Source of the DNA: an uncultured Psychrosphaera sp. | GTDB lineage: Bacteria > Pseudomonadota > Gammaproteobacteria > Enterobacterales > Alteromonadaceae | NCBI RefSeq assembly: GCF_947500655.1 | Contig: NZ_CANMSK010000008.1 | Location: 19,139-83,138, forward strand | Length of the DNA: 64,000 bases | Direction of reading: 5' to 3' | Shown here: positions 1 to 64,000 of the stretch, one piece after another | Layout of the letters: each line of letters opens with the position of its first letter | Numbering within the stretch: the stretch's first letter is position 1 | Made by a program: the position numbers and the translations under genes | Notes under the pieces: model-generated | The model's database searches: none | What the model was told of the DNA's origin: nothing | Seen by the model: the letters and a program-made list of their open reading frames with translations, nothing else

Positions 1-1
1 A

Positions 2-2395
2 ATTTCTGCCGCTCAGTCATTGTCGGGCGTGGTTTTTTCTAAAAATAAGCATGCAGAGCAAGTTCCAATTGCTAATGCAAAAGTACAAATCCATGGACAT
101 AACCATTCAGAGCAAACCGATGCACAAGGTCGATTTGTTATTGAACTAGAGTCTAAAACACCAATTAAAAACGCAGTTGATCCAAACACTTACGAATTAC
201 ACGTTAGCGCTACAGGATTCCAACATAAAAATATTTTAGTTGATAACACAACGTCCACTACCCTGCCATTACAAGTTGAGTTAGCGTCTAGTGTTATGGA
301 TCATATAGATGTATACGCATCACCATTACATTCTTCTACTATTGAATCTGCATCTGCTATTTCTGTGATCTCAGATGAGGAGCTTCACAATAAGCACACT
401 TCTACTTTGGGCGAGACATTAAAATATGAGTTAGGTGTACATTCTACTTATTTTGGTCCGGTTAGTTCTAGTCCAATTATCCGTGGTTTAGATGGCCCAA
501 GAGTGATGATCACGCAAAATGGATTAGATGCGTCAGACGCATCAAGAGTGGGTCCAGATCATGTTGTTTCAACAGAAACATCAACGGTAAAACAAGTTGA
601 GATATTACGCGGTCCTGCCACATTACTATTTGGTAACGGCGCAATTGGTGGTGTTATAAACGTAGTAGATAACCGTGTTCCAACTAACGACGAATTTGAA
701 GCTGATTATCAGGTATCGCACAACACAGTTTCTAATGAAAATGAATTAAGCGTTAACTTAAGTACTGGATTAGCAGCACAAGGCTTTGATAATGTTGCTG
801 TACATTTTGATGCATTCACTCGCTCAAGCGATGACTATGAAATCCCAGGTCCTGCAGAATCAGAAGATGCTCATGATGAGGAAGAGGAAGAGCATGAGGA
901 ACACGAGGAAGAGTTTACTGGAGTTCTAGAAAATAGTGCCGCTGACTCTGACGGCTTTAATCTAGGCGCAAGCTACTTATTTGACTCTGGCTTTGTTGGC
1001 GTTTCTTTTGGTCAACTTAACCGTTTATACGGTATTACTGGTCACTCGCATGAAGAAGAAGAGGAAGAGCATGAGGAAGAAGAGCACGAAGAAGAGATTG
1101 TCCAAGGCGATATGACCCAAGACCGAGTACAAGTATTAAGTGCTTTTGAATTTGACCATTCATTCATTACTGGTTTACAAACTAAATTTGGTTACACAGA
1201 TTATCATCATGCAGAATTAGAAAACGGTGAAATTGGCACTCAGTTTTATAACAAAACGACACAATTAAAATCTGATTTAATTTTTGCAGAAATAGCCGGT
1301 TGGCATGGTGCATTATCGGTTGAATATAAGCATTCAGACTTTTCTGCAGAGGGTGAAGAAGCATTTACTCCACCATCAGTAACTGAAAACACGTCAATTG
1401 CTTTACTAGAGGAAAGGCACTTAGGTTCTGTGTTATTGCAGCTAGGTGCTCGTGTTGAATCGATAGACTTATCAGCAGACATTGACGGTGTAAATCAAAG
1501 CTTTGATTTCTCTCCAATTAGCTTATCTAGCGGAATAGTTTGGGACTTTACAGATGGTTATAACTTAGGTGTGTCCTTAACACGTTCTGAACGTGCACCA
1601 AGTGCAAGTGAATTACTATCTTTAGGTACACATATTGGAACAAGCAGTTATGAAGTTGGTTCTCTTTACGAGATTGAATTTGATGAAGCCGACCAACACT
1701 CAGAGTTAGTATTATCATCACAGCCAACTGAGTTAGAAACAGCCAACAATGCTGAATTAACACTACGTAAATTTAACGGTGACTTTGGTTTTGTTATTAA
1801 CTTGTTCTATAACACTGTAGACAACTTTTATTATCAAAATGAAACCGGTCTATTATCGTCAGATATCCTTGAGCATGATGAAGAAGAGCATCACGACGAA
1901 GAGGAAGATCATGAAGAAGAAGGGCATGAACACGAAGAAAGTGACCTACCTGTTTATATAACGCAAACTAACAACGCTAAGTTCTACGGCATAGAAAGCC
2001 AGTTTAAATGGCAAGTAACACCAGAACTAAAGCTAGCACTGCAAGCAGACACAATTGTAGGTGAGTTAACTAATGGTGAATATTTACCACGCATCCCACC
2101 AAATAGAATTGGCCTGTCATTTAAATACCAAGGTAATAGCTGGGATTTAGGCGCTCAAAATATGTTTTATTTCTCGCAAACTAAATTAGCACCGCTGGAA
2201 ACTAAAACAGATTCATACAATATGACGGATATCGATTTTGCTTATTACTTCCAAGCAGGCAATCAAGATCTTACCGCATTTGCTAATATCAGAAACGTAT
2301 TTGATGTAGAAGCTCGTGTACACAGTTCATACCTGAAAGACTTAACTTTATTACCAGCTCGTGGACTTCATGTAGGGGTTAGAGGTAAGTTTTAA
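2..2395 (+). CDS. TonB-dependent outer-membrane receptor, 5'-truncated by window edge; ZnuD-like with His/Glu-rich loop inserts
   Basis: The frame is open from base 2 with no stop before the TTG at 20, so the true N-terminus lies upstream of the window. It has a carboxypeptidase-regulatory-like segment and plug motifs (IIRGLDGPRVMITQNGL; EILRGPATLLFGNGAIGGVINVV). The barrel ends in a terminal Phe (VGVRGKF). Three acidic His-rich inserts lie at nt 872-913, 1043-1096 and 1871-1939. Confidence 0.85.
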   Translation: MSAAQSLSGVVFSKNKHAEQVPIANAKVQIHGHNHSEQTDAQGRFVIELESKTPIKNAVDPNTYELHVSATGFQHKNILVDNTTSTTLPLQVELASSVMDHIDVYASPLHSSTIESASAISVISDEELHNKHTSTLGETLKYELGVHSTYFGPVSSSPIIRGLDGPRVMITQNGLDASDASRVGPDHVVSTETSTVKQVEILRGPATLLFGNGAIGGVINVVDNRVPTNDEFEADYQVSHNTVSNENELSVNLSTGLAAQGFDNVAVHFDAFTRSSDDYEIPGPAESEDAHDEEEEEHEEHEEEFTGVLENSAADSDGFNLGASYLFDSGFVGVSFGQLNRLYGITGHSHEEEEEEHEEEEHEEEIVQGDMTQDRVQVLSAFEFDHSFITGLQTKFGYTDYHHAELENGEIGTQFYNKTTQLKSDLIFAEIAGWHGALSVEYKHSDFSAEGEEAFTPPSVTENTSIALLEERHLGSVLLQLGARVESIDLSADIDGVNQSFDFSPISLSSGIVWDFTDGYNLGVSLTRSERAPSASELLSLGTHIGTSSYEVGSLYEIEFDEADQHSELVLSSQPTELETANNAELTLRKFNGDFGFVINLFYNTVDNFYYQNETGLLSSDILEHDEEEHHDEEEDHEEEGHEHEESDLPVYITQTNNAKFYGIESQFKWQVTPELKLALQADTIVGELTNGEYLPRIPPNRIGLSFKYQGNSWDLGAQNMFYFSQTKLAPLETKTDSYNMTDIDFAYYFQAGNQDLTAFANIRNVFDVEARVHSSYLKDLTLLPARGLHVGVRGKF

Positions 2396-2426
2396 ATCAC
2401 TAAATAACTTTAGCAAGTCTTATGAG

Positions 2427-2484
2427 CTGTTATACAAATATGTATAACAGGATCAAAAAAGCCAATGTTTACATTGGCTTTTTT
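2427..2484. terminator. Two tandem hairpins between convergent genes; the second is a bidirectional rho-independent terminator
   Basis: First hairpin: ctgttataca-aata-tgtataacag (2427-2450), a perfect 10-bp stem. Second hairpin: aaaaaa-gccaatg-ttta-cattggc-tttttt (2455-2484), with an A-run and a T-run flanking the stem. Confidence 0.75.
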
Positions 2485-2506
2485 ATTACTTGAAATTAAG
2501 GGCTAT

Positions 2507-2755
2507 TTACCTTTCAAAATAAGAATCAGGTCTAAATGTAGCGGCATCATAAATTGACCACAAATGTATTAATCCAGCGAAAATAACAGGAACAATTAGA
2601 AACCATAATGCATAACCAACGGTGACTGTCACAAATATAAATATTGCAGGTAATATATTGCCTTGGATCAGTTGTCCTAACCCTGGAATAAATACATTAC
2701 ACAATGCGGCTAATACGTTACCTGTTGAACCTTGTCCTGACATACTCTCCTCCAA
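2507..2755 (-). CDS. Small integral membrane protein (82 aa, two predicted TM helices), function unknown
   Basis: ORF with hydrophobic segments (VLAALCNVFIPGLGQLIQG; IFIFVTVTVGYALWFLIVPVIFAGLIHLW). No family was confidently recognised. Confidence 0.55.
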   Translation of the reverse strand: MEESMSGQGSTGNVLAALCNVFIPGLGQLIQGNILPAIFIFVTVTVGYALWFLIVPVIFAGLIHLWSIYDAATFRPDSYFER

Positions 2756-2835
2756 AATTTAAAAATCATACTGTATCAATAACTCTAGCTTAGCTTTTTA
2801 ACTCGGTTATACCAATTACATTAAATGAATAACAA

Positions 2836-4146
2836 TCAAGTAATTGCTATAAGAGGCAACTTAACCGTTGCTGATAAACCACCTTGCTTTCGGTTTTTTA
2901 AAATAACTTCTCCGTGGTGTGAATCAACTATCTTTTTAATAATAGCTAAACCTAAACCACTACCTTCTCCACCGCGCGCAATATCACCTTGGTAAAATGG
3001 TTCAAATAACTTAGCCACATCGTCTTCTTTAATTCCGGGGCCAGAATCTAGTACTGAAAAATAAAACATGTTATTTTTTTTATCAATTCCAGTTTCAACT
3101 AAAATCTTATCGTTTGAATACCTAAGTGCATTCTCTAATAAGTTGGTGATCACTCGCTTAATCGCGATGGGCCTCATCATTTGAGCTTTTATTTTACTAT
3201 CAAAGAAAGTTTGAAATTCTCGTTGTTTATTCAATTTCTCTGACTCGACTACATCATCTACTAATGCATTAAAATCAACAGCTACAAGTGCTTCTTCTTT
3301 ATGGTGACGTATGAAAGCGATAAATTGATCTATGATCATATTCATATCTTCAATATCGTTAACTATGCCATCTTTTAAGTAATCTTCGTTTGGCCCCATC
3401 ATTTCTGTGGCAAGCCTAATTCGAGTTAATGGAGTACGTAAATCATGAGAGACTCCCGCCATTAACAAACTTCTATCTTTCTCTAATTGTTTAATGCCCG
3501 CCGACATTTGGTTAAAAGCTCGCGTTACCGCCACAATTTCTGTTGAGCCTATCTCTTTGAGTTGCTCAGGAAAATCACCTTGTCCTACTTCTTTAGCGGC
3601 ACTTTCCAATGACTTAAGCGGCCTATTTAATTGGCGAGCAAACACCCAACCACCAGCCACACTTAAAATACCAATAGCAATTAGATAAATGGTAAAAGGC
3701 GAAAGGTTCCTTTCTTCTAGTCCATCCAAAGGTAAACGCACCCAGTAGTTTTTCGCTTGTGGTGGTTTTACCCAAAAATAGTAATTATCACCTTCCGATA
3801 TTCTTACCTCTGTTTCACCACCTAACTGTTTTGACATTTGTTCAGAAAAGTATGGATAAACTTGCGCGTCTAACAAACCTTTTTCTTCAGCTTGTTGGTT
3901 GGTAAGTACTTTAATTCCAGTGGTTTTGATGAAGTCGACTGATAACTGTTTAGGTATTGTTATTCCTTGAGTATTAGGCATAAACAATACTTTAATTTGC
4001 TTAGCCAATAAGTTATTTACTTGCTGATAACTTGGCTCTATAACGTAAAATAATACGCTAACCATAGAAACAATCTGGTTAATTAATAACAACGAACCAA
4101 CTAAAAAAACAGTCTGACCAAAAGAGCTCTTAGGCAATAATTTCAT
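2836..4146 (-). CDS. envZ: Osmolarity sensor histidine kinase EnvZ
   Basis: Two TM segments, HAMP, an H-box ([17 protein letters not shown]) and the ATPase G-box ([13 protein letters not shown]). It lies immediately downstream of ompR. Confidence 0.9.
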
Positions 4147-4219
4147 AACAACTTCATTTAAATTTGGATAAAAGCCAACTCATATAAGTTGGCATAACGA
4201 GGCTGGGTAAGAATGCGAA

Positions 4220-4939
4220 CTAGCCTTTTCCGTCTGGAATAAATACATACCCCACGCCCCAAACCGTTTGTATATATCTTGGTTTAGTGTGATCTTCTTC
4301 AATCATTTTACGTAATCGGCTTACTTGTACATCTATGCTTCTTTCCAGTGCAGAGTAATCTCTTCCCCTTGCCAAGTTCATTAATTTATCACGGGACAAT
4401 GGCTCTCTAGCATGGCTTATTAAGGTTTTTAGTACAGCAAACTCACCACTGGTTAGCGGCATAATTTTATTACCGTGATGCATTTCCCGCGTTGCTAAAT
4501 TTAAGGTGAAATCACCAAAGGTGACTTCTTCCTCTTCCATTGTTGGTGCGCCCGGAACGTCTTTAGATTTACGACGTAAAATAGCGCGTATTCTGGCAAG
4601 TAATTCTCTTGGGTTAAATGGCTTAGCCAGATAATCATCAGCACCTAGCTCTAAACCAATAATGCGGTCAACCTCGTCGCCTTTAGCCGTTAACATAATA
4701 ATTGGAATTTGGTTGTTGTTTTGACGCAAGCGACGACAAATAGACAAACCATCTTCACCTGGCAACATAAGATCTAACACGATTAGATGGAAATTTTCTC
4801 GATCTAACAATCGATTCATTTGTTCTGAATTAGAGGCGCTTCTTACGATAAAAGACTGCTCTGTTAAATAACGTTCTAACAAGCTACGTAAACGCATGTC
4901 GTCATCAACAACCAAAATTTTAGTGGTTTCGCTTTCCAT
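4220..4939 (-). CDS. ompR: Response regulator OmpR
   Basis: Near-colinear with E. coli OmpR (KILVVDDDMRLRSLLERYLTEQ...HLIVLDLMLPGEDGLSICRRLR...YIQTVWGVGYVF). Confidence 0.95.
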   Translation of the reverse strand: MESETTKILVVDDDMRLRSLLERYLTEQSFIVRSASNSEQMNRLLDRENFHLIVLDLMLPGEDGLSICRRLRQNNNQIPIIMLTAKGDEVDRIIGLELGADDYLAKPFNPRELLARIRAILRRKSKDVPGAPTMEEEEVTFGDFTLNLATREMHHGNKIMPLTSGEFAVLKTLISHAREPLSRDKLMNLARGRDYSALERSIDVQVSRLRKMIEEDHTKPRYIQTVWGVGYVFIPDGKG

Positions 4940-5002
4940 TTTTTATCCAATCGATATTTATTATGTGTCGAATATAAAAGAAAAGCGGCAGTTTGCCAAA
5001 AC

Positions 5003-5040
5003 ATCTCTGTAATTAGGTTGTTACAAAGTTTTACAGAGAT
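5003..5040 (-). terminator. Hairpin downstream of the FapA-like gene and upstream of ompR; possible terminator/insulator
   Basis: atctctgtaa (5003-5012) pairs with ttacagagat (5031-5040). This is a 10-bp perfect stem with an 18-nt loop and no clear T-run. Confidence 0.3.
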
Positions 5041-5111
5041 ATTTAACTTGGGAAGTTCAGGTTAATAAAAGAGGGATTTATACATGATAACAATACCGAA
5101 AATATTAAAGG

Positions 5112-6758
5112 CTATTTAGCTTCAATAACTAATTGAAAGTCTTCTAACCTAACAGTCGACGGCCCTTTACGGACTGTATTTGTAATACCTTTACTACCAA
5201 AGTCAAAGTAAAGGCCTCCATATAAAGTATGATTAACTTTAATGATCACATTTTCCATATAATCACGGCGACGTTGACTTAAGGTTTTACGGTAATTTAT
5301 GGTTTTATTTATTTTATTTTCTAATTGGATCATTTCAGCTTTTGCTGCACTTTTTTGTTCGCCTCCTACTAAAGAGGGCAAGTTAGATTGTAGCAGGTCT
5401 AATTTTTCTTGTGATTCTTCAATTTGTTGCCAAAAACTATCTTCTTTTTGCTTAAATACATCATAGGTTCTATTCATGGAAATATGAGTAACGGTATCCG
5501 ACGGTGCACCTAAGTGCCCAACTTCAATATACTTACTAATATTATAATGTCCGCCAATGATCTTACCGCGTGGCACTCGGCCTTTACCAACAACAATAGA
5601 TGCAGCCGTCACATTACAATGTGATATTTGTTTATGTATAAATACATCACGTTTTGCCACTATGTCTACATGATTAGCAAAAGCAACATTCACTCGGTTA
5701 CCTGACTCCAACAAACAGGTATTTTTACGGCCATCAACTTCTTCATCTAACGACTTACCAGAAGCCCCCGATAATACTGTTAATTCACCACGACAGCGTA
5801 TACTAGATGACTCAACAAAACCTGAAATAAGTACATCACCAGAAGCAATGATCTTCATTTCAGGTGACACATCACCAAGTATAATTACCGTTCCATTAAA
5901 TTTAACATGACCTTGTTTTGGTGTTAATTCAGTTAACGTATAAACATCGTCAACTTCCATACGATTATCAATTAACCGAGCTAAGCCTTCTTTTTTGGCT
6001 AGTAATATAGTTTCATCATCTGGATCGATAATAGTGCCTGAAGATACTTCCATTCTGACATCTTTCCCAGGATTCGCTTTTAACGTATCGCCCAAGACAT
6101 TGCGACCATCGATACCCGCTGTTAAAGGCATTTTTTGATAAATTTTTTCGCCTGGCTTGACTGTTTCAATATCACCTAAGTCTTTGAGATCAACTTTACC
6201 ATCAGCCATTTCGGTTGGTTTACGAATTTTATCTGAGAATAATTCCACAAGAGGTTTAAAGCTGGCGTTTTTTCCATGCTTAGGTTCTTTACCTAAAGCA
6301 ATAACCGACTCAAAGATTTCACCAGGATGGGCATCAAAACTATTTTCTAATAAAGCTTCTACTTTTGAGCGTTTAAGACCAAAGCTTACTCTTTTCTTTT
6401 GACATGCTTTTTTAATTGCATCAACACTAGCAATTTTTCCACCCCAAGGCATTTCAATTTGGGCTTTAGCTGACATTTTATCTGCTGAAACTTTAATAGT
6501 AACAATCGCATCTATTATTTCAGCAAATTCACGAGTAAATTTGGTTGGATTATTTACGCCATTTTTAATTTCCATGACTAATTCATTAACCGAATCTATA
6601 AGGTCGAGTAGTACTTCTTTTTTTACATAGGTTTTATAAAACGTACTGTCAGCATGCGCTTTCAGTAAATCCGATACTTCATAGATAGGGCTATGGGCAC
6701 TACAATCTATCTCAATAGAGATTATCGAACCATCTTGGGTAAAGCTAATATCAGACAA
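5112..6758 (-). CDS. FapA/DUF342 family protein (flagellar-assembly-protein-A-like)
   Basis: 548-aa cytoplasmic protein. It has a repetitive beta-helix-like central region (GDVLISGFVESSSIRCRGELTV..., NHVDIVAKRDVFIHKQISHCNVTAASIVVGKG) and a C-terminal coiled-coil, as is typical of DUF342. Confidence 0.65.
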   Translation of the reverse strand: MSDISFTQDGSIISIEIDCSAHSPIYEVSDLLKAHADSTFYKTYVKKEVLLDLIDSVNELVMEIKNGVNNPTKFTREFAEIIDAIVTIKVSADKMSAKAQIEMPWGGKIASVDAIKKACQKKRVSFGLKRSKVEALLENSFDAHPGEIFESVIALGKEPKHGKNASFKPLVELFSDKIRKPTEMADGKVDLKDLGDIETVKPGEKIYQKMPLTAGIDGRNVLGDTLKANPGKDVRMEVSSGTIIDPDDETILLAKKEGLARLIDNRMEVDDVYTLTELTPKQGHVKFNGTVIILGDVSPEMKIIASGDVLISGFVESSSIRCRGELTVLSGASGKSLDEEVDGRKNTCLLESGNRVNVAFANHVDIVAKRDVFIHKQISHCNVTAASIVVGKGRVPRGKIIGGHYNISKYIEVGHLGAPSDTVTHISMNRTYDVFKQKEDSFWQQIEESQEKLDLLQSNLPSLVGGEQKSAAKAEMIQLENKINKTINYRKTLSQRRRDYMENVIIKVNHTLYGGLYFDFGSKGITNTVRKGPSTVRLEDFQLVIEAK

Positions 6759-7290
6759 AGAAAACCTTTTGTTATGTTTATTATTTTATTGGTTTAATCA
6801 ATAGTTGTTAAAGCTCTATCGGCTAACTAAATAAAAAATCCAATTTTGTGTGAATTTTAATCGTAAAAAAATATGAAGAGTGCTTTATAACCTAGTATTG
6901 GCAATTATCCAAATACCCGTTATGGCAATAAAATGTATTTTTTAAAATATCGAAACTGTATATTAATATTTAGCGCATACAAGGTACAAGTTTTATATCC
7001 ATAACCTGCTGAACATACTGATATTTTATAAATAATTAATTTTATATTTATCTGTACTCAATTAATTCTTGTATTAAAAAAGCATACAAACTCAACAGAT
7101 AAAAAAGAAAGTAGCAAATACAAGGCTAAGGCTATTAATAATAACCTCTAAAAATATGACAAACTTGGTAGCGATTAGTAAAAAAGACTCGAAAGGTAAT
7201 GCTAACAACCTTTATAAAAACGTTTTTTAAGAAAAAAACAAAGCAATTGATTAAACTATAAGCAAATAAAACAAAAATCAAAAACAGGGA

Positions 7291-7319
7291 GTGACAAGCA
7301 AAACAACATTGCTTATACT
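7291..7319 (+). promoter_or_regulatory. Candidate sigma70 promoter for the tRNA gene
   Basis: GTGACA (7291-7296), a 17-nt spacer, then TATACT (7314-7319), about 50 nt upstream of the tRNA 5' end. By-eye match only. Confidence 0.35.
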
Positions 7320-7369
7320 GCCTGCCGTTTTCAGCAAGAAACTATTTTTGCAACGAAAACAAATGGAAT

Positions 7370-7446
7370 GCCCCCTTAGCTCAGTTGGTTAGAGCATACG
7401 ACTCATAATCGTCAGGTCCCCTGTTCGAGTCAGGGAGGGGGCACCA
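7370..7446 (+). tRNA. Elongator tRNA with CAU anticodon (Met, or lysidine-dependent Ile2/ileX-type)
   Basis: 77 nt. Acceptor stem GCCCCCT/AGGGGGC, D-arm AGCTCAGTTGGTTAGAGC, anticodon loop CTCATAA, T-arm CCCTG-TTCGAGT-CAGGG and an encoded CCA. The 1-72 pair is G-C, so it is not an initiator. The CCCTTAGCTCAG...CGACTCATAATCG string resembles E. coli ileX from memory. Confidence 0.9.
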
Positions 7447-7698
7447 TTTTCTCTCCCAAGCAATTTTGAAACAAGAGTACAACCCACAAACTTTTTACTT
7501 TCAATCGTTTAATAATTCCGTTTATTTTTATATCCCCCAATTGAAGCTGTCATTTTCAATTTATGTAACACAACTTTGTTATGCTGAATATGTATGTACT
7601 TTTAATAATGAATACCCATTTTATTATTTGTATCTCTATGATTATTGCCTATTCTTTTGCTAGAAATAAAATTAATAGTATTAACGAAAGGGTAACTT

Positions 7699-8187
7699 GT
7701 GAAAAAATCAACTCTGCTTGCAGTATTATCTTCATTAATCATTACAACACCAGCTTTAGCTCAAGACGATGACCATGGGTTTAAGCACAATGTCATTGGT
7801 GTTTTTATTGGTAAAACAAAATCAGACTACAGTCACAAGGCAAGTTACGGATTAGAATATGAATACCGTTTTGACCAAACTTGGGGAGCTGGTGCCGTAT
7901 ACGAAAAAACACCTGAAGCGCATGACGATCACCATGGTCATTATGATGACATATCAGTAGCTTTAGTCTCTGGTTACTACCATTACAACTTACTGCGTAT
8001 TGGGCTTGGTTTTGGACAAGAGAAGATTCACGGCTCACATAGCTACACAGAGTCGCTTGTTAGAACCAGTGTTGCGTACGACTTCCACATCACCGAGCAC
8101 ATTGGTATTGCACCAGCATTCAGTTTAGACGCTGTAGATGGTCATACAGCTAAAATTTACGGCATTGCAATTAACTATATATTTTAA
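7699..8187 (+). CDS. Small secreted beta-barrel-type outer membrane protein with a His/Asp-rich segment
   Basis: GTG start with a signal peptide (MKKSTLLAVLSSLIITTPALA). Alternating amphipathic strands and a terminal aromatic residue (GIAINYIF). Contains an EAHDDHHGHYDD segment. Confidence 0.7.
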   Translation: MKKSTLLAVLSSLIITTPALAQDDDHGFKHNVIGVFIGKTKSDYSHKASYGLEYEYRFDQTWGAGAVYEKTPEAHDDHHGHYDDISVALVSGYYHYNLLRIGLGFGQEKIHGSHSYTESLVRTSVAYDFHITEHIGIAPAFSLDAVDGHTAKIYGIAINYIF

Positions 8188-8208
8188 AGCCCATTGAGCT
8201 TTAATATA

Positions 8209-8246
8209 GAAATACAAAAGGCTCATATTTGAGCCTTTTGTATTTC
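8209..8246. terminator. Strong hairpin between convergent genes
   Basis: gaaatacaaaaggctca (8209-8225), loop tatt, tgagccttttgtatttc (8230-8246). This is a 17-bp perfect stem. Confidence 0.75.
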
Positions 8247-8266
8247 TAAGGTTTGAGTTTAGAATT

Positions 8267-8953
8267 TTATTGTACAGTTGGAGACGCTTGCGGCTTGGCA
8301 TTCTCTTTTATATGTTTTTTTACATAACCCATTACACTGTCTGATGTTAATTTAAAGGTTACTGAAATATCCATCCCAAAACTCTTTAAGCTTTTTGCCG
8401 TCCAGTTATTGCAAGTATTCATTAAATAGTAATTACCCACACCTGTATAAAACTGACTATCACCATAAAGCCCATCTTGAGTTGGAAGCAACAAAGCTTG
8501 TTCATCCCTAGCAAAACTGCCAGAAATAAATGTCATTAATAACGATATTTCACTTTCCGTCATCGGCAAAAATTGTACATCACTCACAGGGAAAAAAGCC
8601 GATACTTCTTTATTAATCCCAACAGCATGCATAACCGAATCAGTAGGCCACAACATAGCTTGCACAGCTAATCCTGCCGTAATATCTTGAGCCTGATAAA
8701 AACCTTTATCACCCCAGCCAAATTCAATATAAGAAGTACCATCAAACCGCTCCCCCAACTCTGGAATAGCAGCAATAGCATTAACGGATGGAACTACCAA
8801 AGACGTATGCCAACCATGACTAACAACATAAATATGATTAAAACCAAAACCAGAATAAGATTTGGGAGACTCAACAACAGCAGGGCTAGTGGAACAGGTA
8901 GAAATAGTCACGATAAGAAAAATAATAAGGAGTAAAGCAGATAAATAACGCAT
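8267..8953 (-). CDS. DUF2459/TIGR02117-like lipoprotein, function unknown
   Basis: ATG at 8953 gives a lipoprotein signal (MRYLSALLLIIFLIVTISTC). The longest ORF extends to a GTG at 8989. The motifs SHGWHTSLVVP and YIEFGWGDKGFY resemble the DUF2459 family as I recall it. Confidence 0.6.
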   Translation of the reverse strand: MRYLSALLLIIFLIVTISTCSTSPAVVESPKSYSGFGFNHIYVVSHGWHTSLVVPSVNAIAAIPELGERFDGTSYIEFGWGDKGFYQAQDITAGLAVQAMLWPTDSVMHAVGINKEVSAFFPVSDVQFLPMTESEISLLMTFISGSFARDEQALLLPTQDGLYGDSQFYTGVGNYYLMNTCNNWTAKSLKSFGMDISVTFKLTSDSVMGYVKKHIKENAKPQASPTVQ

Positions 8954-9196
8954 GAATAACTTAATCCAGTTCTTAACATTGCCACCCACTTTAAATTAAA
9001 TCACCTGAGTTTGTAAAATTAAAAAAAATATGCATTTTCTGACGTAATTATCTTGGTGTTTTAGTCTGAATTACCGGTCTAAATTGAAAATTTGAGATAT
9101 GTTTACGATTTTGGTTAAACACGACATACGTAGATGTCTCAGAGTGCTCTGATTTAGTTTTTTGTTTGATTACCTATTTATTAAACTGCAGGATTA

Positions 9197-10216
9197 TTAA
9201 GCCAATAATCTTCTACAGATGGATAAGTTTGGTCGCCGTTTTAGTTGTTTATGCTCTACAAAGTTTTGTAGAACATGCTCATTGCCAACCGCACCATGGA
9301 ATACAGTGGTGAATTGTTTGGTCATCACTAACCAGTTATCTGGCTCTATGTTTAATCTTCTTAGTAGAGTTGGTAAATTGTTATCTATATGTCCTGCTTT
9401 CTCTTCTCTTACACAACGTCCTGTTACTTCGACTAATTCTATGTATTCTTTTAATTCAAATGGAATGACATCAAGCATGTCTTTTTTGAGATTTCCTACA
9501 AATGGTTTTAGTGACTTTGGTTGTGTTTGATAAAGTGCATGATGAATACGCTGTTTTATGCTGGTGTATTCTGATGTTTCTGGGGTTTTGGCTATATTGG
9601 CTCTTACTGGGTTTAAATCTACATATGCCATACAAGCGAGTAAAGCAGAGTCATCTAACAAGGCTTGGCATTTGAATCGGCCTTCCCAGAAACGTCCAGT
9701 GCAGCTATCTTCTTTATTCGCCTGTCTGGCAATACCTTCATTTAATACACGCATAAACCAACTTATATCCATTAAACGTTTTCTGTAAATGACGGTTATT
9801 TCCTCTATGGCTAGTAGCTCTGATCCAGTTAGAGGCTTGGATTCATTTAAGAGTTTACTGTTTAAGTCAGGTGAACCATTAATTTTAGATAGGTATTTTT
9901 GTGTCAGTAACGTGCCTTTAAACAACCTATGCCAACGAGTTAGAACCTCGGTTGTATCCCAGCTAAGCGCTTGTTGTTCATTTATATGTAAAACAAGGTG
10001 GGTATGATTACTCATGACGGCATAAGCACACACTTCAATCGCAAAGACTTGTGGTAACTGCTCTATCTTATCTTCTACCCATTGCCTTCTGTGCTCATAA
10101 GATTGATGGGTTTGTTTGTCTTCTCCGCATAGGAATGCCCTACGAACACATCTTGAAATACAATGATAGTAAGGCGTATCCGCTAAGCTAATTTGAAATT
10201 CTCTTGGTCTAGGCAT
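9197..10216 (-). CDS. IS200/IS605-type Y1 (HUH) transposase-like protein, long form, solitary
   Basis: N-terminal Y1_Tnp-like core with the HUH motif (AYAVMSNHTHLVLH) and a downstream Tyr-containing region (ACMAYVDLNPVRANI). The ATG at 10216 (MPRPREF...) is preferred over the GTG at 10225. No terminal repeats or subterminal hairpins were identified. Confidence 0.7.
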   Translation of the reverse strand: MPRPREFQISLADTPYYHCISRCVRRAFLCGEDKQTHQSYEHRRQWVEDKIEQLPQVFAIEVCAYAVMSNHTHLVLHINEQQALSWDTTEVLTRWHRLFKGTLLTQKYLSKINGSPDLNSKLLNESKPLTGSELLAIEEITVIYRKRLMDISWFMRVLNEGIARQANKEDSCTGRFWEGRFKCQALLDDSALLACMAYVDLNPVRANIAKTPETSEYTSIKQRIHHALYQTQPKSLKPFVGNLKKDMLDVIPFELKEYIELVEVTGRCVREEKAGHIDNNLPTLLRRLNIEPDNWLVMTKQFTTVFHGAVGNEHVLQNFVEHKQLKRRPNLSICRRLLA

Positions 10217-10327
10217 AAAAAACACTCAATGTACCAATATGGGTACAAATGAGTTTAGTTCACATTAAAATGGATGGCACTTTTATTTAAGTCAATTTAT
10301 AACTAACCGTTAGGTTCGGTTCGCCTT

Positions 10328-10363
10328 GCTTTTGCTTTTGCTTTTGCTTTTGCTTTTGCTTTT
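10328..10363. repeat. Hexanucleotide microsatellite (GCTTTT)x6
   Basis: Six perfect tandem copies counted directly in the sequence, in non-coding DNA next to the Y1 transposase-like gene. Confidence 0.95.
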
Positions 10364-10695
10364 AAGTCTCCATCCAAATATTCCTGAGATAAAATAAGTT
10401 TTCCAAAATATGAGACAGGACGTCGAATAAGGGCTTGTTTTCAGGGACGAAAGTTAAGCCCGTTTTTGAGGATAAAACTTAATTTTATAGAAGATAAGAA
10501 TATTGGTTGGAAGCGGCCTTTTGGGGTTAGGTTTTTGGGCTGTTGCAAAAAGGTGACTTGCCGAGGGGCGAAACCCTAGAGTTCACAAGTAATATAATTA
10601 GAAACTACAAACCTAAAATGAATGTATAAAACAAATTGGCTCTTAAAAGGATCACAGCCCTTAAGGATAAGACACCTAGGGCGAAGCATTCAAGC

Positions 10696-10727
10696 ACAAA
10701 AAAGCCTTTCGCAAGAAAGGCTTTTAT
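10696..10727 (-). terminator. Rho-independent terminator of the NCS2 permease gene
   Basis: aagcctttc-gcaa-gaaaggctt hairpin (10702-10723). The A-run at 10696-10701 gives a T-run on the minus strand. It lies 30 nt past the stop at 10756. Confidence 0.7.
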
Positions 10728-10755
10728 CTTTTAAAACAAACAAGAACAAGAATCC

Positions 10756-12195
10756 CTATTCATGCAAAAACATAAACTTCAACACAAACAACGCGGTTAA
10801 CGCCCACACACCTTTTGACACTTGGTTAGATTTACCTGTTCCAACTTTAAGTACGGTATAAGTAATAAAACCAAACGCGATACCGTTAGATATTGAAAAG
10901 GTAAATGCCATCATTACTGTAGTGCATACTGCGGGGGCGTATTCTGTTAAGTCATCCCAATTTAAGCTTTTTAAAGAGCTCATCATTAACATGGCAACAT
11001 AAATAAGTGCACCGTCTACCGCAAATCCCGGTAACATTTTAGCAAGTGGTAGAAGGAATACGCCTGCGGCAAATAACAAACCGATAGTCACAGCAGTTAA
11101 ACCTGTACGACCACCAACAGAAACACCAGCGGCTGATTCCACGTAAGACGTTACTGGAGGACAACCAAATGCAGTACCAACTACAGATGATATAGAATCT
11201 GCTTTTAGTGACTTACCTAGGCCTTGAATTTTACCATTTTCATCTTGTAAGTTAGCTTTTTCGGCAACGCCCATTAAGGTACCAGCGGTGTCGAATATAT
11301 TAACAAATAGGAAAGTAACAATAACTGGAATTAAGGCTACTTCAAATGCACCTGCAATATCAGCTTTCCATAAAATTGGCTCAAGAGCTGAAAATTCAGG
11401 AACCGCTAAGATACCGTTATAACTCACAAATCCTGTGGCTGGCGCAAATGCTTTAGCCGCTTCTGCAACAACAAAAAAGTCAGTCGGTAAAACCCAAGTC
11501 ATAATAAACGCAATTAAGGTAGTAACCCCAATACCAATAAGCACACCACCAAACACTTTTCGGTAACTTAGAATAGCGATAAGTAAAAAACTTAGAAAAC
11601 CAAGAGCCGGAGCTTCAGGACCAAATACACCAAAACCAAAGTGGGTAAGATCTGCGATAGAAACTATATTGTCTGGGTTCGCAACAACAATACCGGTAAA
11701 GCGTAAACCAATAAAACCAAGAAAGAGGCCAACACCTGCAGTCATTGCTAAACGTAAACTCATGGGAATACTGTCAAGCATCCACTCTCTTAAACGAGTC
11801 ACACTCATAAGAACAAATAACACCCCCGATAAGAAAACAGCACCCAATGCAATTTCCCAGCTATAACCCATAGCGCCAACCACTGAGAATGTGAAAAATG
11901 CGTTTAAGCCCATTCCAGGAGCAAGACCCACAGGCCAATTTGCGTACAATCCCATGATAAGAGTTGCGATAGCTGCGCCAATACAAGTGGCTAAAAACAA
12001 TCCATCAAATGGCATGCCTGAATTTGACATAATTGTTGGATTTAAAAACATGATGTAAGACATAGTAACAAAGGTGGTAAAGCCAGCCATGATTTCGGTT
12101 TTCACCGTAGTTTTATGTGCTGCAAGCTTAAACCAGCGTTCTAAAAAACCTACGCTTTTGGGTTCATTATCGTAAGTTTGCTCAACTTGTTTCAT
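10756..12195 (-). CDS. NCS2/AzgA-family purine permease (adenine/hypoxanthine/guanine type)
   Basis: 479 aa and polytopic. The N-terminus (FLERWFKLAAHKTTVKTEIMAGFTTFVTMSYIMFLNP) is typical of AzgA/PurP/GhxP-type permeases. Confidence 0.85.
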   Translation of the reverse strand: MKQVEQTYDNEPKSVGFLERWFKLAAHKTTVKTEIMAGFTTFVTMSYIMFLNPTIMSNSGMPFDGLFLATCIGAAIATLIMGLYANWPVGLAPGMGLNAFFTFSVVGAMGYSWEIALGAVFLSGVLFVLMSVTRLREWMLDSIPMSLRLAMTAGVGLFLGFIGLRFTGIVVANPDNIVSIADLTHFGFGVFGPEAPALGFLSFLLIAILSYRKVFGGVLIGIGVTTLIAFIMTWVLPTDFFVVAEAAKAFAPATGFVSYNGILAVPEFSALEPILWKADIAGAFEVALIPVIVTFLFVNIFDTAGTLMGVAEKANLQDENGKIQGLGKSLKADSISSVVGTAFGCPPVTSYVESAAGVSVGGRTGLTAVTIGLLFAAGVFLLPLAKMLPGFAVDGALIYVAMLMMSSLKSLNWDDLTEYAPAVCTTVMMAFTFSISNGIAFGFITYTVLKVGTGKSNQVSKGVWALTALFVLKFMFLHE

Positions 12196-12280
12196 ATCTC
12201 AAATTCTCTTGTTGTTTGATATATAGCTATCGTTTTATTAGTAATAGCATTACCTTTATGTGCTAGTAAACTCACAAACC

Positions 12281-12296
12281 TTGACACTTATGTCAA
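12281..12296. promoter_or_regulatory. Candidate operator, TGACAC-type palindrome (TTGACACTTATGTCAA)
   Basis: Lies in the divergent promoter region, 86 nt upstream of the permease start (12195) and ~210 nt upstream of the deaminase-like gene. It is one of four related sites (12281, 12370, 15158, 39120). Confidence 0.55.
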
Positions 12297-12369
12297 TATT
12301 TATCACTAAGTATACAGGTGAATATTATTGCTTTATTGCTACTGGTGAAGTTAAATCATCTATAAAAAC

Positions 12370-12383
12370 TGACACTTGTGATA
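12370..12383. promoter_or_regulatory. Weaker second TGACAC-type site (TGACACTTGTGATA)
   Basis: The left half is perfect and the right half matches 4/6. It is ~125 nt upstream of the ATG at 12505. Confidence 0.3.
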
Positions 12384-12504
12384 ACTTTCTAGCCATCATG
12401 CGTTAGTAGTAAATAAAATAATTAGTTATAAGTACTATATAAGCATAAGCACTAATAAATTGCGTAAATTTAAAGTACTGCTTTATACAATAAAAAGGAT
12501 AAAC

Positions 12505-13968
12505 ATGTTTTCATCATTAAGATCTTTCACTAGCTTGGTACTATTGGTTAGTCCATTAATATTTTGCCAGAGCTTTGTGGTAACTGCTGCAGCAAAAATA
12601 GAAAATAGCCAAACTAATTGGTTTAATGACTTTAAACAGCAAGCATCTGATAAGCAACTTTATAAATTTTTATACAACATGCCTAAAGGTGCCGATTTAC
12701 ATAACCATGCAAGTGGTAGCAACTTTCCACGTTGGTGGTATGAGCTTGCAATCAATAGCGAGCTTAATGGCGGTTACCGTTATTACACAAAAACTAAATT
12801 AACCTTATGCCAAGGTTATGGCCAAAATGCCTTTGGGTATATCTCGCCGACGCTGACTTTTGTAACCATAGCTGAAAATATTTATAAAAAGCTCAGTGCT
12901 TGTGAACAAAAAAATTACACACAACTTTCATCCTTAACACCAAAAGAGATAAAGGCGTGGGAACAAAGCATTTGGTTGGATAAAGACTACGAAGGTCGTG
13001 ACGAGTTTTTTCAAACTCATTGGCAACGGTTAAATGAGCTGGCTAATAATCCGTATATTGCAGCAGAAATGCTTGTGCGAAATATGAAAGCGTTTGGCAA
13101 TGAAGGACTAATTTACCTTGAGAGTCAATTTAATGTGACTGGGTTTATGACACCAAACGGTAAGCCTCAAACTCAAACTGCAGCTTTAAACATTCTTAAG
13201 GAACGTTTGGCTCAAGACGACGCCAAACAAACTGGTGTGGAAGTAAAACTGGTTTATCAACTATTGCGCTTTACTCCTAACGCAGAACAGCAACTAACCG
13301 ACATTTATAAATTTGTTGATCAAAATCGTGACCTATATGTGGGCATTAATATGGTTGGTAGAGAAGATAACGGTAAAGGCCATCCACTACGTTTTTTGTC
13401 TACCTTGCGTGAACTAAGACAACAATATCCTGCCATTGCTCTTACTATTCATGCGGGTGAAGTGGATGAACCAAACTTTCATATTAGAGATACGTTATTA
13501 CTAGGCGCTGATAGAATTGGTCACGGCGTTAATTTATTAGGAGACCCACAAACAACATTATTGATGCGTCATAATCATTATTTAATAGAAGTTAATCTGA
13601 TCAGTAATTTGTTGTTGGAATATGTTGATGACTTTAAAAAGCACCCTTTTCCAGAATTTTTACGCACAGGCATTCCTGTGGCTTTATCAACTGACGACCG
13701 CGGCATGTTCCATTCAAACTTAACCGATGAATTCTTTATCGCAGTTAAGACCTTTAATTTGTCTTGGCAGGAAGTGGTAACACTAAGTAAAAACTCTCTC
13801 GAATATAGTTTTTTAGATCACCCAACAAAAAAAGCAATGCTTGTTAAGTTTGATGAAAACATTAATACATTCACGCAAAACTTTGAACAAAATGGCTCAA
13901 GCAGTTTGCAAAAACCAGCGGTGTTGAATCAATTTATTCGACGTTATTATCCACAATTAACTGATTAG
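12505..13968 (+). CDS. Secreted adenosine/adenine-deaminase-family protein (long, ADGF/CECR1-like form)
   Basis: ATG at 12505 follows AAAAGGA; the longest ORF starts at a TTG at 12460. It has a signal peptide (MFSSLRSFTSLVLLVSPLIFCQSFVVTAAA). Metal/catalytic motifs of the adenosine deaminase superfamily are present (DLHNHASGS, IHAGE, GHGVNL, ALSTDDRGMF). Confidence 0.75.
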   Translation: MFSSLRSFTSLVLLVSPLIFCQSFVVTAAAKIENSQTNWFNDFKQQASDKQLYKFLYNMPKGADLHNHASGSNFPRWWYELAINSELNGGYRYYTKTKLTLCQGYGQNAFGYISPTLTFVTIAENIYKKLSACEQKNYTQLSSLTPKEIKAWEQSIWLDKDYEGRDEFFQTHWQRLNELANNPYIAAEMLVRNMKAFGNEGLIYLESQFNVTGFMTPNGKPQTQTAALNILKERLAQDDAKQTGVEVKLVYQLLRFTPNAEQQLTDIYKFVDQNRDLYVGINMVGREDNGKGHPLRFLSTLRELRQQYPAIALTIHAGEVDEPNFHIRDTLLLGADRIGHGVNLLGDPQTTLLMRHNHYLIEVNLISNLLLEYVDDFKKHPFPEFLRTGIPVALSTDDRGMFHSNLTDEFFIAVKTFNLSWQEVVTLSKNSLEYSFLDHPTKKAMLVKFDENINTFTQNFEQNGSSSLQKPAVLNQFIRRYYPQLTD

Positions 13969-13978
13969 GCTATTTTTT

Positions 13979-14968
13979 ATGAAGAATTTATTTATGCACA
14001 CTTTTTTAATTAATAATTTAAAAAAACTCACCATAATATTCATCAGCTTGATCTTAATAAGCTGTACACAGGCTGACAAATCTTATACGCAAGTTGTTGC
14101 TAATGCCAAGTTAACTGAGGTAGCAAATACCATTAACTTGGAAGACAACAACGCTGCTTTAAAAACAATTTCTGATGTAGATTATGCGCAATGGAGTGAA
14201 GAAGAAAAACAGTCGGCTCTATTATTAACAGCATTAGGCTGTATCGATATTAGTACTAATGATAGCAAGCAATCCACTTCAGTAGATGACTGCAAGGCTT
14301 TACAGCCTTTATCAATTGATTATCCAAATGTGCCATCATCGTTAACATTAGTATTCAATGAATTGCTAGAGCAGAATATTATTCAAGGCTACAATATCAA
14401 GGAGCAAGAACTGGTTACGTCAAAAGAGACTGGTAACAATATTTTCCTTTACGGTCATAGTTCTTTACCGCACGCCAAGCAGTTGATCAGTTTATTGAAC
14501 ATAAATAACATTGATTTTACTTGGCAACTTATTCCTAAAAGTTCGGCGTTTAATATTCGTGATGATTGGCAAGATACTAAGATTGATGAAAAAGAATCCA
14601 GAGTACGAATAGCCAAAGAATACGACATTCGATTAATTTTTGCAGATCAAGCTGAACAGCTTAGCTTTATGCCTTTAATTAATAAATACGCCAAAAAAGA
14701 CACTGACGATGAAGCTGGATTAATCATTAATGCTTGGTGGCAGCCTTTTTATCGCAGTTTTTCTGCGCTAGAGTCCTTTATGCCTGTTAAGAGAATTTCT
14801 TTACAAGCCGATGGTTTTATTGCCTCGACTCTTGTACTTCAACCTGATCTTACAAAAACTCTTGATTTGATTAAAGCTAGTCTGGCAAACATAGAGGTAA
14901 CAATTTCAACTGAAGATGTATGGGTAAACCCAGCATTTTACCGTTATCTTAATGGTGGTTATAAATAG
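13979..14968 (+). CDS. Orphan lipoprotein, no recognisable domain
   Basis: Lipobox LILISC, 10 nt after the stop of the deaminase-like gene (operonic). I recognise no family. Confidence 0.7.
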   Translation: MKNLFMHTFLINNLKKLTIIFISLILISCTQADKSYTQVVANAKLTEVANTINLEDNNAALKTISDVDYAQWSEEEKQSALLLTALGCIDISTNDSKQSTSVDDCKALQPLSIDYPNVPSSLTLVFNELLEQNIIQGYNIKEQELVTSKETGNNIFLYGHSSLPHAKQLISLLNINNIDFTWQLIPKSSAFNIRDDWQDTKIDEKESRVRIAKEYDIRLIFADQAEQLSFMPLINKYAKKDTDDEAGLIINAWWQPFYRSFSALESFMPVKRISLQADGFIASTLVLQPDLTKTLDLIKASLANIEVTISTEDVWVNPAFYRYLNGGYK

Positions 14969-15157
14969 ACTGTAAACCACTATAAAACTGATTTTTATAA
15001 ATCCGCGTTTATAGATTAACTATTCGGCACTAGATTAGTGCAACTGCTCTATTGTAGTGCTGAATTGTTTATTTTTAAAGCCTTTCAACTAAACTCTCAC
15101 ATATTCCAATCTAAAAATTAACCAATATAAACATAAACTTAACTACAAAAATAAGAC

Positions 15158-15173
15158 TTGACACTTGAGTCAA
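15158..15173. promoter_or_regulatory. Candidate operator, TGACAC-type palindrome (TTGACACTTGAGTCAA)
   Basis: Lies 106 nt upstream of the TonB-dependent receptor start at 15279. Confidence 0.5.
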
Positions 15174-15278
15174 CTAAATGGCATTAATTCTGCTTTAATT
15201 ACCCTAATAAAATAATAACTAACTGAAGCTAACCATCGAGTTAGCACTTTCAATAAAACTTTAGGGGAATATTCTACT

Positions 15279-17768
15279 ATGTCATTACGTACATATAAAA
15301 CCAGTTACCTTGCTTCTGCTATTGCGTTAAGCCTTAGTATGTCAGCGAATACTTTCGCGGCAGATGAAGCAGAAGAGCCTACTGATAAGGAAATTGAAAA
15401 AATTGAAGTACGAGGCTCTTTAGGCAGCCTTCCTGGACAAGCCGTTGAATCTGTTTTTGGTTTTGGTAAATCAATCTTAGAAACGCCTCGTTCTGCTTCA
15501 ACTATCAGTCAAGAGCAGATGGAACGTTTTAGCGTAAGTGATATAGATGAATTAGTTGCATTTGCTCCTGGTACATTTACCCAATCATTTTTTGGTGTTG
15601 CGGGCTCGCTAGATGTTCGTGGTACGCCAGGCGAAACTTATTTCCGTGGTGTTAAACGTTTAGATAACCCAGGAAACTATCCAACACCAATTGGTGCGTC
15701 AAGCCGTGTTGATATTGTACGTGGCCCAGCCTCACCTATTTATGGTCCGGCAAAAATAGGTGGTTACTTAAACTTTAATCCTAAATCTGCACGCGCTAGC
15801 GGTGGCCAATATTTAGATGACAACACTGGCGGCTTTTCTTATACAACAGGAAGTTGGAATAAAAATGTCATAACCGCAGAAATCGGTGGACCAGCTGAAA
15901 TTGCAGGAAAAAAAGCAGGTTTCTATATATACGGTGAAGTTGAGAGATCTGATAGCTTTTATGAAAATACAAAAACAGATCAAACTGTATTACAAGCGGC
16001 ATTTAACATTGACGTAACAGATAATCTTCGTTTTGAATTTGGTGGTATGTACCATGATTACGATGGTAATCAAGTTGCAGGTTGGAATCGCTTAACTCAA
16101 GACTTAGTTGATAACGGTACTTATATTACAGGTACAGCTCAGCCACTAGATACTGATGGTGACGGCTATATTTCTCATCAAGAATACAACGCAGCAGGTG
16201 TAGATCAATATATTTGGCAAGTGCCAATGAATGGAACTACTCCAGACCTTATTCCAGATATTATGGCGTTAGAAAATGTTGGAACAACAACATTAGATGC
16301 TAGCCAAGTATTAGTCGCAGAAGATGATGAACTGACGAATACCGTTCAAACATTGTACTTTGATGCTATGTATTACACCGATAACGGTTGGGAAGTTAAA
16401 AACCAATTATTTTATGAAGGATACGAAAATAACAATGAAAATGCCTACGGGTTTTCTCAATATCATGATAGTTGGGTAATAGAAGATAAAATTGTTTTCT
16501 CTACTGAGTTAGAACTTGACGACATGATTGCTCAAGTACAAATTTCGCCATCATTACGTTATGTTGATTTTGAACATGGTGAAGATTGGAAGAATGAATA
16601 TTTTGATCGCCGCGATTTAACAATGGAATCAAGTTCACTTGACCGCCGTTTATTAGCAACCGTAATTGATGATGATTATACAGAATGGTATGAAGGTAAT
16701 TATTTAGATCTTGGTTTTGCTGCTATGGTCGATCTTACTTGGGAATGGGGTCTAAATGTTGTCCTTGGTGCACGTTACGACTCATTTGATATGGAAAGTA
16801 GTACAGACCCAGATAAATTATTATTAGGTAACTACGGTTCTGGTTTTGTTATTATGTCTGACGATGGAAAATACATATTAAATGACTTTGGTGCAGACTC
16901 AGCAAACTATACCGCTGCGGATATAACAGCCCCTGTAGAAGCTGAAGATACGGTTGATGGTGTTTCTTGGAATACCAGTATTTCGTATAAGTTTGATATG
17001 GGTTTAATTCCATATATCACAGCAGCTGAACAATCGACTATTATTGTTGGCCAAGGTGCAGAAATTAAAACAGGTAGTATCTACTCTGGTGGCGTTTTCG
17101 ATAAATCTACATTAATGGAGTTTGGTGTTAAAGGTACATTCCTAGAAGACTCTCTTTACTTTGCTCTTTCAAACTATACTCAAGAACGTACCGATACCAA
17201 AGCACAATCGACTACGCTTAATAATGTAACTGAAACTAAAGGTACTGAATTTGAATTACGTTGGGTCGTGACTGATGACTTAGTTGTATCAGCAGGGTAC
17301 ACCGATGTTAAAGTTCTGAACTTAACAGCAATAGAAGATGGCGGTCAATATGGCTTCTTCGGTGCTGAAGATATGCCATTAGTTGAACCTTCACTTGCTT
17401 ATGGCGGTGTAGTTGGCGGCACAAATCCTACAAGTAATAACCCTGAGGGTCTGAAAGCAGGTATTCCACAAAACATTTACTCTTTCACTGCTAGTTATGA
17501 TTTCCAAAATGGATTTTCAGCTAATGCCAGTGTTATTGATGTAGATTCTACCTATTCTGGTTATTCACAGGCTGTGTTACTTCCATCTTATACTTTAGTA
17601 AATGCCGGTGTGTTATATCAAGCAGATACATGGTCAGCGAGTCTTAACGTTAAAAACTTAACTGATGAGACTTATTACCGTGCAAACTTCCCGGACTTAT
17701 TTGGTAGTGCGGTGGTTTTACCTGAACTTCCACGTAGCGTACAAGCTAAGTTCACTTATAACTTCTAA
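15279..17768 (+). CDS. TonB-dependent outer-membrane receptor
   Basis: Signal peptide, a plug (ETPRSASTISQEQMERF..., DIVRGPASPIYGPAKIGGYLNF) and an 829-aa barrel ending in FTYNF. Confidence 0.9.
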   Translation: MSLRTYKTSYLASAIALSLSMSANTFAADEAEEPTDKEIEKIEVRGSLGSLPGQAVESVFGFGKSILETPRSASTISQEQMERFSVSDIDELVAFAPGTFTQSFFGVAGSLDVRGTPGETYFRGVKRLDNPGNYPTPIGASSRVDIVRGPASPIYGPAKIGGYLNFNPKSARASGGQYLDDNTGGFSYTTGSWNKNVITAEIGGPAEIAGKKAGFYIYGEVERSDSFYENTKTDQTVLQAAFNIDVTDNLRFEFGGMYHDYDGNQVAGWNRLTQDLVDNGTYITGTAQPLDTDGDGYISHQEYNAAGVDQYIWQVPMNGTTPDLIPDIMALENVGTTTLDASQVLVAEDDELTNTVQTLYFDAMYYTDNGWEVKNQLFYEGYENNNENAYGFSQYHDSWVIEDKIVFSTELELDDMIAQVQISPSLRYVDFEHGEDWKNEYFDRRDLTMESSSLDRRLLATVIDDDYTEWYEGNYLDLGFAAMVDLTWEWGLNVVLGARYDSFDMESSTDPDKLLLGNYGSGFVIMSDDGKYILNDFGADSANYTAADITAPVEAEDTVDGVSWNTSISYKFDMGLIPYITAAEQSTIIVGQGAEIKTGSIYSGGVFDKSTLMEFGVKGTFLEDSLYFALSNYTQERTDTKAQSTTLNNVTETKGTEFELRWVVTDDLVVSAGYTDVKVLNLTAIEDGGQYGFFGAEDMPLVEPSLAYGGVVGGTNPTSNNPEGLKAGIPQNIYSFTASYDFQNGFSANASVIDVDSTYSGYSQAVLLPSYTLVNAGVLYQADTWSASLNVKNLTDETYYRANFPDLFGSAVVLPELPRSVQAKFTYNF

Positions 17769-17813
17769 GTTAGAAGTTATGACTTTAAAGAAATAAAGTA
17801 AGAACTAGAATAA

Positions 17814-17847
17814 AGCGAAACATATCAAAAATATGTTTCGCTTTTTT
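17814..17847 (+). terminator. Rho-independent terminator after the receptor gene
   Basis: agcgaaacatat-caaaa-atatgtttcgct followed by ttttt. Confidence 0.8.
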
Positions 17848-17899
17848 AGCTTTTAATTAACAGTTAGGTAAATCCACAACAAACATATAGAGGAAAATC

Positions 17900-19000
17900 A
17901 TGAAGTATTTCTATCGAGCATTTTTATTTTGTAGCTTAGCCGCCTTGCTAAGTGCCTGCGAGAAAAGTAACACTGAAACAACGTCTAATACACCTATAGA
18001 AGTAAAAGTAGTTGTTGTTAATATGTTTGAAATTGGTGAAGACGACGGCGACAAAGCCGGTGAATTTCAAATGTGGAAACAAGGTCAGCAATTAAATACA
18101 AAATATCCATTCCCTCAGTCTTTTCATGACTTATATTACAATGAAGACACTGGTGTGTTAGGCATGGTCACAGGAATGGGAACGGCTCGTGCAGCCTCTG
18201 CCATTATGGCCTTAGGACTTGATCCTCGCTTTGATCTAACCAAAGCATATTGGTTAGTTGCTGGGATTGCTGGTGTTGATCCACAAGATGCATCAATAGG
18301 CTCTGCAGTGTGGGCAACTTGGTTAGTTGATGGCGATTTAGCACATCAAATTGATGCTCGTGAAATCCCAAAAGACTGGAAGTCAGGTTATTTCCCTCTT
18401 TTCTCACATGCACCATATGTAGGTAAAACAGCGAAAGATACTAAACATCAATCGGCTGGCGAAGTATATAAAATCAATGGCGAGTTGGCAGAGTGGGCTT
18501 ATCAATTAACCAAAGACACTCCATTAACAGATTACCCTGCCATGCAAAAACTTAGAGCTAAATACGTTAATTATCCAAAAGCTCAATTACCACCGTTTGT
18601 GTTAAAAGGTGATCATATGGCAGCCGCTACTTTTTGGCATGGCAAGCTTATGAATGACTGGGCCAATTCATGGTCTAAATTCTGGAGTGATGGTGAAGCA
18701 AACTTTGTCACTTCTGGTATGGAAGACACAGGAACGTATCAATCATTAACTTACTTAGATAAAGCTGGCAAAGTAGATAAAACGCGTTTTATGGTGCTTA
18801 GAACGGCCAGTAATTACAGCATGCAACCTGGTAGCTTAACTGCAGCAGAGAATTTGAAACTGGAAAGCGGTGAAAATGGTTACGCTGGAATGCAATCGTC
18901 TTTAGAGTCTGCTTATTCTGTAGGTAGTATCGTAGTTAATGACATAGTGGCTAATTGGGAAAAGTATAAAGACGCTTATCCTTACCAAGTGAAGCCTTGA
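17900..19000 (+). CDS. NUP (purine nucleoside permease) family lipoprotein
   Basis: Lipobox LLSAC. The soluble-looking 366-aa body resembles the Pfam NUP family (VVVVNMFEIGEDDGDKAGEFQMW..., GMVTGMGTARAA, AGIAGVDP). Confidence 0.7.
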   Translation: MKYFYRAFLFCSLAALLSACEKSNTETTSNTPIEVKVVVVNMFEIGEDDGDKAGEFQMWKQGQQLNTKYPFPQSFHDLYYNEDTGVLGMVTGMGTARAASAIMALGLDPRFDLTKAYWLVAGIAGVDPQDASIGSAVWATWLVDGDLAHQIDAREIPKDWKSGYFPLFSHAPYVGKTAKDTKHQSAGEVYKINGELAEWAYQLTKDTPLTDYPAMQKLRAKYVNYPKAQLPPFVLKGDHMAAATFWHGKLMNDWANSWSKFWSDGEANFVTSGMEDTGTYQSLTYLDKAGKVDKTRFMVLRTASNYSMQPGSLTAAENLKLESGENGYAGMQSSLESAYSVGSIVVNDIVANWEKYKDAYPYQVKP

Positions 19001-19094
19001 TTAATAATTAGTTGATTGTTTGCTTAGTCACTTAATAAAAAATAACGGATGTTGCTAACGTCTCGTAACACAGCCAAAGGTATTAATAGCGATT

Positions 19095-20396
19095 ATGGAA
19101 ATTTTATACAAAGTTGAAGATAAGCCACCTGTTGGTACGTCTATTCTATTAGCAGCACAACATTTATTGGCTGCGCTAAGTGCAATAATCACAGTACCAT
19201 TAGTAATAGGCGGCGTTTTAAAACTACCAGTAGAAGACATTATTGTATTGGTTAACGCAGCTATGCTGATATCTGGTGTGGTTACTATTATTCAATGCCG
19301 AGGGATAGGTTCTATTGGTATAAGGTTACCTTGTGTTATGGGCACTAGCTTCACCTTTGTTGGAGTCTCTATTGCAATTGGTTTTGAATACGGCGTATCT
19401 GGCATTTTAGGTTCAGCTTTGGTCGCATCACTTATTATGATCATCGGTAGTTTTTTTATGCCGACCATCAGAAAGTTTTTCCCTCCAGTTGTTACTGGAA
19501 CTGTGGTTACGCTCATTGGGCTATCATTAATTCCAGTTGCCGTTGATTGGTTTGCTGGCGGTCAAGTAGGCCAAGAGGGTTATGCATCCCTACCTAATTT
19601 AGCAATAGGTTTACTTGTATTAGTTACGGTTGTTGGCTTATCTATTTATGGTAAAGGCTTATTATCCGCAGCGTCGGTTGTTATTGGTATGTTAGTGGGT
19701 TATCTCATTTGCTTAGCTTTGGGATTAATTGACTTTAAACCTGTGCAAGACTCACCGCTAATTGCTTTACCTAGCCCTTTTCACTTTGGTTTAAGTTTTC
19801 CAATTAGTGGCATCATAGGTATGTCTATTGCTTACTTGGTGACAATTGTTGAATCTACTGGTGATTTTCTTGCGTTATCCAATGTCACCAAAACAAAATT
19901 AACCGGTAAAAAATTATCCAGTGGCATTTTATGTGATGGATTAGGTTCAGCCTTAGCCTCGGTATTTTCCACTACACCATTTTCATCATTCTCACAAAAC
20001 GTCGGAATTGTTGGCATGACTGGTGTAGCAAGTCGATATGTTGTTGCTATTACTGGCGCTATGTTAGTCCTTGCTGGCTTATTTCCGATTTTAGGTGCTA
20101 TGGTTGTTTCTATTCCCCTTCCTGTTTTAGGTGGCGCTGGCTTAGTTATGTTTGCCATGATCATCACAGCCGGAGTGAATATTTTATCAACGACACAACA
20201 TACAAAAAGAAATGGAATGATCATCGCTGTTAGTATTGCCTCTGGTATGGCCGTTACTTTTCGTCCTGAACTTCTGAGCCAATTACCTGAATCTATAAAA
20301 ATTATTTTAGCCTCTGGCATTACCACAGGTTCAATTATCGCTTTAATATTAAATATTATTCTTCCTAACCCTGATAAAGTTGTGGATACTGAATAG
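19095..20396 (+). CDS. NCS2-family xanthine/uric acid permease
   Basis: 433 aa and polytopic. It has the NAT/NCS2 signature region (FSSFSQNVGIVGMTGVASRYV) and an N-terminus typical of xanthine/urate permeases. Confidence 0.85.
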   Translation: MEILYKVEDKPPVGTSILLAAQHLLAALSAIITVPLVIGGVLKLPVEDIIVLVNAAMLISGVVTIIQCRGIGSIGIRLPCVMGTSFTFVGVSIAIGFEYGVSGILGSALVASLIMIIGSFFMPTIRKFFPPVVTGTVVTLIGLSLIPVAVDWFAGGQVGQEGYASLPNLAIGLLVLVTVVGLSIYGKGLLSAASVVIGMLVGYLICLALGLIDFKPVQDSPLIALPSPFHFGLSFPISGIIGMSIAYLVTIVESTGDFLALSNVTKTKLTGKKLSSGILCDGLGSALASVFSTTPFSSFSQNVGIVGMTGVASRYVVAITGAMLVLAGLFPILGAMVVSIPLPVLGGAGLVMFAMIITAGVNILSTTQHTKRNGMIIAVSIASGMAVTFRPELLSQLPESIKIILASGITTGSIIALILNIILPNPDKVVDTE

Positions 20397-20398
20397 CA

Positions 20399-21322
20399 AT
20401 GACAATTAACACTGTGATCAAGGAGTTAACAATTACTAGCACACCTACTCCTCCACTAAAGAATGCATGGCTTGCCAGCTTAGCTTTGGAATTTAGTTTA
20501 ACGCCAAATGGCAGCCAACTTACTCGAACTAAACGCAATGGGCCATTAAGTGTACAAAAAGCGTTTTATCCAGAAGGGCGCGACTGTGCTCATATTTATT
20601 TATTGCATCCACCTGCGGGGATTGTTTCGGGTGATGAATTGCGTATTGATATACAAGTAAATGAACAAGCACACAGTTTAATTACGACTCCCGGTGCCAA
20701 TCGCTTTTATCGCGCCCGTGAAGACTTAACCATTGGCGATTCAAAGCAAGTTCAGCATTGTGGAGTTAATCTTAAACAAGCAGCAAAATGCGAGAACTTC
20801 CCACTGGAAACTATTGTCTACGAAGGTGCCGATGGCTTTAATACTGTAGATGTACATTTAACTAATGAAAGTAGTTATTTAGGCTGGGATATTACTTGTT
20901 TGGGTTTACCCAGCTCAGGCCAACTTTTTAAACATGGCAGCTATACTCAATTGAATCGAGTTTATTGTGAAGGTACTTTAATGTATCACGACAGGATTGC
21001 CATTAAGCCTAACAATCATATACATCAACATGTTGCAGGTTTAAACAATCACAGCGTGTTTGCTACTTTTATGGCTTATGCCGCAAAAGGACAAGTCACT
21101 GATGCTGACAACAAAATGTTAGTTGAGCAACTGCGTGATTGTATGATTGCCGCAGACTCAAAACACAAAGTCAGTATTAGCCAAATACGCCAGTTATTAA
21201 TAATACGTTATTTAGGTGACAGCGCTGAAGAGTGCAAAGCCTTATTTATTATTTTATGGCAAAAAATACGGCCACTTTATTTAAATAAAGCAGCCAATGT
21301 ACCGCGCGTTTGGCATACCTAA
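20399..21322 (+). CDS. ureD: Urease accessory protein UreD
   Basis: Starts 2 nt after the permease stop. It is the first gene of a ureDABCEFG arrangement and has UreD-like motifs (YLLHPPAGIVSGDEL). Confidence 0.85.
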   Translation: MTINTVIKELTITSTPTPPLKNAWLASLALEFSLTPNGSQLTRTKRNGPLSVQKAFYPEGRDCAHIYLLHPPAGIVSGDELRIDIQVNEQAHSLITTPGANRFYRAREDLTIGDSKQVQHCGVNLKQAAKCENFPLETIVYEGADGFNTVDVHLTNESSYLGWDITCLGLPSSGQLFKHGSYTQLNRVYCEGTLMYHDRIAIKPNNHIHQHVAGLNNHSVFATFMAYAAKGQVTDADNKMLVEQLRDCMIAADSKHKVSISQIRQLLIIRYLGDSAEECKALFIILWQKIRPLYLNKAANVPRVWHT

Positions 21323-21404
21323 ACAGCACTTATAAAGATGAATTAGAGACATCTGTTTTAGATATCTATATTTAAAAAAGAACAACAACACAGTCGAGAA
21401 TATT

Positions 21405-21707
21405 ATGGATTTATTGCCAAGAGAAAAAGACAAATTAATGATCTTTACCGCTGCATTATTAGCAGAACGACGTTTAAAACGAGGGGTAAAGCTTAATTAC
21501 CCAGAAGCGATGGCTTATATTTCAATGGAAATAATTGAAGGTGCACGCGATGGTAAAACCGTTGCTGAAATGATGGATTATGGTCGTACCTTATTAACAC
21601 GTGAACAAGTGATGGATGGCGTTTCTGAGCTTATTCCAGAAGTGCAAGTTGAAGCTACGTTCCCTGACGGCACTAAGCTTGTCACGGTTCATAACCCGAT
21701 TATTTAA
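21405..21707 (+). CDS. ureA: Urease gamma subunit
   Basis: 100 aa, [35 protein letters not shown]... is the canonical UreA sequence. Confidence 0.95.
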
Positions 21708-21744
21708 TCGACTTAGCCAACCGTTAACCACAAGAGAATACATT

Positions 21745-22086
21745 ATGATCCCAGGTGAAATAAAAACAGACAGTGGCGACCGCGAGTTAAATGTAGGTCG
21801 TGAACCGATAAAAATTACCGTTGCCAACTCTGGTGACCGACCAATTCAAGTCGGTTCGCATTATCATTTTTACGAAGTGAACCGCGCGTTGATTTTTGAG
21901 CGTGAAATCACTAAAGGTTATCGTTTAGATATTACCTCAAGTACTGCGGTTCGTTTTGAGCCAGGTCAAGAAAGAGAAGTTACTCTTATCCCTTATCGCG
22001 GTAAGCGTCGAGTATTCGGCTTTCGTGGTGATATTCAAGGTGCTCTTCGTGATGATAGTGATGGTAAAAAAGAGGGAGATAAATAG
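21745..22086 (+). CDS. ureB: Urease beta subunit
   Basis: The canonical start MIPGEI at ATG 21745 (the ORF track extends it to 21616, overlapping ureA). Contains the motif [17 protein letters not shown]. Confidence 0.93.
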
Positions 22087-22088
22087 TC

Positions 22089-23792
22089 ATGGCAACGATT
22101 GATAAACATTCTTATGCACATATGTTTGGTCCAACAGTTGGCGATCGTGTTCGCTTAGCCGACACTGATTTATGGATTGAAGTAGAAAAAGATTTTACTG
22201 AATACGGCGAAGAAGTCACTTTTGGTGGCGGTAAAGTTATTCGAGATGGTATGGGACAAAGCCAAGCGTCATGTTTTGAAACAGTAGATTTGGTCATTAC
22301 CAATGCACTTATTCTTGATCACTGGGGCATAGTAAAAGCTGACGTCGGCATTAAAGATGGCCGCATCGCTATTATTGGTAAAGCTGGTAATCCTGATATT
22401 CAAGATAATATTGATATTGAAATTGGTGCCGGTACTGAGGTTATTGCAGGTGAAGGCCAAATATTAACGGCCGGTGGAATCGATGCGCATATTCATTTTA
22501 TTTGCCCACAACAAATTGAAGAAGCCCAAATGTCAGGTGTCACCACTATGATTGGCGGTGGTACAGGCCCTGCAACAGGAACTAAAGCGACAACATGTAC
22601 ACCAGGACCTTGGAATATTCATAAAATGTTGCAGTCAACTAATGACTTTGCAATGAACTTTGGCTTTTTAGGCAAAGGCAACGTGAGTTTGCCACAAGCT
22701 TTAGAAGAACAAATTGAAGCCGGTGTTTGTGGTTTAAAATTGCATGAAGACTGGGGCACAACGCCAGCGGCTATTGATAACTGCCTATCCGTTGCTGAAC
22801 GATATGATGTTCAAGTTGCGATTCATACAGATACGCTAAATGAATCTGGTTTTTTAGAAGATACATTGGGTGCATTTAAAGGTCGTACTATTCACACTTA
22901 TCACACAGAAGGTGCAGGTGGTGGTCATTCACCTGATATTATTCGCGCTTGTGGTGAGCCTAACGTATTACCTTCATCAACTAATCCAACGCGTCCTTAT
23001 ACGATTAATACCATAGATGAACATTTAGATATGTTGATGGTATGCCATCACCTCAATCCATCTATTCCAGAAGACATTGCTTTTGCTGATTCTCGTATTC
23101 GTAAAGAAAGTATTGCGGCTGAAGATATTATGCATGACTTAGGTGCGATCAGTATGATCTCGTCTGATTCACAAGCCATGGGACGTGTTGGTGAAATGAT
23201 CACCCGTACTTGGCAAACCGCCCACAAAATGAAGCAACAGCGTGGTCCTTTAGCACCTGATACTGAACGCAACGATAACTTCCGCGCTAAGCGTTATATT
23301 GCTAAATACACAATAAATCCGGCGATCAGTCATGGTATTAGCCATGAAGTTGGCTCAATTGAAGTTGGCAAGTTAGCGGATTTAGTATTATGGAAACCCG
23401 CATTTTTTGGTATTAAGCCGTCGATGATCATCAAGTCTGGTTTTATTGCAGCTGCGCCTATGGGGGATGCCAACGCATCTATTCCAACGCCACAGCCTGT
23501 GTATTATCGCCCAATGTTTGGTGCTTTTGGTAGTGCGTCGGCAAAAACGTCCATGACCTTTATGTCGCAAGCGTCTATTGACGCTAATGTGCCAGAGAAA
23601 ATAGGCATGACTCGAATGATTGGGGTTTGTAAAAACACTAGAAATATCGGCAAAGACGATATGATCCATAACAGCTGGCAACCTAAAATAGAGGTGGATG
23701 CACAAACCTATGAAGTAAGAGCCAATGGCGAGTTATTAACTTGTGAGCCTGCGACTTCGCTTCCTCTTTCACAGCTGTATTGCTTATTTTAA
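22089..23792 (+). CDS. ureC: Urease alpha subunit
   Basis: 567 aa with the active-site motifs [22 protein letters not shown] and MVCHHL. Confidence 0.97.
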
Positions 23793-23813
23793 TTAAAAAC
23801 TTTAGGAAATTAC

Positions 23814-24296
23814 ATGTTAAAAGCATATGAACGTTTTGATCATATTCACAGTGAAATTACAGACTCAATCACACTCGATCAAGACACTCGTAAAAAAGCG
23901 CGCATTAAAGGTAAAACTAACGGCGGCTTAGATATTGGTATTTTTATGGAGCGTGGCCATCCATTATTAGTGGGTGAAGTTTTAAAAACCGAATGTGGTT
24001 TATTTATTGAAATAAAAGGCCAAGAAGAACCCGTATCTACCGCGATTGCAACTGACTGGTTAACGTTTTGTAAAGTGTGTTATCACCTAGGCAATCGTCA
24101 TACGTCTTTACAAATTGGTGAGTTATGGGTACGTTTTAAACCTGATCATGTTTTGGAAGAATTAGCCGAAAAATACGGCTTAACTATCAATAAGACTCCC
24201 GCTATATTTGAACCTGAAAATGGCGCTTATGGTAAAGGCGGGCACTCCCATAGTCATGGTGAAAGCGAGCATTCGCACAGCCATTCCCATGCTTAG
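23814..24296 (+). CDS. ureE: Urease accessory protein UreE with His-rich tail
   Basis: UreE-like body plus the C-terminal [19 protein letters not shown]. Confidence 0.9.
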
Positions 24297-25023
24297 TAAT
24301 GCAGACTCAAATATGAATACTAATGCGCCAAATATTCAGCAGAGTAACCCAATCCAATTAAATAGGTTATTGCAGTTATGCAGTGCCAATTTACCGGTTG
24401 GTGGTTTCTCCTTTTCGCAAGGATTGGAATATGCCGTTGAAATGGGTTGGTTAACGTCACCTGAAACAGCAGCTAGCTGGATAAATATCAATCTGGAAGA
24501 GTCCATAGCACAAACGGATTTAGCTATTTTACAACGCTTATATCAGGCGTTAAGCAACAATGACTTTGATGCGTTTAATACTTGGAATGAACACTTAATA
24601 GCTTGTCGTGAAAGTCATGAGTTATTACTGGCAGACTTAGCAATGGGCAAAGCTTTAGTAAGATTATTAAGACAACTTGATAGTATTGACAGTGCAGCTT
24701 ATGAGCCTCTTTTAAAAGTCTCTGAGATCAGTTTTGTGAGTGCTTTTGCTGTTTGTGCATTCTTATTTAAGCTAGATATAGTGTCAGCCCAAAGCGGTTA
24801 TTGTTGGACTTATATTGATAACCAAGTAGCCGCAGCGACTAAGCTAATTCCGCTTGGTCAAACTCAGGCACAAAATTTACTATTTGAGCTTACTGAAAAT
24901 ACTCAGTTGATTATTGATAAGTCTAACCAAGTTGTGGATGACGATATTGGAACTAGCTTACCGCATTTAGCGATGGCAAGTGCTTGGCATGAGACGCAAT
25001 ATTCACGACTATTTCGTTCGTGA
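24289..25023 (+). CDS. ureF: Urease accessory protein UreF
   Basis: Contains the motif [25 protein letters not shown]. The start is taken at ATG 24289 (8-nt overlap with ureE). ATG 24313 is an alternative, and the ORF-track start at 24208 is an over-extension. Confidence 0.85.
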
Positions 25024-25081
25024 CTATAAAGAAAGATATAAAAAATAAAATAAAAAGAAATATATTCAAGAGAGAACATAA

Positions 25082-25693
25082 ATGAAAAAACAAGTTTTAC
25101 GCATCGGCGTTGGTGGTCCAGTAGGATCAGGAAAAACCGCATTATTACGCCAGTTATGTTTAGCATTACGTGATAAATACAGCATGGCTGTAGTAACCAA
25201 CGATATTTATACCCGTGAAGACGCTGAGTTTTTAACTAAAAATGATGCTCTATCGGCAGATAGAATTATGGGCGTTGAAACTGGCGGTTGTCCGCATACT
25301 GCAATCCGTGAAGATGCATCAATGAACTTAGCCGCGATTGATGAGTTACAAGAGTTACACCCAGATTTAGATTTTGTGTTAGTTGAAAGTGGTGGTGATA
25401 ATTTAAGTGCGACTTTTAGCCCTGAATTATCTGATTTAACCATATACGTTATTGATGTTTCAGCGGGCGATAAAATCCCACGTAAAGGTGGTCCTGGTAT
25501 TACTAAATCTGACTTGTTAATTATTAATAAAATTGATGTAGCTGATTTAGTTGGCGCGTCATTGGAAGTGATGGACCGAGATACTAAAAGAATGCGTGGC
25601 GACGGAAAATTCATATTCTCTAATATGAAAACTCAACAAGGCCTAGCAGAAATAATAGAATTTATTGAACAAGAAGGTATGTTGAAAGTTTAA
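25082..25693 (+). CDS. ureG: Urease accessory GTPase UreG
   Basis: P-loop GPVGSGKT and the metal motif GGCPH. Confidence 0.95.
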
Positions 25694-25751
25694 TTTTCAG
25701 CATTGATTTACTAATAAACCAAATTTATACCAATTGAATTAAGGAATTAAC

Positions 25752-25943
25752 ATGAAATTTTTAACAATACTTATTAGCTTACTTTTTATATTCAGTGCTC
25801 AAGTAGCCGCTCATCCAGATCATAGTTTAACTGAGAATTCTCATGCTATTTATCACACTGTGTTTTGGGCTTTATTTGCTGTTGTAGTTTACAAAGGTTA
25901 TACATGGTTTAAAAATAAGAAGTCAGAAAAGAATCAAGATTAA
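25752..25943 (+). CDS. 63-aa signal-peptide + single-TM mini-protein with N-terminal His cluster, last gene of the urease unit
   Basis: Good RBS (AAGGAA) ahead of the start. Predicted cleavage is VAA|HPDHSLTENSHAIYH, followed by one TM helix and a basic tail. Confidence 0.55.
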   Translation: MKFLTILISLLFIFSAQVAAHPDHSLTENSHAIYHTVFWALFAVVVYKGYTWFKNKKSEKNQD

Positions 25944-25973
25944 TAAGTTAGATATCATCTATTTATAAATAAG

Positions 25974-26024
25974 ATTGCTGTAGTGGATACGTTTTTAACT
26001 AAGGTTCCATTACAGCAATTTTTT
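25974..26024 (+). terminator. Terminator-like hairpin after the urease unit
   Basis: attgctgtagtgga ... tccattacagcaat (one mismatch, long loop) followed by tttttt. Confidence 0.55.
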
Positions 26025-26053
26025 GTCGCTTTTAAAAGGTTAAACAGCTGAGC

Positions 26054-26680
26054 TTATTTGATACCACAGCCTTTAAGAATGATCTGCGTTAATGAAGCAA
26101 CCACATCTTCAAAGTCTTGCTCATCCATTTTATCTTTACTTAATCCTGCCACAACTTGAACATTAAAATCAGCATAATGCTGAGTTGAACTCCAAATTAA
26201 AAACAGTAAATGATGTGGATTAACGGTATCAATTAAGCTTTGTTCAATCCAAGATTCAATAACTACAACTTTACTGGCTAACCAAGATTTAAAGTCGCTG
26301 TTTAGGTACTCACTTAATACTGGAGCGCCATGAATTATTTCGCTGGCAAATATTCTTGAGCCATCAGGATCATCTTTAGCGTGCATCACTTTTGCACGGA
26401 TATAATCGCTCAAGGCTTGCTTTGGATCATTGTCTGCATTTAGAGTGTCGTAATCCGTATTCCACACGTTAATAATGCTACTTAGTAGTTGCTGATATAA
26501 GTCTGTTTTATCTTTAAAGTAATAATGGATATTAGCTCTAGGGATCTTTGCACGTTCGGCAATTCGCTTAATGGATGCACCTTTAAAACCATGGGTAACA
26601 AATTCCTTTTTTGCAGCATCAAAAATAATAGCTTTATTCTTCTGCCTGATACGCCCTTCAGACTCGTTTACTTTTGTCAC
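26054..26680 (-). CDS. TetR-family regulator, RutR/YcdC subfamily (paralog 1, purine cluster)
   Basis: HTH (FKGASIKRIAERAKIPRANIHYYF) plus a RutR-type C-terminal signature (HHLLFLIWSSTQHYADF; compare E. coli RutR HLIFMIWASTQHYADF). Confidence 0.85.
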   Translation of the reverse strand: MTKVNESEGRIRQKNKAIIFDAAKKEFVTHGFKGASIKRIAERAKIPRANIHYYFKDKTDLYQQLLSSIINVWNTDYDTLNADNDPKQALSDYIRAKVMHAKDDPDGSRIFASEIIHGAPVLSEYLNSDFKSWLASKVVVIESWIEQSLIDTVNPHHLLFLIWSSTQHYADFNVQVVAGLSKDKMDEQDFEDVVASLTQIILKGCGIK

Positions 26681-26792
26681 AAAAACTCCTTTTATATTAT
26701 TAATTTTAGTACCAAGATTATTGGCAGCGGCAGATTAATATAAGCCGCTGATAATGTTAACAATTAGAAAGTAAAAACCGATTTTTTACAAC

Positions 26793-28985
26793 CTATATAA
26801 GCCCAGCCTTCAATTCAACACGACGCTTATGCAATAACGGCTCTGTGTAACCACTTGGTTGCTCTTTGCCTTTGAATATCAAATCCATAGCAGCTTTAAA
26901 CGCAATATTAGTGTCAAAGTCAGCTGACATAGGTTTATACGTTGGATCGGTTTGGTTTTGTCCATCAACCACAGCCGCCATGCGCTTCAACGACTCCATC
27001 ACTTGCTCTTGACTTAATATTCCGTGCAATAACCAATTACAAATATGTTGGCTTGATATACGCAAGGTTGCTCTATCTTCCATACGCTCTACATTCTCAA
27101 TATCTGGCACTTTTGAACAACCAACACCTTGGTCAATCCAACGAACTACATAACCTAACAAGCCTTGTACATTGTTATCTAACTCATTTTTAATGTCGGC
27201 TTCGGTTAATTCACTTTGATTTTTTAATAATGGGATCGTTAACAAGTCAGTTAGGCCATCGTCATACTGGGTTGTGGTAAATGTGTTCAGCATAGCGTCT
27301 TGAATATCACTTACGTTTATTTGGTGATAATGTAAAACATGCAAGGTAGCAGCAGTTGGTGAAGGAACCCAAGCACAGTTAGCGCCAGATTTTGGATGCG
27401 CTATTTTGGTTTCTACCATAGCGGCCATTTCATCTGGTGTTGCCCACATGCCTTTGCCTATTTGTGCTTTACCTTTTAGACCGGCTTGTAACCCAATGCG
27501 CACATTACGGTTTTCATAAGCTATGATCCATGGTTCATTCTTCATTAACTCTTTGCGCGCCATTGGACCAGCTTGCATACTGGTATGAATTTCATCGCCA
27601 GTTCGGTCTAAAAATCCAGTATTAATAAAAGCGATTCGGTCTTTAGTAGCCCGGATACATTCTTTTAAATTCACTGATGTTCTGCGCTCTTCGTCCATAA
27701 TACCTAATTTAATGGTATTAGTTTCTAGACCTAAACATGACTCAATACGAGTAAATAATTCATTGCTAAATGCCACTTCATCAGGCCCATGCATTTTAGG
27801 TTTCACAATATAAATGCTGCCTTGCTGGGAGTTTATAAATTGAGAATTACGTTTTAAATCATGCAGGGAAATTAGTGTGGTGATCAAGCCATCTAGAATA
27901 CCTTCTGGCACTTGCTGATTGTCAGCGGTTAATACTGCATCGTTTGTCATTAAATGACCTACGTTACGGATAAATAACAAACTGCGACCTGGTAAAGTTA
28001 ACTCGTTATCATCTAACGTTTTATAGGTTTTATCTGCATTTAATGAGCGGGTAACGGTTTTACCATTTTTTTCTAACGTCTCGGTTAAGTCACCTTTCAT
28101 TAATCCTAACCAGTTACGATAAACCGCCGTTTTATCTGCTGCGTCAACCGCTGCAATTGAGTCTTCACAGTCTTGAATAACAGTTAATGCAGATTCCAAA
28201 ATAACATCAGAAACTGATGCTATATCGGTTTTTCCTACTGGCGAAGTTGGATCAATTTTAATTTCTATATGCAGACCATTATTGTTAAATAGTATGGTCG
28301 TTGGTTTGTCTTGCTCGCCGTTATAACCAATTAGCTTTTCTGGGTGTTTTAAACCTACTGTTTTTTTTGCACCTATAGTTGCAACTAATTGAGAGTTAGC
28401 TATTTGATAACTAATGACATCACTATGACTTCCTGAAGTTAACGGGATTGCTTGATTTAAGAAGGCACGAGCATAAGCTGTTACCTTAGCGCCACGGATA
28501 GGGTTGTAACCTTTACCTGCCTTTGCACTATCGTCATTGCTGATAACATCTGTACCATAAAGTGCATCATACAAACTGCCCCAACGTGCATTTGCCGCGT
28601 TTAAAGCAAAGCGTGCATTCATCAAAGGCACAACTAATTGAGGACCAGCAACCAGTGCTACTTCGTCATCTACCTTGGTTGTTGTTATAGAAAAACCTTC
28701 TTTTTCTTTAACAATGTAACCTATGTCCGTTAAAAACTCTTGGTATTCATCTTGGCTAAACGCATTCTTTTTATGGTCAAAGTGCCACTTATCTATTTGC
28801 GCTTGAAATGTTTCTCTTTGCTCTAATAAACTTGCATTCTTTGGCATAAACTCATCAAAAATATCTGCCATAGATTGCCAAAAATGTTCAGCATTTATTC
28901 CTGAGTCTGGCAGGACTTCATTTTCTACCAAGTTGTATAGTGACTCAGCAACTTTATAACCATGTTTTATTACACGTTTGTTCAT
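26793..28985 (-). CDS. glcB: Malate synthase G
   Basis: Colinear with E. coli GlcB ([31 protein letters not shown]; [17 protein letters not shown]; [14 protein letters not shown]). ATG 28985 with an AAGGA RBS is preferred over the TTG at 29009. Confidence 0.95.
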
Positions 28986-29034
28986 AACAGTATCCTTTTC
29001 CTCAAGCAAAATCAGAGCAAATCATTCATTAAAA

Positions 29035-30228
29035 CTATTTATTATTTTGCTGTAACCAAATAGCTAATTGACCACGTTCTTTATCGGTTATTTTAGTTTT
29101 ATTCATAAATGGCATATCTTTAGCGTCAACAACTCGAGCCTGTATGCGTGGCGCCCATTGTTTAATTGAAGCTTCGCCATTAAACACGACACCACCTTGA
29201 GCTACCGTAAAAATGTCGTCGGTATTTTGCTCAGAATGGCATGAGCTACAGCGGGCTTCTATAATAGTTTGCACTTCAGCCATGGTTACTTTTTGCTGTA
29301 ATTGCTCTTTGGTTACCTCCACCTTTTCTGGTGCAATGGCATAGGCTAATGTGATTGTTGCTAATATTGCTCCAATAATAATACTTGGCTTATTTTTACC
29401 AAAATGACGAAGTACAAAATATTGTCTTACCGCCGCACCTATTAAAACAAGTCCCATTAATACAGCCCAACCAGCATTGTGATTAAATGTCATTGGGTAA
29501 TGGTTAGAGATCATAATGAAGATCACAGGCAAGGTAATATAAGTATTATGAGTTGAGCGTAATTTGGCGTTCAAACCATATTTAGAATCTGGTTTTGTTC
29601 CGTCTTCTACCGCTTTAACCAAAGCGCGCTGTGCTGGCATAATGCCAAAGAACACATTCCCAGCCATGATAGTTCCCATCACTGCGCCCATGTGCATATA
29701 AGCACCACGAGCACTAAATACTTGCATCAAGCTGTAAGATAACCAAGTGCCTAATGCCAGTAAAATAATGGCTAAAATTAAACTGTGATCTTTAAGTTTA
29801 GTTCTAACTAAAACTTCATACGTTCCAACACCAACAACAATTGAACCTAAGCCATATAAAATAGCTTGAAGTTGAGTAAGCTCGGCAACACTAGAGTCAA
29901 TAAGGTAAGTTTCAGCCCCTACATAAAACATGAGCGATAATAAGAAGAAGCCAGTGATCCATGTGGTGTACGCTTCCCACTTAAACCAATGCAACATAGT
30001 TGGCATTTTTGGTGGCGCAAGTTTGTATTTGGCTACCTCATAAAAACCACCGCCGTGAATAGCCCACAGATCACCAGAAATACCTTTGTCGGCTTTTTCC
30101 TGTGGCGGTGTTTCTAAGTGATTATCTAGCCACACAAAATAAAATGATGCGCCAATCCAAGCAATACCTACCACAACGTGGGCAAAGCGAAGGACTAAAT
30201 TAAGCCAATCTGTAATATACGGATCCAT
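29035..30228 (-). CDS. puuD: Membrane-bound urate hydroxylase PuuD (polytopic domain + C-terminal cytochrome c)
   Basis: The N-terminal membrane domain (MDPYITDWLNLVLRFAHVVVGIAWIGASFYFVWLDNHL) plus a C-terminal CSSCH haem-c motif matches the PuuD architecture. Confidence 0.8.
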   Translation of the reverse strand: MDPYITDWLNLVLRFAHVVVGIAWIGASFYFVWLDNHLETPPQEKADKGISGDLWAIHGGGFYEVAKYKLAPPKMPTMLHWFKWEAYTTWITGFFLLSLMFYVGAETYLIDSSVAELTQLQAILYGLGSIVVGVGTYEVLVRTKLKDHSLILAIILLALGTWLSYSLMQVFSARGAYMHMGAVMGTIMAGNVFFGIMPAQRALVKAVEDGTKPDSKYGLNAKLRSTHNTYITLPVIFIMISNHYPMTFNHNAGWAVLMGLVLIGAAVRQYFVLRHFGKNKPSIIIGAILATITLAYAIAPEKVEVTKEQLQQKVTMAEVQTIIEARCSSCHSEQNTDDIFTVAQGGVVFNGEASIKQWAPRIQARVVDAKDMPFMNKTKITDKERGQLAIWLQQNNK

Positions 30229-30282
30229 AATTTTTCTCGATTCTTATTCTTTAATAAAAAATTTATAATTTACGTGTTTTAT

Positions 30283-31569
30283 TTAAACTTTTTCGCCCAT
30301 TATATGGGTAGCAATTACATGACGTTCATCACCTAACATACTCAGAATAAATAGTTTTTCAGACAAGTTAGTACAATGCGTCATACGTCTTGCCATTAAA
30401 GGCGTCGCCTTGTAATCAAGCACAACAAAGTCAGCTTCTGCACCTTTGGTAAAGTTACCAATTGTCCCTTCTAAATCCAGAGCAATAGCACCGCCAAGTG
30501 TGGCTAAGTAAAAAGACTGGAAAGGACTTAATTTATCGTTACGTAATTGTTGTGTTTTATATGCATCATTCATAGTACTTAACATAGAAAACGTAGTACC
30601 CGCGCCGATATCAGAGCCCATTCCTACATTAATGTCGAATTGCTTAGCCTGTGTAAGATTATACAAACCGCTGCCTAAAAACAGGTTTGAGCTTGGACAA
30701 AAAGCAATAGCCGAATTGGTTTCACCTAAGCGCTGACATTCTGAGTCATGCAAATGAACACCATGAGCAAAAACACTACGTCGGCCTAACAATTTACTCT
30801 TGTCGTACACATCTAAGTAACCATCAGATTCTGGAAATAACTCTTTAACCCAAGCTATTTCATTCTTGTTTTCACTTAAATGAGTATGTAAGTACACACT
30901 AGGGTTTTCAGCTAGTAATTGACCTGCTTTTTTTAATTGTTCAGGAGAAGAGGTTGGTGCAAAACGTGGTGTAATGGCGTACTGTAAACGGTCGACTTTA
31001 TGCCATTTTTCAATTAATTGTTTTGACTCTTGATAGCCTAACTCTGCCGTGTCCGACAAATCTTCTGGGCAATTACGATCCATTAATACCTTGCCACAGA
31101 TCATTCTTAATTTTCGCTGTTGTGCTGCAGTAAAAAATGCATCGACCGAGGCTTTATGCACAGTGCCAAATACTAGTGCCGTTGTAGTTCCTGCATCTAG
31201 CAACTGCTCCAAAAAGAACTCAGCTACGCCTTTAGCGTGTTCAAAGTCACTAAATTGCTTTTCAAATGGGAAGGTATAATTCTCTAACCATTCCAATAGT
31301 TGTTCACCATAAGAGGCGATCATTTCTGTTTGTGGATAATGCACATGCGTGTCAATAAAGCCGGGCATGATCAAACCATTTTCATAGTGAGTTATTTCAA
31401 CACTATCATCAATTGTTGGCAGCAATTCAGCGGCACTTCCAACTTGTTCAACTAGTCCGTCTTTTAAAATTAACAAACCGTCTTCGATATATTGATAGCT
31501 GTCTTCTAAGGCGACTTTTGCAGGGTCTGCCAAAAAATGTAACAACTCACCACGGTATACTTTTAACAT
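30283..31569 (-). CDS. guaD: Guanine deaminase
   Basis: Amidohydrolase with PGFIDTHVHYPQTEMIASYGEQLLEWLENYTFPFE and HLSEN motifs. Confidence 0.9.
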   Translation of the reverse strand: MLKVYRGELLHFLADPAKVALEDSYQYIEDGLLILKDGLVEQVGSAAELLPTIDDSVEITHYENGLIMPGFIDTHVHYPQTEMIASYGEQLLEWLENYTFPFEKQFSDFEHAKGVAEFFLEQLLDAGTTTALVFGTVHKASVDAFFTAAQQRKLRMICGKVLMDRNCPEDLSDTAELGYQESKQLIEKWHKVDRLQYAITPRFAPTSSPEQLKKAGQLLAENPSVYLHTHLSENKNEIAWVKELFPESDGYLDVYDKSKLLGRRSVFAHGVHLHDSECQRLGETNSAIAFCPSSNLFLGSGLYNLTQAKQFDINVGMGSDIGAGTTFSMLSTMNDAYKTQQLRNDKLSPFQSFYLATLGGAIALDLEGTIGNFTKGAEADFVVLDYKATPLMARRMTHCTNLSEKLFILSMLGDERHVIATHIMGEKV

Positions 31570-31598
31570 TATTTTACCTTTGTAAACTTTCTTAAATT

Positions 31599-31619
31599 CA
31601 ACTCTTTTAAAAAGAGTTG
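31599..31619 (-). other. 21-nt perfect hairpin/palindrome between allA and guaD
   Basis: caactctttt-a-aaaagagttg, with 10-bp arms, inside the 55-nt intercistronic gap. Confidence 0.6.
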
Positions 31620-31624
31620 TTTGA

Positions 31625-32122
31625 CTAGCTCTGTGCGATAACTAATGAACCATCAAGTTCCAATACATCGCAGTTGTCACCTTCGCCACCTCTATCAATT
31701 ACCAAGAAGTCGCTTTCGCTGCTCAGTGCTAAACAGAAGTGATGCCACGTGCCTTTGTGATAATTCACACCTTGGCTAGAGTCCGCTAAAAATACTTCAA
31801 TTTTATTAACATCAAACTCCCCCGCAGGGGCAACCACTACTAAATAAGGATTTTGTCCCATAGGAATAAATGCTTGGCTACCTAAAGGATGGCGTTCCAT
31901 CATTTTTATCGCAATAGGCTGTTCTAATGGTGTTGAACGGAAAATATTAACTAAAGTACGACCATTATTATCATCCACATCAACCTTGGCTAAGTCATGA
32001 TAACGCTGAGTAAAACCATCGTTAATAGTGAAATTATTAGCTTGTTCATTCGCTTCAATTACATCACCAAACGCTTTAAACGCGTCTTTGGTTAATGGCT
32101 TAGGTATAATTTCTTTTAACAT
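31625..32122 (-). CDS. allA: Ureidoglycolate lyase
   Basis: Colinear with E. coli AllA (FKAFGDVIE...ERHPLGSQAFIPM...GVNYHKGTWHH...IDRGGEGDNCDV). The ATG is at 32122; the ORF-track TTG is at 32134. Confidence 0.9.
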   Translation of the reverse strand: MLKEIIPKPLTKDAFKAFGDVIEANEQANNFTINDGFTQRYHDLAKVDVDDNNGRTLVNIFRSTPLEQPIAIKMMERHPLGSQAFIPMGQNPYLVVVAPAGEFDVNKIEVFLADSSQGVNYHKGTWHHFCLALSSESDFLVIDRGGEGDNCDVLELDGSLVIAQS

Positions 32123-32158
32123 GATCTTTTCCAATTCATTTACATATACTAAACAGCA

Positions 32159-32500
32159 CTAGCTACCACGGTACGTTGAATAACCATACGCAGTTAACAA
32201 CAATGGAATATGGTAATGCGCACCACCAGCATCTATCTCAAACACGATATCAACATAAGGATAAAATCCTTTTTCGTCGTTCGCGTTAAAGTAAACCGCA
32301 GTCGCAAAATGCATACGATAAACACCAGCGGGTAAAACCTCACCGTCAGCTAATAAATTTGGTAAACGGCCATCTTGATTGGTGACACCGCCATTGATCT
32401 CCTGCCAATTATTACCATCTTGGGCAAATAAAGTAATTGGCACATTTTGCGCGGGTAAGCCGCGTGTAACATCTAATATGTGTGTAGTAATTTGACTCAT
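32159..32500 (-). CDS. uraH: 5-hydroxyisourate hydrolase (transthyretin-like)
   Basis: 113 aa, with HILDVTRGLPA at the N-terminus and the diagnostic C-terminal YSTYRGS. Confidence 0.93.
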   Translation of the reverse strand: MSQITTHILDVTRGLPAQNVPITLFAQDGNNWQEINGGVTNQDGRLPNLLADGEVLPAGVYRMHFATAVYFNANDEKGFYPYVDIVFEIDAGGAHYHIPLLLTAYGYSTYRGS

Positions 32501-32550
32501 GTTATTCCCTGTTCTTATCTTATTTCTATCTCTTAACTTTCAGCTTTAAA

Positions 32551-32592
32551 GCTTAAGACTTATGACTTATGGCTTATGGCTTACAGCTTATG
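32551..32592. repeat. Heptanucleotide tandem repeat (RCTTAYR)x6
   Basis: gcttaag acttatg acttatg gcttatg gcttaca gcttatg. The last unit contains the TAA stop (32588-32590, minus strand) of uraD. Confidence 0.9.
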
Positions 32593-33091
32593 ACAATGCT
32601 TTTGTGATGCGCAGTTGAAAGATCTTTCTTTGCTCTTCTGCTGCATTAATTAATTCTTGTGCTCTGTTATTTGGTAATCGAGCTTGCAGTAAGTCAGACA
32701 TTTGCTGTGCGCTTTTACCTGTGGCACACACTATAAAAATAAAACCGAATTTGGCTTCGTAATCTGTATTACCTTGTGCAAGCTGCTCAAGCACTGTGTC
32801 ATCAGCCTCTTTAACTAAACCTTGTTCGTTACCAGCTAATTCTTTGGTGTTGGCATATTTAGCTCGTAAGCTATTTACATCACCAATTTTTGGATGACCT
32901 TCAAAGGCTTCCAAGTAATCAGACTCAGCAAGTCCTTGCCATGCTTTATCAGCTTGTTGCACCAAAGCTTCTTCTCTAGCAAAAGGACGCGCTTTAACCA
33001 TGCTATTTACCCAAGTTGTAGCTGTACAACATTGCATAAACATGTGCGTTGCATCCTCAACATTAAGCTTGTTTAATTGTGCTAGGTTCAT
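32588..33091 (-). CDS. uraD: OHCU decarboxylase
   Basis: 167 aa with motifs AFEGHPKIGD and FGFIFIVCATGKSA. It has a 4-nt ATGA overlap with alc. Confidence 0.88.
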   Translation of the reverse strand: MNLAQLNKLNVEDATHMFMQCCTATTWVNSMVKARPFAREEALVQQADKAWQGLAESDYLEAFEGHPKIGDVNSLRAKYANTKELAGNEQGLVKEADDTVLEQLAQGNTDYEAKFGFIFIVCATGKSAQQMSDLLQARLPNNRAQELINAAEEQRKIFQLRITKALS

Positions 33092-34155
33092 GCGTTTTTG
33101 CCACTAGTTTTACCAAAGGCGCGCAATCTAGATATGCCACCATCTGGGAAAATACTTAAACGAATATGAGTAAATTCTTGCGTATTAGCAGGAATAATTT
33201 CATTAATAAATAAGTGTTCACGGTGCGCATATAATTTAGTTTTGCTGATAATAGGCTGCCATTTATCGGCTTGTGCATCATTAGTAAAGTCGTCACTGTC
33301 CGAAACCATACCTTCCAATAAAAACGTGTCTGGGAAATTACCTTTAAAGTGACAAGTATCAACTATCACTTTTTCTACACTGCCTTTGGCTGCTAACTTA
33401 ACGATTGACCAATCCGGACCTGGATCACGACGACGTTTTGTTTCCCAACCGTCACCCATATCTTTACCGCGTCCCGGCATGATCAAATTGTTTTTATCAC
33501 TAAAAAACATATCAGATACTAACAAGGCTTTTGCGCCATTTTTGATATACGCTAAGTCGATTAACTCGCCGTCAATAAAGTCATTCCAATTTACGTCTGC
33601 TTCACCGTAGACACGAAAACGAGCGATACCGCCATCTGGAAACATATTTAATCTAACGTGAGTCCAAGAAATATCATTATGTATTTCAAAAACATTCTGG
33701 CTATGTGCATCCACAGAAACTTCGGTTAAAACAGTGTGCCAAACTGTACTTTTATTCGGCTGAACATCACTCACACAAGCTTCTACTGAAACGGTTTGTG
33801 GCGCGTTACCACGGAAGTAGTTAGTGTCAATATCAAACCCTTTGATCACACCTTGAATACCAAGACGAATAATACACCAGTCAAATTCACGACCATTATC
33901 ACGGCCATAACTACGACGAGATTCCCAACCGTCCATCCATTTTCCACGGTCGGTAAATTTACCGTCAATAAAAATTCCGCGTCCTTCTTTTAGCAAGTTT
34001 TCCATGCCAGCAAAAAAGTCATCACTGCAAGATAAGGTTTCACCACCAACTCGTTCACTGGCTAAATCTACACAATGTGTTTTTAATTTACGTTCCAGCT
34101 CGAGTGCATCACCGCTTAGTTTGTTTTGTTCTTGAGTATTTATATCTGCCATCAT
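33088..34155 (-). CDS. alc: Allantoicase
   Basis: Two internal allantoicase repeats (DDFFA...GWESRR; GDGWETKRRR) and a jelly-roll repeat pattern (FPDGGIARFRVYG / FPDGGISRLRAFG). Confidence 0.9.
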   Translation of the reverse strand: MMADINTQEQNKLSGDALELERKLKTHCVDLASERVGGETLSCSDDFFAGMENLLKEGRGIFIDGKFTDRGKWMDGWESRRSYGRDNGREFDWCIIRLGIQGVIKGFDIDTNYFRGNAPQTVSVEACVSDVQPNKSTVWHTVLTEVSVDAHSQNVFEIHNDISWTHVRLNMFPDGGIARFRVYGEADVNWNDFIDGELIDLAYIKNGAKALLVSDMFFSDKNNLIMPGRGKDMGDGWETKRRRDPGPDWSIVKLAAKGSVEKVIVDTCHFKGNFPDTFLLEGMVSDSDDFTNDAQADKWQPIISKTKLYAHREHLFINEIIPANTQEFTHIRLSIFPDGGISRLRAFGKTSGKNA

Positions 34156-34246
34156 AGCTTGGTCTTCCTAGATCAAATTTGTTTACGTTTTTACTTAGCT
34201 TTTATTTAGTTCTTTACTTAGATAGCCGTTGAGCTATTTATTTAGC

Positions 34247-35227
34247 TTACTCGCTTTCATTTTCAAGTAGCTCGTCGCTTGATTCAGACGTTTGCATTGC
34301 AAGAAGTTGTTTTACTTCTTGCCAAGCGACGCCTTTGCTTTTTTTACTAGCTTGTTCCGTAGAAGAAACATTATCAGATACCGATAGCAGTGACTGATAA
34401 GACTCTATAATTTCGCCTGCTACACTCACGGCTACTTCCATTGGTATTTTGCCTACTACTTGCTCTAAGCCAATTGGACAATTCATGCGTTCAACAAGAG
34501 ATGGTTTTACATCACGATGTTTATAACGCTGCTGGAAACGGCGCCATTTTGTGTCTGATGCTATTAAGCCTAAGTAGTGAAAATCTTCACGCTTTAGAAT
34601 CGCCAGGCTAATTTCAAAGTCCAGCTGGTGATTGTGTGTCATCACTACATTTAATGTATTGCTTGGCATCGAAGCCACTTCGCTCGCGGGATCGTCCGTT
34701 AACAACTTAGTCACATTTGGATACTGTTCACAGTTAACAGGAAATTGCGACTCTCTATTATCAACCCATGTAATATGACAAGGTAAACTGGCTAAAATAG
34801 GCACTAGCGCTTGCGCTACATGTCCTGCACCAAAAACGGCAATATGTACTTTACTGGCTGCAAAATACTCAAATAATAAACTGGCATTACCGCCACAACA
34901 TTGGCCTAACTGACTGCCTAATTGAAAATGTTCAATTACCTGACAATCTTGCTTTTGCTGTAATAGCTCTTGGGCTTTTTGTATCGCTTTATATTCAAGG
35001 TGACCGCCACCTATGGTGTCGAAACTTTGATTTTGACTGACGACCATTTTGGTGCCACTGTTTCTTGGTGTTGAACCGCTAACACCAATAATTGTGATCA
35101 AAACAAAACCTTTACCTTGGCTATTTAAATTAAAGCTGGCTTGATCCCATTTTAATTTATGCATCTCTCCACCAGTAAATGATTTTGGTGGCTCAAAACT
35201 TTCATCAAAATTATTCATATTTGCCAC
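34247..35227 (-). CDS. xdhC: Xanthine dehydrogenase accessory protein XdhC
   Basis: XdhC/CoxI motifs (GSTPRNSGTKMVV; a Rossmann-like VFGAGHVAQAL). It lies directly downstream of xdhB. Confidence 0.85.
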   Translation of the reverse strand: MANMNNFDESFEPPKSFTGGEMHKLKWDQASFNLNSQGKGFVLITIIGVSGSTPRNSGTKMVVSQNQSFDTIGGGHLEYKAIQKAQELLQQKQDCQVIEHFQLGSQLGQCCGGNASLLFEYFAASKVHIAVFGAGHVAQALVPILASLPCHITWVDNRESQFPVNCEQYPNVTKLLTDDPASEVASMPSNTLNVVMTHNHQLDFEISLAILKREDFHYLGLIASDTKWRRFQQRYKHRDVKPSLVERMNCPIGLEQVVGKIPMEVAVSVAGEIIESYQSLLSVSDNVSSTEQASKKSKGVAWQEVKQLLAMQTSESSDELLENESE

Positions 35228-35228
35228 C

Positions 35229-37583
35229 CTACTCTTGCTCAGCTTTTAAAGCTTCAACGGCAAATAGTACACGTTCTGGTGTTGCTGGCGTATCAAGCGC
35301 TGGGCTTACTTTATGGTCAACCACACTAGCAATAGCATCTTTAAGTGCCGACCACACTGACATGCCTAACATAAACGGCGGCTCGCCTACGGCTTTTGAG
35401 TTATAAATAGTGTGTTCACGATTTGGCGCATCTGGTAATAACGCGACTCTAAAGTCTTCTGGCGCATCGTTAATTGCTGGAATCTTATAAGTGGCTGGAT
35501 TATTAGAAAGTAATCGGCCTTGCTCATTCCAAACTAATTCTTCAGTGGTAAGCCACCCCATACCTTGCACAAAAGCACCTTCTATTTGGCCAAGATCTAT
35601 CGCAGGATTAATTGAGTGACCAACATCTTGTAAGATGTCAGTACGTAATGTTTTATATTCACCCGTTAGTGTATCTATTATAACTTCAGATACGGATGCG
35701 CCCGTTGCATAGTAAAAAAACGGACGACCTTTGCCAGTTGCTCGGTCAAAGTGGATTTTAGGGGTTTTATAAAATCCAGTAGATGATAACGATACGCGTG
35801 CCATGTAAGCAATTTGTGCAAATTCTGCAAAACTAAATACTTGCTCGCCAACCACAACATTACTGTTTTCAAAACGAACTTGCTCTTGGCTCACTTGGTA
35901 ATTTTCACAAGCAAAATCGATTAGTCTTTGTTTAATGATTTTAGCCGCGGCTTCCGCCGCTTTACCATTTAAGTCAGTACCAGAAGATGCTGCGGTTGGT
36001 GATGAGTTGGGAACTTTGTCGGTACGCGCTGACGAACTTGCTACCGTATCAACATCAACCTGAAACTCTTCCGCCACTATTTGAGCAACTTTAGTATTTA
36101 AACCCTGACCCATTTCTGTGCCGCCATGACTTAAATGAATGGTGCCGTCGGTATAAACATGCACCAAAGCACCAGCCTGATTTAAATGCTGTGCGGTAAA
36201 TGAAATACCAAACTTAACCGGCGTTAATGCTATGCCTTTTTTTAGTATGCTATTTTCTTGGTTGAATTTGTTAATGGCTGTACGACGAGCCTGATAATCT
36301 GATGTTTGCTCTAAAGTATTAATGATCTCCGGTAAATTATTATGCTCTACCGTTTGATGATAATGAGTTTCGTCACGGCCTTGCTCACCGTACAAATTCA
36401 CTTTTCTGATCTCTAATGGATCTTTACCTAAATGGCGTGCAATATCATCCATCACCATTTCAATGGTCATCATGCCTTGCGGGCCACCAAAACCACGGTA
36501 AGCGGTATGAGAAACTGTATTTAATTTACAACGATTTCCCGTTACCCTAGCTTCATTTAAAAAGTACGCATTATCTGAATGGAACATAGCTCTATCAACA
36601 ATAGCGTCGGATAAATCTGGTGAATAACCACAGTTGCCGTTTACTTGAATATTAATCCCTTGGATTTGACCTTGCTCATCAAAACCAACGGTATAATTAT
36701 TTTCAAATGGATGACGTTTACCCGTCATGATCATGTCATCCATGCGTCCTAATTTAAATTTAACTGGCCGCTTGGTTTCATTTGCCAGTAACGCTGCAAT
36801 ACATGCCCAAGGCGCAGCTTGAGTTTCTTTACCACCAAAACCACCGCCCATGCGGCGCATATCTACCAACACCTTATTTAGCGGAATCGCTAATACTTCA
36901 GCCACTAGTTTTTGCACTTCACTTGGATGTTGTGATGAAGAATAAATATTCATACCGCCATCTTCCGTTGGCTCAGCAGTAGATACTTGCCCCTCAAGAT
37001 ACATATGCTCTTGTCCACCAACTATAATCTCACCAGATAATTGATGTGGCGCTTTGGCAATAGCCGAGTCTGAATCACCGCGCTTCATGGTAGCTGGAGG
37101 ACGTACAAAATTTTGTTTGGCTAATGCATCTTTAACGGTTAATACCGCTTCAAGTTCTTGGTATTCTATTTTTGCTAATTTTACCGCTTTGCGTGCTAAA
37201 TCATAACTTGTTGCGGCAACTGCAAAAATGGGCTGGCCAATGTATTCAACTTTACCGATGGCCAATACAGGATCGCCAGGAAATACAGGGCCAATATCGG
37301 TATGTCCAGGTACGTCGTCCACTGTAATAACTTTTACCACACCTTCGGCAGCTTTAACGGCAGATAAATCCATAGAAATAATATTGGCGTGAGCTTGGGT
37401 AGATTGCCCAACAGCTGCATGCAATTCACCACGTAATGATGGACGGTCATCTACGTATATAGCTTCACCAGCAACTTGTTTGTCGGCACTTTCATGTTTT
37501 TTGGAACGGCCTACACCGCCTAGCCCAATATTAGATTGTGCTTTGCTTGCTGATGAAGAGCTAACATTTATTAAATTACGCAT
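35229..37583 (-). CDS. xdhB: Xanthine dehydrogenase molybdopterin-binding large subunit
   Basis: 784 aa with motifs GGGFGGKETQ, AYRGFGGPQG and HGGTEMGQGLNTK. Confidence 0.93.
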   Translation of the reverse strand: MRNLINVSSSSASKAQSNIGLGGVGRSKKHESADKQVAGEAIYVDDRPSLRGELHAAVGQSTQAHANIISMDLSAVKAAEGVVKVITVDDVPGHTDIGPVFPGDPVLAIGKVEYIGQPIFAVAATSYDLARKAVKLAKIEYQELEAVLTVKDALAKQNFVRPPATMKRGDSDSAIAKAPHQLSGEIIVGGQEHMYLEGQVSTAEPTEDGGMNIYSSSQHPSEVQKLVAEVLAIPLNKVLVDMRRMGGGFGGKETQAAPWACIAALLANETKRPVKFKLGRMDDMIMTGKRHPFENNYTVGFDEQGQIQGINIQVNGNCGYSPDLSDAIVDRAMFHSDNAYFLNEARVTGNRCKLNTVSHTAYRGFGGPQGMMTIEMVMDDIARHLGKDPLEIRKVNLYGEQGRDETHYHQTVEHNNLPEIINTLEQTSDYQARRTAINKFNQENSILKKGIALTPVKFGISFTAQHLNQAGALVHVYTDGTIHLSHGGTEMGQGLNTKVAQIVAEEFQVDVDTVASSSARTDKVPNSSPTAASSGTDLNGKAAEAAAKIIKQRLIDFACENYQVSQEQVRFENSNVVVGEQVFSFAEFAQIAYMARVSLSSTGFYKTPKIHFDRATGKGRPFFYYATGASVSEVIIDTLTGEYKTLRTDILQDVGHSINPAIDLGQIEGAFVQGMGWLTTEELVWNEQGRLLSNNPATYKIPAINDAPEDFRVALLPDAPNREHTIYNSKAVGEPPFMLGMSVWSALKDAIASVVDHKVSPALDTPATPERVLFAVEALKAEQE

Positions 37584-39045
37584 AGTTCATCACCCGTGTT
37601 TCTATTGTTCGGTTTTGCATCTCTAAGTAACACTTTTCAATTAAGTTTTGCGCAACCTTCATGCGATATTTATCTGATGCTCTTACATCTGACATTGGTT
37701 GAAAATCAGTTGCCAATGCCAATTTAGCTTGAGCTACCGACTCCTTGTCTAAACTTTTACCTTGTAATACTTGTTCAGTTGCCGACGCTCGTTTTGGAAT
37801 ACCTGCCATTCCGCCAAAGGCGAAACGAACATTGGTTATTTTTGTTTTATCTGAGTCATCTTTTTGTTCAATAAAGAAAGCCGCTAGTACTGCAGAGATA
37901 TCATCATCAATACGCTTAGATATTTTATATAGCTTAAGTGTTTGGCCTGCGGTCGGTTTTGGTATTTGGATAGACTTAATAAACTCAGAAGGTTTAAGCA
38001 CTGTTTTTTTGTAATCTACAAAGTAGTCTTCAACTAAAATAGTACGCTCTTCACCATTTAAATGCAGTGTCATACTAGCGCCAAGTGCGATTAACGCCGG
38101 TGGCATATCACCAATTGGTGAAGCATTACCGATATTACCGCCTAAGGTTCCAGTATTACGTACTTGTTTTGAGCCAATGCGCTCAATCATGTCACCCAGT
38201 TCAGGGTAATAATGATGCAAAGTGTCGATAAATTTACTGTAAGGCAAAGCTGAACCAATAATAATGTCTGACTCAGTTTCCGTCATTGTGGTGAGTTCTT
38301 CTACATTGCCCACGTACACTAGTTTATCTATAACGGCTAAATTTTGAGTAACTGAAAGGGCTAAGTCTGTGCCACCAGCAACCAGTTTTGAGTCTGGCTC
38401 ATTGGTTAGTTCATAAGCTAATTCGTCTATGTTTTTAGGTGCTACATATTGATGATTATTACCAGATAGAACAGGCTTAGGTAATTTTTGCAGTTCTATA
38501 AGTTTGCTGATTGTTTGCTGATAATGCTGAGCAAAGGAGTCTTGTTCTGTATGTTCACTTGATGTAATAGCCGCTTCTATAATTGAACGATAACCTGTAC
38601 AGCGGCATAAGTTGCCTGCCAATGCTTCAAGTACTTCCGCACGGTTTGGTGTTTGGTTATGCTTGTGCAAAGAAAAAGACGACATAACAAAACCCGGCGT
38701 ACAAAAACCACATTGTGAACCGTGATTATCAACAATAGTTTGCTGAGCGTGATGTAACTTAGCGCCGTCTTTTAAATCTTCAACTGTGATCAACTGTTTA
38801 CCATGCAAGCTACCAACAAAGGTAATGCATGAGTTAATAGATTTATAATTAAGCTGCTTTTCTTCAGCATCTAATTCAGCCAAAACTACAGTACAGGCAC
38901 CACAATCACCGGATGCACAACCTTCTTTAGTACCTGATTTAAATTGAATTTCACGCAGGTATTGTAGAACCGTTAAATTAGGATCGATGTTCTGTATTGT
39001 CACATCGTCATTGTTTAATAAAAAACGAACTGTACTGGTTGTCAT
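37576..39045 (-). CDS. xdhA: Xanthine dehydrogenase small subunit ([2Fe-2S] + FAD)
   Basis: Contains CASGDCGACTV and CGFCTPG clusters and an FAD domain (VAGGTDLAL). The start is set at ATG 39045 (MTTSTVRF...). The 28-codon upstream extension in the ORF track is implausible. Confidence 0.9.
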   Translation of the reverse strand: MTTSTVRFLLNNDDVTIQNIDPNLTVLQYLREIQFKSGTKEGCASGDCGACTVVLAELDAEEKQLNYKSINSCITFVGSLHGKQLITVEDLKDGAKLHHAQQTIVDNHGSQCGFCTPGFVMSSFSLHKHNQTPNRAEVLEALAGNLCRCTGYRSIIEAAITSSEHTEQDSFAQHYQQTISKLIELQKLPKPVLSGNNHQYVAPKNIDELAYELTNEPDSKLVAGGTDLALSVTQNLAVIDKLVYVGNVEELTTMTETESDIIIGSALPYSKFIDTLHHYYPELGDMIERIGSKQVRNTGTLGGNIGNASPIGDMPPALIALGASMTLHLNGEERTILVEDYFVDYKKTVLKPSEFIKSIQIPKPTAGQTLKLYKISKRIDDDISAVLAAFFIEQKDDSDKTKITNVRFAFGGMAGIPKRASATEQVLQGKSLDKESVAQAKLALATDFQPMSDVRASDKYRMKVAQNLIEKCYLEMQNRTIETRVMNYA

Positions 39046-39119
39046 AATGGTTCCATAGCATGCACTGGTAAAATAAATATGCACAATTTCTGATAGGTTA
39101 AATATATTAAAAAATAAAA

Positions 39120-39137
39120 GCTGACACAAGTGTCAGC
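39120..39137. promoter_or_regulatory. Candidate operator, TGACAC-type 18-bp palindrome (GCTGACACAAGTGTCAGC)
   Basis: 8-bp perfect arms with a 2-nt spacer, 75 nt upstream of the xdhA start, at the head of the 11-gene minus-strand operon. Confidence 0.6.
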
Positions 39138-39255
39138 TTAGCAGAATTTCATACAATTAATACACAGAAGAACATCTTTCATCTATAGATGTGAAAAATA
39201 AATGAAAAGTCGTTAAAACCTAGTAAATATAGTTTTGAGACGATGTTAATAAACC

Positions 39256-39283
39256 ACAACCAACAATTAATACTGTTGGTTGT
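39256..39283 (-). terminator. Hairpin downstream of the acidic orphan gene
   Basis: acaaccaaca-attaatac-tgttggttgt, a 10-bp perfect stem. The minus strand continues GGTTTATT (weak T-tract). Confidence 0.5.
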
Positions 39284-39340
39284 TAACAAGGAAGGAATTT
39301 AAAATAAATACAGTGAATGTAATGCTATTAAAAACTGATT

Positions 39341-40036
39341 TTACAGTTTTGATATCGCAATATATTGACTAACGGAAGCATTAGTTAATTGATTAACACT
39401 TAGTTTATCAATCACAGTTAAGGTTTTCACTATGTCATTTAACGTTGTTTGGTCAGCTTCTGACATGGCATAAAACTCAACTGAGTCCATAGCTTGTGTC
39501 AGTATTTGATTGTTTTCACTAACGGTTTGTTTAAAGTCAGACTCTGTTTTTGCTGTAGCTACATCATTAATAATTGTTTTCGCACTGTCCAGGGCCGTTT
39601 GTAATTCATCTAAGCTCACAGTGCCAAACATTTCAGTTTCATCCAAAGCGGCTAAACTTTCTTCTAAATCATCGATATAGCTTAATAAGCTTTGAGTAAT
39701 AATCGCGGAAGTAGGATCAACCTCATCGGGATCTGAATCAGTTTCTTCTCCATTAAGTGTAGTGAGTTCACCACTAGAGATCAGCCCGTATTCATACAAC
39801 CTTTCCACTAACGTTGTAATATCGTCACTAGTAAGAGCGCTACCATTAAAGAATTCATTATCAATCGCACTTAGTTTTTGTGAGCGCGTTGATAATGAAA
39901 AATCGTCATCGTTACTAGCCGGTGAAGCTTGTTCGGTAGTAGTTGATGCGGCATCAGAATCAATACTCTCTGTTGAAGTCACACCAGAGTAATTTTGGCT
40001 AAGAGGAGTTGAGGTTGTATTTATAGTACTGATCAT
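39341..40036 (-). CDS. Highly acidic Ser/Thr/Asp/Glu-rich orphan protein, no signal peptide
   Basis: 231-aa ORF with a low-complexity N-terminal third and predicted helical remainder. No family was recognised. Confidence 0.6.
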   Translation of the reverse strand: MISTINTTSTPLSQNYSGVTSTESIDSDAASTTTEQASPASNDDDFSLSTRSQKLSAIDNEFFNGSALTSDDITTLVERLYEYGLISSGELTTLNGEETDSDPDEVDPTSAIITQSLLSYIDDLEESLAALDETEMFGTVSLDELQTALDSAKTIINDVATAKTESDFKQTVSENNQILTQAMDSVEFYAMSEADQTTLNDIVKTLTVIDKLSVNQLTNASVSQYIAISKL

Positions 40037-40212
40037 AATTGTGTTCGGCTAAATTGTTAATTTAAGTACTTTTACTTAAGCAAAAACCAGTCCTATTTGG
40101 CACCAACATCCTTTTTTCTTACACTTTTCTTGCATTATTGCCAATTAATCTCAGGTCATAAATACCAAAATAACTATCTCTCAGACATAGCTCTTAACAA
40201 TAGGATTTTTAT

Positions 40213-41631
40213 ATGTTCAATTTAGTTTGGAACAAACGTTTACTTTTACTTGGCATTTTCAGCTCAGTTTTATTTATCGCAGGTTGTGATTCAGATGATG
40301 ATGAGACTGTAGTTTATACGGAAGAATTTGCTGATGCCGATTTTACAGCTACAGATTGGACAGAAGCAACTCATAGTAAAGATGCAGATCCTGACTTCAC
40401 AGAAGTGTTTGATGATACACAAGTAAAACGATTCGACTTTGTTATCACTGAAGAACGCTGGCAAGCCATGTTAGACGATATGACCAGCATTTACGGTACA
40501 TTTGGCCAATCCTCAAGTGGTCCTGGTTTAAGCGATACAGATGAAGATCCTGTATTTATGCCAGCCGACGTTTATTACGAAGGAACTCAGTGGTACAGAG
40601 TTGGTATTCGCTTTAAAGGGAACTCTTCTCTGCAAACAAGCTGGCAAGCTGGAATACTTAAATTGTCTTTTAAAATGGACTTTGACGAGTTTGAAGATGA
40701 CTACCCGCAAATAGATAACCAACGCTTTTATGGCTTTAAAAAATTCAGTTTAAAAAACAACTACGACGATGATTCTCAATTACGTGAAAAAGTAGCTTCT
40801 GAAGTATTTAAAGACGCAGGACTTGCTGTATCTAACACTGCATTTTATACCGTATATGTAGATCACGGTGACGGCCCTGAATATTTTGGTCTATACACTT
40901 TAGTTGAAGAAATTGACGATACCGTTATCGACACTCAATTTAGCAGTGATGATGGTAATTTATATAAACCAGAAGACGATGGTGCAATGTTTATTGAAGG
41001 TAGCTTCAATGAAGATGACTTTGAAAAGAAAACTAATGAAGATGAAGAAGATTGGTCAGACATAATCGCATTATTTGACGCTCTACATGACGACAGCCGA
41101 ACAACAGATCCTGAAACATGGAGAAGTAACCTAGAAGATGTTTTTGATGTAGATGGTTTCCTTAAATATTTAGCGATTAATGGTGCCATTCAAAACTGGG
41201 ACACGTACGGCGTAATGCCACATAACTTCTATCTTTATAACGACCCAGATACATCTAAGCTAACTTGGATCCCTTGGGATAATAACGAAGCTTTACAAGA
41301 TGGCAAGCAAGGTGGCGCTTTAGAGCTTGATTTCTCAGACTTAAATGACAGTTATTGGCCTCTTATCTCAAAGATATATGCCGATGAAGAGTACCAAGCA
41401 ATTTACGACGCTTATTTGTTAGAGGTTATTAATGACTCATTTGAGATCAGTAAAATGCAGGCAAAATACGACACTTACTCTGCATTAATAGAGCCTTATG
41501 CAACGTCTGAATTATCTGGTTATTCATTTTTAAGCAGCAGCACAAGTTTTTACCAAGCGATAACTGAGCTTAATGAACATGTTGAAGATAGAACAGATGA
41601 AGTAACCGATTACTTGGAAGAGCAAGAATAG
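40213..41631 (+). CDS. CotH-family (atypical kinase fold) lipoprotein
   Basis: Lipobox FIAGC. CotH-like core (KFSLKNNYDDDSQLREKVASEVFKDAGLAVSNTAFYTVYVD...YFGLYTLVEEIDD...DGNLYKPE...NWDTYG...HNFYLY). Confidence 0.7.
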   Translation: MFNLVWNKRLLLLGIFSSVLFIAGCDSDDDETVVYTEEFADADFTATDWTEATHSKDADPDFTEVFDDTQVKRFDFVITEERWQAMLDDMTSIYGTFGQSSSGPGLSDTDEDPVFMPADVYYEGTQWYRVGIRFKGNSSLQTSWQAGILKLSFKMDFDEFEDDYPQIDNQRFYGFKKFSLKNNYDDDSQLREKVASEVFKDAGLAVSNTAFYTVYVDHGDGPEYFGLYTLVEEIDDTVIDTQFSSDDGNLYKPEDDGAMFIEGSFNEDDFEKKTNEDEEDWSDIIALFDALHDDSRTTDPETWRSNLEDVFDVDGFLKYLAINGAIQNWDTYGVMPHNFYLYNDPDTSKLTWIPWDNNEALQDGKQGGALELDFSDLNDSYWPLISKIYADEEYQAIYDAYLLEVINDSFEISKMQAKYDTYSALIEPYATSELSGYSFLSSSTSFYQAITELNEHVEDRTDEVTDYLEEQE

Positions 41632-41675
41632 TTACTTCCATTAATAATTATTGATTAAATATTACTAAAACACCA

Positions 41676-41705
41676 AGCCATTCATTTACTAATGAGTGGC
41701 TTTTT
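41676..41705 (+). terminator. Rho-independent terminator after the CotH-like gene
   Basis: gccattcat-ttacta-atgagtggc (one G-T pair) followed by tttttt. Confidence 0.7.
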
Positions 41706-41796
41706 TGATCTATTCACCGCCTTTCAGAGTATTAAAGACTGTAACGTTATTAAATCTAGCTTATTAGTATCTTGGATTCAAAAATAAAGGTCACTT

Positions 41797-42687
41797 ATGA
41801 ATATTCTTATCACTGGCGGCACAGGCTTTATCGGCGCAGCCTTATGCACACATTTACAAACATTGGAATACAATATTGTTGTGCAGACAAGAACCACAAA
41901 TTCTTTACTTAATAACAATATAAAAACCATTAATTCATTACAGCAACTTACCCCAGAGGATAAATTTGATGCTGTTATTAACTTAGCTGGCGAACCGATT
42001 GCCGATAAAAGATGGTCAAAAAAGCAAAAGCAGGAAATATTACGCAGCCGAATAGAAACAACTGAAAAACTTATCCAGTTCTTCAAGCAAGCAAATAACA
42101 AACCTTCGGTGTTTATTAGTGGCTCAGCTATCGGTTACTACGGAATAACGCCAACGGATGACGAGATAAACGAAAACAACAGTGGTGATAGCAGTTTCTC
42201 CAGCCAACTCTGTCAGCTATGGGAATTAAGCGCACAACAAGCAGAAAAACTAGGTATTAGGACTTGTTTACTACGCACCGGTATTGTTTTAGGTAAGAAT
42301 GGCGGCGCGCTGAAAAAAATGCTGCCACCTTTTAAATTAGGACTCGGTGGTAAAATAGGTTCGGGCAATCAATGGATGCCATGGATACATATTGACGATA
42401 TGATTGGCTTAATTGAATTATGTGTAAATAACGTCAATATAAGTGGCGCTATTAATTGCACAGCACCTGGTCCTGTAACCAATTCAACCTTCACAAAAAC
42501 ATTAGCTGAAGCCATAAATCGACCTGCTATTTTCCCTATGCCTGCATTTATCGTAAAACTATTAATGGGGAAAATGGGCGAAGAATTATTATTAAATGGT
42601 AAAAAAGTGATACCTAAAAAAGCACTCGATTCAGGTTATAAATTTAAATACCAAACCATAGAGCAAGCACTTGCAACTATTGTATAA
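41797..42687 (+). CDS. TIGR01777/YfcH-like SDR epimerase-family protein
   Basis: N-terminal MNILITGGTGFIGAAL Rossmann motif, ~296 aa, and a C-terminal DUF1731-like region (GKKVIPKKALDSGYKFKY). Confidence 0.8.
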   Translation: MNILITGGTGFIGAALCTHLQTLEYNIVVQTRTTNSLLNNNIKTINSLQQLTPEDKFDAVINLAGEPIADKRWSKKQKQEILRSRIETTEKLIQFFKQANNKPSVFISGSAIGYYGITPTDDEINENNSGDSSFSSQLCQLWELSAQQAEKLGIRTCLLRTGIVLGKNGGALKKMLPPFKLGLGGKIGSGNQWMPWIHIDDMIGLIELCVNNVNISGAINCTAPGPVTNSTFTKTLAEAINRPAIFPMPAFIVKLLMGKMGEELLLNGKKVIPKKALDSGYKFKYQTIEQALATIV

Positions 42688-42802
42688 GTACAATAACAAG
42701 CCGTGAATTCATCTAGCAAGTGCAACATAACAACATTCGAGTTTTATTAAGCTGAATTCTTTGCCTTTTTAAGTGAAAAAAATTATTTGTTTCACTTTTA
42801 TA

Positions 42803-42818
42803 TTGACCAATTGGTCAA
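42803..42818. promoter_or_regulatory. Perfect RutR-type box TTGACCAATTGGTCAA
   Basis: 16-bp perfect palindrome identical to the E. coli RutR consensus TTGACCAnnTGGTCAA. It lies 124 nt upstream of the EEP nuclease gene start (42942). Confidence 0.65.
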
Positions 42819-42941
42819 GAAAGTTATTATTAGCGCAATAAAAAATACATCCTAAGACGTTATTATCTGTTCGCTTAACGGCTAAGCCATTAAGGACAAG
42901 AGATGCCTCCTAACTAATTGTGTAAATAAGCGAGTAAAATA

Positions 42942-43889
42942 ATGACAAAATCAGTTTTAACCCAACTTACACTTTTATTAAGTTTATTAATAACGGCCAA
43001 TACTTTTGCAAAGACGACGGCTGATGCATTAGAAAGTAATTTATCAGACAAGAAGACATTAAAAGTAGCGTCTTGGAATATTGCTTGGTTAAGCTCACAC
43101 AAATACAATGAACGTAAACAAGCGGATTACGATAAGTTATCAGCCTATGCAACAAAACTAAATGCCGATGTTATTGCCTTGCAAGAAGTTGAAAGTGCCG
43201 AGTGGGCAGAAAAAGTATTTGGTGATGATTACGACTTTTACTTTTCAACTCGTGATTGGGTTCAGCGTGTTGGTGTTGCGGTAAAAAAATCATCTGGTTT
43301 GAAGGTAATATCTCAAGAATATAAAGCATTAAATTTAGATCGTGTTCGTAGTGGTATGCAAGTAACGCTTTCTAGAAACAATAAAGAGTTCACTCTATTA
43401 GCTGTGCATTTAAAGTCTGGTTGTTTCACTGACCCGCTTGATAATAAAAGTGTAATGGCAATGGCGGATAAAACAGAAAAAGAAGGTCGCCGTAAAGAAG
43501 CATGTACTTTACTGAGCCAACAAATAGAACCTTTAGAGAAATGGATAGATAATCAAGCAGCTCAAAATAAAGCATACTTAGTATTAGGTGATTTTAATCG
43601 CCGATTTTCACAAGATATTGCACACAAATACGCGGAAAACCAAGGCTTATGGCAAGCACTAAATGATGAAGGCCAAGAAGTACTATGGACACCAACTGCA
43701 ACATTAGATTCAAAATGTTGGGGTGGCTATTATAAAGATTACATTGACCATATAGTGTTCAGTCCTATGGCAAAAACAATGTATATAGATGATTCATTTG
43801 AGCAATTAGTATTTGATGAAAAATATACCAGTGAGCTATCTAGAAACTTAAGTGACCACTGCCCAGTTTCAGTTCAATTGGATATGTAA
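42942..43889 (+). CDS. Secreted endonuclease/exonuclease/phosphatase (EEP) family protein
   Basis: Signal peptide plus EEP motifs (VASWNI, ALQEV, LGDFN, C-terminal SDHCPV). Confidence 0.8.
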   Translation: MTKSVLTQLTLLLSLLITANTFAKTTADALESNLSDKKTLKVASWNIAWLSSHKYNERKQADYDKLSAYATKLNADVIALQEVESAEWAEKVFGDDYDFYFSTRDWVQRVGVAVKKSSGLKVISQEYKALNLDRVRSGMQVTLSRNNKEFTLLAVHLKSGCFTDPLDNKSVMAMADKTEKEGRRKEACTLLSQQIEPLEKWIDNQAAQNKAYLVLGDFNRRFSQDIAHKYAENQGLWQALNDEGQEVLWTPTATLDSKCWGGYYKDYIDHIVFSPMAKTMYIDDSFEQLVFDEKYTSELSRNLSDHCPVSVQLDM

Positions 43890-43941
43890 TAGCATTTAGC
43901 AAAAATGGTATTACAACAAAACCTACAATTAAGGAATTGTG

Positions 43942-44112
43942 ATGGTCGAATTATTAGTAGCACTGGTAACAGGTGCTTTAGTCGGAGTGTTATTCTCTTT
44001 ATTTAAATTGCCCTTACCTGCCCCGCCTGTTTTGTCGGGTATCGTAGGTATTTTCGGGATTTATTTAGGGGGCGTTGGTTATCAGTGGATCATTGAGCGA
44101 TTTTCTAGTTAA
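43942..44112 (+). CDS. XapX-like (DUF1427-type) small membrane protein, 56 aa, absent from the ORF track
   Basis: Hand translation gives MVELLVALVTGALVGVLFSLFKLPLPAPPVLSGIVGIFGIYLGGVGYQWIIERFSS. AAGGAA lies 5 nt before the ATG. It has two hydrophobic helices and a position next to a purine nucleoside phosphorylase, as for XapX-type proteins. Confidence 0.6.
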   Translation: MVELLVALVTGALVGVLFSLFKLPLPAPPVLSGIVGIFGIYLGGVGYQWIIERFSS

Positions 44113-44303
44113 AAGCTCGTATACATTGACTAAACCACTTACTAAAATCGTTTACTTTGTTTATAGTAAACAACCAAACCAAGTTTAAACAGCTTATAAT
44201 TTTAATTAAATTGTCAGTAAAAAATCCTTGATAGCAGACCGTAATATCTCAGTCTGGCTTGAAACTTACTGAGTTATACTTCTTAACAAAAAGGTTAACT
44301 CTT

Positions 44304-45008
44304 ATGTCTACAGCACATATTGAAGCCCAAATGGGCGATTTCGCAGAAACGGTATTAATGCCGGGCGATCCTCTTAGAGCAAAATTTATTGCCGAAAATT
44401 TCCTAGATGACGCTAAATGCGTAACTCGCGTTCGTAATATGTTTGGTTATACCGGCACTTACAAAGGTAAACGCATCTCGGTTATGGGTTCTGGAATGGG
44501 TATTCCTAGCGTATCTATTTATGCAACAGAACTTTATAAAGATTACGGCGTAGAAGAAATTATTCGTATTGGCTCATGTGGCGCAGTACGTGATGACATT
44601 AAAGTACGCGATATTGTTATTGGTATGGCAGCAAGTACAGACTCAAATGTAAATCGTCAACGTTTAGGTAATGTAGATTTTGCCGCTTGCGCTGACTTTT
44701 CTTTATTAAAAAAAGTAGTCGACACTGCTGAAAAGTTAAATACACCAGTTCGTGTTGGTAACATTTTCACTGCCGATTTGTTTTATACGCCAAATCCAGA
44801 AATGTTTGCTCAAATGGAAAAATACGGCATGTTAGCAGTAGAAATGGAAGCGGCAGGTCTTTACGGTGTTGCTGCTGAATATGGTAAAAAAGCGTTAACG
44901 GTATTAACCGTAAGCGACCATATTAAAACAGGTGAAGTAACCACTGCTGACGAACGTGAAACCACGTTTAAAGATATGATGGAACTAACGTTAGAAAGTA
45001 TTCTATAA
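44304..45008 (+). CDS. deoD: Purine nucleoside phosphorylase DeoD-type
   Basis: [34 protein letters not shown]... is colinear with E. coli DeoD. The ATG at 44304 is preferred over the ORF-track start at 44259. Confidence 0.93.
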
Positions 45009-45030
45009 CGTTAGTTATACACACATAAAC

Positions 45031-45060
45031 AAAAGGGTTAACAAATGTTAACCCTTTTTT
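45031..45060. terminator. Bidirectional terminator between deoD and deoB
   Basis: aaaa-gggttaac-aaat-gttaaccc-tttttt. Confidence 0.8.
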
Positions 45061-45091
45061 AATGCTCGGAATTTGTTATCTAACTTAAGCT

Positions 45092-46306
45092 TTATTTAAA
45101 GTTTAATTCCGTTAAAAAGCTAGTACCATAATCCATATCTTCAACTTTGAACAATTCTGCTATTGTTTGTCCCAAATCTGCAAAGGTTTTACGCTCGCCT
45201 AAGTCAACATCACCAATATTATGGTGATAAGCCAACATAGGAACATACTCACGAGTATGATCACTGCCTGGCCACGTAGGATCGCAACCATGATCGGCAG
45301 TTAATAATAAAATATCCTCATCACCCATAGCGGCATACACTTCTGGTAATCTAGCATCAAACGCTTCTAATTCTTTCGCATAACCAACTGGGTTACGTCT
45401 GTGGCCAAAATCTTGGTCAAAGTTAACTAAGTTAGTAAAAATCAACGTATTGTCATTGGCTGTTTTTATATGCTTTATGCTGGCATCTAACAAGGCATCT
45501 AAACCAGTAGCCTTAGTCTTTTCACTGATACCTTGATGAGCAAATATATCCGCTATTTTACCTACGCTTATTACGTGAGTACCTGCATCTGCTATTTTAT
45601 CTAATACCGTTGGCGCAGGTGGCAATACTGAATAATCACGACGATTACCCGTTCTGGCAAATTCAGCTGGTGTTTCACCAATAAATGGTCTGGCAATAAC
45701 ACGGCCTATATTTAAATCGTCCAACTGCTCTCTAACAATTTCACAATACTTATATAAATTGTCGAGACCAAAATGGGTTTCGTGTGCAGCAATTTGGAAA
45801 ACACTATCGCCTGAGGTGTAACAAATAGGTAAGCCTGTTTTGATATGCTCTTCACCTAATCGTTCTAAAATTGTAGTACCGGATGCATGGCAGTTACCTA
45901 ACATACCATCAAAGCCAGTTGCTTTATTTATCTTGTCAATTAAGTCGCTAGGAAATGAGTTTTCTTTATCAAGGAAATAACCCCAATCAAATAATACTGG
46001 CACACCTGCCATTTCCCAGTGACCACTAGGCGTGTCTTTACCTGTGCTGATCTCGCGCGCGTAACCATAAGCGCCTTTACTAGCCATGCCACCTTTATGT
46101 GGCACTTCAATATTGGATGCACCTTTACATGCATCAAATAATCCTAATGCAGCTAAATTAGGTAAATTTATCTCATTGCCTGTTTCATCTAAATAGGCTT
46201 TAGCTAAATTTGCTAAGGTATTTGCCCCAACATCACCAAAGCTTTCAGCGTCGGGTGCGTACCCAATACCAAAACTATCCATTACTAATATTATTGCTTT
46301 AGACAT
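45092..46306 (-). CDS. deoB: Phosphopentomutase
   Basis: [25 protein letters not shown]... and [20 protein letters not shown] are DeoB signatures. Confidence 0.95.
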
Positions 46307-46365
46307 ATTGAGCCCTATTCGATGTATAAATCGAAATAATTAATCTATAAACTAGGTATAAAAAC

Positions 46366-46381
46366 ATGACCACATGGTCAA
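46366..46381. promoter_or_regulatory. RutR-type box ATGACCACATGGTCAA
   Basis: Lies 60 nt upstream of deoB (start 46306) and ~183 nt upstream of divergent udk. It matches the RutR consensus at 15/16 positions counting the nn spacer as free. Confidence 0.55.
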
Positions 46382-46563
46382 CTTGTGTTAATTTATCATC
46401 ATTTGAAATTAGGGTAAACGATGATATTAAGATCACAGCAATAACAATTGTCGCTGTGTGAAAAATCATTTCCTAAATTGCACTTATATCATTTGGCTTT
46501 TTAGATTAATTTGCTAGTCTATGCTCCGAATTTTATGAACCTGCGTAACCAACAGGCAAGACA

Positions 46564-47205
46564 TTGAAACCAACTATAATTACAATTGCAGGTCCGTCTG
46601 CATCAGGCAAAACACTGTTTGCACAAACAATTCATGACGAGTTAATTGAAGAGTTGGGTGAAGGTGGCATATCCATCATATACGAAGATGCCTACTATAG
46701 AGATCAATCTCACCTCTCAATGGAAGAACGTGTTGAAACCAACTACGATCATCCTGATGCGTTTGAACATGACTTGTTAACTGAACATTTAGAAAAGCTA
46801 ACGAGTAACGAAGCAATTCAAAGCCCTGTATATTGTTACAAAACACACACTAGAACCCCTGAGACTGTCGCTTTCGCTCCAACTAAGATCATTTTGGTTG
46901 AAGGTATTTTATTGCTATCTAATAAAAAGCTCAGAGAGCAGTTTGATATTAAAGTGTATATGGATACACCGTTGGATATTTGTTTAATTCGTAGAATTAA
47001 ACGAGATATTGTAGAACGCCAACGTAGTGTTGAGTCAGTTACTAACCAATATTTAGAAACCGTAAGACCTATGTACCATCAGTACATTGAACCTTCCAAA
47101 GCTTGGGCTGACATTGTCGTCACAAGAGGCGGGAAAAATAGAATGGCGATTGAAGTGATAAAAGCAAAAATCCGTCAAATTTCACAACTACCACCACAAA
47201 AATAA
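46564..47205 (+). CDS. udk: Uridine kinase
   Basis: P-loop [10 protein letters not shown] and Udk-like body. It has an apparent TTG start. Confidence 0.88.
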
Positions 47206-47220
47206 TTAAAAAGGGTGCTC

Positions 47221-48468
47221 ATGGAATTATCAATGCTTAGAGGTTTAGTAGGGATTGTAGCGTTACTCGTTATCGCCTACACCTTATCAGACGGTAAAAA
47301 ACAAATTAACTATCGTACTGTAGGATTCGCTTTTGCGGTTCAGCTTTTACTTGGTGCCTTTGTTTTGTACCTGCCATTTGGTAAAGACGTTTTATTGTCT
47401 ATTACTGGTGGCGTTCAAGGTGTCATCGATAGCGCTAAAGAAGGTATCAACTTCTTGTTTGGTGGCTTAGGCACAGACGCCATGTACAGCAACGGCGTTG
47501 GCTTTGTATTTGCTATCCGTGTTTTACCTAACATTATCTTTTTCTCATCTTTAATCGCAGTTCTTTATTATTTAGGCGTTATGCAATGGGTAATAAAAAT
47601 CATTGGCGGTGGATTACAAAAATTATTAAAAACCAGTAAAGCAGAGTCACTTTCTGCCACTGCAAATATTTTTGTTGGTCAAACGGAAGCGCCATTAGTT
47701 GTACGCCCTTATATTGCCAAAATGACCCAATCAGAATTATTTGCCATTATGGTTGGTGGTTTAGCTTCAGTTGCTGGTTCAGTTATGGTCGGTTATGCCG
47801 GACTTGGCATTGAACTAAAATATCTAATCGCCGCCTCTTTTATGGCAGCCCCTGGTGGTTTATTAATGGCGAAAATTATTTGTCCTGAAAAAGAACCTGA
47901 AAGAATAATAGAAGAATCAGTCGAAATTGAAAAATTTGACGAAAACAAACCAGCAAATGTCATTGACGCTGCAGCATCTGGTGCGGCATCAGGCCTTAAA
48001 TTAGCAGTAAATGTTGGTGCTATGTTATTAGCCTTTATTGCCTTAATTGCTTTGTTTAATACCATTGTTGGCGGCATATCGAGCATGTTTGGTTTTGAAG
48101 GCATTACCATCGAATTTATTCTTGGTTACCTATTTGCACCATTTGCCTTTATCGTCGGCGTACCATTTGAAGAAATGTTACAAGCGGGTAGTTTTATTGG
48201 TCAAAAAATAGTGATTAATGAATTTTTTGCCTACACCAACTTTGTCGATGTTAAAGGTGCATTATCACCAGTAACACAAGTAATTATTACCTTTGCGTTA
48301 TGTGGTTTTGCTAACTTATCGTCTATCGCTATTTTACTTGGTGGTATTGGTTCTATGGCGCCGAGTCGTCGTCCAGATATCGCAAGACTTGGTATGCGCG
48401 CTATGATTGCCGCAACATTAGCTAACCTCATGAGTGCCGCAATAGCTGGCTTCTTTTTCGCCCTTTAG
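47221..48468 (+). CDS. nupC: NupC/CNT-family nucleoside:cation symporter
   Basis: Polytopic with CNT motifs ([17 protein letters not shown]; [14 protein letters not shown]). ATG 47221 is preferred over GTG 47215. Confidence 0.9.
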
Positions 48469-48483
48469 GCTAGGACAATTATT

Positions 48484-49257
48484 ATGACTGACTTAAAAGC
48501 AGTAGCACAGCGAGCTTTATCGTTAATGGATTTAACCAGTTTAACCAATACAGAAACCGATGCTGATATTATTAAACTATGTCAGCAAGCAAAATCTCCA
48601 GCTGGCGAAACGGCAGCGATTTGTATTTTCCCAAGGTTTATCCCGTTAGCTAAAAAAGTATTAAAAGCACAACAAACTCCCCATGTAAAAATTGCCACTG
48701 TAACTAATTTTCCTCATGGCAATGACGATTTAGATATAGCCCTTGCTGAAACCAAAGCCGCTGTTGCCTATGGCGCTGATGAAGTCGACTTAGTATTTCC
48801 ATACAAAGCCTTAATGGCTGGTAATGAGAATATTGGTTTTGATATGGTAAAAGTTTGTAAACAAGCTTGTATTGGTAAAGCCAAATTAAAAGTGATCATT
48901 GAAACTGGCGAATTAAAAACACCTGAGTTAATTAAACGAGCAAGTGAAATTGCCATTAACGCCGGGGCTGATTTTATTAAAACATCAACCGGAAAAGTAG
49001 CAGTTAACGCAACGCCTGAAGCAGCAAAGATCATGTTAGAAGTGATTAAAAACAAAAATATAGATGTTGGTTTTAAACCAGCTGGCGGCGTTAAAAACGC
49101 ACAAGATGCTGATGTATATTTATCACTAGCGGATCAAATCCTTGGTGAAGAATGGGCAACAGCTGAGCATTTCCGATTTGGAGCCAGTAGCTTGTTAGCC
49201 AGCCTATTAGATACTTTAGGCCATAAAGTTGATGCTAGTTCATCAAGCGGTTATTAA
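48484..49257 (+). CDS. deoC: Deoxyribose-phosphate aldolase (long, E. coli type)
   Basis: Colinear with E. coli DeoC (MTDLKA...[12 protein letters not shown]...[18 protein letters not shown]...). Confidence 0.95.
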
Positions 49258-49300
49258 TATAAATTAGTACCTTATAAACTAAACAATAAAGAAGCACACC

Positions 49301-49879
49301 ATGGCACAACTTTACTTTTATTATTCGTCAATGAATGCAGGTAAGTCGACGCATTTACTGCAGTCATCGTACAATTACCAAGAACGTAATTTAAATACTG
49401 CAATTTATACAGCTAAAATTGATGATCGTTTCGCCCAAGGTAAAGTTGCTTCCAGACTAGGTATAGATGCCGATGCATTCTTATTTGATGACAATAAAAA
49501 CTTACTGTCTGAAATTGAGCAAATGCACACAGATAAAAAATTAGATTGTGTACTGATTGATGAAGCTCAATTTTTAACCACCGAACACGTTAAACAATTA
49601 ACTGACGTGGTGGATGTATTAAATATTCCAGTGCTAGCTTATGGTATTCGTACCGACTTTTTAGGCCAAACCTTTTCTGGTAGTGCCGCATTATTAGCCT
49701 GGGCTGATAAATTAATTGAATTAAAAACCATTTGTCATTGTGGCCGTAAAGCTAACTTTGTTATTAGACAAGATGCCAACGGCGTTGCTGTAAAAGATGG
49801 CGCACAAGTTGAAGTTGGTGGTAACGAACGTTACGAACCACTTTGCCGAGCTCACTTTAAACAGCTGGTTTGGAATTAA
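49301..49879 (+). CDS. tdk: Thymidine kinase
   Basis: [18 protein letters not shown]-loop and a C-terminal zinc motif (CHCGRKA...CRAH). Confidence 0.93.
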
Positions 49880-49958
49880 TTGAAGCTTGATGTCTTAACA
49901 AAAAGCGAAACACAATCACTTATACCAATTGTATTATTCATACACTAACGGGAAAAAT

Positions 49959-50585
49959 ATGGCCATTTTTGAAAGCACTCACCCACTGGTAAAACATAAA
50001 GTTAGTTTGTTACGTGATATTGATATATCAGTAAAAGCATTCCGCGAATTAGCCAAAGAAGTATCTGTACTACTTACCGTTGAGGCAACACAGCATTTTG
50101 AATTAACTCAGGTTCCACTTACTTGCTGGTCAGGTGATATTAAAGTGCCAATGGTAACAAGTCCGCAACCAACTTTAGTGCCTATTTTACGAGCTGGTTT
50201 AGGCATGTTAGATGGTGCTTTAACTATTTTACCTTGTGCAAAAATAAGTGTGGTTGGCTTACGCCGCGATGAAAAAACCTTAGATCCAGAAACTTACTAC
50301 GAAAACATAATTAACGATATTGAAAGCAGAACAGCGATCATTATTGATCCTATGCTAGCAACTGGTGGCACGGCAGTCTCAACCATAGATTTGCTTAAAA
50401 AATCAGGCTGTAAACATATAGTGGCTTTATTTTTAGTTGCAGCTCCAGAAGGTATTCAAGCATTGGTTGATGTTCATCCAGATGTAGACTTAGTCATAGG
50501 TATGATAGATGAAAAGCTAAATGAAAATGGATATATACTGCCAGGATTAGGCGATGCGGGTGACAAGATATTTGGTACGCTTTAA
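49959..50585 (+). CDS. upp: Uracil phosphoribosyltransferase
   Basis: HPLVKHKVSLLRD..., the PRPP motif IIIDPMLATGGT and C-terminal GLGDAGDKIFGT. The ATG at 49959 is preferred over 49929. Confidence 0.93.
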   Translation: MAIFESTHPLVKHKVSLLRDIDISVKAFRELAKEVSVLLTVEATQHFELTQVPLTCWSGDIKVPMVTSPQPTLVPILRAGLGMLDGALTILPCAKISVVGLRRDEKTLDPETYYENIINDIESRTAIIIDPMLATGGTAVSTIDLLKKSGCKHIVALFLVAAPEGIQALVDVHPDVDLVIGMIDEKLNENGYILPGLGDAGDKIFGTL

Positions 50586-50631
50586 GTTTAAGGTTTAAAG
50601 CTGGAAGGTTTTAAGGCTTGAAGGTAAAAGT

Positions 50632-50667
50632 AATCAGCTGACATTGAATGTTGAAAGTCAGCTGATT
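50632..50667. terminator. Hairpin between convergent upp and deoA
   Basis: aatcagctgac ... gtcagctgatt, an 11-bp perfect stem with a 14-nt loop and no strong T-run. Confidence 0.45.
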
Positions 50668-50693
50668 AAATAACACGATTTATCCGTTAATAT

Positions 50694-52001
50694 TTAATAA
50701 CTATAAATCACTGGCGCTAGCTCTGGTTTAGCATCTGAGAAGCTTAACGCTTGACGATATTGCTCAGCAGCTAACTTAGCGCCAACTTCATCTTTTGCGT
50801 GTACACGTGCAATTACATCGCCTGCTATTACTTTTTCACCTAAAGGTAAAATAGCATCAAACCCAACAGTATGATCAACTGGTTGGCGTGGTGCAGTACG
50901 TCCACCTCCAAGACCAACAACTGACATACCAATATCACGTGTATTCATTTGAGATAAATAACCACTTTGCGTCGCTTTAATATCAACAATCACATTGGCT
51001 TTTTGCATAGCATCCCAAGGTTTGTCTAAGTAATTTTTTGGACCGCCTAGCGCTGCAACCATTTTATCAAACACCTCAGCTGCTTTGCCTGAGTCTAATG
51101 CGTTATTAATTTGTTTCTCTGCTGAGTTAGCATCAAGTGCCAAACCAGAATTAACTAGCATAGCCGTCGCTAGTGACTTCACTACAGTATGCAAACGAGG
51201 GTCAAGGTATTCACCTTTTAAGTACTGAACAGTTTCAAACATTTCTAGCGCATTACCTGCAGTCACACCAAGCACTTGATTCATATCGGTAATAATGGCT
51301 TGGGTTTTAACCCCCGCATTATTGGCAACACTGCTGATACTTTCGGCCAATGCTTTAGCATCTTCTAATGACGTCATCATAGCGCCATTACCAACCTTTA
51401 CATCCATCACTAACGTATCAAGACCTGCCGCTAATTTCTTAGATAAAATAGAGGCGGTGATCAATGGAATAGATTCTACCGTTGAAGTTACATCTCTTAT
51501 TGAATAAAGGCGTTTATCTGCCGGAGCTAAATTGTCAGTTTGCGAAATAATTGCAACACCTAGCTCTTTAACAATTCTTTTAAATTCTGGAATTGTTGGT
51601 TCAACATTAAAACCAGCAATACTTTCTAATTTATCAGAGGTGCCGCCCGTATGACCAAGGCCACGACCTGAGATCATTGGCACGTAACCACCACATGCTG
51701 CAACAATTGCTGCCAGCATAAAGCTAACTTTATCACCAACACCACCAGTTGAATGCTTATCTACGATAGGGCGGTCATAACCTTCCCAACTAAGAACATC
51801 ACCTGAATGCATCATAGATGTGGTAAGCGTCACTTTCTCTTCTGTATTTAAGCTGTTTTGAAAAATAGCCATTGCCATAGCACCAACTTGGGCGTCGGAA
51901 AACGAACCGTCGACTAAGCCATCAACAAAACGCTGAATTTCTTGTGTTTTTAATACTCCACCATCACGTTTTATTCTTATAATATCTTGAGGTAATAGCA
52001 T
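50694..52001 (-). CDS. deoA: Thymidine phosphorylase
   Basis: Colinear with E. coli DeoA (DIIRIKRDGGVL...VDKHSTGGVGDK...). Confidence 0.95.
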   Translation of the reverse strand: MLLPQDIIRIKRDGGVLKTQEIQRFVDGLVDGSFSDAQVGAMAMAIFQNSLNTEEKVTLTTSMMHSGDVLSWEGYDRPIVDKHSTGGVGDKVSFMLAAIVAACGGYVPMISGRGLGHTGGTSDKLESIAGFNVEPTIPEFKRIVKELGVAIISQTDNLAPADKRLYSIRDVTSTVESIPLITASILSKKLAAGLDTLVMDVKVGNGAMMTSLEDAKALAESISSVANNAGVKTQAIITDMNQVLGVTAGNALEMFETVQYLKGEYLDPRLHTVVKSLATAMLVNSGLALDANSAEKQINNALDSGKAAEVFDKMVAALGGPKNYLDKPWDAMQKANVIVDIKATQSGYLSQMNTRDIGMSVVGLGGGRTAPRQPVDHTVGFDAILPLGEKVIAGDVIARVHAKDEVGAKLAAEQYRQALSFSDAKPELAPVIYSY

Positions 52002-52009
52002 ATTTTTCC

Positions 52010-52435
52010 TTAGTTTTCTGACAATTGTTTTGGTGTAAACGCATCTGGTAATAACTCAGACACTGTCCATACTTTTTGTTTATTTTTGTGATTAACCGCT
52101 ATGACTGGAGCATCGCTTGCAAAAAACTCTGAAATAACTTGTCTACAAGCTCCACACGGAGGCGTAACTTCATCTATTTCTGTATAGATAACGATAACTG
52201 TAAACTCTTGCTCACCATTAATAACTGCATTACTAATGCAATTACGTTCCGCACAAACCGTTAAACCGTAAGATGCATTTTCAACATTACAGCCTTTAAC
52301 TATATTGCCACTTTTGGTCAACGCCGCTGCGCCAACATGGAACTTGCTATATGGTGCGTATGCTTTTGTATAAGCATCTTTTGCAGCCTCAATTAACTCA
52401 GCTGGAAGTTCAAATTTAGAGTCATTCATATTCAT
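52010..52435 (-). CDS. cdd: Cytidine deaminase (short homotetrameric type)
   Basis: 141 aa with zinc motifs CAERNCI and PCGACRQ. Confidence 0.9.
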   Translation of the reverse strand: MNMNDSKFELPAELIEAAKDAYTKAYAPYSKFHVGAAALTKSGNIVKGCNVENASYGLTVCAERNCISNAVINGEQEFTVIVIYTEIDEVTPPCGACRQVISEFFASDAPVIAVNHKNKQKVWTVSELLPDAFTPKQLSEN

Positions 52436-52471
52436 TAACCAGTTAATTTATTCATACTTACAATAGCATTG

Positions 52472-52487
52472 TTGACCATTTGGTCAA
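52472..52487. promoter_or_regulatory. RutR-type box TTGACCATTTGGTCAA
   Basis: Both 7-nt arms are perfect. It lies 37 nt upstream of the cdd start codon (52435). Confidence 0.65.
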
Positions 52488-52522
52488 GTAAAATAAAGCA
52501 TGTTTATTTATATTTTTTACAT

Positions 52523-52552
52523 AAAAAAACCGCACTAAATAGTGCGGTTTTT
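52523..52552. terminator. Bidirectional rho-independent terminator downstream of the Oar-like receptor gene
   Basis: aaaaaaa-ccgcact-aaat-agtgcgg-ttttt. Confidence 0.8.
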
Positions 52553-52577
52553 AGGATTACAAATTAATCAAGCTTGA

Positions 52578-55500
52578 TTAGAATTTGTAGTTAACACCAA
52601 CTCTAATTTGCCATAATGACTGCGTTGCAAATGTTGTCTGCTCAGCATTCTCTGAATAAAATTCTTTGAAGTTATAACCTCCAGCATCATTAATTTCAGC
52701 TTCTACTACATTTTGGCCAACATAGTTACCTATGCGTTTAACACCCCACTCGTCGTTCAACATATTACCTAAGTTTTTAATAACAAAGTAAGCACTTGCT
52801 TTATGTCCACCAGTGAACGCTGGTAATTGCTGATCAATTCGGAAGTCTACGCGACTACTCCAATCCGCATTATGAGAGTTACGATCAATAATTTCACCAC
52901 GAGTTAAGTCTTCATCTTTGATAAACTTATTGAATGCATCTAAATCAAAATCACTTTCATACGTTACATTAGGATCATTTTCTAATGGAACATATAGTAA
53001 ATGACGAGTACTTGCATACTCAGTATCTCCAACACTTAAGCTATCAAATGTATAAGACATTGGACGCCCTTGCGTGTATGAACCAAATAAAGAAAAACTT
53101 GTTTTATAATTTTCAATTAGCTCTTTAGAGTAACGTAAATTAAACGTGAAGCGATGCGGTGTTTCATAGTTAGATGTAGAAAGACCCGGATCTTGTGCAT
53201 CTGAAGTCGCAAAACCTGTAAAGTTAGAATACGATACCGAACTAGTCATTGGAGATACATCCTCTGACTTATTGAAAGCGTAACCAATATTGGCATCTAA
53301 TCCAAAATCAAACTCTTTTTTCACTGCTACAGATATAGTAGTAGAACTACCATTTTCTTTAGCATTAGTTAAGATCAAATCACTTTTAAGGTAATTACGA
53401 TATACATCACCATAATCATTTTCGCCAACTACAACATAATCATAAACCGCTCGTCCATCAAATAACTCAGTACGGTTTTCATCATCCCAACTAGCTGCTG
53501 TTATTATTGCGCTGTCTTGTTTTTTTGAATATAACAAGTCTGTTTGGATAACATAATCACCTTCAGTTATATACGTAAAACCGATGTTATATTTCCACTC
53601 AGATGGAATTTCAAAGTTTGGATCAATGGCGTTAACTGATGGTTCGTTACCTAAAGAAGGGTCATTACTTGCAACGTCATCAACTTGAGATTGTAATGCG
53701 TCATAAATAGGACGACCTTCTCCACTAAATAAACCATCTATTGGTGTACCGTCGTCATTTAATAAATATGTGTCTCTAAGATATGTATCAATATTCGTAA
53801 CACCATCGTTTGAATATGAATTTGATAGCCAAACATTTGGATTACCGCCTGAGTAAAGACCAAAACCACCTCGAACTTCTAGGTTATCTTGAACACTCCA
53901 ATTAAATCCAAAGCGTGGTTGGAATAAATCCTTACCATCTAGAGTATGATCATTTCTGTAACCATAACGTTCTTCAAATATTGCATTATAACGAGGAGTA
54001 TCATCACTCGTATACCAATCATAGCGAGCACCTACGACGACTGTTAAATCGATATCGTCAAATACATATTCATCTTGAAGATAAGCTGCATGAGTAGCAA
54101 ATTCAAAACTAGCAGCTGCATCATCAGGGTTATTTGTTCCAGCAGAGTTATTGTAATAAATATCATCGGCTAAACCAGCTTCATAATCATCTAAACTATT
54201 AAAGCGATATTCACCAACTGTATGCTGCATGAATAAGTTAAATACGCTTAAATTCTCATATTCATAACCACCAGAAATAGTATGGTTATCCATGTAGTAT
54301 ATACCTGAGAACTTGGCTGTTTGGCTATCCCAGTTCAACTCATTTGATTGACGAGAGTCATCAGGACCAATATATATTGAATTCCCGTTAATACCTTCAA
54401 TTCGTACTTCACCAAAGCCACTATCAGCATCTATTGAACGTTGTGTATTATCTAGCTTAATTTTACCAATACGAACTTCGGTGCTGAAATCATCAGACCA
54501 GTCAGACCAAAGTGATGCAACCATTGAGTTTAATTCTGCACCTACTTTATAAAAGTGGTTAGATAACGTTACAGTATTATTATAATCGTCTGATTGATCT
54601 ATACGGAAACCATCATTATAGTTATATACAAATGATGCGCGATGATCATCATTAATGTTCCAATCTAACTTAACCAATAATTTCTCATCGTCTACTGGAG
54701 AAGATGCTGGCATACCGCCTGGATCGTAATCGTACACATCTTTAGTTATAGCAATTGCTCTGTCTAAGTCAGCTTGAGAAATTTGATCTTCACCGAACCC
54801 GTTATATTGAAAAATTTGTACACTATCTAGTTTTTCATAAGCAGCATATAAAAATAATTCATCTTCAATTAAAGGTAAACCTATGTCGAACCCAAAACGA
54901 GTTTCAGTGTAATTGCCAGTTTCTACATCTTCACCGTCAATACTATCACCACGTAATTCATCGCTAGACATATCATAGAAAAAACTACCAGTAACTTCAT
55001 TTGTACCAGACTTAGTTACCGCATTAATATTACAACCAGTAAAGCCACCATATTGCACATCAAATGGAGCAAGCTCTACAGTTATTTGGTCCAAGCTACT
55101 GAATGAAAATGGCATACGTACAGTCGGATATCCATTATTATTCAAACCAAAGCTGTCATTCATACGAACGCCATCAACAGTTAAGCTACTATAACGAGGG
55201 TTGCTACCAGCACATAATATAGCTTCTGCACCATTAGCTTCTTCAATGTTAATTCTAGGGTCAATACGCACTATATCTTTAATATCTCTATCAGCAGATG
55301 CTGCATTTTCGATATCTGCTAAATTAAAGTTAGACGCTGGACTAGTAGAACCCATTTCCATTGCACTAATAGGACTAGCAGTAATTTGAATAGTTTCAAT
55401 TGAGCTATTTTCTAGCTTAAAGTTTAATTGTAGAGGCTCACCCAGCTTAATAAAAGCATCATCAATAACTCGATCCTGAAATTTATCAGAATCAACAACT

Positions 55501-55748
55501 ATTTTATAAGGGCCCCCAACACGTAAGCCGTTGGCAGCAAAACCGCCACTTTCATTTACGGTAACAGCTTTGCTTGTACCTGAAGGAATATGAGTAACAG
55601 TTACTATAGTACCTACCGCTGCATTTCCTTGAGGTCCATTTACTACCCCTTTAATTGCAGAGGTTGTTGTATTAGCCATAGCAGCTGTTGATAAACCTAG
55701 AGCTAAGACTACGGCTCCGGCGATTTGTGAAAGACGATGATTTTTCAT
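52578..55748 (-). CDS. Large Oar-like TonB-dependent receptor with N-terminal carboxypeptidase-regulatory-like domain
   Basis: ATG 55748 (AAGGAA RBS) gives the signal peptide MKNHRLSQIAGAVVLALGLSTAAMA. This is followed by a CarboxypepD_reg-like segment (IKGVVNGPQGNAAVGTIVTV...GGPYKIVV), a plug and a ~1000-aa barrel ending in VGVNYKF. The ORF-track start at 55805 is an over-extension. Confidence 0.88.
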   Translation of the reverse strand: MKNHRLSQIAGAVVLALGLSTAAMANTTTSAIKGVVNGPQGNAAVGTIVTVTHIPSGTSKAVTVNESGGFAANGLRVGGPYKIVVDSDKFQDRVIDDAFIKLGEPLQLNFKLENSSIETIQITASPISAMEMGSTSPASNFNLADIENAASADRDIKDIVRIDPRINIEEANGAEAILCAGSNPRYSSLTVDGVRMNDSFGLNNNGYPTVRMPFSFSSLDQITVELAPFDVQYGGFTGCNINAVTKSGTNEVTGSFFYDMSSDELRGDSIDGEDVETGNYTETRFGFDIGLPLIEDELFLYAAYEKLDSVQIFQYNGFGEDQISQADLDRAIAITKDVYDYDPGGMPASSPVDDEKLLVKLDWNINDDHRASFVYNYNDGFRIDQSDDYNNTVTLSNHFYKVGAELNSMVASLWSDWSDDFSTEVRIGKIKLDNTQRSIDADSGFGEVRIEGINGNSIYIGPDDSRQSNELNWDSQTAKFSGIYYMDNHTISGGYEYENLSVFNLFMQHTVGEYRFNSLDDYEAGLADDIYYNNSAGTNNPDDAAASFEFATHAAYLQDEYVFDDIDLTVVVGARYDWYTSDDTPRYNAIFEERYGYRNDHTLDGKDLFQPRFGFNWSVQDNLEVRGGFGLYSGGNPNVWLSNSYSNDGVTNIDTYLRDTYLLNDDGTPIDGLFSGEGRPIYDALQSQVDDVASNDPSLGNEPSVNAIDPNFEIPSEWKYNIGFTYITEGDYVIQTDLLYSKKQDSAIITAASWDDENRTELFDGRAVYDYVVVGENDYGDVYRNYLKSDLILTNAKENGSSTTISVAVKKEFDFGLDANIGYAFNKSEDVSPMTSSVSYSNFTGFATSDAQDPGLSTSNYETPHRFTFNLRYSKELIENYKTSFSLFGSYTQGRPMSYTFDSLSVGDTEYASTRHLLYVPLENDPNVTYESDFDLDAFNKFIKDEDLTRGEIIDRNSHNADWSSRVDFRIDQQLPAFTGGHKASAYFVIKNLGNMLNDEWGVKRIGNYVGQNVVEAEINDAGGYNFKEFYSENAEQTTFATQSLWQIRVGVNYKF

Positions 55749-56100
55749 CTGATTTCCTTGGTTTAAGTTATTAATTTTTTGAATGATTATTATTATAAAA
55801 AGCAAACGGTAAAAAAGTTAACCATTTGCTCTGTTTTTCATTTCGAACGAAATTAAACCAGATTTTTGTGTAAGTTTCATTACAATTGACGACTCTTTTT
55901 ATAAAAGTGTCGTTAATTAGAGATAATTACGGCCAAAACCGCTTGAATAAATAAATTTTATTCATTAAATACATAGGGTTAGATGGAATATAAATTAGTT
56001 CAGTTTATACATGAATTATTTTTCACCTTATACTCTAATTTAACAATATATAGTTTGATTTTTAATCTACAGGTTGTATTTTTTAACCTATAGATAAGTC

Positions 56101-56116
56101 CTGACCTTTTGGTCAG
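56101..56116. promoter_or_regulatory. RutR-type box CTGACCTTTTGGTCAG
   Basis: Palindromic TGACC/GGTCA arms in the 655-nt divergent region between the receptor (-) and the tetR-EEP-phoA unit (+). A further half-site (TTGGTCAA) lies at 56319-56326. Confidence 0.45.
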
Positions 56117-56403
56117 TAAATAATATCCAATATAAACAATACCTTAAAAACCTAACACCTTAAAACGTTCATTAAATATGGCTATAAATCTATAAAACAT
56201 TCACTTTGTTCGTTCAGCTGTCTTTTAAATGTAACTATTACCATTTATAGTAACCTCTTAAAATATTCGAGGTAAGTTTTGCTAACTGTTAAAAGGTAAA
56301 TGCACAAAAACTTACTACTTGGTCAATATTTATAAATATGCATTAAAAAACTTTTCAAATTATGCAGTATTTAATTAGAAGAATTTAGCGTTTGGATGAT
56401 CAC

Positions 56404-57033
56404 ATGGCAGTAAATCAAACTAAAAAAAGCAGTAATATTCGCGTTCAAAGTCAACAAAAGATCCTTATTGCAGCCAGTACTGAATTTGTACTTCAAGGCT
56501 ACAAAGGCGCGACGGTGCAATCTATTGCCGACCGAGCCGAATTACCTAAAGCCAATATTCTTTATTACTTTAAAAACAAAGAAAACATCTACCAAGCGGT
56601 GTTAGAACACACCTTAGAGATGTGGGACCAAGGTATTGGTGATCTTGACCCAGCCGATGGCCCAAAGCTCGCAATAGAAAAATTTATAGATGCCAAGGTA
56701 CGCTTATCTTTTAATCATCCTGAATCTTCAAAAATATATGCAATGGAGATAATCCAAGGCGCACAACATTTAAAAGAATTTGCACGCACCTATTTAAGAC
56801 AGTGGGTTAGAGAAAAAGCTAAGTTATTTCAACAATGGATTGATAATGGCGAAATGCAGGATGTTGACCCAGTACATTTGATATTCCTTATTTGGTCTTC
56901 AACGCAGCATTACGCTGACTTTGAAACTCAAATATTAACCATAATGAACCGAGCGGATTACGAAGATGATGACGTAGAAAATGTTATCAAATTTTTAACC
57001 GACATGATCTTACGTGGTTGCGGGTTGAAATAG
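56404..57033 (+). CDS. TetR-family regulator, RutR/YcdC subfamily (paralog 2, nucleoside cluster)
   Basis: HTH (YKGATVQSIADRAELPKANILYYF) and a RutR-type C-terminal signature (VHLIFLIWSSTQHYADF). ATG at 56404; an alternative TTG lies at 56392. Confidence 0.85.
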   Translation: MAVNQTKKSSNIRVQSQQKILIAASTEFVLQGYKGATVQSIADRAELPKANILYYFKNKENIYQAVLEHTLEMWDQGIGDLDPADGPKLAIEKFIDAKVRLSFNHPESSKIYAMEIIQGAQHLKEFARTYLRQWVREKAKLFQQWIDNGEMQDVDPVHLIFLIWSSTQHYADFETQILTIMNRADYEDDDVENVIKFLTDMILRGCGLK

Positions 57034-57039
57034 ACCATT

Positions 57040-58260
57040 ATGAAAAACGTCCTTTTAATATCGATACTATTTATGCTGACCACAACTAAATTAGATGCAA
57101 ATGAAATTTATGCTGGTGAAATTAGAGTGGCGACCTTTAATGTCAGTATGGAAGCGACGAACTATGCAAATGCTACCAAAGATAAAAAATCAGACGTATC
57201 GGGTCAAACTCTGGTTAATGCTTTAGCCACAGGTCATCAACAAATTAAAAACATTGCTGAAATTATCCAGCGCGTTAAACCAGATATTATACTGCTGAAT
57301 GAATTCGACAATGCCAATAACAGTAATGTTAATGATCACGCTGCCTTATTAAGCTTTATTAAAGACTATTTGAATCAAAGCCAAAATGGGCAAAAAAGTA
57401 TTGATTATAAATACTTTTATCAAGGGCCTGTAAACACCGGCGTTAATTCAAATCTTGATTTAGATAATAATGGTGAAAAAGGGCAGCTTCCGTCTGACGG
57501 TTATGGATTTGGTCACTTCCCCGGTCATTATGCCATGGCGTTATTATCTAAATACCCAATAAATACAGACAAAATTAGAACCTTCCAACATTTCAAATGG
57601 AAAGACATGCCAAATGCACTCCGCCCTTTTGACCCCGATACTAAGCAGCCTTGGTATAACGACAAGGTTTGGAATGAACTTCGTTTATCTTCAAAGTCAC
57701 ATTGGGATATTCCAGTTAATGTAAATGGAACTGAGTTACATATTTTAGCTAGTCACCCAACACCACCTGTATTTGATGGTAAAGAAGATAGAAACGGCAA
57801 ACGTAACCACGATGAAATTCGCTTTTGGACAAATTATATAACGCCTAAAAATGCATCTTATATTTACGATGATCAAGGTAATAAAGGTGGACTTGTCGGC
57901 GATAAGTCATTTGTAATATTGGGAGATCTCAATGCATCAAATATGGAAGGCTCTGCTATTTATTCAGGTATTGGGGATTTGTTAAATCATCCAAATATCC
58001 AAGATGTGATGCCACAAAGTAACGGCGCACAGAAACATAGCGCTAACAGTAAAAAAAATAAGTTTGCCCAGAATCACACTGCATTTTGGCGCATGAGAGC
58101 AGATTACGTTCTCCCGTCAAAAAATGGTATTGAAGTAAAAGGCAGTGGCGTATTTTGGCCAACCAAACAAGAAGATACATATAGATTAATCAAGGATAGA
58201 AGCGCATCATCGGATCATAGATTGGTCTGGTTAGATTTACGTATTGAATCTACAAACTAA
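57040..58260 (+). CDS. Secreted endonuclease/exonuclease/phosphatase (EEP) family protein
   Basis: Signal peptide plus EEP motifs (VATFNV, ILLNEFD, LGDLNAS, C-terminal SSDHRLVWLDL). It starts 6 nt after the tetR stop. Confidence 0.8.
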   Translation: MKNVLLISILFMLTTTKLDANEIYAGEIRVATFNVSMEATNYANATKDKKSDVSGQTLVNALATGHQQIKNIAEIIQRVKPDIILLNEFDNANNSNVNDHAALLSFIKDYLNQSQNGQKSIDYKYFYQGPVNTGVNSNLDLDNNGEKGQLPSDGYGFGHFPGHYAMALLSKYPINTDKIRTFQHFKWKDMPNALRPFDPDTKQPWYNDKVWNELRLSSKSHWDIPVNVNGTELHILASHPTPPVFDGKEDRNGKRNHDEIRFWTNYITPKNASYIYDDQGNKGGLVGDKSFVILGDLNASNMEGSAIYSGIGDLLNHPNIQDVMPQSNGAQKHSANSKKNKFAQNHTAFWRMRADYVLPSKNGIEVKGSGVFWPTKQEDTYRLIKDRSASSDHRLVWLDLRIESTN

Positions 58261-58309
58261 ATTACCTTTAACGCCCTAATAATTCAGTGTATAAATATTG
58301 GAATATAAA

Positions 58310-59602
58310 ATGAAAAAAATAATTTTAATCGCATGTCTTGCTCTACTGACAAGTGCTTGTAGCAACGAAAGTACAAGCACCGCACCTAAAAATATAATTA
58401 TGGTTGTTGCTGATGGAACAGGACCTTCCTACACCACAGCATATCGTTATTATAATGATGACCCAACAACTGACGAGATTGAAGAAACGGTATTTGACCG
58501 TCACTTAGTTGGCATTGCAAGTACTTATCCTGCAAGGGAGTCTGGTTATATAACTGACTCGGCAGCAGCAGCTACCGCTTTAGCAGCTGGTGTTAAATCT
58601 TATAATGGTGCAATTGGTGTCGATGTTGATAAAAAGCCAGTTGAAACTGTTTTAGAATATGCAAAATTAATCGGTAAAAAAACAGGCGTTGTGGTTACTT
58701 CACAAATCAACCATGCAACGCCTGCCTCATATTTAGCGCATAACGAAAGCCGTAAAAACTATGATGCCATTGCCAACAGTTATATAGATGACGGTATTAA
58801 AGCCGACGTTTATCTTGGTGGCGGTTGGCAATATTTTATCCGTGATGACCGTAATATTGTTGAAGAGTTTAAGCAAGCAGGCTTTCATTACGTAGACAAC
58901 TACGATCAACTAGCTGATATACCAGAGCAACCTTTATTCGGTTTGTTCGACAAAGTAGGTTTACCTTGGGCATTGGATGACACAAAGCACAACCGTTTAT
59001 CTGTTATGACTGAAGCGGCAACTGGGTTGTTAGAAAACGACAAAGGCTTTTTTATGTTAGTTGAAGCTAGCCAAGTTGACTGGGCTGGACATAGTAATGA
59101 CATCGCAGCAGCTATGGGTGAAATGACAGACTTAGCCATTACCATGGAATATTTAGAGCAGTATGTGAAAGATCATCCTGATACTCTAGTTGTAATGACA
59201 GCCGATCACAGCACAGGTGGTTTAACGGTTGCAGCAAATGGTAAATATGAATGGAACCCAGAGTACTTACGTACAATGACCCAATCACCTAGTGCAATCA
59301 CCAAAATATTACTAGATTCAGACATTAACAAAACGTTAGTTGAAGAGTTACTTCACTTTACTATTACTGACGAAGAGTTAGTATTTTTGCAACAAGCTAA
59401 AGTTAAGAAATCATCTGATAAGAAAATTTATAAAGTAGTCAAAGCAATCATTGATCAACGTACTAACACAGGTTGGACAACGGGCGGTCATACAGGTCAT
59501 GACGTTCAAGTATTTGCTATGGGCGCAGGTAGTGAAATGTTCAGAGGCAAAATCGACAACACTGACATTGCCAAGAAAATATTTACATTCTTAGGAAAGT
59601 AA
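58310..59602 (+). CDS. Alkaline phosphatase (PhoA family) lipoprotein
   Basis: Lipobox LLTSAC and the active-site region VVADGTGPS...ITDSAAAATALAAG, with the metal motifs DWAGH and ADHSTGG. Confidence 0.88.
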   Translation: MKKIILIACLALLTSACSNESTSTAPKNIIMVVADGTGPSYTTAYRYYNDDPTTDEIEETVFDRHLVGIASTYPARESGYITDSAAAATALAAGVKSYNGAIGVDVDKKPVETVLEYAKLIGKKTGVVVTSQINHATPASYLAHNESRKNYDAIANSYIDDGIKADVYLGGGWQYFIRDDRNIVEEFKQAGFHYVDNYDQLADIPEQPLFGLFDKVGLPWALDDTKHNRLSVMTEAATGLLENDKGFFMLVEASQVDWAGHSNDIAAAMGEMTDLAITMEYLEQYVKDHPDTLVVMTADHSTGGLTVAANGKYEWNPEYLRTMTQSPSAITKILLDSDINKTLVEELLHFTITDEELVFLQQAKVKKSSDKKIYKVVKAIIDQRTNTGWTTGGHTGHDVQVFAMGAGSEMFRGKIDNTDIAKKIFTFLGK

Positions 59603-59640
59603 CTTTCCTGTAAGATCATTTAGAATAAATTAATACAAAG

Positions 59641-59673
59641 CAAAAGGGACGCATAAATATGCGTCCCTTTTTT
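59641..59673. terminator. Bidirectional terminator between the phosphatase gene and the convergent gene
   Basis: caaaa-gggacgcat-aaat-atgcgtccc-tttttt. Confidence 0.8.
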
Positions 59674-59734
59674 AATACTTTCAACTCTGTAATGGCGTTA
59701 CATTACGTACAAAATTATTACTCTAGTAGCTAAT

Positions 59735-60904
59735 TTAAAGGCGACTGATGTTTAATTTAGAAACGTCCATTGAAAACAACAATGGTGACATAGTTTTAAG
59801 CTTAGCTTCATTCGACGGACAAGTAACGTTTTTCATATAATTACGTTTCCAAGGGTCATTTACCATCCAAATAGTATCGCCAATAATTCCCAGACCTTCT
59901 ATGGAAGCATTGTCCATTTTATCCCAAACATCACAAGAACCGTCGCTCACATCAGTCGGCGCTAAAAAAGTTAAATCTATTATTTTTGTAGGTTGTTTCT
60001 TGGCTAAATCAATAACCCATAATTGGCTATCGTTTCTAGCAGCGGCAATTAAATAACCAGACTCTCCATTAACCGCAAGATAATCCATGCCATTAATTGG
60101 GTGATTGCCAGAAGTATGTTCTGGTAATGACAACTCAGGATCAGACACTTTTGCAAAGTCCTCGGTATTCCAAAAATCTTCATTTATCTGAACAGAAAAA
60201 ATCCTCGCATTCTTATTTCTATCTTTCTCTAATCCTAAATATAATTGATTGTTTTGACCAAACGCTAAACCTTCAATTCCATCATTTGGAAAATCACCTA
60301 CGTTAAATTTTGGCGCAAACTGTAATGGACGTATATGCGTTGCTTCAACCATATTGTTATCTTTTACTACTAAACGAACCAACAAAGTTGGGTAGTCAGT
60401 TGAACCAGAATTATTAAAACGTTGCATACACTCTTTTGATAAACCAGCGCCGCGTGTTGCATCTTCCGTCACAATAATAATTTCATTATCATTATTTGGA
60501 TTCACCGCCAGCGCTTCATAGTCTGGCTCGCCAGATAAGTAATCGGCAAAACAGCCTTGTTGAAGTTCGTCAGACAAAGTTATTTGCATAGCCTCAGGCT
60601 CTAAAGCCGCTGAATTAGGATCAATTAGGTGTAACTGCTTTTGCTGTGAGCTGTCGGCACTGGCATCAGAAATTGACAATAATTTTCCACGCCAATGTTT
60701 TAATCCTGAGGTTTGTGGATCGAGCATAGCGCCACCATTTAACTCAGTGATCCACTTACCTTGTACCGTTTCTTTACTAGCTGCAATATTCTTTGTATCA
60801 GGGTTCTGCTCACTAGAACTTTCCATATTAGTGACGCTAACAAACACACCAAGCACAACCACTGCGCTAGCTAATAACCATGAATTAAGTTGTGTAGATT
60901 TCAT
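59735..60904 (-). CDS. Secreted/anchored beta-propeller-like protein (possibly phytase-like/SdiA-regulated-type), function uncertain
   Basis: ATG 60904 gives MKSTQLNSWLLASAVVVLGVFVSV. Repeated IEGL(A/G) strand motifs are present. The family call is tentative, and the ORF-track start at 60997 is an over-extension. Confidence 0.55.
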   Translation of the reverse strand: MKSTQLNSWLLASAVVVLGVFVSVTNMESSSEQNPDTKNIAASKETVQGKWITELNGGAMLDPQTSGLKHWRGKLLSISDASADSSQQKQLHLIDPNSAALEPEAMQITLSDELQQGCFADYLSGEPDYEALAVNPNNDNEIIIVTEDATRGAGLSKECMQRFNNSGSTDYPTLLVRLVVKDNNMVEATHIRPLQFAPKFNVGDFPNDGIEGLAFGQNNQLYLGLEKDRNKNARIFSVQINEDFWNTEDFAKVSDPELSLPEHTSGNHPINGMDYLAVNGESGYLIAAARNDSQLWVIDLAKKQPTKIIDLTFLAPTDVSDGSCDVWDKMDNASIEGLGIIGDTIWMVNDPWKRNYMKNVTCPSNEAKLKTMSPLLFSMDVSKLNISRL

Positions 60905-61139
60905 TATGACTTTCCAATTAATTAATGCTGTATATGCACGATGTTTCCATCGTTTTATACAAAGTATATTTATGCATACTACACACTCCATCCTCATCAG
61001 AGAATAGGTAATTAAAACGGTAATAAAAATTATTAGTCAATAAACCTACTTTTTTTTGTTGTACTTTATTTGCTTAGTCCATTCTAATCGCGCCTTATTT
61101 TAAACCTACTAAATACAGCAAAATTACCAAGGAAAAACA

Positions 61140-63050
61140 TTGAATAAGAACACACTTGAGAATGTACGCGCTTGTTACAACGTACGTCATTGGAGTCAAG
61201 GATACTTTGGCATAAACGACTCAGGTAACGTGTATGTGGCACCAAAAGTGGAAAGCCCAGAACATACCGTTGACTTAAGTACGATAGCTAAAATGATCCA
61301 AGACAAGGGCTTAACTTTGCCTGCTCTTGTGCGTTTTCCTCAAATTATTCACCACCGTGTACATAGTTTATGTGACGCGTTCAACAACGCCATTAAGTCA
61401 TATAACTACCAAGAAAAATATTTGTTGGTTTACCCGATTAAAGTAAACCAACAGCGTGAAGTTGTGGATGAAATTCTAGCGAGTCAGCACAATCAAGAAC
61501 ACAAACAGCTAGGTTTAGAAGCTGGCAGTAAAGCTGAGTTACTAGCCGTATTAGCCTTGGCGGATAAAGCCTCGTCTGTAATTGTGTGTAACGGTTACAA
61601 AGACAAAGAATATGTTCGCTTAGCACTTATTGGTGAAAAGCTTGGTCATCAAGTTCATATCGTTTTGGAAAAAATGTCTGAACTAGAGATGATTTTATCG
61701 GAAGCTAAAAAACTTGGTGTTAAACCACGTTTAGGTATTCGCGTACGTTTAGCGTCGCAAGGTAAAGGTAAGTGGCAAGCCAGTGGCGGTGAAAAATCTA
61801 AATTTGGTTTATCCGCATCACAAGTTTTACACGTGGTTAAAGTATTAAAAGATATTAATATGTTGGATGCATTAGTCCTAGTGCATTTCCACTTAGGTTC
61901 ACAAATGGCCAACATCCGTGATGTTAGGTTAGGCGTAAGCGAAGCTGCGCGTTTTTATTGTGAATTACGTAAACTTGGTGCAGGTATTACATGCATGGAC
62001 GTAGGTGGCGGTTTAGCCATTGATTACGATGGTACTCGTAGCCAATCTCATAACTCAATGAACTACAGCTTAGCTGAGTACGCTAACAACATTGTTTACA
62101 CAATTGGTGATACTTGCAAGACCTATGAAGAGCCTATGCCAATGATTATTTCTGAATCTGGCCGTGCTTTAACCGCACACCATGCGGTATTAATCTCTAA
62201 CGTTATTGGTGCAGAATCGTATCAGCCTGAAGTATTGCCAGAGCCAGAAGTGGTTGCGCCTTTGTTATTACAAAACATGTGGAACTCTTGGTTGCAGTTA
62301 AGTCAGCGAATAGATGACCGCGCCTTAATTGAAATTTATCACGACACTCAAAGTGACATTGCCGAAGTACATACTCAATTTGGTATGGGCTTATTAAACT
62401 TGCCACAACGCGCTTGGGCAGAACAGGTTAATCTACGAGTATGTTACGAATTGCATCAATTAATGGACACCAAAAACCGTTTCCACCGTCCAATTATCGA
62501 CGGTTTAACTGAAAAATTAGCAGATAAGTTCTTTGTTAACTTTTCTTTATTTCAGTCATTGCCAGATTCATGGGGCATTGACCAAGTATTCCCAGTGTTA
62601 CCACTGACCAATTTGCAACGTTCACATGAAAAACGTGCGGTATTGTTAGACATCACTTGTGACTCAGACGGCACAATTGGTAGTTACGTTGACGGCCAAG
62701 GCATAGAAACAACTTTACCAGTTCCGGCTTGGAAAGAAGGTGAAGAATACTTATTAGGTTTCTTTTTAGTGGGTGCTTACCAAGAAATTTTAGGTGACAT
62801 GCACAACTTGTTTGGTGACACACACAGCGCGGTTATTTTATTGGATGACGACGGTGAAGTTGATATCAAAGAAATAAACGAAGGCGACAGCGTAGCTGAC
62901 ATGCTGAGTTATGTGCATTTAGATGTGGATGTATTTACCGAAGCTTATGAAAGTTTAGTTAACACTAAATTACCAGAAAATGAGCGAGCACCAATTCTAG
63001 AAGAATTAGTTGCTGGCTTACGTGGTTACACATATTTGGAAGATTTTTAA
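61140..63050 (+). CDS. speA: Biosynthetic arginine decarboxylase
   Basis: [15 protein letters not shown]-terminus, the PLP-Lys region ([15 protein letters not shown]) and [10 protein letters not shown]. It has an apparent TTG start. Confidence 0.93.
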
Positions 63051-63051
63051 C

Positions 63052-63993
63052 ATGACGGCTCTTGTTAACAACCTATTTAACCAAGTAGATAACTCTATCT
63101 ATTCAAATGCCATGACCTTTATGCGTCAGCCATTAAGCTTTGACCCGTTAATGTCAGATGCCGACGTTGTGGTATTAGGTTTACCTTTTGATATGGCAAC
63201 GTCTGGGCGCTCTGGCGCTCGTATGGGGCCAACCGCTATTCGCCAAGCGTCGGTGAACTTAGCGTGGGAAACAAAGAAATACCCTTGGACATTTTCTTTG
63301 TTTGACCATTTACGAGTTGTTGATGCTGGAGATTTAGTTTACTCAACCGGTGATGCTGACGAATTCACCCTAAAAGTAGAAGACGCTACCACACAATTAC
63401 TTAATGCCAACAAAACTATATTGGCCTTAGGTGGCGATCACTTTGTGACTCTGCCTTTGTTACGTGCGTACAAAAAGAAGTTTGGCAAAATGGCATTAAT
63501 TCATTTTGACGCTCATACCGACACCTACAATAACGGCAGTCGATATGATCACGGCACTATGTTTTACCATGCACCAAACGAAGGTTTAATAGACAAAGAG
63601 CATTCAATCCAAATTGGTATAAGAACCAATTACAAAAGCCAAAACCATGGCTTTAAAGTGATTGATGCCATGCAAGCCAATGACGACAGCGTTGAGCAAA
63701 TAGTACAAACCATCAAACAAACCATTGGTGACTTGCCTGTTTATTTAACCTTTGACATTGACTGCCTAGATCCCGCGTTTGCACCAGGTACCGGCACACC
63801 AGTGTGTGGCGGTTTATCTAGTGATAAAGTATTGAAGATACTACGAGCATTGGCGGGAATAAACTTAGTTGGAATGGACGTAGTGGAAGTTGCTCCCGCT
63901 TATGACAGCGCGGAAATAACCGCACTTGCAGCCGCAACCATAGGTGTAGAGCTATTACATTTATGGACTGTAAAACACAAAAGCCCGCTGTAA
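63052..63993 (+). CDS. speB: Agmatinase
   Basis: Ureohydrolase Mn motifs ([27 protein letters not shown]). ATG 63052 lies 1 nt after the speA stop. The ORF-track start at 63010 overlaps speA. Confidence 0.93.
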
Positions 63994-64000
63994 AGTGGGC

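Follow-up and report, generated by a model that had tools for sequence, protein, structure and literature searches.

Candidate operators of a RutR-family TetR regulator at the heads of purine-catabolism units in Psychrosphaera

Palindromes stand at the heads of several purine-catabolism units in this 64-kb stretch of Psychrosphaera DNA (the window, the whole stretch that was analysed), and the question they raise is which factor, if any, reads them. A preliminary description had proposed a dedicated purine-degradation regulon, controlled by the RutR-like TetR gene at the end of the xdh operon. The four sequences on which it was built were found where it had placed them (12281, 12370, 15158 and 39120), and the gene identities agreed with those it had given. 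The units and sites are listed below.

10756 to 12195, minus strand: NCS2 (AzgA-type) purine permease, matching a protein from an uncultured Psychrosphaera sp. at 100% identity
12281 to 12296, no strand: operator 1 (putative), TTGACACTTATGTCAA, in the divergent permease/deaminase intergenic region
12369 to 12384, no strand: operator 1b (weak, putative), CTGACACTTGTGATAA, with 2 mismatches
12506 to 14968, plus strand: secreted adenosine-deaminase-like protein and a 329-aa protein without known function, a pair conserved in L001, L017, L006 and L085
15158 to 15173, no strand: operator 2 (putative), TTGACACTTGAGTCAA, separated by 5 bp from the sigma-54 promoter that follows it at the TonB-receptor operon
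15279 to 25693, plus strand: TonB-dependent receptor, PF06516 'NUP' protein, pbuX and ureDABCEFG, a putative single unit
26793 to 39045, minus strand: operon xdhA-xdhB-xdhC-alc-uraD-hiuH-ugl-guaD-puuD-glcB, followed by tetR (11 genes including tetR)
39120 to 39137, no strand: operator 3 (putative), GCTGACACAAGTGTCAGC, with 8-bp perfect arms; its core is CTGACACTTGTGTCAG on the xdhA (minus) strand

All four palindromes are intergenic and placed at purine unit heads. From operator 1 it is 86 nt to the ATG of the permease (12195) and 210 nt to that of the deaminase (12506); the weak site (TGACACTTGTGATA, 12370-12383) precedes the deaminase ATG by about 122 nt, and its centre is 88 bp from that of operator 1. 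The distance to the start codon is 106 nt for the site at 15158 (TonB-receptor ATG at 15279) and 75 nt for that at 39120 (xdhA ATG at 39045; a TTG at 39129 merely heads the mechanical ORF). Receptor, NUP, pbuX and ureDABCEFG, with internal gaps of at most 131 nt, presumably form one operon, and the order of genes in the xdh operon is the same in Shewanella, Colwellia and Thalassotalea loci. The boxes share the 16-bp consensus yTGACACTTGTGTCAr. As had been described, they keep the frame of the RutR box but exchange the bases at ±3 and ±2 (CA becomes AC), so that the inner half-site reads CAC/GTG instead of the RUT-box CCA/TGG in all four. With up to one mismatch, TGACACnnGTGTCA and TGACACNNGTGTCA each matched the window three times, against 0.06 matches expected, and for TGACACNNGTGTCA a count of three was reached in none of 100 shuffles. 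With up to two mismatches TGACACNNGTGTCA gave four matches against 1.8 expected, and therefore the site at 12370 alone is at chance level by sequence; only its position and its conservation in P. saromensis suggest that it is a site. Beyond the four sites, no further match with up to two mismatches was found within the 64-kb window.

The sites are conserved in related genomes to different extents. At xdhA the 14-mer showed no change in any of the 15 orthologous loci that were retrieved, and its place relative to the ATG is kept as well (85-91 nt upstream); among these loci were those of Colwellia psychrerythraea 34H, Thalassotalea sp. ND16A, a Psychrosphaera MAG and metagenome contigs. TGACACTTGTGTCA did not vary in these 15 promoters (XdhA 69-92% identical), with both half-sites and the central TT unchanged while the flanking DNA diverges. 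In Psychrosphaera saromensis L001, operator 1 is conserved as CTGACATTTATGTCAA, operator 1b as CTGACACTTATGATAA, and operator 2 is identical. Support for the conservation of these three sites comes mainly from this single close relative, and there the entire middle of the permease/deaminase intergenic region, not the boxes alone, is well conserved. The permease orthologues of Colwellia, Thalassotalea and Shewanella lacked a box over the 260 nt next to the ATG. The expected conservation in orthologous promoters thus held for xdhA and, in P. saromensis, for the permease/deaminase and receptor sites, but not for these permease orthologues. Part of it could reflect promoter function, because the half-site TTGACA is the sigma-70 -35 consensus. 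Across all fetched DNA, the rate of matches with up to one mismatch was 53 per Mb for loci of the clade with the 26054-26680-type TetR, but 0.8 per Mb for other genera (1.3 Mb of sequence); together with the window shuffles, this showed that within the fetched loci and the 64 kb of this genome the sites are not scattered. Further CAC boxes in the same clade sit at purine or nucleoside genes, namely in the SulP/permease intergenic region (L068 and L082) and, paired, upstream of a class-V aminotransferase gene adjoining tsx (L083 and L084).

Promoter-like elements were found at two of the unit heads.

39129 to 39124, minus strand: putative -35 element TTGTGT of the xdhA promoter, overlapped by the centre of operator 3
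39101 to 39106, minus strand: putative -10 hexamer TATATT of the xdhA promoter, 17 nt downstream of TTGTGT
15179 to 15193, plus strand: sigma-54-type promoter of the TonB-receptor operon, TGGCATTAATTCTGC, with -24 GG and -12 GC
15027 to 15060, no strand: two tandem NtrC-like boxes, GCACTAGATTAGTGC and GCTCTATTGTAGTGC

The -10 column block of the predicted xdhA promoter is conserved in alignment A1, the orthologues having TGCTATATT or TGCTATAGT, an extended -10. At the receptor operon, TGGCATTAATTCTGC is the sole match to TGGCA-N7-TGC in the window, and a sigma-54-type promoter was present upstream of receptor orthologues in 53 of the 61 loci examined. The NtrC-like boxes (2 matches against 0.43 expected) lie about 120-150 nt upstream of it, and in related loci GCAC-N7-GTGC is about 20-fold enriched 129-180 nt upstream of sigma-54 promoters. 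By its elements, their canonical spacing and the upstream sites, the operon head appears to be a sigma-54/NtrC-dependent promoter, a feature absent from the preliminary description.

We examined the regulator proposed to bind the boxes and its paralogue in the window.

26054 to 26680, minus strand: RutR-like TetR gene, proposed binder; 208 aa, GTG start, last gene of the xdh operon
56392 to 57033, plus strand: second RutR-family paralogue, 40-41% identical

The 26054-26680 product is 37% identical to E. coli RutR over the full length, shares its TetR_N and YcdC-type C-terminal domains, and aligns to the RutR structure 3LOC over residues 11-205 (E=1.7e-38); PF00440 and PF08362 were found in all 120 listed orthologues (78-92% identical). 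Its sequence assigns it to the TetR family, RutR/YcdC subfamily. It does not qualify as RutR proper, the uracil-sensor equivalog: it scored below cutoff against both NCBIfam models (TIGR03613, 183 bits against 368; NF011584, 161 bits against 230), and of the ligand-pocket residues W77 and W167 are kept, whereas Leu74 is replaced by Ile and Leu78, which sets uracil specificity in RutR (PMC4325133), by Asn. The recognition helix, IPRANIHYYF, also differs, with R-A-N-I-H in place of the K-T-N-L-L of E. coli RutR (VSKTNLLYYF). The changed positions correspond to RutR Lys51, Thr52 and Leu55; specificity has been proposed to depend on positions 51, 52, 53 and 56, and Lys51 and Leu55 contact bases (PMC2952853).

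Comparison with sister genomes showed that box type co-varies with regulator type. In the TGACAC-box clade the helix is I(P/A)RANIHYYF, with R-A-N-I-H replacing K-T-N-x-L, and a RANIH-type tetR accompanies the xdh operon wherever the motif was found, staying at the operon end in Shewanella, Thalassotalea and metagenome loci. The receptor-gene slot, exactly 5 bp before the sigma-54 promoter, is filled in about 40 Alteromonadaceae loci by an ordinary RutR-type (CCA) box, TGACCAnnTGGACA. In these same genomes xdhA (85-89 nt from the ATG), the permease (54-140 nt upstream) and pbuX also bear CCA-type boxes, and the xdh-linked RutR-like TetR is another one, about 40% identical to the 26054-26680 type, with the helix LPKTNVLYYF, which resembles that of E. 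coli RutR. The system of Alteromonas and Paraglaciecola (L019-L051) thus has the same regulon content (xdhA, permease, pbuX, TonB receptor-NUP) and the same box positions relative to the xdhA ATG and the sigma-54 promoter, but its tetR is divergent from xdhA rather than at the operon end, and its E. coli-like K-T-N-V-L helix goes with CCA-type boxes. The purine-linked TetRs of both clades all keep W77 and W167 and all have Asn at the position of RutR Leu78. The helix-to-box code does not appear simple, because a Cellvibrionaceae regulator (L036) has a K-A-N-V-H helix and yet CCA-type boxes. The co-variation supports the TetR at 26054-26680 as the probable binder. The preliminary assignment to this gene gains indirect support likewise from its being the sole transcription factor gene inside the purine cluster, from its RutR/YcdC architecture, from its travelling with the motif and from its distinct helix.

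The nucleoside-cluster paralogue has Asp at the RutR Leu78 position. RutR-type boxes TTGACCAnnTGGTCAA occur separately at 42803, 46366 and 52472, in the deoD/deoB/udk/nupC/deoC/tdk/upp/deoA/cdd cluster, and this paralogue probably serves them. It, or an unlinked factor, might also bind the purine boxes while the operon-end TetR regulates something else. The outer frame TTGAC...GTCAA common to CAC and CCA boxes makes cross-binding conceivable, and RegPrecise treats xdh sites as RutR sites and has rutR2 among the target genes (PMC5343134). We regard this as unlikely: the two box families are cleanly split in the window, where every CAC box belongs to a purine unit and every CCA box to the nucleoside cluster beside the second paralogue; the CAC box occurs only where the RANIH-type regulator does, and the purine cluster has no other transcription factor gene. 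Another improbable reading has the proposed TetR bind as an activator or anti-activator, not a simple repressor. Most TetR-family proteins are repressors, and the xdhA box overlapping the -35 region and the receptor box abutting the -24 element are in typical repressor positions. The footprint of RutR, about 30 bp on a 16-bp box (PMC2952853), would cover the -24 element. On the other side, RutR at carAB stimulates carP1 from a distal site (PMC4325133), and the distance of 5 bp to the sigma-54 promoter, strictly kept in about 40 species, could mean a required protein-protein or DNA-geometry contact.

The sequence at 39120 could also be read as the intrinsic terminator of the co-directional upstream gene (39341-40036, minus strand) instead of an operator, since read along the minus strand it gives AAGCTGACACTTGTGTCAGCTT and then TTATTTTTTA, and a terminator scan returned a 9-pair stem with a T-run. 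This terminator-like look had not been mentioned in the preliminary description. We consider the reading very unlikely: a terminator-like hairpin of its own already follows that gene at 39283-39256, the same sequence stands at promoters without a T-run at sites 1 and 2, and in L068, L072 and L077 the upstream neighbour is divergent, leaving nothing to terminate. What is conserved in the 15 orthologous loci is the sequence of the 14-mer rather than a structure, with no compensatory changes and with variable flanks. The palindrome may still have a secondary terminator role in Psychrosphaera. That the palindromes are chance matches, or mere sigma-70 -35 elements with no dedicated factor, is suggested by the AT-rich genome, by TTGACA being the -35 consensus and by the chance-level site at 12370. 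This reading is close to refuted by the shuffles, by the invariance of both half-sites and the central TT, and by the sigma-54-type receptor promoter, where a -35 element would have no role.

Quite likely, the 26054-26680 product is a purine-specific TetR regulator of the RutR family, and the palindromes are its operators. One dimer would bind each 16-bp box. At xdhA the box centre overlaps the predicted -35 region, and therefore the bound protein would block RNA polymerase; the 11-gene operon would be repressed, its own tetR gene included, in negative autoregulation. In front of the TonB-receptor genes, 5 bp separate the end of the box from the -24 element of a sigma-54 promoter that has NtrC-like sites upstream; this operon might therefore need two conditions, nitrogen limitation for activation and release of the repressor. 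In the divergent permease/deaminase region the two boxes, 88 bp apart, would serve two units. Uracil releases RutR from DNA, and by analogy a metabolite of the purine pathway may free this protein.

The proposed system shares with E. coli RutR a presumed role in nucleobase catabolism and with the RUT box (TTGACCAnnTGGTCAA) a palindromic layout of 16 bp in which the outer positions, ±8 to ±4, are the same (TTGAC). It differs in having AC for CA at ±3 and ±2, and boxes at purine genes instead of rut and carAB. Dedicated xanthine dehydrogenase regulators, both called XdhR and likened here by description only, occur in Streptomyces coelicolor and Cupriavidus necator; to our knowledge, neither is a RutR/YcdC-type protein. 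According to PMC7057948, the S. coelicolor protein is a TetR-family regulator of xanthine dehydrogenase genes (as cited there), a (p)ppGpp target that does not bind hypoxanthine, and that of C. necator is LysR-type and xanthine-induced. E. coli RutR itself also touches the gcl-allB purine-degradation operon (PMC4325133).

A RutR-family purine regulon has already been predicted by comparative genomics, and its features were found here: boxes at the xdhA operon, the permease and the receptor-pbuX unit, and a linked tetR. The preliminary description was unaware of that published control of xdh genes. In the RegPrecise analysis of Proteobacteria (Leyn et al. 2016), RutR regulons include xdhABC in 22 genomes of 5 taxonomic groups, 'rutR2' in 3 genomes, and guaD, pucL, pucM, allA, allC, COG3748 (PuuD family), pbuT and tsx, and the motifs show taxon-specific substitutions (PMC5343134). 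That analysis assigns the sites to one RutR orthologous group; in its available text, no purine paralogue with its own box is separated from a pyrimidine/nucleoside RutR of the same genome, and neither TonB-receptor/NUP targets nor the sigma-54 setting appear. C. psychrerythraea 34H belongs to that genome set (PMC5343134), and its xdhA has a CAC box.

The preliminary description placed four TGACAC-type palindromes (here CAC boxes) at the heads of the purine units, and the sequences of all four were confirmed at their coordinates. Its gene map was borne out by family searches. The boxes, promoter elements and genes concerned are the following.

10756-12195, minus strand: NCS2 permease (family search)
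12281-12296: site 1, TTGACACTTATGTCAA
12370-12383: site 1b (weak), TGACACTTGTGATA
12506-13968: secreted adenosine-deaminase-like protein, then a 329-aa protein of no known function
15027-15041 and 15046-15060: two NtrC-like boxes
15158-15173: site 2, TTGACACTTGAGTCAA
15179-15193: sigma-54-type promoter, TGGCA-N7-TGC, the sole match in the window
15279-17768: TonB-dependent receptor, then a PF06516 'NUP' protein, pbuX and ureDABCEFG
26054-26680, minus strand: RutR-like protein (window TetR), 208 aa, final gene of the xdh operon
39045 (ATG), minus strand: xdhA, first gene of the xdh operon, followed on the same strand by xdhB, xdhC, allantoicase, OHCU decarboxylase, HIU hydrolase, ureidoglycolate lyase, guanine deaminase, PuuD-type urate oxidase and malate synthase G
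39120-39137: site 3, GCTGACACAAGTGTCAGC
42803-42818, 46366-46381 and 52472-52487: canonical RutR-type boxes (CCA boxes), TTGACCAnnTGGTCAA, a separate family
56392-57033, plus strand: second RutR-family protein (paralogue 2), 40-41% identical to the window TetR

A scan of the 64-kb window for TGACACNNGTGTCA with at most one mismatch returned exactly three matches against a shuffled expectation of 0.06, a number attained by no shuffle. With up to two mismatches the 12370 site was the sole addition; since 1.8 matches were expected at this threshold, that site has no statistical weight alone. No box was found in the glcB-tetR gap. The CCA boxes are placed at a nuclease-like gene, the deoB/udk divergent pair and cdd-deoA, all within the nucleoside cluster (deoD/deoB/udk/nupC/deoC/tdk/upp/deoA/cdd) that paralogue 2 adjoins. 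The two box families are therefore cleanly split between a purine block, in which the window TetR is the sole regulator gene, and a pyrimidine/nucleoside block. That the palindrome is a real and functional feature is nearly certain. Paralogue 2 and the CCA boxes also adjoin a 1075-aa outer-membrane beta-barrel protein, and together these look like a separate pyrimidine/nucleoside regulon.

For the xdhA site we compared ten loci from metagenomes, with XdhA 69-85% identical, and five others, among them C. psychrerythraea 34H, Thalassotalea sp. ND16A and a Psychrosphaera MAG. The sequence TGACACTTGTGTCA was present in all 15, located 85-91 nt upstream of the ATG (90 nt in the window), and in their alignment (A1) 14 columns were invariant while the flanks diverged. 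A second conserved block resembling an extended −10 element, TGCTATATT or TGCTATAGT (TATATT in Psychrosphaera), lies 17 nt downstream of the box, and the box centre TTGTGT therefore sits at the expected −35 position. This −35/−10 assignment was made from alignment A1 only; a simple sigma-70 scan gave no convincing promoter at site 1 or site 3.

Read on the minus strand, site 3 also scored as a terminator of the intrinsic kind, in which a 9-pair stem precedes TTATTTTTTA. However, the upstream gene has a hairpin of its own at 39283-39256, the site is kept as sequence with no compensatory changes, and the neighbouring gene upstream is transcribed divergently in three loci (L068, L072 and L077). 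For these reasons termination was rejected as the primary function of site 3.

The remaining sites were also found in a close relative. In P. saromensis, whose receptor shares 94% identity with the window's, the receptor box is identical to site 2, and both boxes of the permease/deaminase region are kept, as CTGACATTTATGTCAA and CTGACACTTATGATAA. The window is Psychrosphaera DNA, and its permease is 100% identical to an uncultured Psychrosphaera sp. protein. In the wider group of genomes with CAC boxes (the CAC clade), TTGACACTATTGACAA occurs in the SulP/permease intergenic region of two loci (L068 and L082). Matches with at most one mismatch numbered 21 in 0.39 Mb of fetched CAC-clade loci, all intergenic at purine or nucleoside genes, versus 1 in 1.3 Mb of DNA fetched from other genera, so that no comparable scatter was seen elsewhere. 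A class-V aminotransferase gene, possibly PucG-like, is also preceded by paired CAC-type boxes in Thalassotalea (L083, 21184 and 21250) and S. psychrophila (L084, 13407 and 13484; tsx, the Tsx nucleoside channel gene, adjoins), and these boxes widen the regulon there. In Colwellia, Thalassotalea and Shewanella the orthologous permease genes have no proximal CAC box. A leader of about 250 nt is conserved among them (L082, L083 and L084, about 9740-10000; e.g. ...AACACAGCCTCTTTC...CAGGTCA...); it had no Rfam match and could be another regulatory element.

In other genera, the promoters of the receptor, the permease and xdhA lack the CAC motif. We considered whether this reflects non-conservation and rejected that reading, because CCA-type boxes fill the same slots. 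They are found at xdhA (85-89 nt from the ATG), the permease and pbuX of these CCA genomes, in which a RutR-like TetR gene, its product only about 40% identical to the window TetR, is divergent from xdhA. Our key argument for assigning the regulator is this positional homology together with co-variation of recognition helix and box. The helix of the CCA-clade xdh-linked TetR, LPKTNVLYYF, resembles that of E. coli RutR, VSKTNLLYYF, and in every CAC-clade regulator the helix reads I(P/A)RANIHYYF. The changes fall at the counterparts of Lys51, Thr52 and Leu55 of RutR, of which Lys51 and Leu55 contact bases; positions 51, 52, 53 and 56 have been proposed to set specificity (PMC2952853). The code from helix to box is not simple, given that a Cellvibrionaceae regulator (L036) combines a K-A-N-V-H helix with CCA boxes. 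Judged from sequence, the window TetR is probably the binder of the CAC boxes, and a repressor mechanism with a purine effector is plausible. Its matches to RutR models were strong, yet under the models' cutoffs. Colwellia, Cognaticolwellia, Thalassotalea and some Shewanella have orthologues of about 80% identity; in Shewanella sp. UCD-KL12 and Thalassotalea sp. ND16A the gene again closes the xdh operon, behind glcB, and in S. psychrophila it directly follows puuD. Cognaticolwellia beringensis carries two copies on one chromosome (P0029 and P0034), each sharing 82-84% identity with the window TetR. No exact-sequence matches to the window TetR (first residue V or M) or to P0029 were found.

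Inspection of the effector pocket showed that W77 and W167 of RutR are conserved. Leu78 confers uracil specificity on RutR (PMC4325133); this position is Asn in every purine-linked TetR of both clades and Asp in the nucleoside-cluster paralogue. This pattern argues for a common effector, which would not be uracil.

The receptor head (15027-15193) unites the two NtrC-like boxes, a TetR box and the sigma-54-type promoter; the heads of the permease, deaminase and xdhA units of the window yielded no such promoter. TGGCA-N7-TGC is conserved upstream of receptor orthologues in 64 genomes, and across loci GCAC-N7-GTGC shows an enrichment of about 20-fold in the stretch 129-180 nt upstream of the receptor sigma-54 promoters. 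In about 40 Alteromonadaceae, a CCA-type box, [TC]TGACCAnnTGGACA[AG], ends exactly 5 bp before this promoter, and the same slot is occupied by TTGACACTTGAGTCAA in the window and P. saromensis. Halieaceae keep the promoter and have no box. RutR has a footprint of about 30 bp (PMC2952853), and a dimer on the 16-bp receptor box would therefore reach the −24 element. Nitrogen limitation would likely activate the receptor operon, with the TetR protein vetoing it unless purines are present.

A further reading, which we hold only tentatively and put slightly below even chances as a whole, is that the paralogues are insulated by a CA-to-AC swap per half-site, matched by K to R, T to A and L to H changes in the helix, with resident operators re-tuned to the incoming regulator. 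The Psychrosphaera lineage that has the Colwellia-type xdh-tetR operon would have re-tuned the operators of its vertically inherited receptor-NUP and permease/deaminase promoters and preserved the architecture exactly, with the box 5 bp before the sigma-54 promoter. If so, a nitrogen-AND-purine logic gate would offer a naturally occurring example in which the co-evolution of operator and regulator, and the insulation of paralogues, can be traced.

RutR of E. coli binds TTGACCAnnTGGTCAA and touches pyrimidine genes and a purine-degradation operon (PMC4325133, PMC2952853). The RegPrecise-based study of Leyn et al. 2016 (PMC5343134) lists RutR regulons that include xdhABC (in 22 genomes of 5 taxa), guaD, pucL, pucM, allA, allC, COG3748, pbuT, tsx and 'rutR2', reports taxon-specific motif substitutions, and has C. 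psychrerythraea 34H in its genome set. RutR-family control of purine catabolism is thus not a new idea, and none of the implications here overturns current understanding. A literature search turned up no experiments on a RutR paralogue specific to purines. The present analysis adds that one genome keeps two paralogue-specific box families apart, that helix and box co-vary, and that a sigma-54 promoter forms part of the context. A purine-scavenging regulon can be annotated with confidence in marine Alteromonadales (Psychrosphaera, Colwellia, Thalassotalea and some Shewanella), spanning the xdh/ureide pathway, the AzgA-type permease, the secreted deaminase and the TonB receptor-NUP-pbuX-urease unit. 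An uncharacterised TetR gains a defined, predicted operator of use for purine biosensors, and paralogous regulators whose boxes differ at two positions per half-site are a handy system for the TetR-family recognition code. The receptor head suggests that NtrC/sigma-54 and a repressor jointly control an outer-membrane module for purine or nucleoside uptake that is widespread in marine Gammaproteobacteria.

That module is probably the pair formed by the TonB receptor and the PF06516 'purine nucleoside permease (NUP)' gene (window 15279-19000; loci L001-L060 and L085), which is kept across Alteromonadaceae, Halieaceae, Cellvibrionaceae and Pseudoalteromonas, nearly always by purine genes. Pseudoalteromonas sp. 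MMG010 (L085) has the same gene layout and no CAC box; its receptor promoter has the sigma-54 element without any box, and its xdhA promoter (13156-13190) is itself of sigma-54 type (TGGCATAATATCTGC) and is preceded by a CCA box that ends 3 bp away. Every relative examined has, after xdhC and ahead of the following ureide gene, a ~455-aa Amidohydro_1 (allantoinase-type) gene, followed by allantoicase (L077, L079, L080) or uraD (L065). The window xdh operon lacks this gene (34155-34247); only 92 nt separate xdhC from allantoicase, and allantoin hydrolysis is therefore encoded elsewhere or lost. An Rfam 5_ureB_sRNA match of 107 bits (22239-22524, minus strand, antisense inside ureC) most likely reflects urease coding conservation and not a genuine sRNA here. 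After ureG, a 63-aa ORF (25753-25943, plus strand) with a signal or membrane segment and a His-rich stretch, HPDHS...H..H, may encode a nickel-related accessory protein.

What the first reader, a model, noticed from the sequence alone, without database searches (positions are those of the whole stretch)
12505..19000. Envelope-level purine nucleoside capture module: secreted ADA-like deaminase + orphan lipoprotein + TonB-dependent receptor + NUP-family lipoprotein
All four products carry export signals, a Sec signal peptide or a lipobox. They are flanked by two inner-membrane NCS2 base permeases, and they carry the TGACAC-type sites. Classical bacterial purine catabolism is cytoplasmic. Here the arrangement suggests a different route. 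The substrate would cross the outer membrane through a TonB-energised receptor. It would be deaminated in the periplasm by a long ADGF-like adenosine deaminase. It would possibly be cleaved by the NUP-family protein. This family is annotated as a permease, but the protein here is a soluble-looking lipoprotein, and as I recall the family belongs to the nucleoside phosphorylase fold superfamily. The free bases would then enter through the NCS2 carriers. A TonB-dependent receptor dedicated to purines or nucleosides would be unusual.
Basis: inference. Interest (0 to 1): 0.7.

Follow-up and report, generated by a model that had tools for sequence, protein, structure and literature searches.

The report
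Envelope purine-nucleoside scavenging gene module
A marine bacterium keeps an outer-membrane TonB-dependent receptor, a secreted adenosine deaminase, a lipoprotein wrongly named "nucleoside permease" that has a nucleoside-cleaving enzyme fold, and an unknown exported protein inside its purine-degradation locus. Together they look like a previously undescribed way of harvesting purine nucleosides in the cell envelope.

Summary
Window 12505-19000 encodes four exported proteins:
- an ADGF/ADA2-like adenosine deaminase with all catalytic motifs;
- an orphan protein with a confident new-looking fold;
- a TonB-dependent receptor (TBDR);
- a PF06516 "NUP" lipoprotein.

NCS2 base carriers flank the block. 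It sits in a ~30-kb purine-to-urea-to-ammonia catabolic supercluster.

NUP is not a permease. Its AlphaFold model matches MTAN, futalosine hydrolase and PNP enzymes (Foldseek prob 1.0). Motifs typical of these enzymes (MFE, ME, R..SN) are conserved even in 30%-identical paralogs.

In 80 species-level genomes carrying the closest NUP:
- 60 have the TBDR ortholog directly upstream;
- 35 have the secreted deaminase;
- 53 have an NCS2 carrier;
- 42 have purine-catabolic genes.

A palindrome, TGACAnnnnTGTCA, occurs only in the promoter regions of azgA/ADA, the TBDR and xdhA, next to a RutR-like regulator.

Most likely mechanism (inferred): TonB-energised import of purine nucleosides, periplasmic deamination, N-ribosidic cleavage by NUP, then base uptake by NCS2 carriers. 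Substrates, protein localisation and the orphan's role are untested.

I found no description of this module in the literature. I rate it a new variant of TBDR-based nutrient-utilisation loci, with moderately high interest.

The parts
10756..12195 (-). NCS2 (AzgA-like) inner-membrane purine base carrier, divergent from the deaminase gene
   Evidence: PF00860, E 9e-47. Orthologs at 85-93% identity hold the same position in Psychrosphaera, Colwellia and Pseudoalteromonas.
12281..12296 (.). Perfect palindrome TTGACActtaTGTCAA in the azgA/ADA divergent promoter region. A degenerate second copy lies at 12369-12384.
   Evidence: Conserved at the same place in Psychrosphaera saromensis and Colwellia.
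12505..13968 (+). Secreted ADGF/ADA2-like adenosine (or AMP) deaminase
   Evidence: PF00962 and TIGR01431 over the full length. PDB best hits are ADGF-family enzymes, and the motifs HxH, HAGE, GHG and TDD are all present. A signal peptide is present in about 40 orthologs.
13979..14968 (+). Exported orphan protein (a lipoprotein here), 10 bp after the deaminase gene
   Evidence: No family or PDB match. AF2 pLDDT 85 but no Foldseek hit (best E 0.05). Only 52 close clusters and 192 clusters in the profile search. Always directly downstream of the secreted deaminase when inside the module.
15158..15173 (.). Palindrome TTGACActtgAGTCAA, 105 bp upstream of the receptor start codon
   Evidence: Conserved upstream of the receptor in Psychrosphaera, Colwellia and Pseudocolwellia.
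15279..17768 (+). TonB-dependent outer-membrane receptor
   Evidence: Plug PF07715. Orthologs also score PF00593 barrel. Signal peptide, TonB-box-like IEKIEV and terminal Phe. Directly upstream of NUP in 60 of 80 genomes.
17812..17844 (+). 14-15 bp hairpin followed by a T-run between the receptor and NUP (terminator or attenuator-like)
17900..19000 (+). NUP-family lipoprotein with an MTAN/PNP (NP-I) fold; predicted purine N-ribosidase
   Evidence: PF06516, E 1.6e-113. AF2 pLDDT 85. Foldseek top hits are MTAN and futalosine hydrolase, prob 1.0, E 1.5e-10. Motifs are conserved in 30-46% paralogs. Lipobox or signal peptide in all orthologs.
19095..20396 (+). NCS2 xanthine permease (PbuX type); its stop lies 2 bp before ureD
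   Evidence: TIGR03173, 473.7 bits against a 414 cutoff. Gene spacing.
26054..26680 (-). RutR-like TetR regulator, candidate binder of the palindromes
   Evidence: TIGR03613 RutR, E 5e-54, full length, below cutoff. A homolog sits next to xdhA in many related loci.
39121..39136 (.). Palindrome CTGACAcaagTGTCAG upstream of xdhA
   Evidence: Similar sites lie upstream of xdhA/pbuX in Cellvibrionaceae loci L071 and L072.

Best explanation
The block is the cell-envelope front end of the purine-nitrogen catabolic pathway encoded in the same locus.

Proposed route (inferred):
1. The TonB-dependent receptor actively imports purine nucleosides across the outer membrane. Nucleotides are possible substrates instead.
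2. The Sec-exported ADGF-like deaminase converts adenosine to inosine in the periplasm.
3. The NUP lipoprotein, an MTAN/PNP-fold enzyme tethered to a membrane, cleaves the N-ribosidic bond of inosine, guanosine or xanthosine and releases the free base. I favour hydrolysis over phosphorolysis.
4. The two NCS2 carriers take hypoxanthine, guanine or xanthine into the cytoplasm.
5. There, guanine deaminase, XdhABC, PuuD, allantoicase, urease and the rest of the pathway release the nitrogen.

A RutR-like TetR regulator probably co-represses the deaminase/azgA, receptor and xdh promoters through the TGACAnnnnTGTCA palindrome.

The orphan protein is an accessory extracytoplasmic component coupled to the deaminase. 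I guess it binds or processes a nucleoside-like ligand.

Shown here: gene content, export signals, folds, synteny and shared palindromes. Inferred: all substrates, activities, compartments and the regulator-operator pairing.
For: Gene and domain identities.

Deaminase: catalytic motifs are intact and the closest solved relatives are ADGF enzymes.

NUP fold and motifs:
- AF2 model pLDDT 85. It matches MTAN/futalosine hydrolase/UP with prob 1.0 and TM about 0.7 normalised to the target.
- NUP motifs NMFE after strand 1, (E)ME at the start of the helix at 274, and LRTxSN on strand 297-306 keep the order of MTAN's AMEEE, EME and RAISD. They are conserved in 30%-identical paralogs, which read EMEAAAIAQ.
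- hhalign places invariant N305 at catalytic D197 of MTAN (weak). In trimeric PNPs an Asn at this position goes with 6-oxopurine specificity (established knowledge). That would explain why a deaminase accompanies NUP.

Synteny across 80 genomes: TBDR directly upstream in 60, secreted ADA in 35, NCS2 in 53, purine-catabolic genes in 42. ADA is adjacent to NUP without a TBDR in Microbulbifer and Cellvibrionaceae.

Export signals are conserved in all orthologs.

Regulation: the palindrome occurs only in the three purine promoter regions within 2.9 kb of intergenic DNA and is conserved in other genera. No Fur box is present.

Context: a complete purine-to-NH3 pathway.

Literature: Candida NUP lets an ade- yeast grow on adenosine but gives no toyocamycin sensitivity (PMC9431476). 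My reading is that this fits an extracellular nucleosidase better than a permease.
Against: - There is no experimental datum for any step.
- The receptor gives only generic TBDR hits (siderophore-type subfamily below cutoff), so nothing in its sequence points to a nucleoside.
- Nucleosides are small enough to pass through porins or Tsx-type channels.
- The residue mapping to MTAN rests on one weak hhalign hit (E 0.08) plus motif order. hhalign against the window's own DeoD found nothing.
- Hydrolase versus phosphorylase is unresolved.
- The deaminase scores far below the ADGF curated cutoff, and its best PDB relative is an AMP-preferring enzyme.
- A strong hairpin separates the receptor and NUP, so they need not be co-transcribed.
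- The 80 loci are the best-scoring NUP relatives and are phylogenetically clustered (mostly Alteromonadales and Cellvibrionales), so the counts are not independent.
Confidence: 0.6

Rival explanations
1. The substrates are nucleotides rather than nucleosides. The receptor imports AMP/GMP-type nucleotides or short oligonucleotides, which are charged and pass porins poorly. The ADGF-like enzyme acts as an AMP deaminase. NUP acts like AMP nucleosidase and releases base plus ribose-5-phosphate.
For: The best solved relatives of the deaminase are Helix pomatia AMP deaminase and its chimera, and ADGF members can prefer AMP (PMC12273558). AMP nucleosidase is a member of the same NP-I fold (established knowledge). 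The window also holds secreted EEP nucleases, an alkaline phosphatase and a second large TBDR with RutR boxes, so it encodes nucleic-acid scavenging capacity.
Against: Of the HPAMPD phosphate-binding positions, only the two after the HxH motif lie in an aligned stretch. There the 'invariant' Asp is Ala and Thr is Ser. The other three were not examined. NUP's top structural matches are nucleoside hydrolases, not Amn. The locus has no phosphate or ribose-phosphate handling genes.
Confidence: 0.15
2. NUP is a non-catalytic substrate-binding lipoprotein partner of the receptor, functionally like TbpB or SusD. It captures purine nucleosides or bases at the membrane and hands them to the receptor or to an inner-membrane carrier.
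For: NUP is adjacent to the TBDR in 60 of 80 genomes. It is lipidated and has a long flexible Ser/Thr/Pro-rich tether in many orthologs. The family was named from a transport phenotype (PMC9431476).
Against: The enzyme-type motifs of the NP-I fold are invariant across 30-86% identity. NUP sits next to the secreted deaminase without any receptor in Microbulbifer and Cellvibrionaceae. No surface-lipoprotein export factor is present in the locus.
Confidence: 0.12
3. The receptor is functionally unrelated to purines, for example a metal or siderophore importer serving urease (Ni) or xanthine dehydrogenase (Mo/Fe), and only travels with the locus.
For: The only NCBIfam or PDB similarities are to siderophore-type receptors. 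The receptor lies upstream of a urease operon in this window.
Against: Adjacency to NUP holds in many genomes that lack urease nearby. The window has no Fur box. The promoter carries the same palindrome as xdhA and ADA. The similarity to siderophore receptors is confined to the plug and falls below all cutoffs.
Confidence: 0.08

Closest known systems
TonB-dependent nutrient-utilisation loci of Proteobacteria (Xanthomonas 'CUT' loci; Caulobacter MalA/NagA-type systems)
   Same: An outer-membrane TBDR is clustered with periplasmic degradative enzymes, inner-membrane carriers and a dedicated repressor. The logic is import, periplasmic trimming, then carrier uptake.
   Different: The known systems handle carbohydrates. 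Here the enzymes are a deaminase and an N-ribosidase-fold protein, and the carriers are NCS2 nucleobase transporters. The comparison rests on my knowledge of those systems, not on a test run here.
Bacteroidales ddbABCDEF DNA-utilisation locus and rus ribose/nucleoside-scavenging loci (PMC12478041; bioRxiv 10.1101/574913)
   Same: A TonB-dependent transporter is coupled to secreted enzymes that turn nucleic-acid-derived material into deaminated nucleobases.
   Different: Those are SusC/D-type systems with secreted nucleases (and, from memory, IUNH-type nucleoside hydrolases in rus) in Bacteroidota. This module has no SusD and no nuclease. It uses an ADGF-like deaminase and a NUP/NP-I fold lipoprotein, and it feeds an aerobic xanthine dehydrogenase/urease pathway.
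MTAN / futalosine hydrolase / PNP (NP-I fold enzymes), including periplasmic Aeromonas MtaN (PDB 5b7p)
   Same: The predicted NUP fold matches with Foldseek prob 1.0. The ME ribose-binding motif, the R..S-x motif and an acidic residue after strand 1 are retained. A periplasmic MTAN precedent appears among the hits.
   Different: Only 12-16% identity. NUP carries about 130 extra residues. An invariant Asn replaces the catalytic Asp. There is no sequence-level PDB hit. Activity is untested.
Animal ADGF/ADA2 secreted adenosine deaminases
   Same: A secreted protein with an N-terminal extension before the TIM-barrel, intact Zn and catalytic motifs, and a full-length alignment to TIGR01431.
   Different: The protein is bacterial and probably periplasmic. 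It scores 129 bits against a 315-bit cutoff and has a shorter N-terminal extension. Its role would be nutritional rather than signalling.
E. coli RutR and its TTGACCAnnTGGTCAA box
   Same: The locus regulator aligns over the full length of RutR. The palindrome TTGACAnnnnTGTCAA shares the TTGAC/GTCAA arms. Two perfect RutR boxes occur elsewhere in the window.
   Different: The spacing and inner bases differ, the target genes are purine rather than pyrimidine genes, and binding is untested.

Membership tests
PF06516 NUP ('purine nucleoside permease') | Pfam HMM score above the gathering threshold over the full domain | tested here: met
   379.5 bits against a cutoff of 27; residues 34-359 match profile positions 1-311 of 313.
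PF06516 NUP ('purine nucleoside permease') | Being a membrane permease, as the name implies | tested here: not met
   No transmembrane segments beyond the lipoprotein signal. The AF2 model is a soluble alpha/beta NP-I fold.
NP-I fold nucleoside phosphorylases/nucleosidases (PNP, UP, MTAP, MTAN) | The PNP/UDP alpha/beta fold | tested here: met
   Foldseek found 517 PDB hits at E<=1e-3. The top hits are MTAN and futalosine hydrolase, prob 1.0. Pfam places NUP in the PUP clan (PMC9815663).
NP-I fold nucleoside phosphorylases/nucleosidases (PNP, UP, MTAP, MTAN) | Conserved ribose-binding Met-Glu and the base-contacting Asp/Asn on the penultimate strand | tested here: inconclusive
   M274-E275 and S304-N305 are invariant and stand in the right secondary-structure order. 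The residue-level alignment is supported only by a weak hhalign hit. No coordinates were available for superposition.
NP-I fold nucleoside phosphorylases/nucleosidases (PNP, UP, MTAP, MTAN) | Catalytic cleavage of an N-ribosidic bond | not testable with these tools
   Needs an enzyme assay.
ADGF/ADA2 subfamily (TIGR01431) | Score above the curated cutoff | tested here: not met
   129.1 bits against 315, although the alignment covers the full length.
ADGF/ADA2 subfamily (TIGR01431) | ADA catalytic constellation (HxH, HAGE, GHG, DD) plus a secretion signal and an N-terminal extension | tested here: met
   The motifs DLHNH, IHAGE, RIGHG and STDD are present. A signal peptide is present in all orthologs. 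About 50 mature residues precede the HxH motif.
TonB-dependent receptors | Plug domain, TonB box, 22-strand barrel and C-terminal aromatic residue | tested here: met
   PF07715, 49 bits against a cutoff of 23.9. The barrel model PF00593 did not reach E<=0.01 for the window protein but is on record for the 67-68% identical orthologs. IEKIEVRGS and the terminal F are visible in the sequence.
Siderophore-type TBDR (TIGR01783) | Score above the curated cutoff | tested here: not met
   107 bits against 223.5. No Fur box.
NCS2 nucleobase carriers | PF00860 and TIGR03173 above their cutoffs | tested here: met
   Both flanking genes match PF00860. 19095-20396 scores 473.7 against 414 for pbuX.
SusC/SusD-type PUL | A SusD-like lipoprotein adjacent to a SusC-like TBDT | tested here: not met
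   Pfam finds no SusD-family domain in the block. NUP and the orphan have unrelated folds.

The most novel reading that the evidence does not exclude
Gammaproteobacteria of several families (Alteromonadaceae, Colwelliaceae, Pseudoalteromonadaceae, Cellvibrionaceae, and some Lysobacteraceae and Steroidobacteraceae) have a dedicated TonB-energised purine-nucleoside uptake system with periplasmic deamination and N-ribosidic cleavage.

If so, the large 'NUP permease' family (more than 7600 90%-identity clusters, including the fungal founder) is in fact a family of extracytoplasmic 6-oxopurine nucleosidases. The orphan protein would define a new extracytoplasmic ligand-handling domain that is also fused to ECF-transporter S components.
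Probability: 0.4. Interest if true: 0.72.

Novelty: new variant of a known kind. Interest (0 to 1): 0.6.

Why it matters
- Purines and nucleosides are major labile nitrogen currencies between phytoplankton and heterotrophic bacteria. A TonB-dependent, high-affinity nucleoside route would name the outer-membrane step for abundant copiotrophs such as Alteromonas, Paraglaciecola and Colwellia.
- It would give a function to one of their many orphan TBDRs.
- It would correct a 25-year-old family annotation (permease to enzyme) that propagates through thousands of genomes, fungi included.
- It would move the first steps of bacterial purine catabolism, textbook-cytoplasmic, into the periplasm.
- It offers easily testable targets: one receptor, two enzymes, one regulator-operator pair.

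Tried and rejected
- Sequence search of NUP and of the orphan against PDB found nothing.
- hhalign of the NUP alignment against the window's own DeoD gave no meaningful hit. The catalytic-residue mapping is therefore labelled inference.
- Foldseek of the confident orphan model gave no significant PDB hit. Weak ferredoxin-like, CutA and ACT-like matches (TM <0.25 on the query) were rejected as noise.
- Genomic contexts of the distant orphan homologs fused to ECF S components were uninformative. The Moritella and Thalassorhabdomicrobium homologs lie near a CNT transporter or a Bmp-ABC/PNP cluster. That is suggestive only.
- The bare TGACAC hexamer is not enriched. The loose 16-mer with 2 mismatches is not above chance window-wide. 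Only its confinement to promoter regions and its conservation across genera carry weight.
- A Fur-box search found nothing, which argues against iron regulation.
- Ten literature searches found no description of a TBDR-NUP-ADA module or of NUP enzymology.
- I could not decide AMP versus adenosine specificity from the HPAMPD determinants.
- I considered a surface-exposed, SusD-like role for NUP and ranked it low.

Full report
**What is there**

ORF listing and translation show four co-directional genes exactly at the reported coordinates:
- 12505-13968, deaminase;
- 13979-14968, orphan;
- 15279-17768, TonB-dependent receptor (TBDR);
- 17900-19000, NUP.

The ORF tool starts the first gene at TTG 12460. 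ATG 12505 has a Shine-Dalgarno AAGGA, and orthologs start at the matching MFSSL.... Domain searches give:
- A_deaminase (E 1.5e-34), with a full-length alignment to TIGR01431 'adenosine deaminase-related growth factor' at 129 bits, below the 315-bit cutoff;
- nothing at all for the orphan;
- a Plug domain for the receptor;
- PF06516 NUP (E 1.6e-113).

The flanking genes 10756-12195(-) and 19095-20396(+) are NCS2 carriers. The second is a xanthine permease above the TIGR03173 cutoff.

**Export signals**

No predictor was available, so I read the N-termini directly:
- deaminase: MFSSLRSFTSLVLLVSPLIFCQSFVVTAAA-K, Sec type;
- orphan: ...IFISLILISC-T, lipobox;
- receptor: ...SLSMSANTFA-AD, followed by a TonB-box-like IEKIEVRGS and ending in ...TYNF;
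- NUP: ...LAALLSAC-E, lipobox.

I extracted the orthologs from 85 fetched loci. Essentially every NUP ortholog has a lipobox or, in a few Alteromonas, a plain signal peptide. All of the roughly 40 deaminase orthologs and roughly 70 receptor orthologs have signal peptides. The orphan is a lipoprotein only in the Psychrosphaera clade. Other orthologs have ordinary signal peptides. So it is exported, but not always lipidated.

**Context**

The block lies in a purine-nitrogen supercluster:
- pbuX, whose stop is 2 bp from ureD;
- ureDABCEFG (20399-25693);
- a RutR-like TetR regulator (26054-26680);
- malate synthase G;
- a PuuD-like urate hydroxylase;
- guanine deaminase (TIGR02967, 618 bits);
- ureidoglycolate lyase;
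- HIU hydrolase (32159-32500);
- OHCU decarboxylase;
- allantoicase;
- xdhCBA (34247 to about 39045).

This is a near-complete route from purine bases to ammonia and malate. I did not identify an allantoinase (allantoin to allantoate) in the window.

**The deaminase**

PDB sequence search gives the ADGF family as best relatives: Aplysia AGSA/Helix chimera 2.8e-22, Helix pomatia AMP deaminase 6.9e-21, human ADA2/CECR1 6.9e-15. The metal and catalytic motifs are all present: DLHNH, IHAGE, RIGHG and STDD. The enzyme therefore looks competent. I could not decide whether it prefers adenosine or AMP. Two of the five HPAMPD phosphate-binding positions described in PMC12273558 follow the HxH motif, and there the window protein differs (Ala-Ser in place of Asp-Thr). 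I did not examine the other three.

**NUP is an enzyme-fold protein, not a permease**

No PDB sequence hit exists. An AlphaFold2 model built on 45 homologs is confident (pLDDT 85, pTM 0.84). Foldseek against the PDB returns 517 hits at E<=1e-3. MTAN and futalosine hydrolase lead the list, and uridine phosphorylase also appears among the listed hits. Probability is 1.0, best E 1.5e-10, and TM about 0.7 normalised on the shorter targets. A periplasmic Aeromonas MTAN is among the hits. It also agrees with Pfam's placement of NUP in the purine/uridine phosphorylase clan, as stated in PMC9815663.

The invariant residues of 45 orthologs follow the active-site landmarks of the fold, in the same secondary-structure order:
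- N-M-F-E right after strand 1, compared with MTAN A-M-E-E-E;
- G-M-E-D at the start of helix 274-288, compared with E-M-E. The 30%-identical paralogs read EMEAAAIAQ, almost the canonical PNP/MTAN string;
- L-R-T-A-S-N on strand 297-306, compared with MTAN R-A-I-S-D and PNP T-V-S-D.

hhalign gives only that last stretch, and weakly (E 0.08). It places invariant Asn305 on the catalytic Asp197. From established PNP enzymology, Asn at this position (human PNP Asn243) goes with 6-oxopurine specificity and Asp with adenine. If that mapping is right, NUP would prefer inosine, guanosine or xanthosine. That would explain why a periplasmic adenosine deaminase so often accompanies it. This step is inference. 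I had no coordinates to superpose.

I favour hydrolysis over phosphorolysis, roughly 60:40. The top matches are hydrolases. The loop after strand 1 is acidic (EIGEDDGDKAGE) rather than carrying the phosphate-binding Arg. No Arg occupies the PNP Arg87 position.

**An independent hint from the family founder**

In PMC9431476, Candida NUP expressed in an adenine-auxotrophic S. cerevisiae allows growth on adenosine. Unlike the true CNT transporter, it does not make the cells sensitive to the 7-deaza-adenosine analogues toyocamycin and tubercidin. My reading is that an extracellular nucleosidase releasing adenine would give exactly this pattern. 7-Deazapurine nucleosides resist cleavage that depends on N7 protonation, and they would not be carried in.

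**Synteny**

The orphan's homologs in Colwellia, Pseudoalteromonas and a metagenome contig show the same ADA-orphan-TBDR-NUP block beside xdhABC and NCS2 genes. A scan of one genome per species with the NUP alignment found 407 relatives, and the best 80 loci (57-86% identity) were fetched. I mapped the window's proteins on them by tblastn:

| Feature near NUP | Genomes (of 80) |
|---|---|
| Receptor ortholog directly upstream, same strand, gap under 600 bp | 60 |
| Receptor ortholog within 10 kb | 66 |
| Secreted deaminase | 35 |
| Secreted deaminase together with the adjacent receptor | 24 |
| Secreted deaminase next to NUP, no receptor (Microbulbifer, Cellvibrionaceae) | 8 |
| NCS2 carrier | 53 |
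| Purine-catabolic gene | 42 |
| xdh | 22 |
| Orphan | 7 |
| None of these | 5 |

A typical Alteromonas locus reads ADA - NCS2 - TBDR - NUP - (cytoplasmic ADA/ADE-like) - NCS2 - puuE - TetR - xdhABC. The genera span Psychrosphaera, Colwellia, Pseudocolwellia, Pseudoalteromonas, Paraglaciecola, Aliiglaciecola, Glaciecola, Alteromonas, Agaribacter, Cellvibrio and Microbulbifer, plus Lysobacteraceae and Steroidobacteraceae MAGs.

The widespread core is therefore TBDR+NUP+NCS2. The deaminase is a frequent add-on, and the orphan is a clade-specific add-on always glued to the deaminase. One caveat applies. The 80 loci are the top-scoring relatives and are phylogenetically clustered, so the counts overstate independence.

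**Regulation**

The bare TGACAC hexamer is not enriched (22 found, 26 expected). The palindrome TGACAnnnnTGTCA at one mismatch or fewer occurs four times in 64 kb. Three of those lie in promoter regions of purine genes:
- 12282, in the azgA/ADA divergent region (perfect);
- 15159, 105 bp before the receptor ATG;
- 39122, upstream of xdhA (perfect).

The 7.7-41.6 kb stretch holds 2.9 kb of intergenic DNA. Within it, sites with two mismatches or fewer occur only in those three regions. The site is conserved upstream of the receptor in P. saromensis, two Colwellia and two Pseudocolwellia. It is conserved upstream of ADA/azgA in two of them, and upstream of xdhA/pbuX in two Cellvibrionaceae.

The obvious candidate binder is the RutR-like TetR at 26054-26680. 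Homologs sit beside xdhA in many loci. The pairing is inferred. No Fur box is present. A 14-15 bp hairpin with a T-run separates the receptor and NUP, so NUP expression may depend on read-through or on its own promoter.

**The orphan**

Only 52 clusters appear among 5.8 billion proteins by word search. A profile search of 1.84 billion representatives finds 192 clusters. The AF2 model is confident (pLDDT 85) but has no significant PDB neighbour (best E 0.05). It has a variable helical N-terminal part and a conserved alpha/beta C-terminal half.

Residues invariant across the wide family are H160, H165, Q168, F221, W253 and P256. Near-invariant residues are K187, S189, W197, E214 and K239. Distant members are fused to other domains:
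- ECF-transporter S components, with or without HAMP, in Syntrophales, Deltaproteobacteria and Lentisphaeria MAGs;
- CWB2 cell-wall-binding repeats;
- a Cu_amine_oxidN1 domain.

It is therefore a generic extracytoplasmic domain associated with small-molecule uptake. Homologs at 35% identity lie next to a CNT nucleoside transporter in Moritella and near a Bmp-type ABC system plus PNP in Thalassorhabdomicrobium. My best guess is a nucleoside-related binding or processing accessory of the deaminase, with low confidence.

**Mechanism and rivals**

The best-supported reading (confidence 0.6 for the whole chain) runs as follows:
1. TonB-energised import of purine nucleosides.
2. Periplasmic deamination.
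3. NUP-catalysed base release.
4. NCS2 uptake.
5. Cytoplasmic catabolism to ammonia.

All of this would be co-regulated by a RutR-like repressor. That the block is functionally tied to purine scavenging is much more secure (about 0.9) than any single step. The rivals are:
- nucleotides rather than nucleosides as substrates (0.15);
- NUP as a non-catalytic capture lipoprotein (0.12);
- an unrelated metal or siderophore receptor (0.08).

**Comparison with known systems and novelty**

The architecture follows TBDR-based nutrient-utilisation loci (Xanthomonas CUT loci, Bacteroidota PULs). The nearest functional analogues are the Bacteroidales ddbABCDEF DNA-utilisation locus and the rus ribose/nucleoside loci (PMC12478041). 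The components here are different: no SusD, no nuclease, an ADGF-like deaminase and a NUP-fold lipoprotein.

Ten full-text searches found no description of this module or of NUP enzymology. Subscription-only literature is not covered. I rate it a new variant of a known kind and give it interest 0.6. It is not paradigm-changing. It is specific and widespread in ecologically important marine heterotrophs, it corrects a large family's annotation, and it is directly testable.

Noticed in passing
window 42803-42818 and 52472-52487; 56392-57033: There are two perfect E. coli-type RutR boxes (TTGACCAnnTGGTCAA). One lies upstream of a secreted EEP-family endonuclease (42942-43889). The other lies between deoA and a 1075-aa TBDR. 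A second RutR-like TetR gene sits at 56392-57033. This suggests a second regulon, for nucleic-acid or pyrimidine scavenging.
   Followed up: partly
window 52578-59602: A 1075-aa TonB-dependent receptor (52578-55805, minus strand) lies next to a RutR-like regulator, a secreted EEP nuclease/phosphatase (57040-58260) and a lipoprotein alkaline phosphatase (58298-59602). This looks like an extracellular DNA or nucleotide utilisation unit.
   Followed up: partly
window 44259-52001: A classical cytoplasmic nucleoside-catabolism cluster is present: deoD, deoB, udk, a CNT/NupC-type nucleoside transporter, deoC, upp and deoA. The organism therefore also has the conventional route for intact nucleosides.
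   Followed up: no
window 20-2395: This TonB-dependent receptor has long His/Glu-rich insertions (e.g. HEEEEEEHEEHEEE). Its best NCBIfam hit is zinc-piracy ZnuD (E 1e-101, below cutoff).
   Followed up: partly
P0069, P0100, P0110 and many others (Paraglaciecola; loci L010-L013 etc.): Many NUP orthologs carry a C-terminal Cupin_5 (PF06172/DUF985) domain while keeping the N-terminal lipobox. A domain of unknown function is thus fused to the putative nucleosidase in the envelope.
   Followed up: partly
P0242, P0254, P0260, P0298 (ECF S component fusions); P0216 (CWB2); P0209 (Cu_amine_oxidN1): Distant homologs of the orphan domain are fused to ECF-transporter substrate-specific components (some with HAMP), to cell-wall-binding repeats or to a Cu_amine_oxidN1 domain. 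The orphan therefore represents an unnamed extracytoplasmic domain family with invariant His160, His165, Gln168 and Trp253.
   Followed up: partly
loci L010-L014, L020-L022, L028, L032-L034 etc., about 1.5 kb upstream of the receptor: In Paraglaciecola, Colwellia and Pseudocolwellia, an NCS2 carrier plus an Amidohydro_1 protein only 23-28% identical to guanine deaminase sits between ADA/orphan and the receptor. Its substrate is unknown. I did not check whether it has a signal peptide.
   Followed up: no
locus L009 (Alteromonadaceae bacterium XY-R5), 1.4-9.9 kb: Three tandem paralogs of the receptor (60-65% identity to the window protein) precede NUP.
   Followed up: no
window 9197-10225: A REP-associated tyrosine transposase (RAYT)-like gene (weak Y1_Tnp and NF047646 hits) lies just outside the purine locus.
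   Followed up: no
window 19095-20399: The xanthine permease stop codon is 2 bp from the ureD start. Purine base uptake and urease are probably co-transcribed here and in P. saromensis (L006), but not in Colwellia (L008).
   Followed up: partly

Follow-up and report, generated by a model that had tools for sequence, protein, structure and literature searches.

A predicted RutR-family regulon joining nucleoside uptake and catabolism with exported hydrolases in Psychrosphaera and Colwelliaceae

Introduction

Which regulator reads palindromes of the E. coli RutR type when they precede nucleoside genes, and which genes does it control? This question is raised by a locus in a 64-kb stretch of DNA from an uncultured Psychrosphaera sp. 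(hereafter the window), in which none of the scanned ORFs corresponds to rutABCDEFG, adjacent or divergent, in agreement with the original prediction made for this DNA. Seawater contains a large labile pool of phosphorus, nitrogen and carbon in the form of dissolved DNA, RNA and nucleosides, a type of pool to which Colwelliaceae typically respond fast. The original prediction held that a RutR-family repressor controls nucleoside uptake, deo/cdd catabolism and exported hydrolases in this locus. This core proposal is supported, at the computational level, by the footprinting of the boxes, the DNA-contact residues of the regulator and the overlap with promoters described below. We regard it as probable that a RutR-family TetR repressor, the product of the gene at 56392/56404-57033, uses the four palindromes (boxes 1-4) as its operators and would control nucleoside uptake and catabolism together with exported hydrolases.

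Results

Genes and palindromes of the locus

The locus contains the following features (window coordinates; + and - denote the strand), and the gene identifications of the original prediction proved correct by profile matches.

42803..42818: box 1, TTGACCAATTGGTCAA, a perfect symmetrical RUT box
42942..43889, +: EEP1, exported protein of the endonuclease/exonuclease/phosphatase (EEP) family (315 aa, predicted Sec signal peptide; PF03372, 2e-11)
43942..44112, +: small membrane ORF with a XapX domain (56 aa; TIGR03510, 9e-18, above cut-off), between EEP1 and deoD
44304..45008, +: deoD, purine nucleoside phosphorylase (NF004489, 1.8e-116)
45092..46306, -: deoB, phosphopentomutase (NF003766, 1.3e-168), divergent from udk
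46366..46381: box 2, ATGACCACATGGTCAA, between the deoB start (46306, -) and udk (46564)
46564..50585, +: udk-nupC-deoC-tdk-upp operon (all genes above NCBIfam cut-offs; gaps of 9-49 nt)
50694..52435, -: cdd-deoA operon (NCBIfam matches and synteny)
50694-52001, -: deoA, thymidine phosphorylase (NCBIfam match)
52010-52435, -: cdd, cytidine deaminase (NCBIfam match)
52472..52487: box 3, TTGACCATTTGGTCAA, a perfect symmetrical RUT box
52578..55749, -: Oar-like TonB-dependent receptor (CarboxypepD_reg, Plug and barrel domains)
56101..56116: box 4, CTGACCTTTTGGTCAG, between the TonB receptor and the TetR gene, followed by a conserved 'TAATATCCAATATAAACAATA'
56311..56326: weak second box, cTTACTACTTGGTCAa, with two core mismatches, about 67 nt before TTG 56392
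56392..57033, +: RutR-like TetR regulator, 'paralogue B' (TetR_N and TetR_C_3; conserved ATG at 56404)
57040..58260, +: EEP2, exported EEP-family phosphodiesterase (406 aa, signal peptide; PF03372, 5.8e-30)
58298..59602, +: PhoA-type alkaline phosphatase (PF00245, 9.5e-95; lipoprotein-like signal sequence)

The udk-nupC-deoC-tdk-upp operon encodes uridine kinase, the NupC nucleoside transporter, deoxyribose-phosphate aldolase, thymidine kinase and uracil phosphoribosyltransferase. For deoD the ORF list gives a TTG start at 44259, and the ATG at 44304 agrees with the family model; for the TonB receptor the list reaches TTG 55805, and the likely start is an ATG near 55749 with an AAGGAAA ribosome-binding site. 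EEP2 starts 6 nt beyond the stop codon of the regulator, and phoA is the last gene of the resulting rutR-EEP2-phoA operon. No LacI- or DeoR-family regulator gene was found in the 39-61 kb part of the window, where the only regulator gene found is the TetR/RutR-like one.

Palindromes of the form TGACC-N4-GGTCA occur four times in the 64-kb window, at the positions originally predicted, and all four are intergenic; with an intergenic share of the window of ~11.5%, the chance of this is ~0.115^4 = 2e-4. A window scan with the core TGACCNNNNGGTCA allowing at most one mismatch returned boxes 1-4 only, all with 0 mismatches (1.03 matches expected), and a scan with TTGACCANNTGGTCAA allowing at most two mismatches gave 3 matches versus 0.22 expected, with three or more seen in 0 of 100 shuffles. 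The E. coli RutR consensus as printed by Shimada is TTGACCANNTGGTGAA (PMC2952853), and its symmetrical form is matched exactly by boxes 1 and 3, which justifies the earlier claim of two exact consensus sites. Compared with the RUT box TTGACCAnnTGGTCAA, two of the sites are exact, one has a single mismatch and one has a perfect core. A PWM built from 60 non-redundant perfect sites produced no extra site above 8 bits in the window, and a 2-mismatch window scan added, in the relevant intergenic DNA, only the weak box at 56312.

Boxes and promoters

The promoter elements of the window are consensus matches only, and at three promoters the left half of the box coincides with the -35 hexamer, which implies repression. 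Box 1 ends 123 nt before the ATG of EEP1 (42942), and its left half is the -35 of the EEP1-facing promoter TTGACC-16-TATTAT. The left half of box 2 (ATGACC) is the -35 of the udk-facing promoter and is followed by an extended -10-like TGtGTTAAT; the 'gTTGTGaTAATTTATCA' adjoining this box is conserved. Box 2 lies 60 nt upstream of deoB (55-56 nt in metagenome loci), and no convincing deoB-facing -10 element could be read there. The cdd start codon (52435, minus strand) is preceded at 36 nt by the start of box 3, which supplies the -35 of the cdd-facing minus-strand promoter TTGACC-16-(TG)TATTGT. For boxes 1 and 3 the distances given in the original prediction were correct, as were the stated locations of boxes 2 and 4. 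At the EEP1-xapX-deoD, udk-nupC-deoC-tdk-upp and cdd-deoA promoters one half-site would thus serve as the -35 and the other would lie in the spacer, so that a bound repressor would exclude RNA polymerase; the divergent deoB would probably be affected by box 2 too.

The promoter layout varies between genera while the box persists, and in other genera the box stands between a -10-like element and the ribosome-binding site. An alternative is that paralogue B, once bound to the boxes, stimulates transcription (the mode of E. coli RutR at carAB P1) or acts in both directions instead of simply repressing, since both activation and repression are known for E. coli apo-RutR (PMC4325133), box 4 is distant from both flanking start codons, and in some genera the box is placed differently relative to -10-like elements. 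We consider this unlikely, given that a box covering the -35 hexamer and spacer (the three window promoters) or lying downstream of the -10-like element (the other genera) has the geometry of a repressor site, and that TetR proteins are mostly repressors.

Box 4 lies ~290 nt from either flanking start codon and keeps its position, with one mismatch, in three other Psychrosphaera. Through it the regulator probably acts on its own operon, at a distal promoter. The block of the weak box (56311..56326) is conserved in four Psychrosphaera, and its counterparts in five further loci (L025, L033, L039, L042 and L045) are better palindromes, ~86-130 nt upstream of rutR. Box 4 and the weak proximal box together would provide negative autoregulation of rutR-EEP2-phoA.

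The original prediction had placed box 4 between the TonB receptor and tetR-EEP-phoA. The position stands, but direct control of the receptor is doubtful because its likely promoter is ~290 nt away, and the membership of the receptor in the regulon is uncertain. The receptor has its own promoter-like site at 55821-55792, and no convincing leftward -10 was read for a box-4 promoter facing it. An Rfam search over the whole window gave no match in 40-61 kb, so that the conserved leader preceding the receptor gene belongs to no known RNA family.

A Pho box upstream of rutR-EEP2-phoA was considered and rejected: CTGTCATNNNNCTGTCAT with at most three mismatches has 6 matches versus 4.95 expected, none of them in the spacer, and a candidate at ~56216 was dropped as it needed at least four mismatches.

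Conservation of the boxes in relatives

The footprinting proposed together with the original prediction was carried out on ~80 Colwelliaceae and Psychrosphaera genomes and ~45 metagenomic loci. The synteny of udk-nupC-deoC-tdk, deoA-cdd, the TonB receptor and rutR-EEP2-phoA extends over Psychrosphaera, Colwellia, Cognaticolwellia, Thalassotalea, Litorilituus and Pseudocolwellia, and rutR-EEP2-phoA is syntenic in nearly all of 80 loci. The counts that follow come from related genomes, and the loci are not independent events. Of 63 cdd loci, 59 have a box with at most one mismatch in the 250 nt upstream of the gene (0.2% in shuffles), where it is the only conserved block of the aligned upstream regions, and a perfect core precedes udk in 22/22 genome loci. 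EEP1-deoD orthologues keep the box 90-255 nt upstream in metagenome loci (L081-L127 and L140); no box with at most one mismatch was found upstream of distant EEP1 homologues unlinked to deoD. Conservation is weaker within 450 nt upstream of rutR, with at most one mismatch in 24 of 78 loci and at most two in 71 of 78. As a counterpoint to autoregulation, the rutR box is poorly conserved beyond a minority of loci. The control regions upstream of deoA, nupC, EEP2 and phoA gave 0-1 box matches.

The intergenic and coding rates, whose comparison had likewise been suggested, differ clearly in the DNA of the relatives: 74 perfect cores in 212 kb of non-coding DNA versus 6 in 1.32 Mb of ORF-covered DNA. 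These data bear on whether the palindromes are operators at all or are mere strong -35 elements, small hairpins or terminators, or chance matches. TTGACC does resemble TTGACA, and box 2 was flagged in a terminator scan (5-bp stem, 4-nt loop). On the other hand, the right half-site is conserved as much as the left, although a -35 can be one half only; the palindromes lie upstream of genes and not downstream; and the box is present upstream in 94-100% of cases observed versus 0.2% in shuffles. In ~20 metagenome loci the variant TTGACCGAATGGTTAA departs from symmetry without compensation, and such uncompensated asymmetries point to selection on sequence rather than on pairing. The terminator or hairpin reading was rejected on these grounds, and an origin of the palindromes other than as operators appears highly improbable.

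The regulator encoded beside box 4

The domains of paralogue B are PF00440 (2.6e-10) and the YcdC-like C-terminal PF08362 (1.9e-46). A PDB search returned E. coli RutR as the best match (1.7e-34; top entries 3loc, 6z1b and 4x1e), at 37% identity. The protein is nevertheless under both NCBIfam RutR equivalog cut-offs (TIGR03613, 165.3 bits versus 368; PRK15008, 143.8 versus 230), and its clade is specific to Colwelliaceae and Psychrosphaera.

The DNA-contact residues of E. coli RutR established by mutagenesis are K51, L55, Y56 and K61 (numbering of PMC2952853). The segment KANILYYFKNK of paralogue B has K, L, Y and K at all four of these positions, invariant in 80 orthologues, which agrees with an operator consensus identical to that of E. 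coli. Seven of the eight residues of the uracil pocket (L74, W77, L78, K101, L134, W167, Q171 and Q179) are also kept, all but L78. This residue, which excludes thymine in E. coli RutR, is Asp in 80/80 orthologues, so that the effector of paralogue B may differ from plain uracil; the L134 equivalent is Gln in 34 of the 80.

A second RutR paralogue on the purine side

The window contains a second RutR-family gene, paralogue A (26054-26680), beside xdh/urate/allantoin genes. Both paralogues have TetR_N and TetR_C_3, and they are 40% identical to each other. The residues equivalent to E. coli K51 and L55 are Arg and His in 121/121 orthologues of paralogue A and K and L in 80/80 of paralogue B, and the Leu78 position is Asn in A and Asp in B. 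The intergenic DNA of the purine side of the window has TGACAC-type palindromes and no TGACC box, and that of the nucleoside side has TGACC boxes only.

The TGACAC boxes are suggestive of paralogue A sites. In the window the count of the paralogue A-type pattern was not above chance. Two of the loci searched (L161 and L162) ended short of the xdhA promoter and had one TGACAC box, at an unrelated spacer; loci around a CECR1-type adenosine deaminase gave two TGACAC boxes in support and one canonical box, in Pseudoalteromonas.

The boxes of the nucleoside side could also be bound by paralogue A, or by A and B interchangeably, in which case a single regulon would span purine and nucleoside catabolism and the gene at 56404 would not be its specific regulator. 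Besides the shared domains and the identity of the two proteins, a canonical box, cTTGACCGTTTGGTCAg, between xdhA and a permease in Pseudoalteromonas sp. MMG010 (L164) speaks for this, as canonical boxes can evidently serve purine genes elsewhere. The difference at the K51 and L55 positions, the separation of the two box types within the window and the linkage of the paralogue B gene to box-bearing promoters in ~80 genomes all speak against it, and we find it improbable. The part of the original prediction that invoked RutR-family operators is supported; instead of a rewired repressor, a duplicated and specialised one fits better, paralogue A going with another box and other DNA-reading residues.

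Exported EEP proteins

The original prediction had described the locus as a nucleoside and extracellular-DNA scavenging set. Its nucleoside genes are identified, but the two EEP proteins matched only the generic EEP family and fold. EEP1 has weak, sub-threshold NCBIfam matches to the xth, MnuA and ExeM/NucH nucleases, and the scores of the exported EEPs are 19-22 bits versus a cut-off of 300 for ExeM/NucH, 33 versus 99 for xth and 32 versus 185 for MnuA. Neither EEP1 nor EEP2 has a sequence relative in the PDB by phmmer and profile searches. An AF2 model of EEP2 (pTM 0.84) retrieved with Foldseek only the generic EEP fold, the best matches being uncharacterised EEPs, sphingomyelinases, TDP2 and APE1 (query-normalised TM-scores 0.33-0.47), and the source names of EEP2 homologues gave no pointer to its function. 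EEP1 and EEP2 may be nucleases, or they may be phosphodiesterases of another kind.

Discussion

The data suggest the following working model. A ligand-free dimer of paralogue B would bind TTGACCAnnTGGTCAA and repress the box-bearing promoters. A free pyrimidine base from nucleoside breakdown would probably stack between Trp78 and Trp168, freeing the repressor; this base could be uracil, and the exchange of Leu78 for Asp could make room for thymine or another base as well. Derepression would jointly induce the exported phosphodiesterases, the phosphatase, uptake by NupC, Deo/Cdd catabolism and the salvage kinases. The overall logic would be that of a product-induced feed-forward loop.

Paralogue B resembles E. 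coli RutR (YcdC) in its TetR_N and TetR_C_3 domains, the same 16-bp consensus, the four DNA-contact residues and seven pocket residues including both stacking Trp, and its autoregulation is likely. It differs by its modest identity and sub-cut-off scores, the lack of an adjacent rut operon, the replacement of the thymine-excluding Leu78 and its predicted targets, which are nucleoside uptake, catabolism, salvage and exported hydrolases as opposed to rutABCDEFG and carAB.

Most of the regulon was already predicted in silico in related bacteria. The RutR targets listed by Leyn et al. 2016 and RegPrecise (PMC5343134, Table S3, Fig. S2) include cdd, deoA, deoC, deoD, deoB, udk, upp, nupX, add, tsx and two TonB-dependent outer-membrane transporters ('omp1/omp2', predicted in 2 genomes), with 5 RutR regulons in 'Other Alteromonadales'. 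The xdhABC, guaD, pucL, allA and allC also listed there fit the purine side of the window. The window follows the pattern of that regulog, with boxes before nucleoside genes and an adjoining rutR homologue, and the same locus and boxes occur in Colwellia psychrerythraea strains (L016 and L020). We infer that their regulon and the present one are the same, their table giving no taxon per target. In contrast to the present set, Table S3 of Leyn et al. 2016 has no nuclease, alkaline phosphatase or tdk entry; that study did not separate paralogue clades and box variants, and Psychrosphaera was not among its genomes.

In E. coli and Vibrio the same kind of gene set (deo, cdd, udp, nupC and tsx) is placed under one metabolite-responsive repressor, CytR/DeoR. 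Nucleoside scavenging in Vibrio is tied to extracellular nucleases. The Shewanella nucleoside regulators are HexR and the Crp-family 'DeoR*' (PMC3223726, PMC5343134). Paralogue B, a TetR protein, is unrelated to the LacI, DeoR, RpiR and Crp regulators and has a different operator; relative to CytR/DeoR control it is a non-orthologous replacement. A parallel in organization is provided by the PydR/RutR sets of Pseudomonas, where several RutR-family paralogues per genome each have their own regulog, as in the window (20 RutR-family regulons in 8 genomes of Pseudomonadaceae). P. putida PydR likewise lacks Leu at the Leu78 position and has Lys there, which its authors suggest could admit thymine, where paralogues B and A have Asp and Asn. 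PydR, on the other hand, controls reductive pyrimidine degradation (pydXAB), which is absent here.

A broader scheme, which we offer tentatively and rate as possible but doubtful, is that two orthogonal RutR paralogues divide nucleic-acid salvage between them in Colwelliaceae and Psychrosphaera. Paralogue B, with the E. coli DNA-reading head, TGACCA boxes and Asp at Leu78, might sense a base besides or instead of uracil (e.g. thymine or cytosine) and drive a route from secreted EEPs acting on extracellular DNA/RNA through the lipoprotein PhoA, the TonB receptor and NupC to Deo/Cdd. Paralogue A, with Arg and His in the recognition helix, TGACAC boxes and Asn, might control purine nucleoside uptake and xanthine-urate-allantoin-urea catabolism. 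If true, this would be a case of natural re-specification of both operator and ligand after duplication of a TetR regulator, marine heterotrophs would have a regulator devoted to scavenging nucleic acids outside the cell, and the arrangement would offer a compact natural system for studying changes of TetR operator and ligand specificity.

Overall, the immediate value of the finding is moderate, as it largely bears out a regulon already predicted in silico and adds modestly to it. Nucleoside uptake and catabolism may share a single small-molecule switch with exported phosphodiesterases and a phosphatase, and one repressor with one 16-bp box would give a testable handle on the investment of these bacteria in nucleic-acid scavenging.

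Four RutR-type boxes in a nucleoside-utilization gene cluster

The four candidate 16-mer operators of the original prediction are all present at 42803, 46366, 52472 and 56101 (boxes 1-4), at the distances from neighbouring genes that had been claimed. Verification against NCBIfam and Pfam bore out the gene annotation as well, and no rut genes were found among the scanned ORFs of the 64-kb window, as originally proposed.

Boxes 1-4 and associated genes (window coordinates, strand)
42803, box 1, TTGACCAATTGGTCAA
42942-43889, +, EEP1 (endonuclease/exonuclease/phosphatase family), signal peptide
43942-44112, +, 56-aa XapX-domain ORF (TIGR03510, 9e-18) between EEP1 and deoD, previously unlisted
44304-45008, +, deoD
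45092-46306, -, deoB
46366, box 2, ATGACCACATGGTCAA
46564-50585, +, udk, nupC, deoC, tdk, upp
50694-52435, -, deoA, cdd
52472, box 3, TTGACCATTTGGTCAA
52578 to ~55749, -, Oar-like TonB-dependent receptor
56101, box 4, CTGACCTTTTGGTCAG
56392/56404-57033, +, TetR protein (regulator B)
57040-58260, +, EEP2, signal peptide; start 6 nt past the TetR stop codon
58298-59602, +, PhoA-type alkaline phosphatase, lipoprotein-like signal

The full consensus TTGACCANNTGGTCAA has 3 matches with at most 2 mismatches in the window (0.22 expected), a number reached in 0 of 100 shuffles. The core TGACC-N4-GGTCA, allowed up to 1 mismatch, retrieves only boxes 1-4, each with 0 mismatches, versus 1.03 expected. 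All four are intergenic in a window with ~11.5% intergenic DNA; by our own arithmetic, the chance of this placement alone is ~2e-4. Overall, the four-box observation is confirmed and far exceeds chance expectation. The window is assigned to Psychrosphaera because regulator B is 95% identical to its counterpart from P. saromensis SA4-48. In Colwellia-like relatives, the XapX ORF is replaced by an adenosine deaminase gene (e.g. L122 6004-7002).

Conservation of the boxes in related genomes

Phylogenetic footprinting, proposed earlier as a check, was performed with one genome per species on 80 loci from Psychrosphaera, Colwellia, Cognaticolwellia, Pseudocolwellia, Litorilituus, Thalassotalea and Thalassomonas, whose regulators share 71-95% identity with regulator B. 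The order udk-nupC-deoC-tdk(-upp), deoA<-cdd, TonB receptor<-, ->rutR-EEP2-phoA is maintained almost everywhere in this set. Within 250 nt upstream of cdd, a box with at most 1 mismatch occurs in 59 of 63 loci (45 of them perfect), compared with 0.2% of shuffled regions, and within 300 nt upstream of udk a perfect core was found in 22/22 loci (~0.2% of shuffles). Within 450 nt upstream of rutR the box is present in 24/78 loci at no more than 1 mismatch (~0.15% of shuffles) and in 71/78 at no more than 2, while control regions upstream of deoA, nupC, EEP2 and phoA contain it in 0-1 loci. Over all loci, 74 perfect cores fall in 212 kb of non-ORF DNA and 6 in 1.32 Mb of ORF-covered DNA; the sites are orthologous and the counts thus non-independent. 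In the aligned cdd upstream regions the palindrome is the sole block common to all genera.

For EEP1, a metagenome scan provided 80 loci. Each of the ~45 loci with EEP1-deoD linkage has a box, mostly TTGACCGAATGGTTAA, at 90-255 nt before EEP1; upstream of the more distant EEP1 homologues lacking this linkage, none was found at up to 1 mismatch. Box 2 is found in this set 55-56 nt from deoB and ~200 nt from udk. An asymmetric GGTTAA half-site persists without a compensating change in the other half, which favours a protein-binding site over a hairpin.

Two further observations concern the relatives. Eight of the metagenome loci (L098, L104, L106, L108, L114, L120, L122 and L125) have an extra box ~1.25-1.55 kb upstream of EEP1, preceding a 330-aa ORF without a Pfam family (L122 3761-4753), directly upstream of EEP1; this ORF, absent from the window, could also belong to the regulon. 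In Colwellia sp. 75C3 and 12G3 (L024, L026), a second B-type regulator copy, 78-79% identical, is encoded at another locus beside a TonB receptor and deoD. This locus has several boxes with 1 mismatch, one of them ~80 nt upstream of deoD.

Promoter geometry

The predicted EEP1 promoter reads TTGACC (the left half of box 1)-16 nt-TATTAT, matching 10 of 12 consensus positions; the predicted cdd promoter, on the minus strand, reads TTGACC-16 nt-TG-TATTGT, and the udk promoter ATGACC-17 nt-TGtGTTAAT, with an extended -10-like element. The sequence gTTGTGaTAATTTATCA adjoining box 2 is conserved in 20 loci. Since a half-site serves as the -35 element in all three promoters, a RutR-like dimer bound to the box would cover both the -35 element and the spacer. 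The cdd box has a different setting in Cognaticolwellia and Thalassotalea, downstream of a -10-like element and ahead of the ribosome-binding site. In Colwellia-like metagenome loci (L082-L130) a conserved block, TAGTGTAATGTTGCAA, precedes the EEP1 box by ~20-45 nt and may combine a -10 element with the site of a second factor; it is absent upstream of the EEP1 box in Psychrosphaera. Overall, the operator is constant and the promoter context variable between genera, every context being of the repressor type. Box 4 is followed by a conserved TAATATCCAATATAAACAATA in four Psychrosphaera, and a weaker conserved box occurs at 56311-56326; we read these two boxes as putative autoregulatory sites for rutR-EEP2-phoA.

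Because the TonB receptor has a promoter-like site of its own (55821-55792), in a separately conserved block ~290 nt from box 4, it is uncertain whether regulator B controls the receptor in this genome. The ~130-nt block concerned (55790-55925), just upstream of the likely receptor ATG (~55749), is near-invariant in four Psychrosphaera that differ in the remainder of the spacer. Its minus strand carries TTAACT-18-TATAAT, which resembles a promoter, and at 55840-55853 the block has a perfect palindrome, ATTTCGAACGAAAT (centre estimated at ~-61 from the likely transcription start). The block has no Rfam family match and could be bound by another regulator. Between the receptor stop codon and box 3, a GC-rich hairpin (aaaaaccgcactaaatagtgcggttttt, 52530-52556), unflagged by a simple terminator scan, looks like a receptor terminator that would separate the receptor from the cdd promoter.

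Regulator B is a RutR-like protein

Regulator B combines TetR_N with a YcdC-like TetR_C_3 domain (1.9e-46). Its closest PDB relatives are three entries of E. coli RutR (1.7e-34), with which it shares 37% identity, and its top NCBIfam models are two RutR equivalogs. As both scores are far under the cut-offs (165 versus 368 and 144 versus 230), the protein is classified here as RutR-like and not as a certified RutR orthologue. In E. coli RutR, residues K51, L55, Y56 and K61 contact the operator, as established by mutagenesis (Nguyen Le Minh et al. 2010, PMC2952853). The matching stretch of regulator B is KANILYYFKNK, and these K, L, Y and K residues are invariant in 80/80 fetched orthologues, which fits the identity of the operator consensus to that of E. 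coli.

With respect to the uracil pocket described for E. coli RutR (PMC4325133), the equivalents of L74, W77, K101, L134, W167, Q171 and Q179 are retained. Since Gln179 binds uracil N1 in E. coli (PMC4325133), we infer that the effector of regulator B would be a free base rather than a nucleoside. The side chain of E. coli Leu78 sterically excludes thymine, and an L78A mutant is thymine-sensitive (PMC4325133); the equivalent position is Asp in 80/80 orthologues. Plain uracil may not be the effector.

A second paralogue on the purine side

Another RutR-family protein, paralogue A (26054-26680, minus strand; TetR_C_3, 1.5e-48), is 40% identical to regulator B. Its neighbours are malate synthase G (glcB), a PuuD-type urate oxidase, a guanine-deaminase-like amidohydrolase, allantoicase and xdhCBA; beyond them, upstream, are urease genes, permeases, a NUP purine-nucleoside permease, a TonB receptor and a CECR1-type adenosine deaminase. 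The purine-side intergenic palindrome, TGACAC-N2-GTGTCA, differs from the RUT box (the E. coli RutR operator).

Purine-nucleoside scavenging cluster (10756-19000) and TGACAC-type boxes
in 10756-19000, -, xanthine/uracil permease
12282-12295, TGACAC-type box, cTTGACACTTATGTCAAt
12370-12383, TGACAC-type box, TGACACTTGTGATA
12460-13968, CECR1-type adenosine deaminase
13979-14968, unknown 329-aa protein, no Pfam family
15159-15172, TGACAC-type box, cTTGACACTTGAGTCAAc
15279-17768, TonB-dependent receptor
17900-19000, NUP purine nucleoside permease
39122-39135, TGACAC-type box at the xdhA start, gCTGACACAAGTGTCAGc

The count of this pattern in the window is not above chance, yet all good copies are intergenic. 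Relatives lend it partial support, with boxes of this type in L163 (TGACACAAGTGTCC, between xdhA and add) and L165 (ccTGACACCAGTGTCAgg, upstream of a TonB receptor); a Pseudoalteromonas locus has a canonical TGACC box at xdhA. Orthologues of paralogue A have Arg and His in place of K51 and L55, and Asn in place of Leu78 (121/121). The differing boxes together with the differing DNA-reading residues suggest that the two paralogues read different boxes, the nucleoside-side boxes probably belonging to regulator B.

The order add, 329-aa protein, TonB receptor, NUP is kept in L163-L165. An Rfam 5_ureB_sRNA match (22239-22524, minus strand, 106.7 bits), antisense across the urease gene region (ureB 21616-22086, ureC 22089-23792), probably reflects coding-sequence conservation.

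Exported hydrolases

As to the suggested scavenging of extracellular DNA, EEP1, EEP2 and PhoA are all predicted to be exported; the nuclease role itself is unproven, with matches of the EEPs to NCBIfam nuclease models far below threshold. Given the 6-nt and ~40-nt gaps and the conserved synteny, regulator B, EEP2 and phoA almost certainly share a transcript. No sequence relatives of EEP1 or EEP2 were found in the PDB, profile searches included, and a predicted EEP2 model (pTM 0.84) is about as similar to uncharacterised EEPs as to sphingomyelinases, TDP2, APE1 and nocturnin. Based on genome context, the reading that best fits the neighbours is that the EEPs are phosphodiesterases acting on nucleic acids or nucleotides.

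Relation to earlier regulon predictions

RutR regulons have been reconstructed in 68 proteobacterial genomes (Leyn et al. 2016, Microb Genom, PMC5343134; RegPrecise). The targets predicted there (Table S3; genomes/taxa) include cdd (11/3), deoA (10/3), deoC (10/2), upp (9/3), deoD (7/1), add (5/2), deoB, udk and nupX (3/1 each), tsx, two TonB-dependent transporters (2/1 each), as well as xdhABC, guaD, pucL, allA and allC. These targets mean that RutR-type control of nucleoside catabolism in this part of the bacterial tree was already predicted. Five RutR regulons are assigned to "Other Alteromonadales" and multiple paralogous regulogs to Pseudomonadaceae (Fig. S2), while the main text presents RutR only as a regulator of pyrimidine degradation. 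Nucleoside utilization in Shewanella was attributed to a Crp-family "DeoR*" (2011 study, PMC3223726), to which PMC5343134 added HexR. Table S3 has no entry for a nuclease, alkaline phosphatase or tdk, and we found no paper pairing RutR with Colwellia, Pseudoalteromonas or extracellular DNA.

Comparative genomics supports the interpretation of the boxes as putative RutR-family operators, of a regulon that had largely been predicted before. Of the proposed "rewired RutR", the RutR-family regulator stands, as a specialised paralogue rather than a rewired RutR of the E. coli type. New relative to the prior prediction are the EEPs and PhoA as members, Asp in place of Leu78, and the extension to Psychrosphaera.
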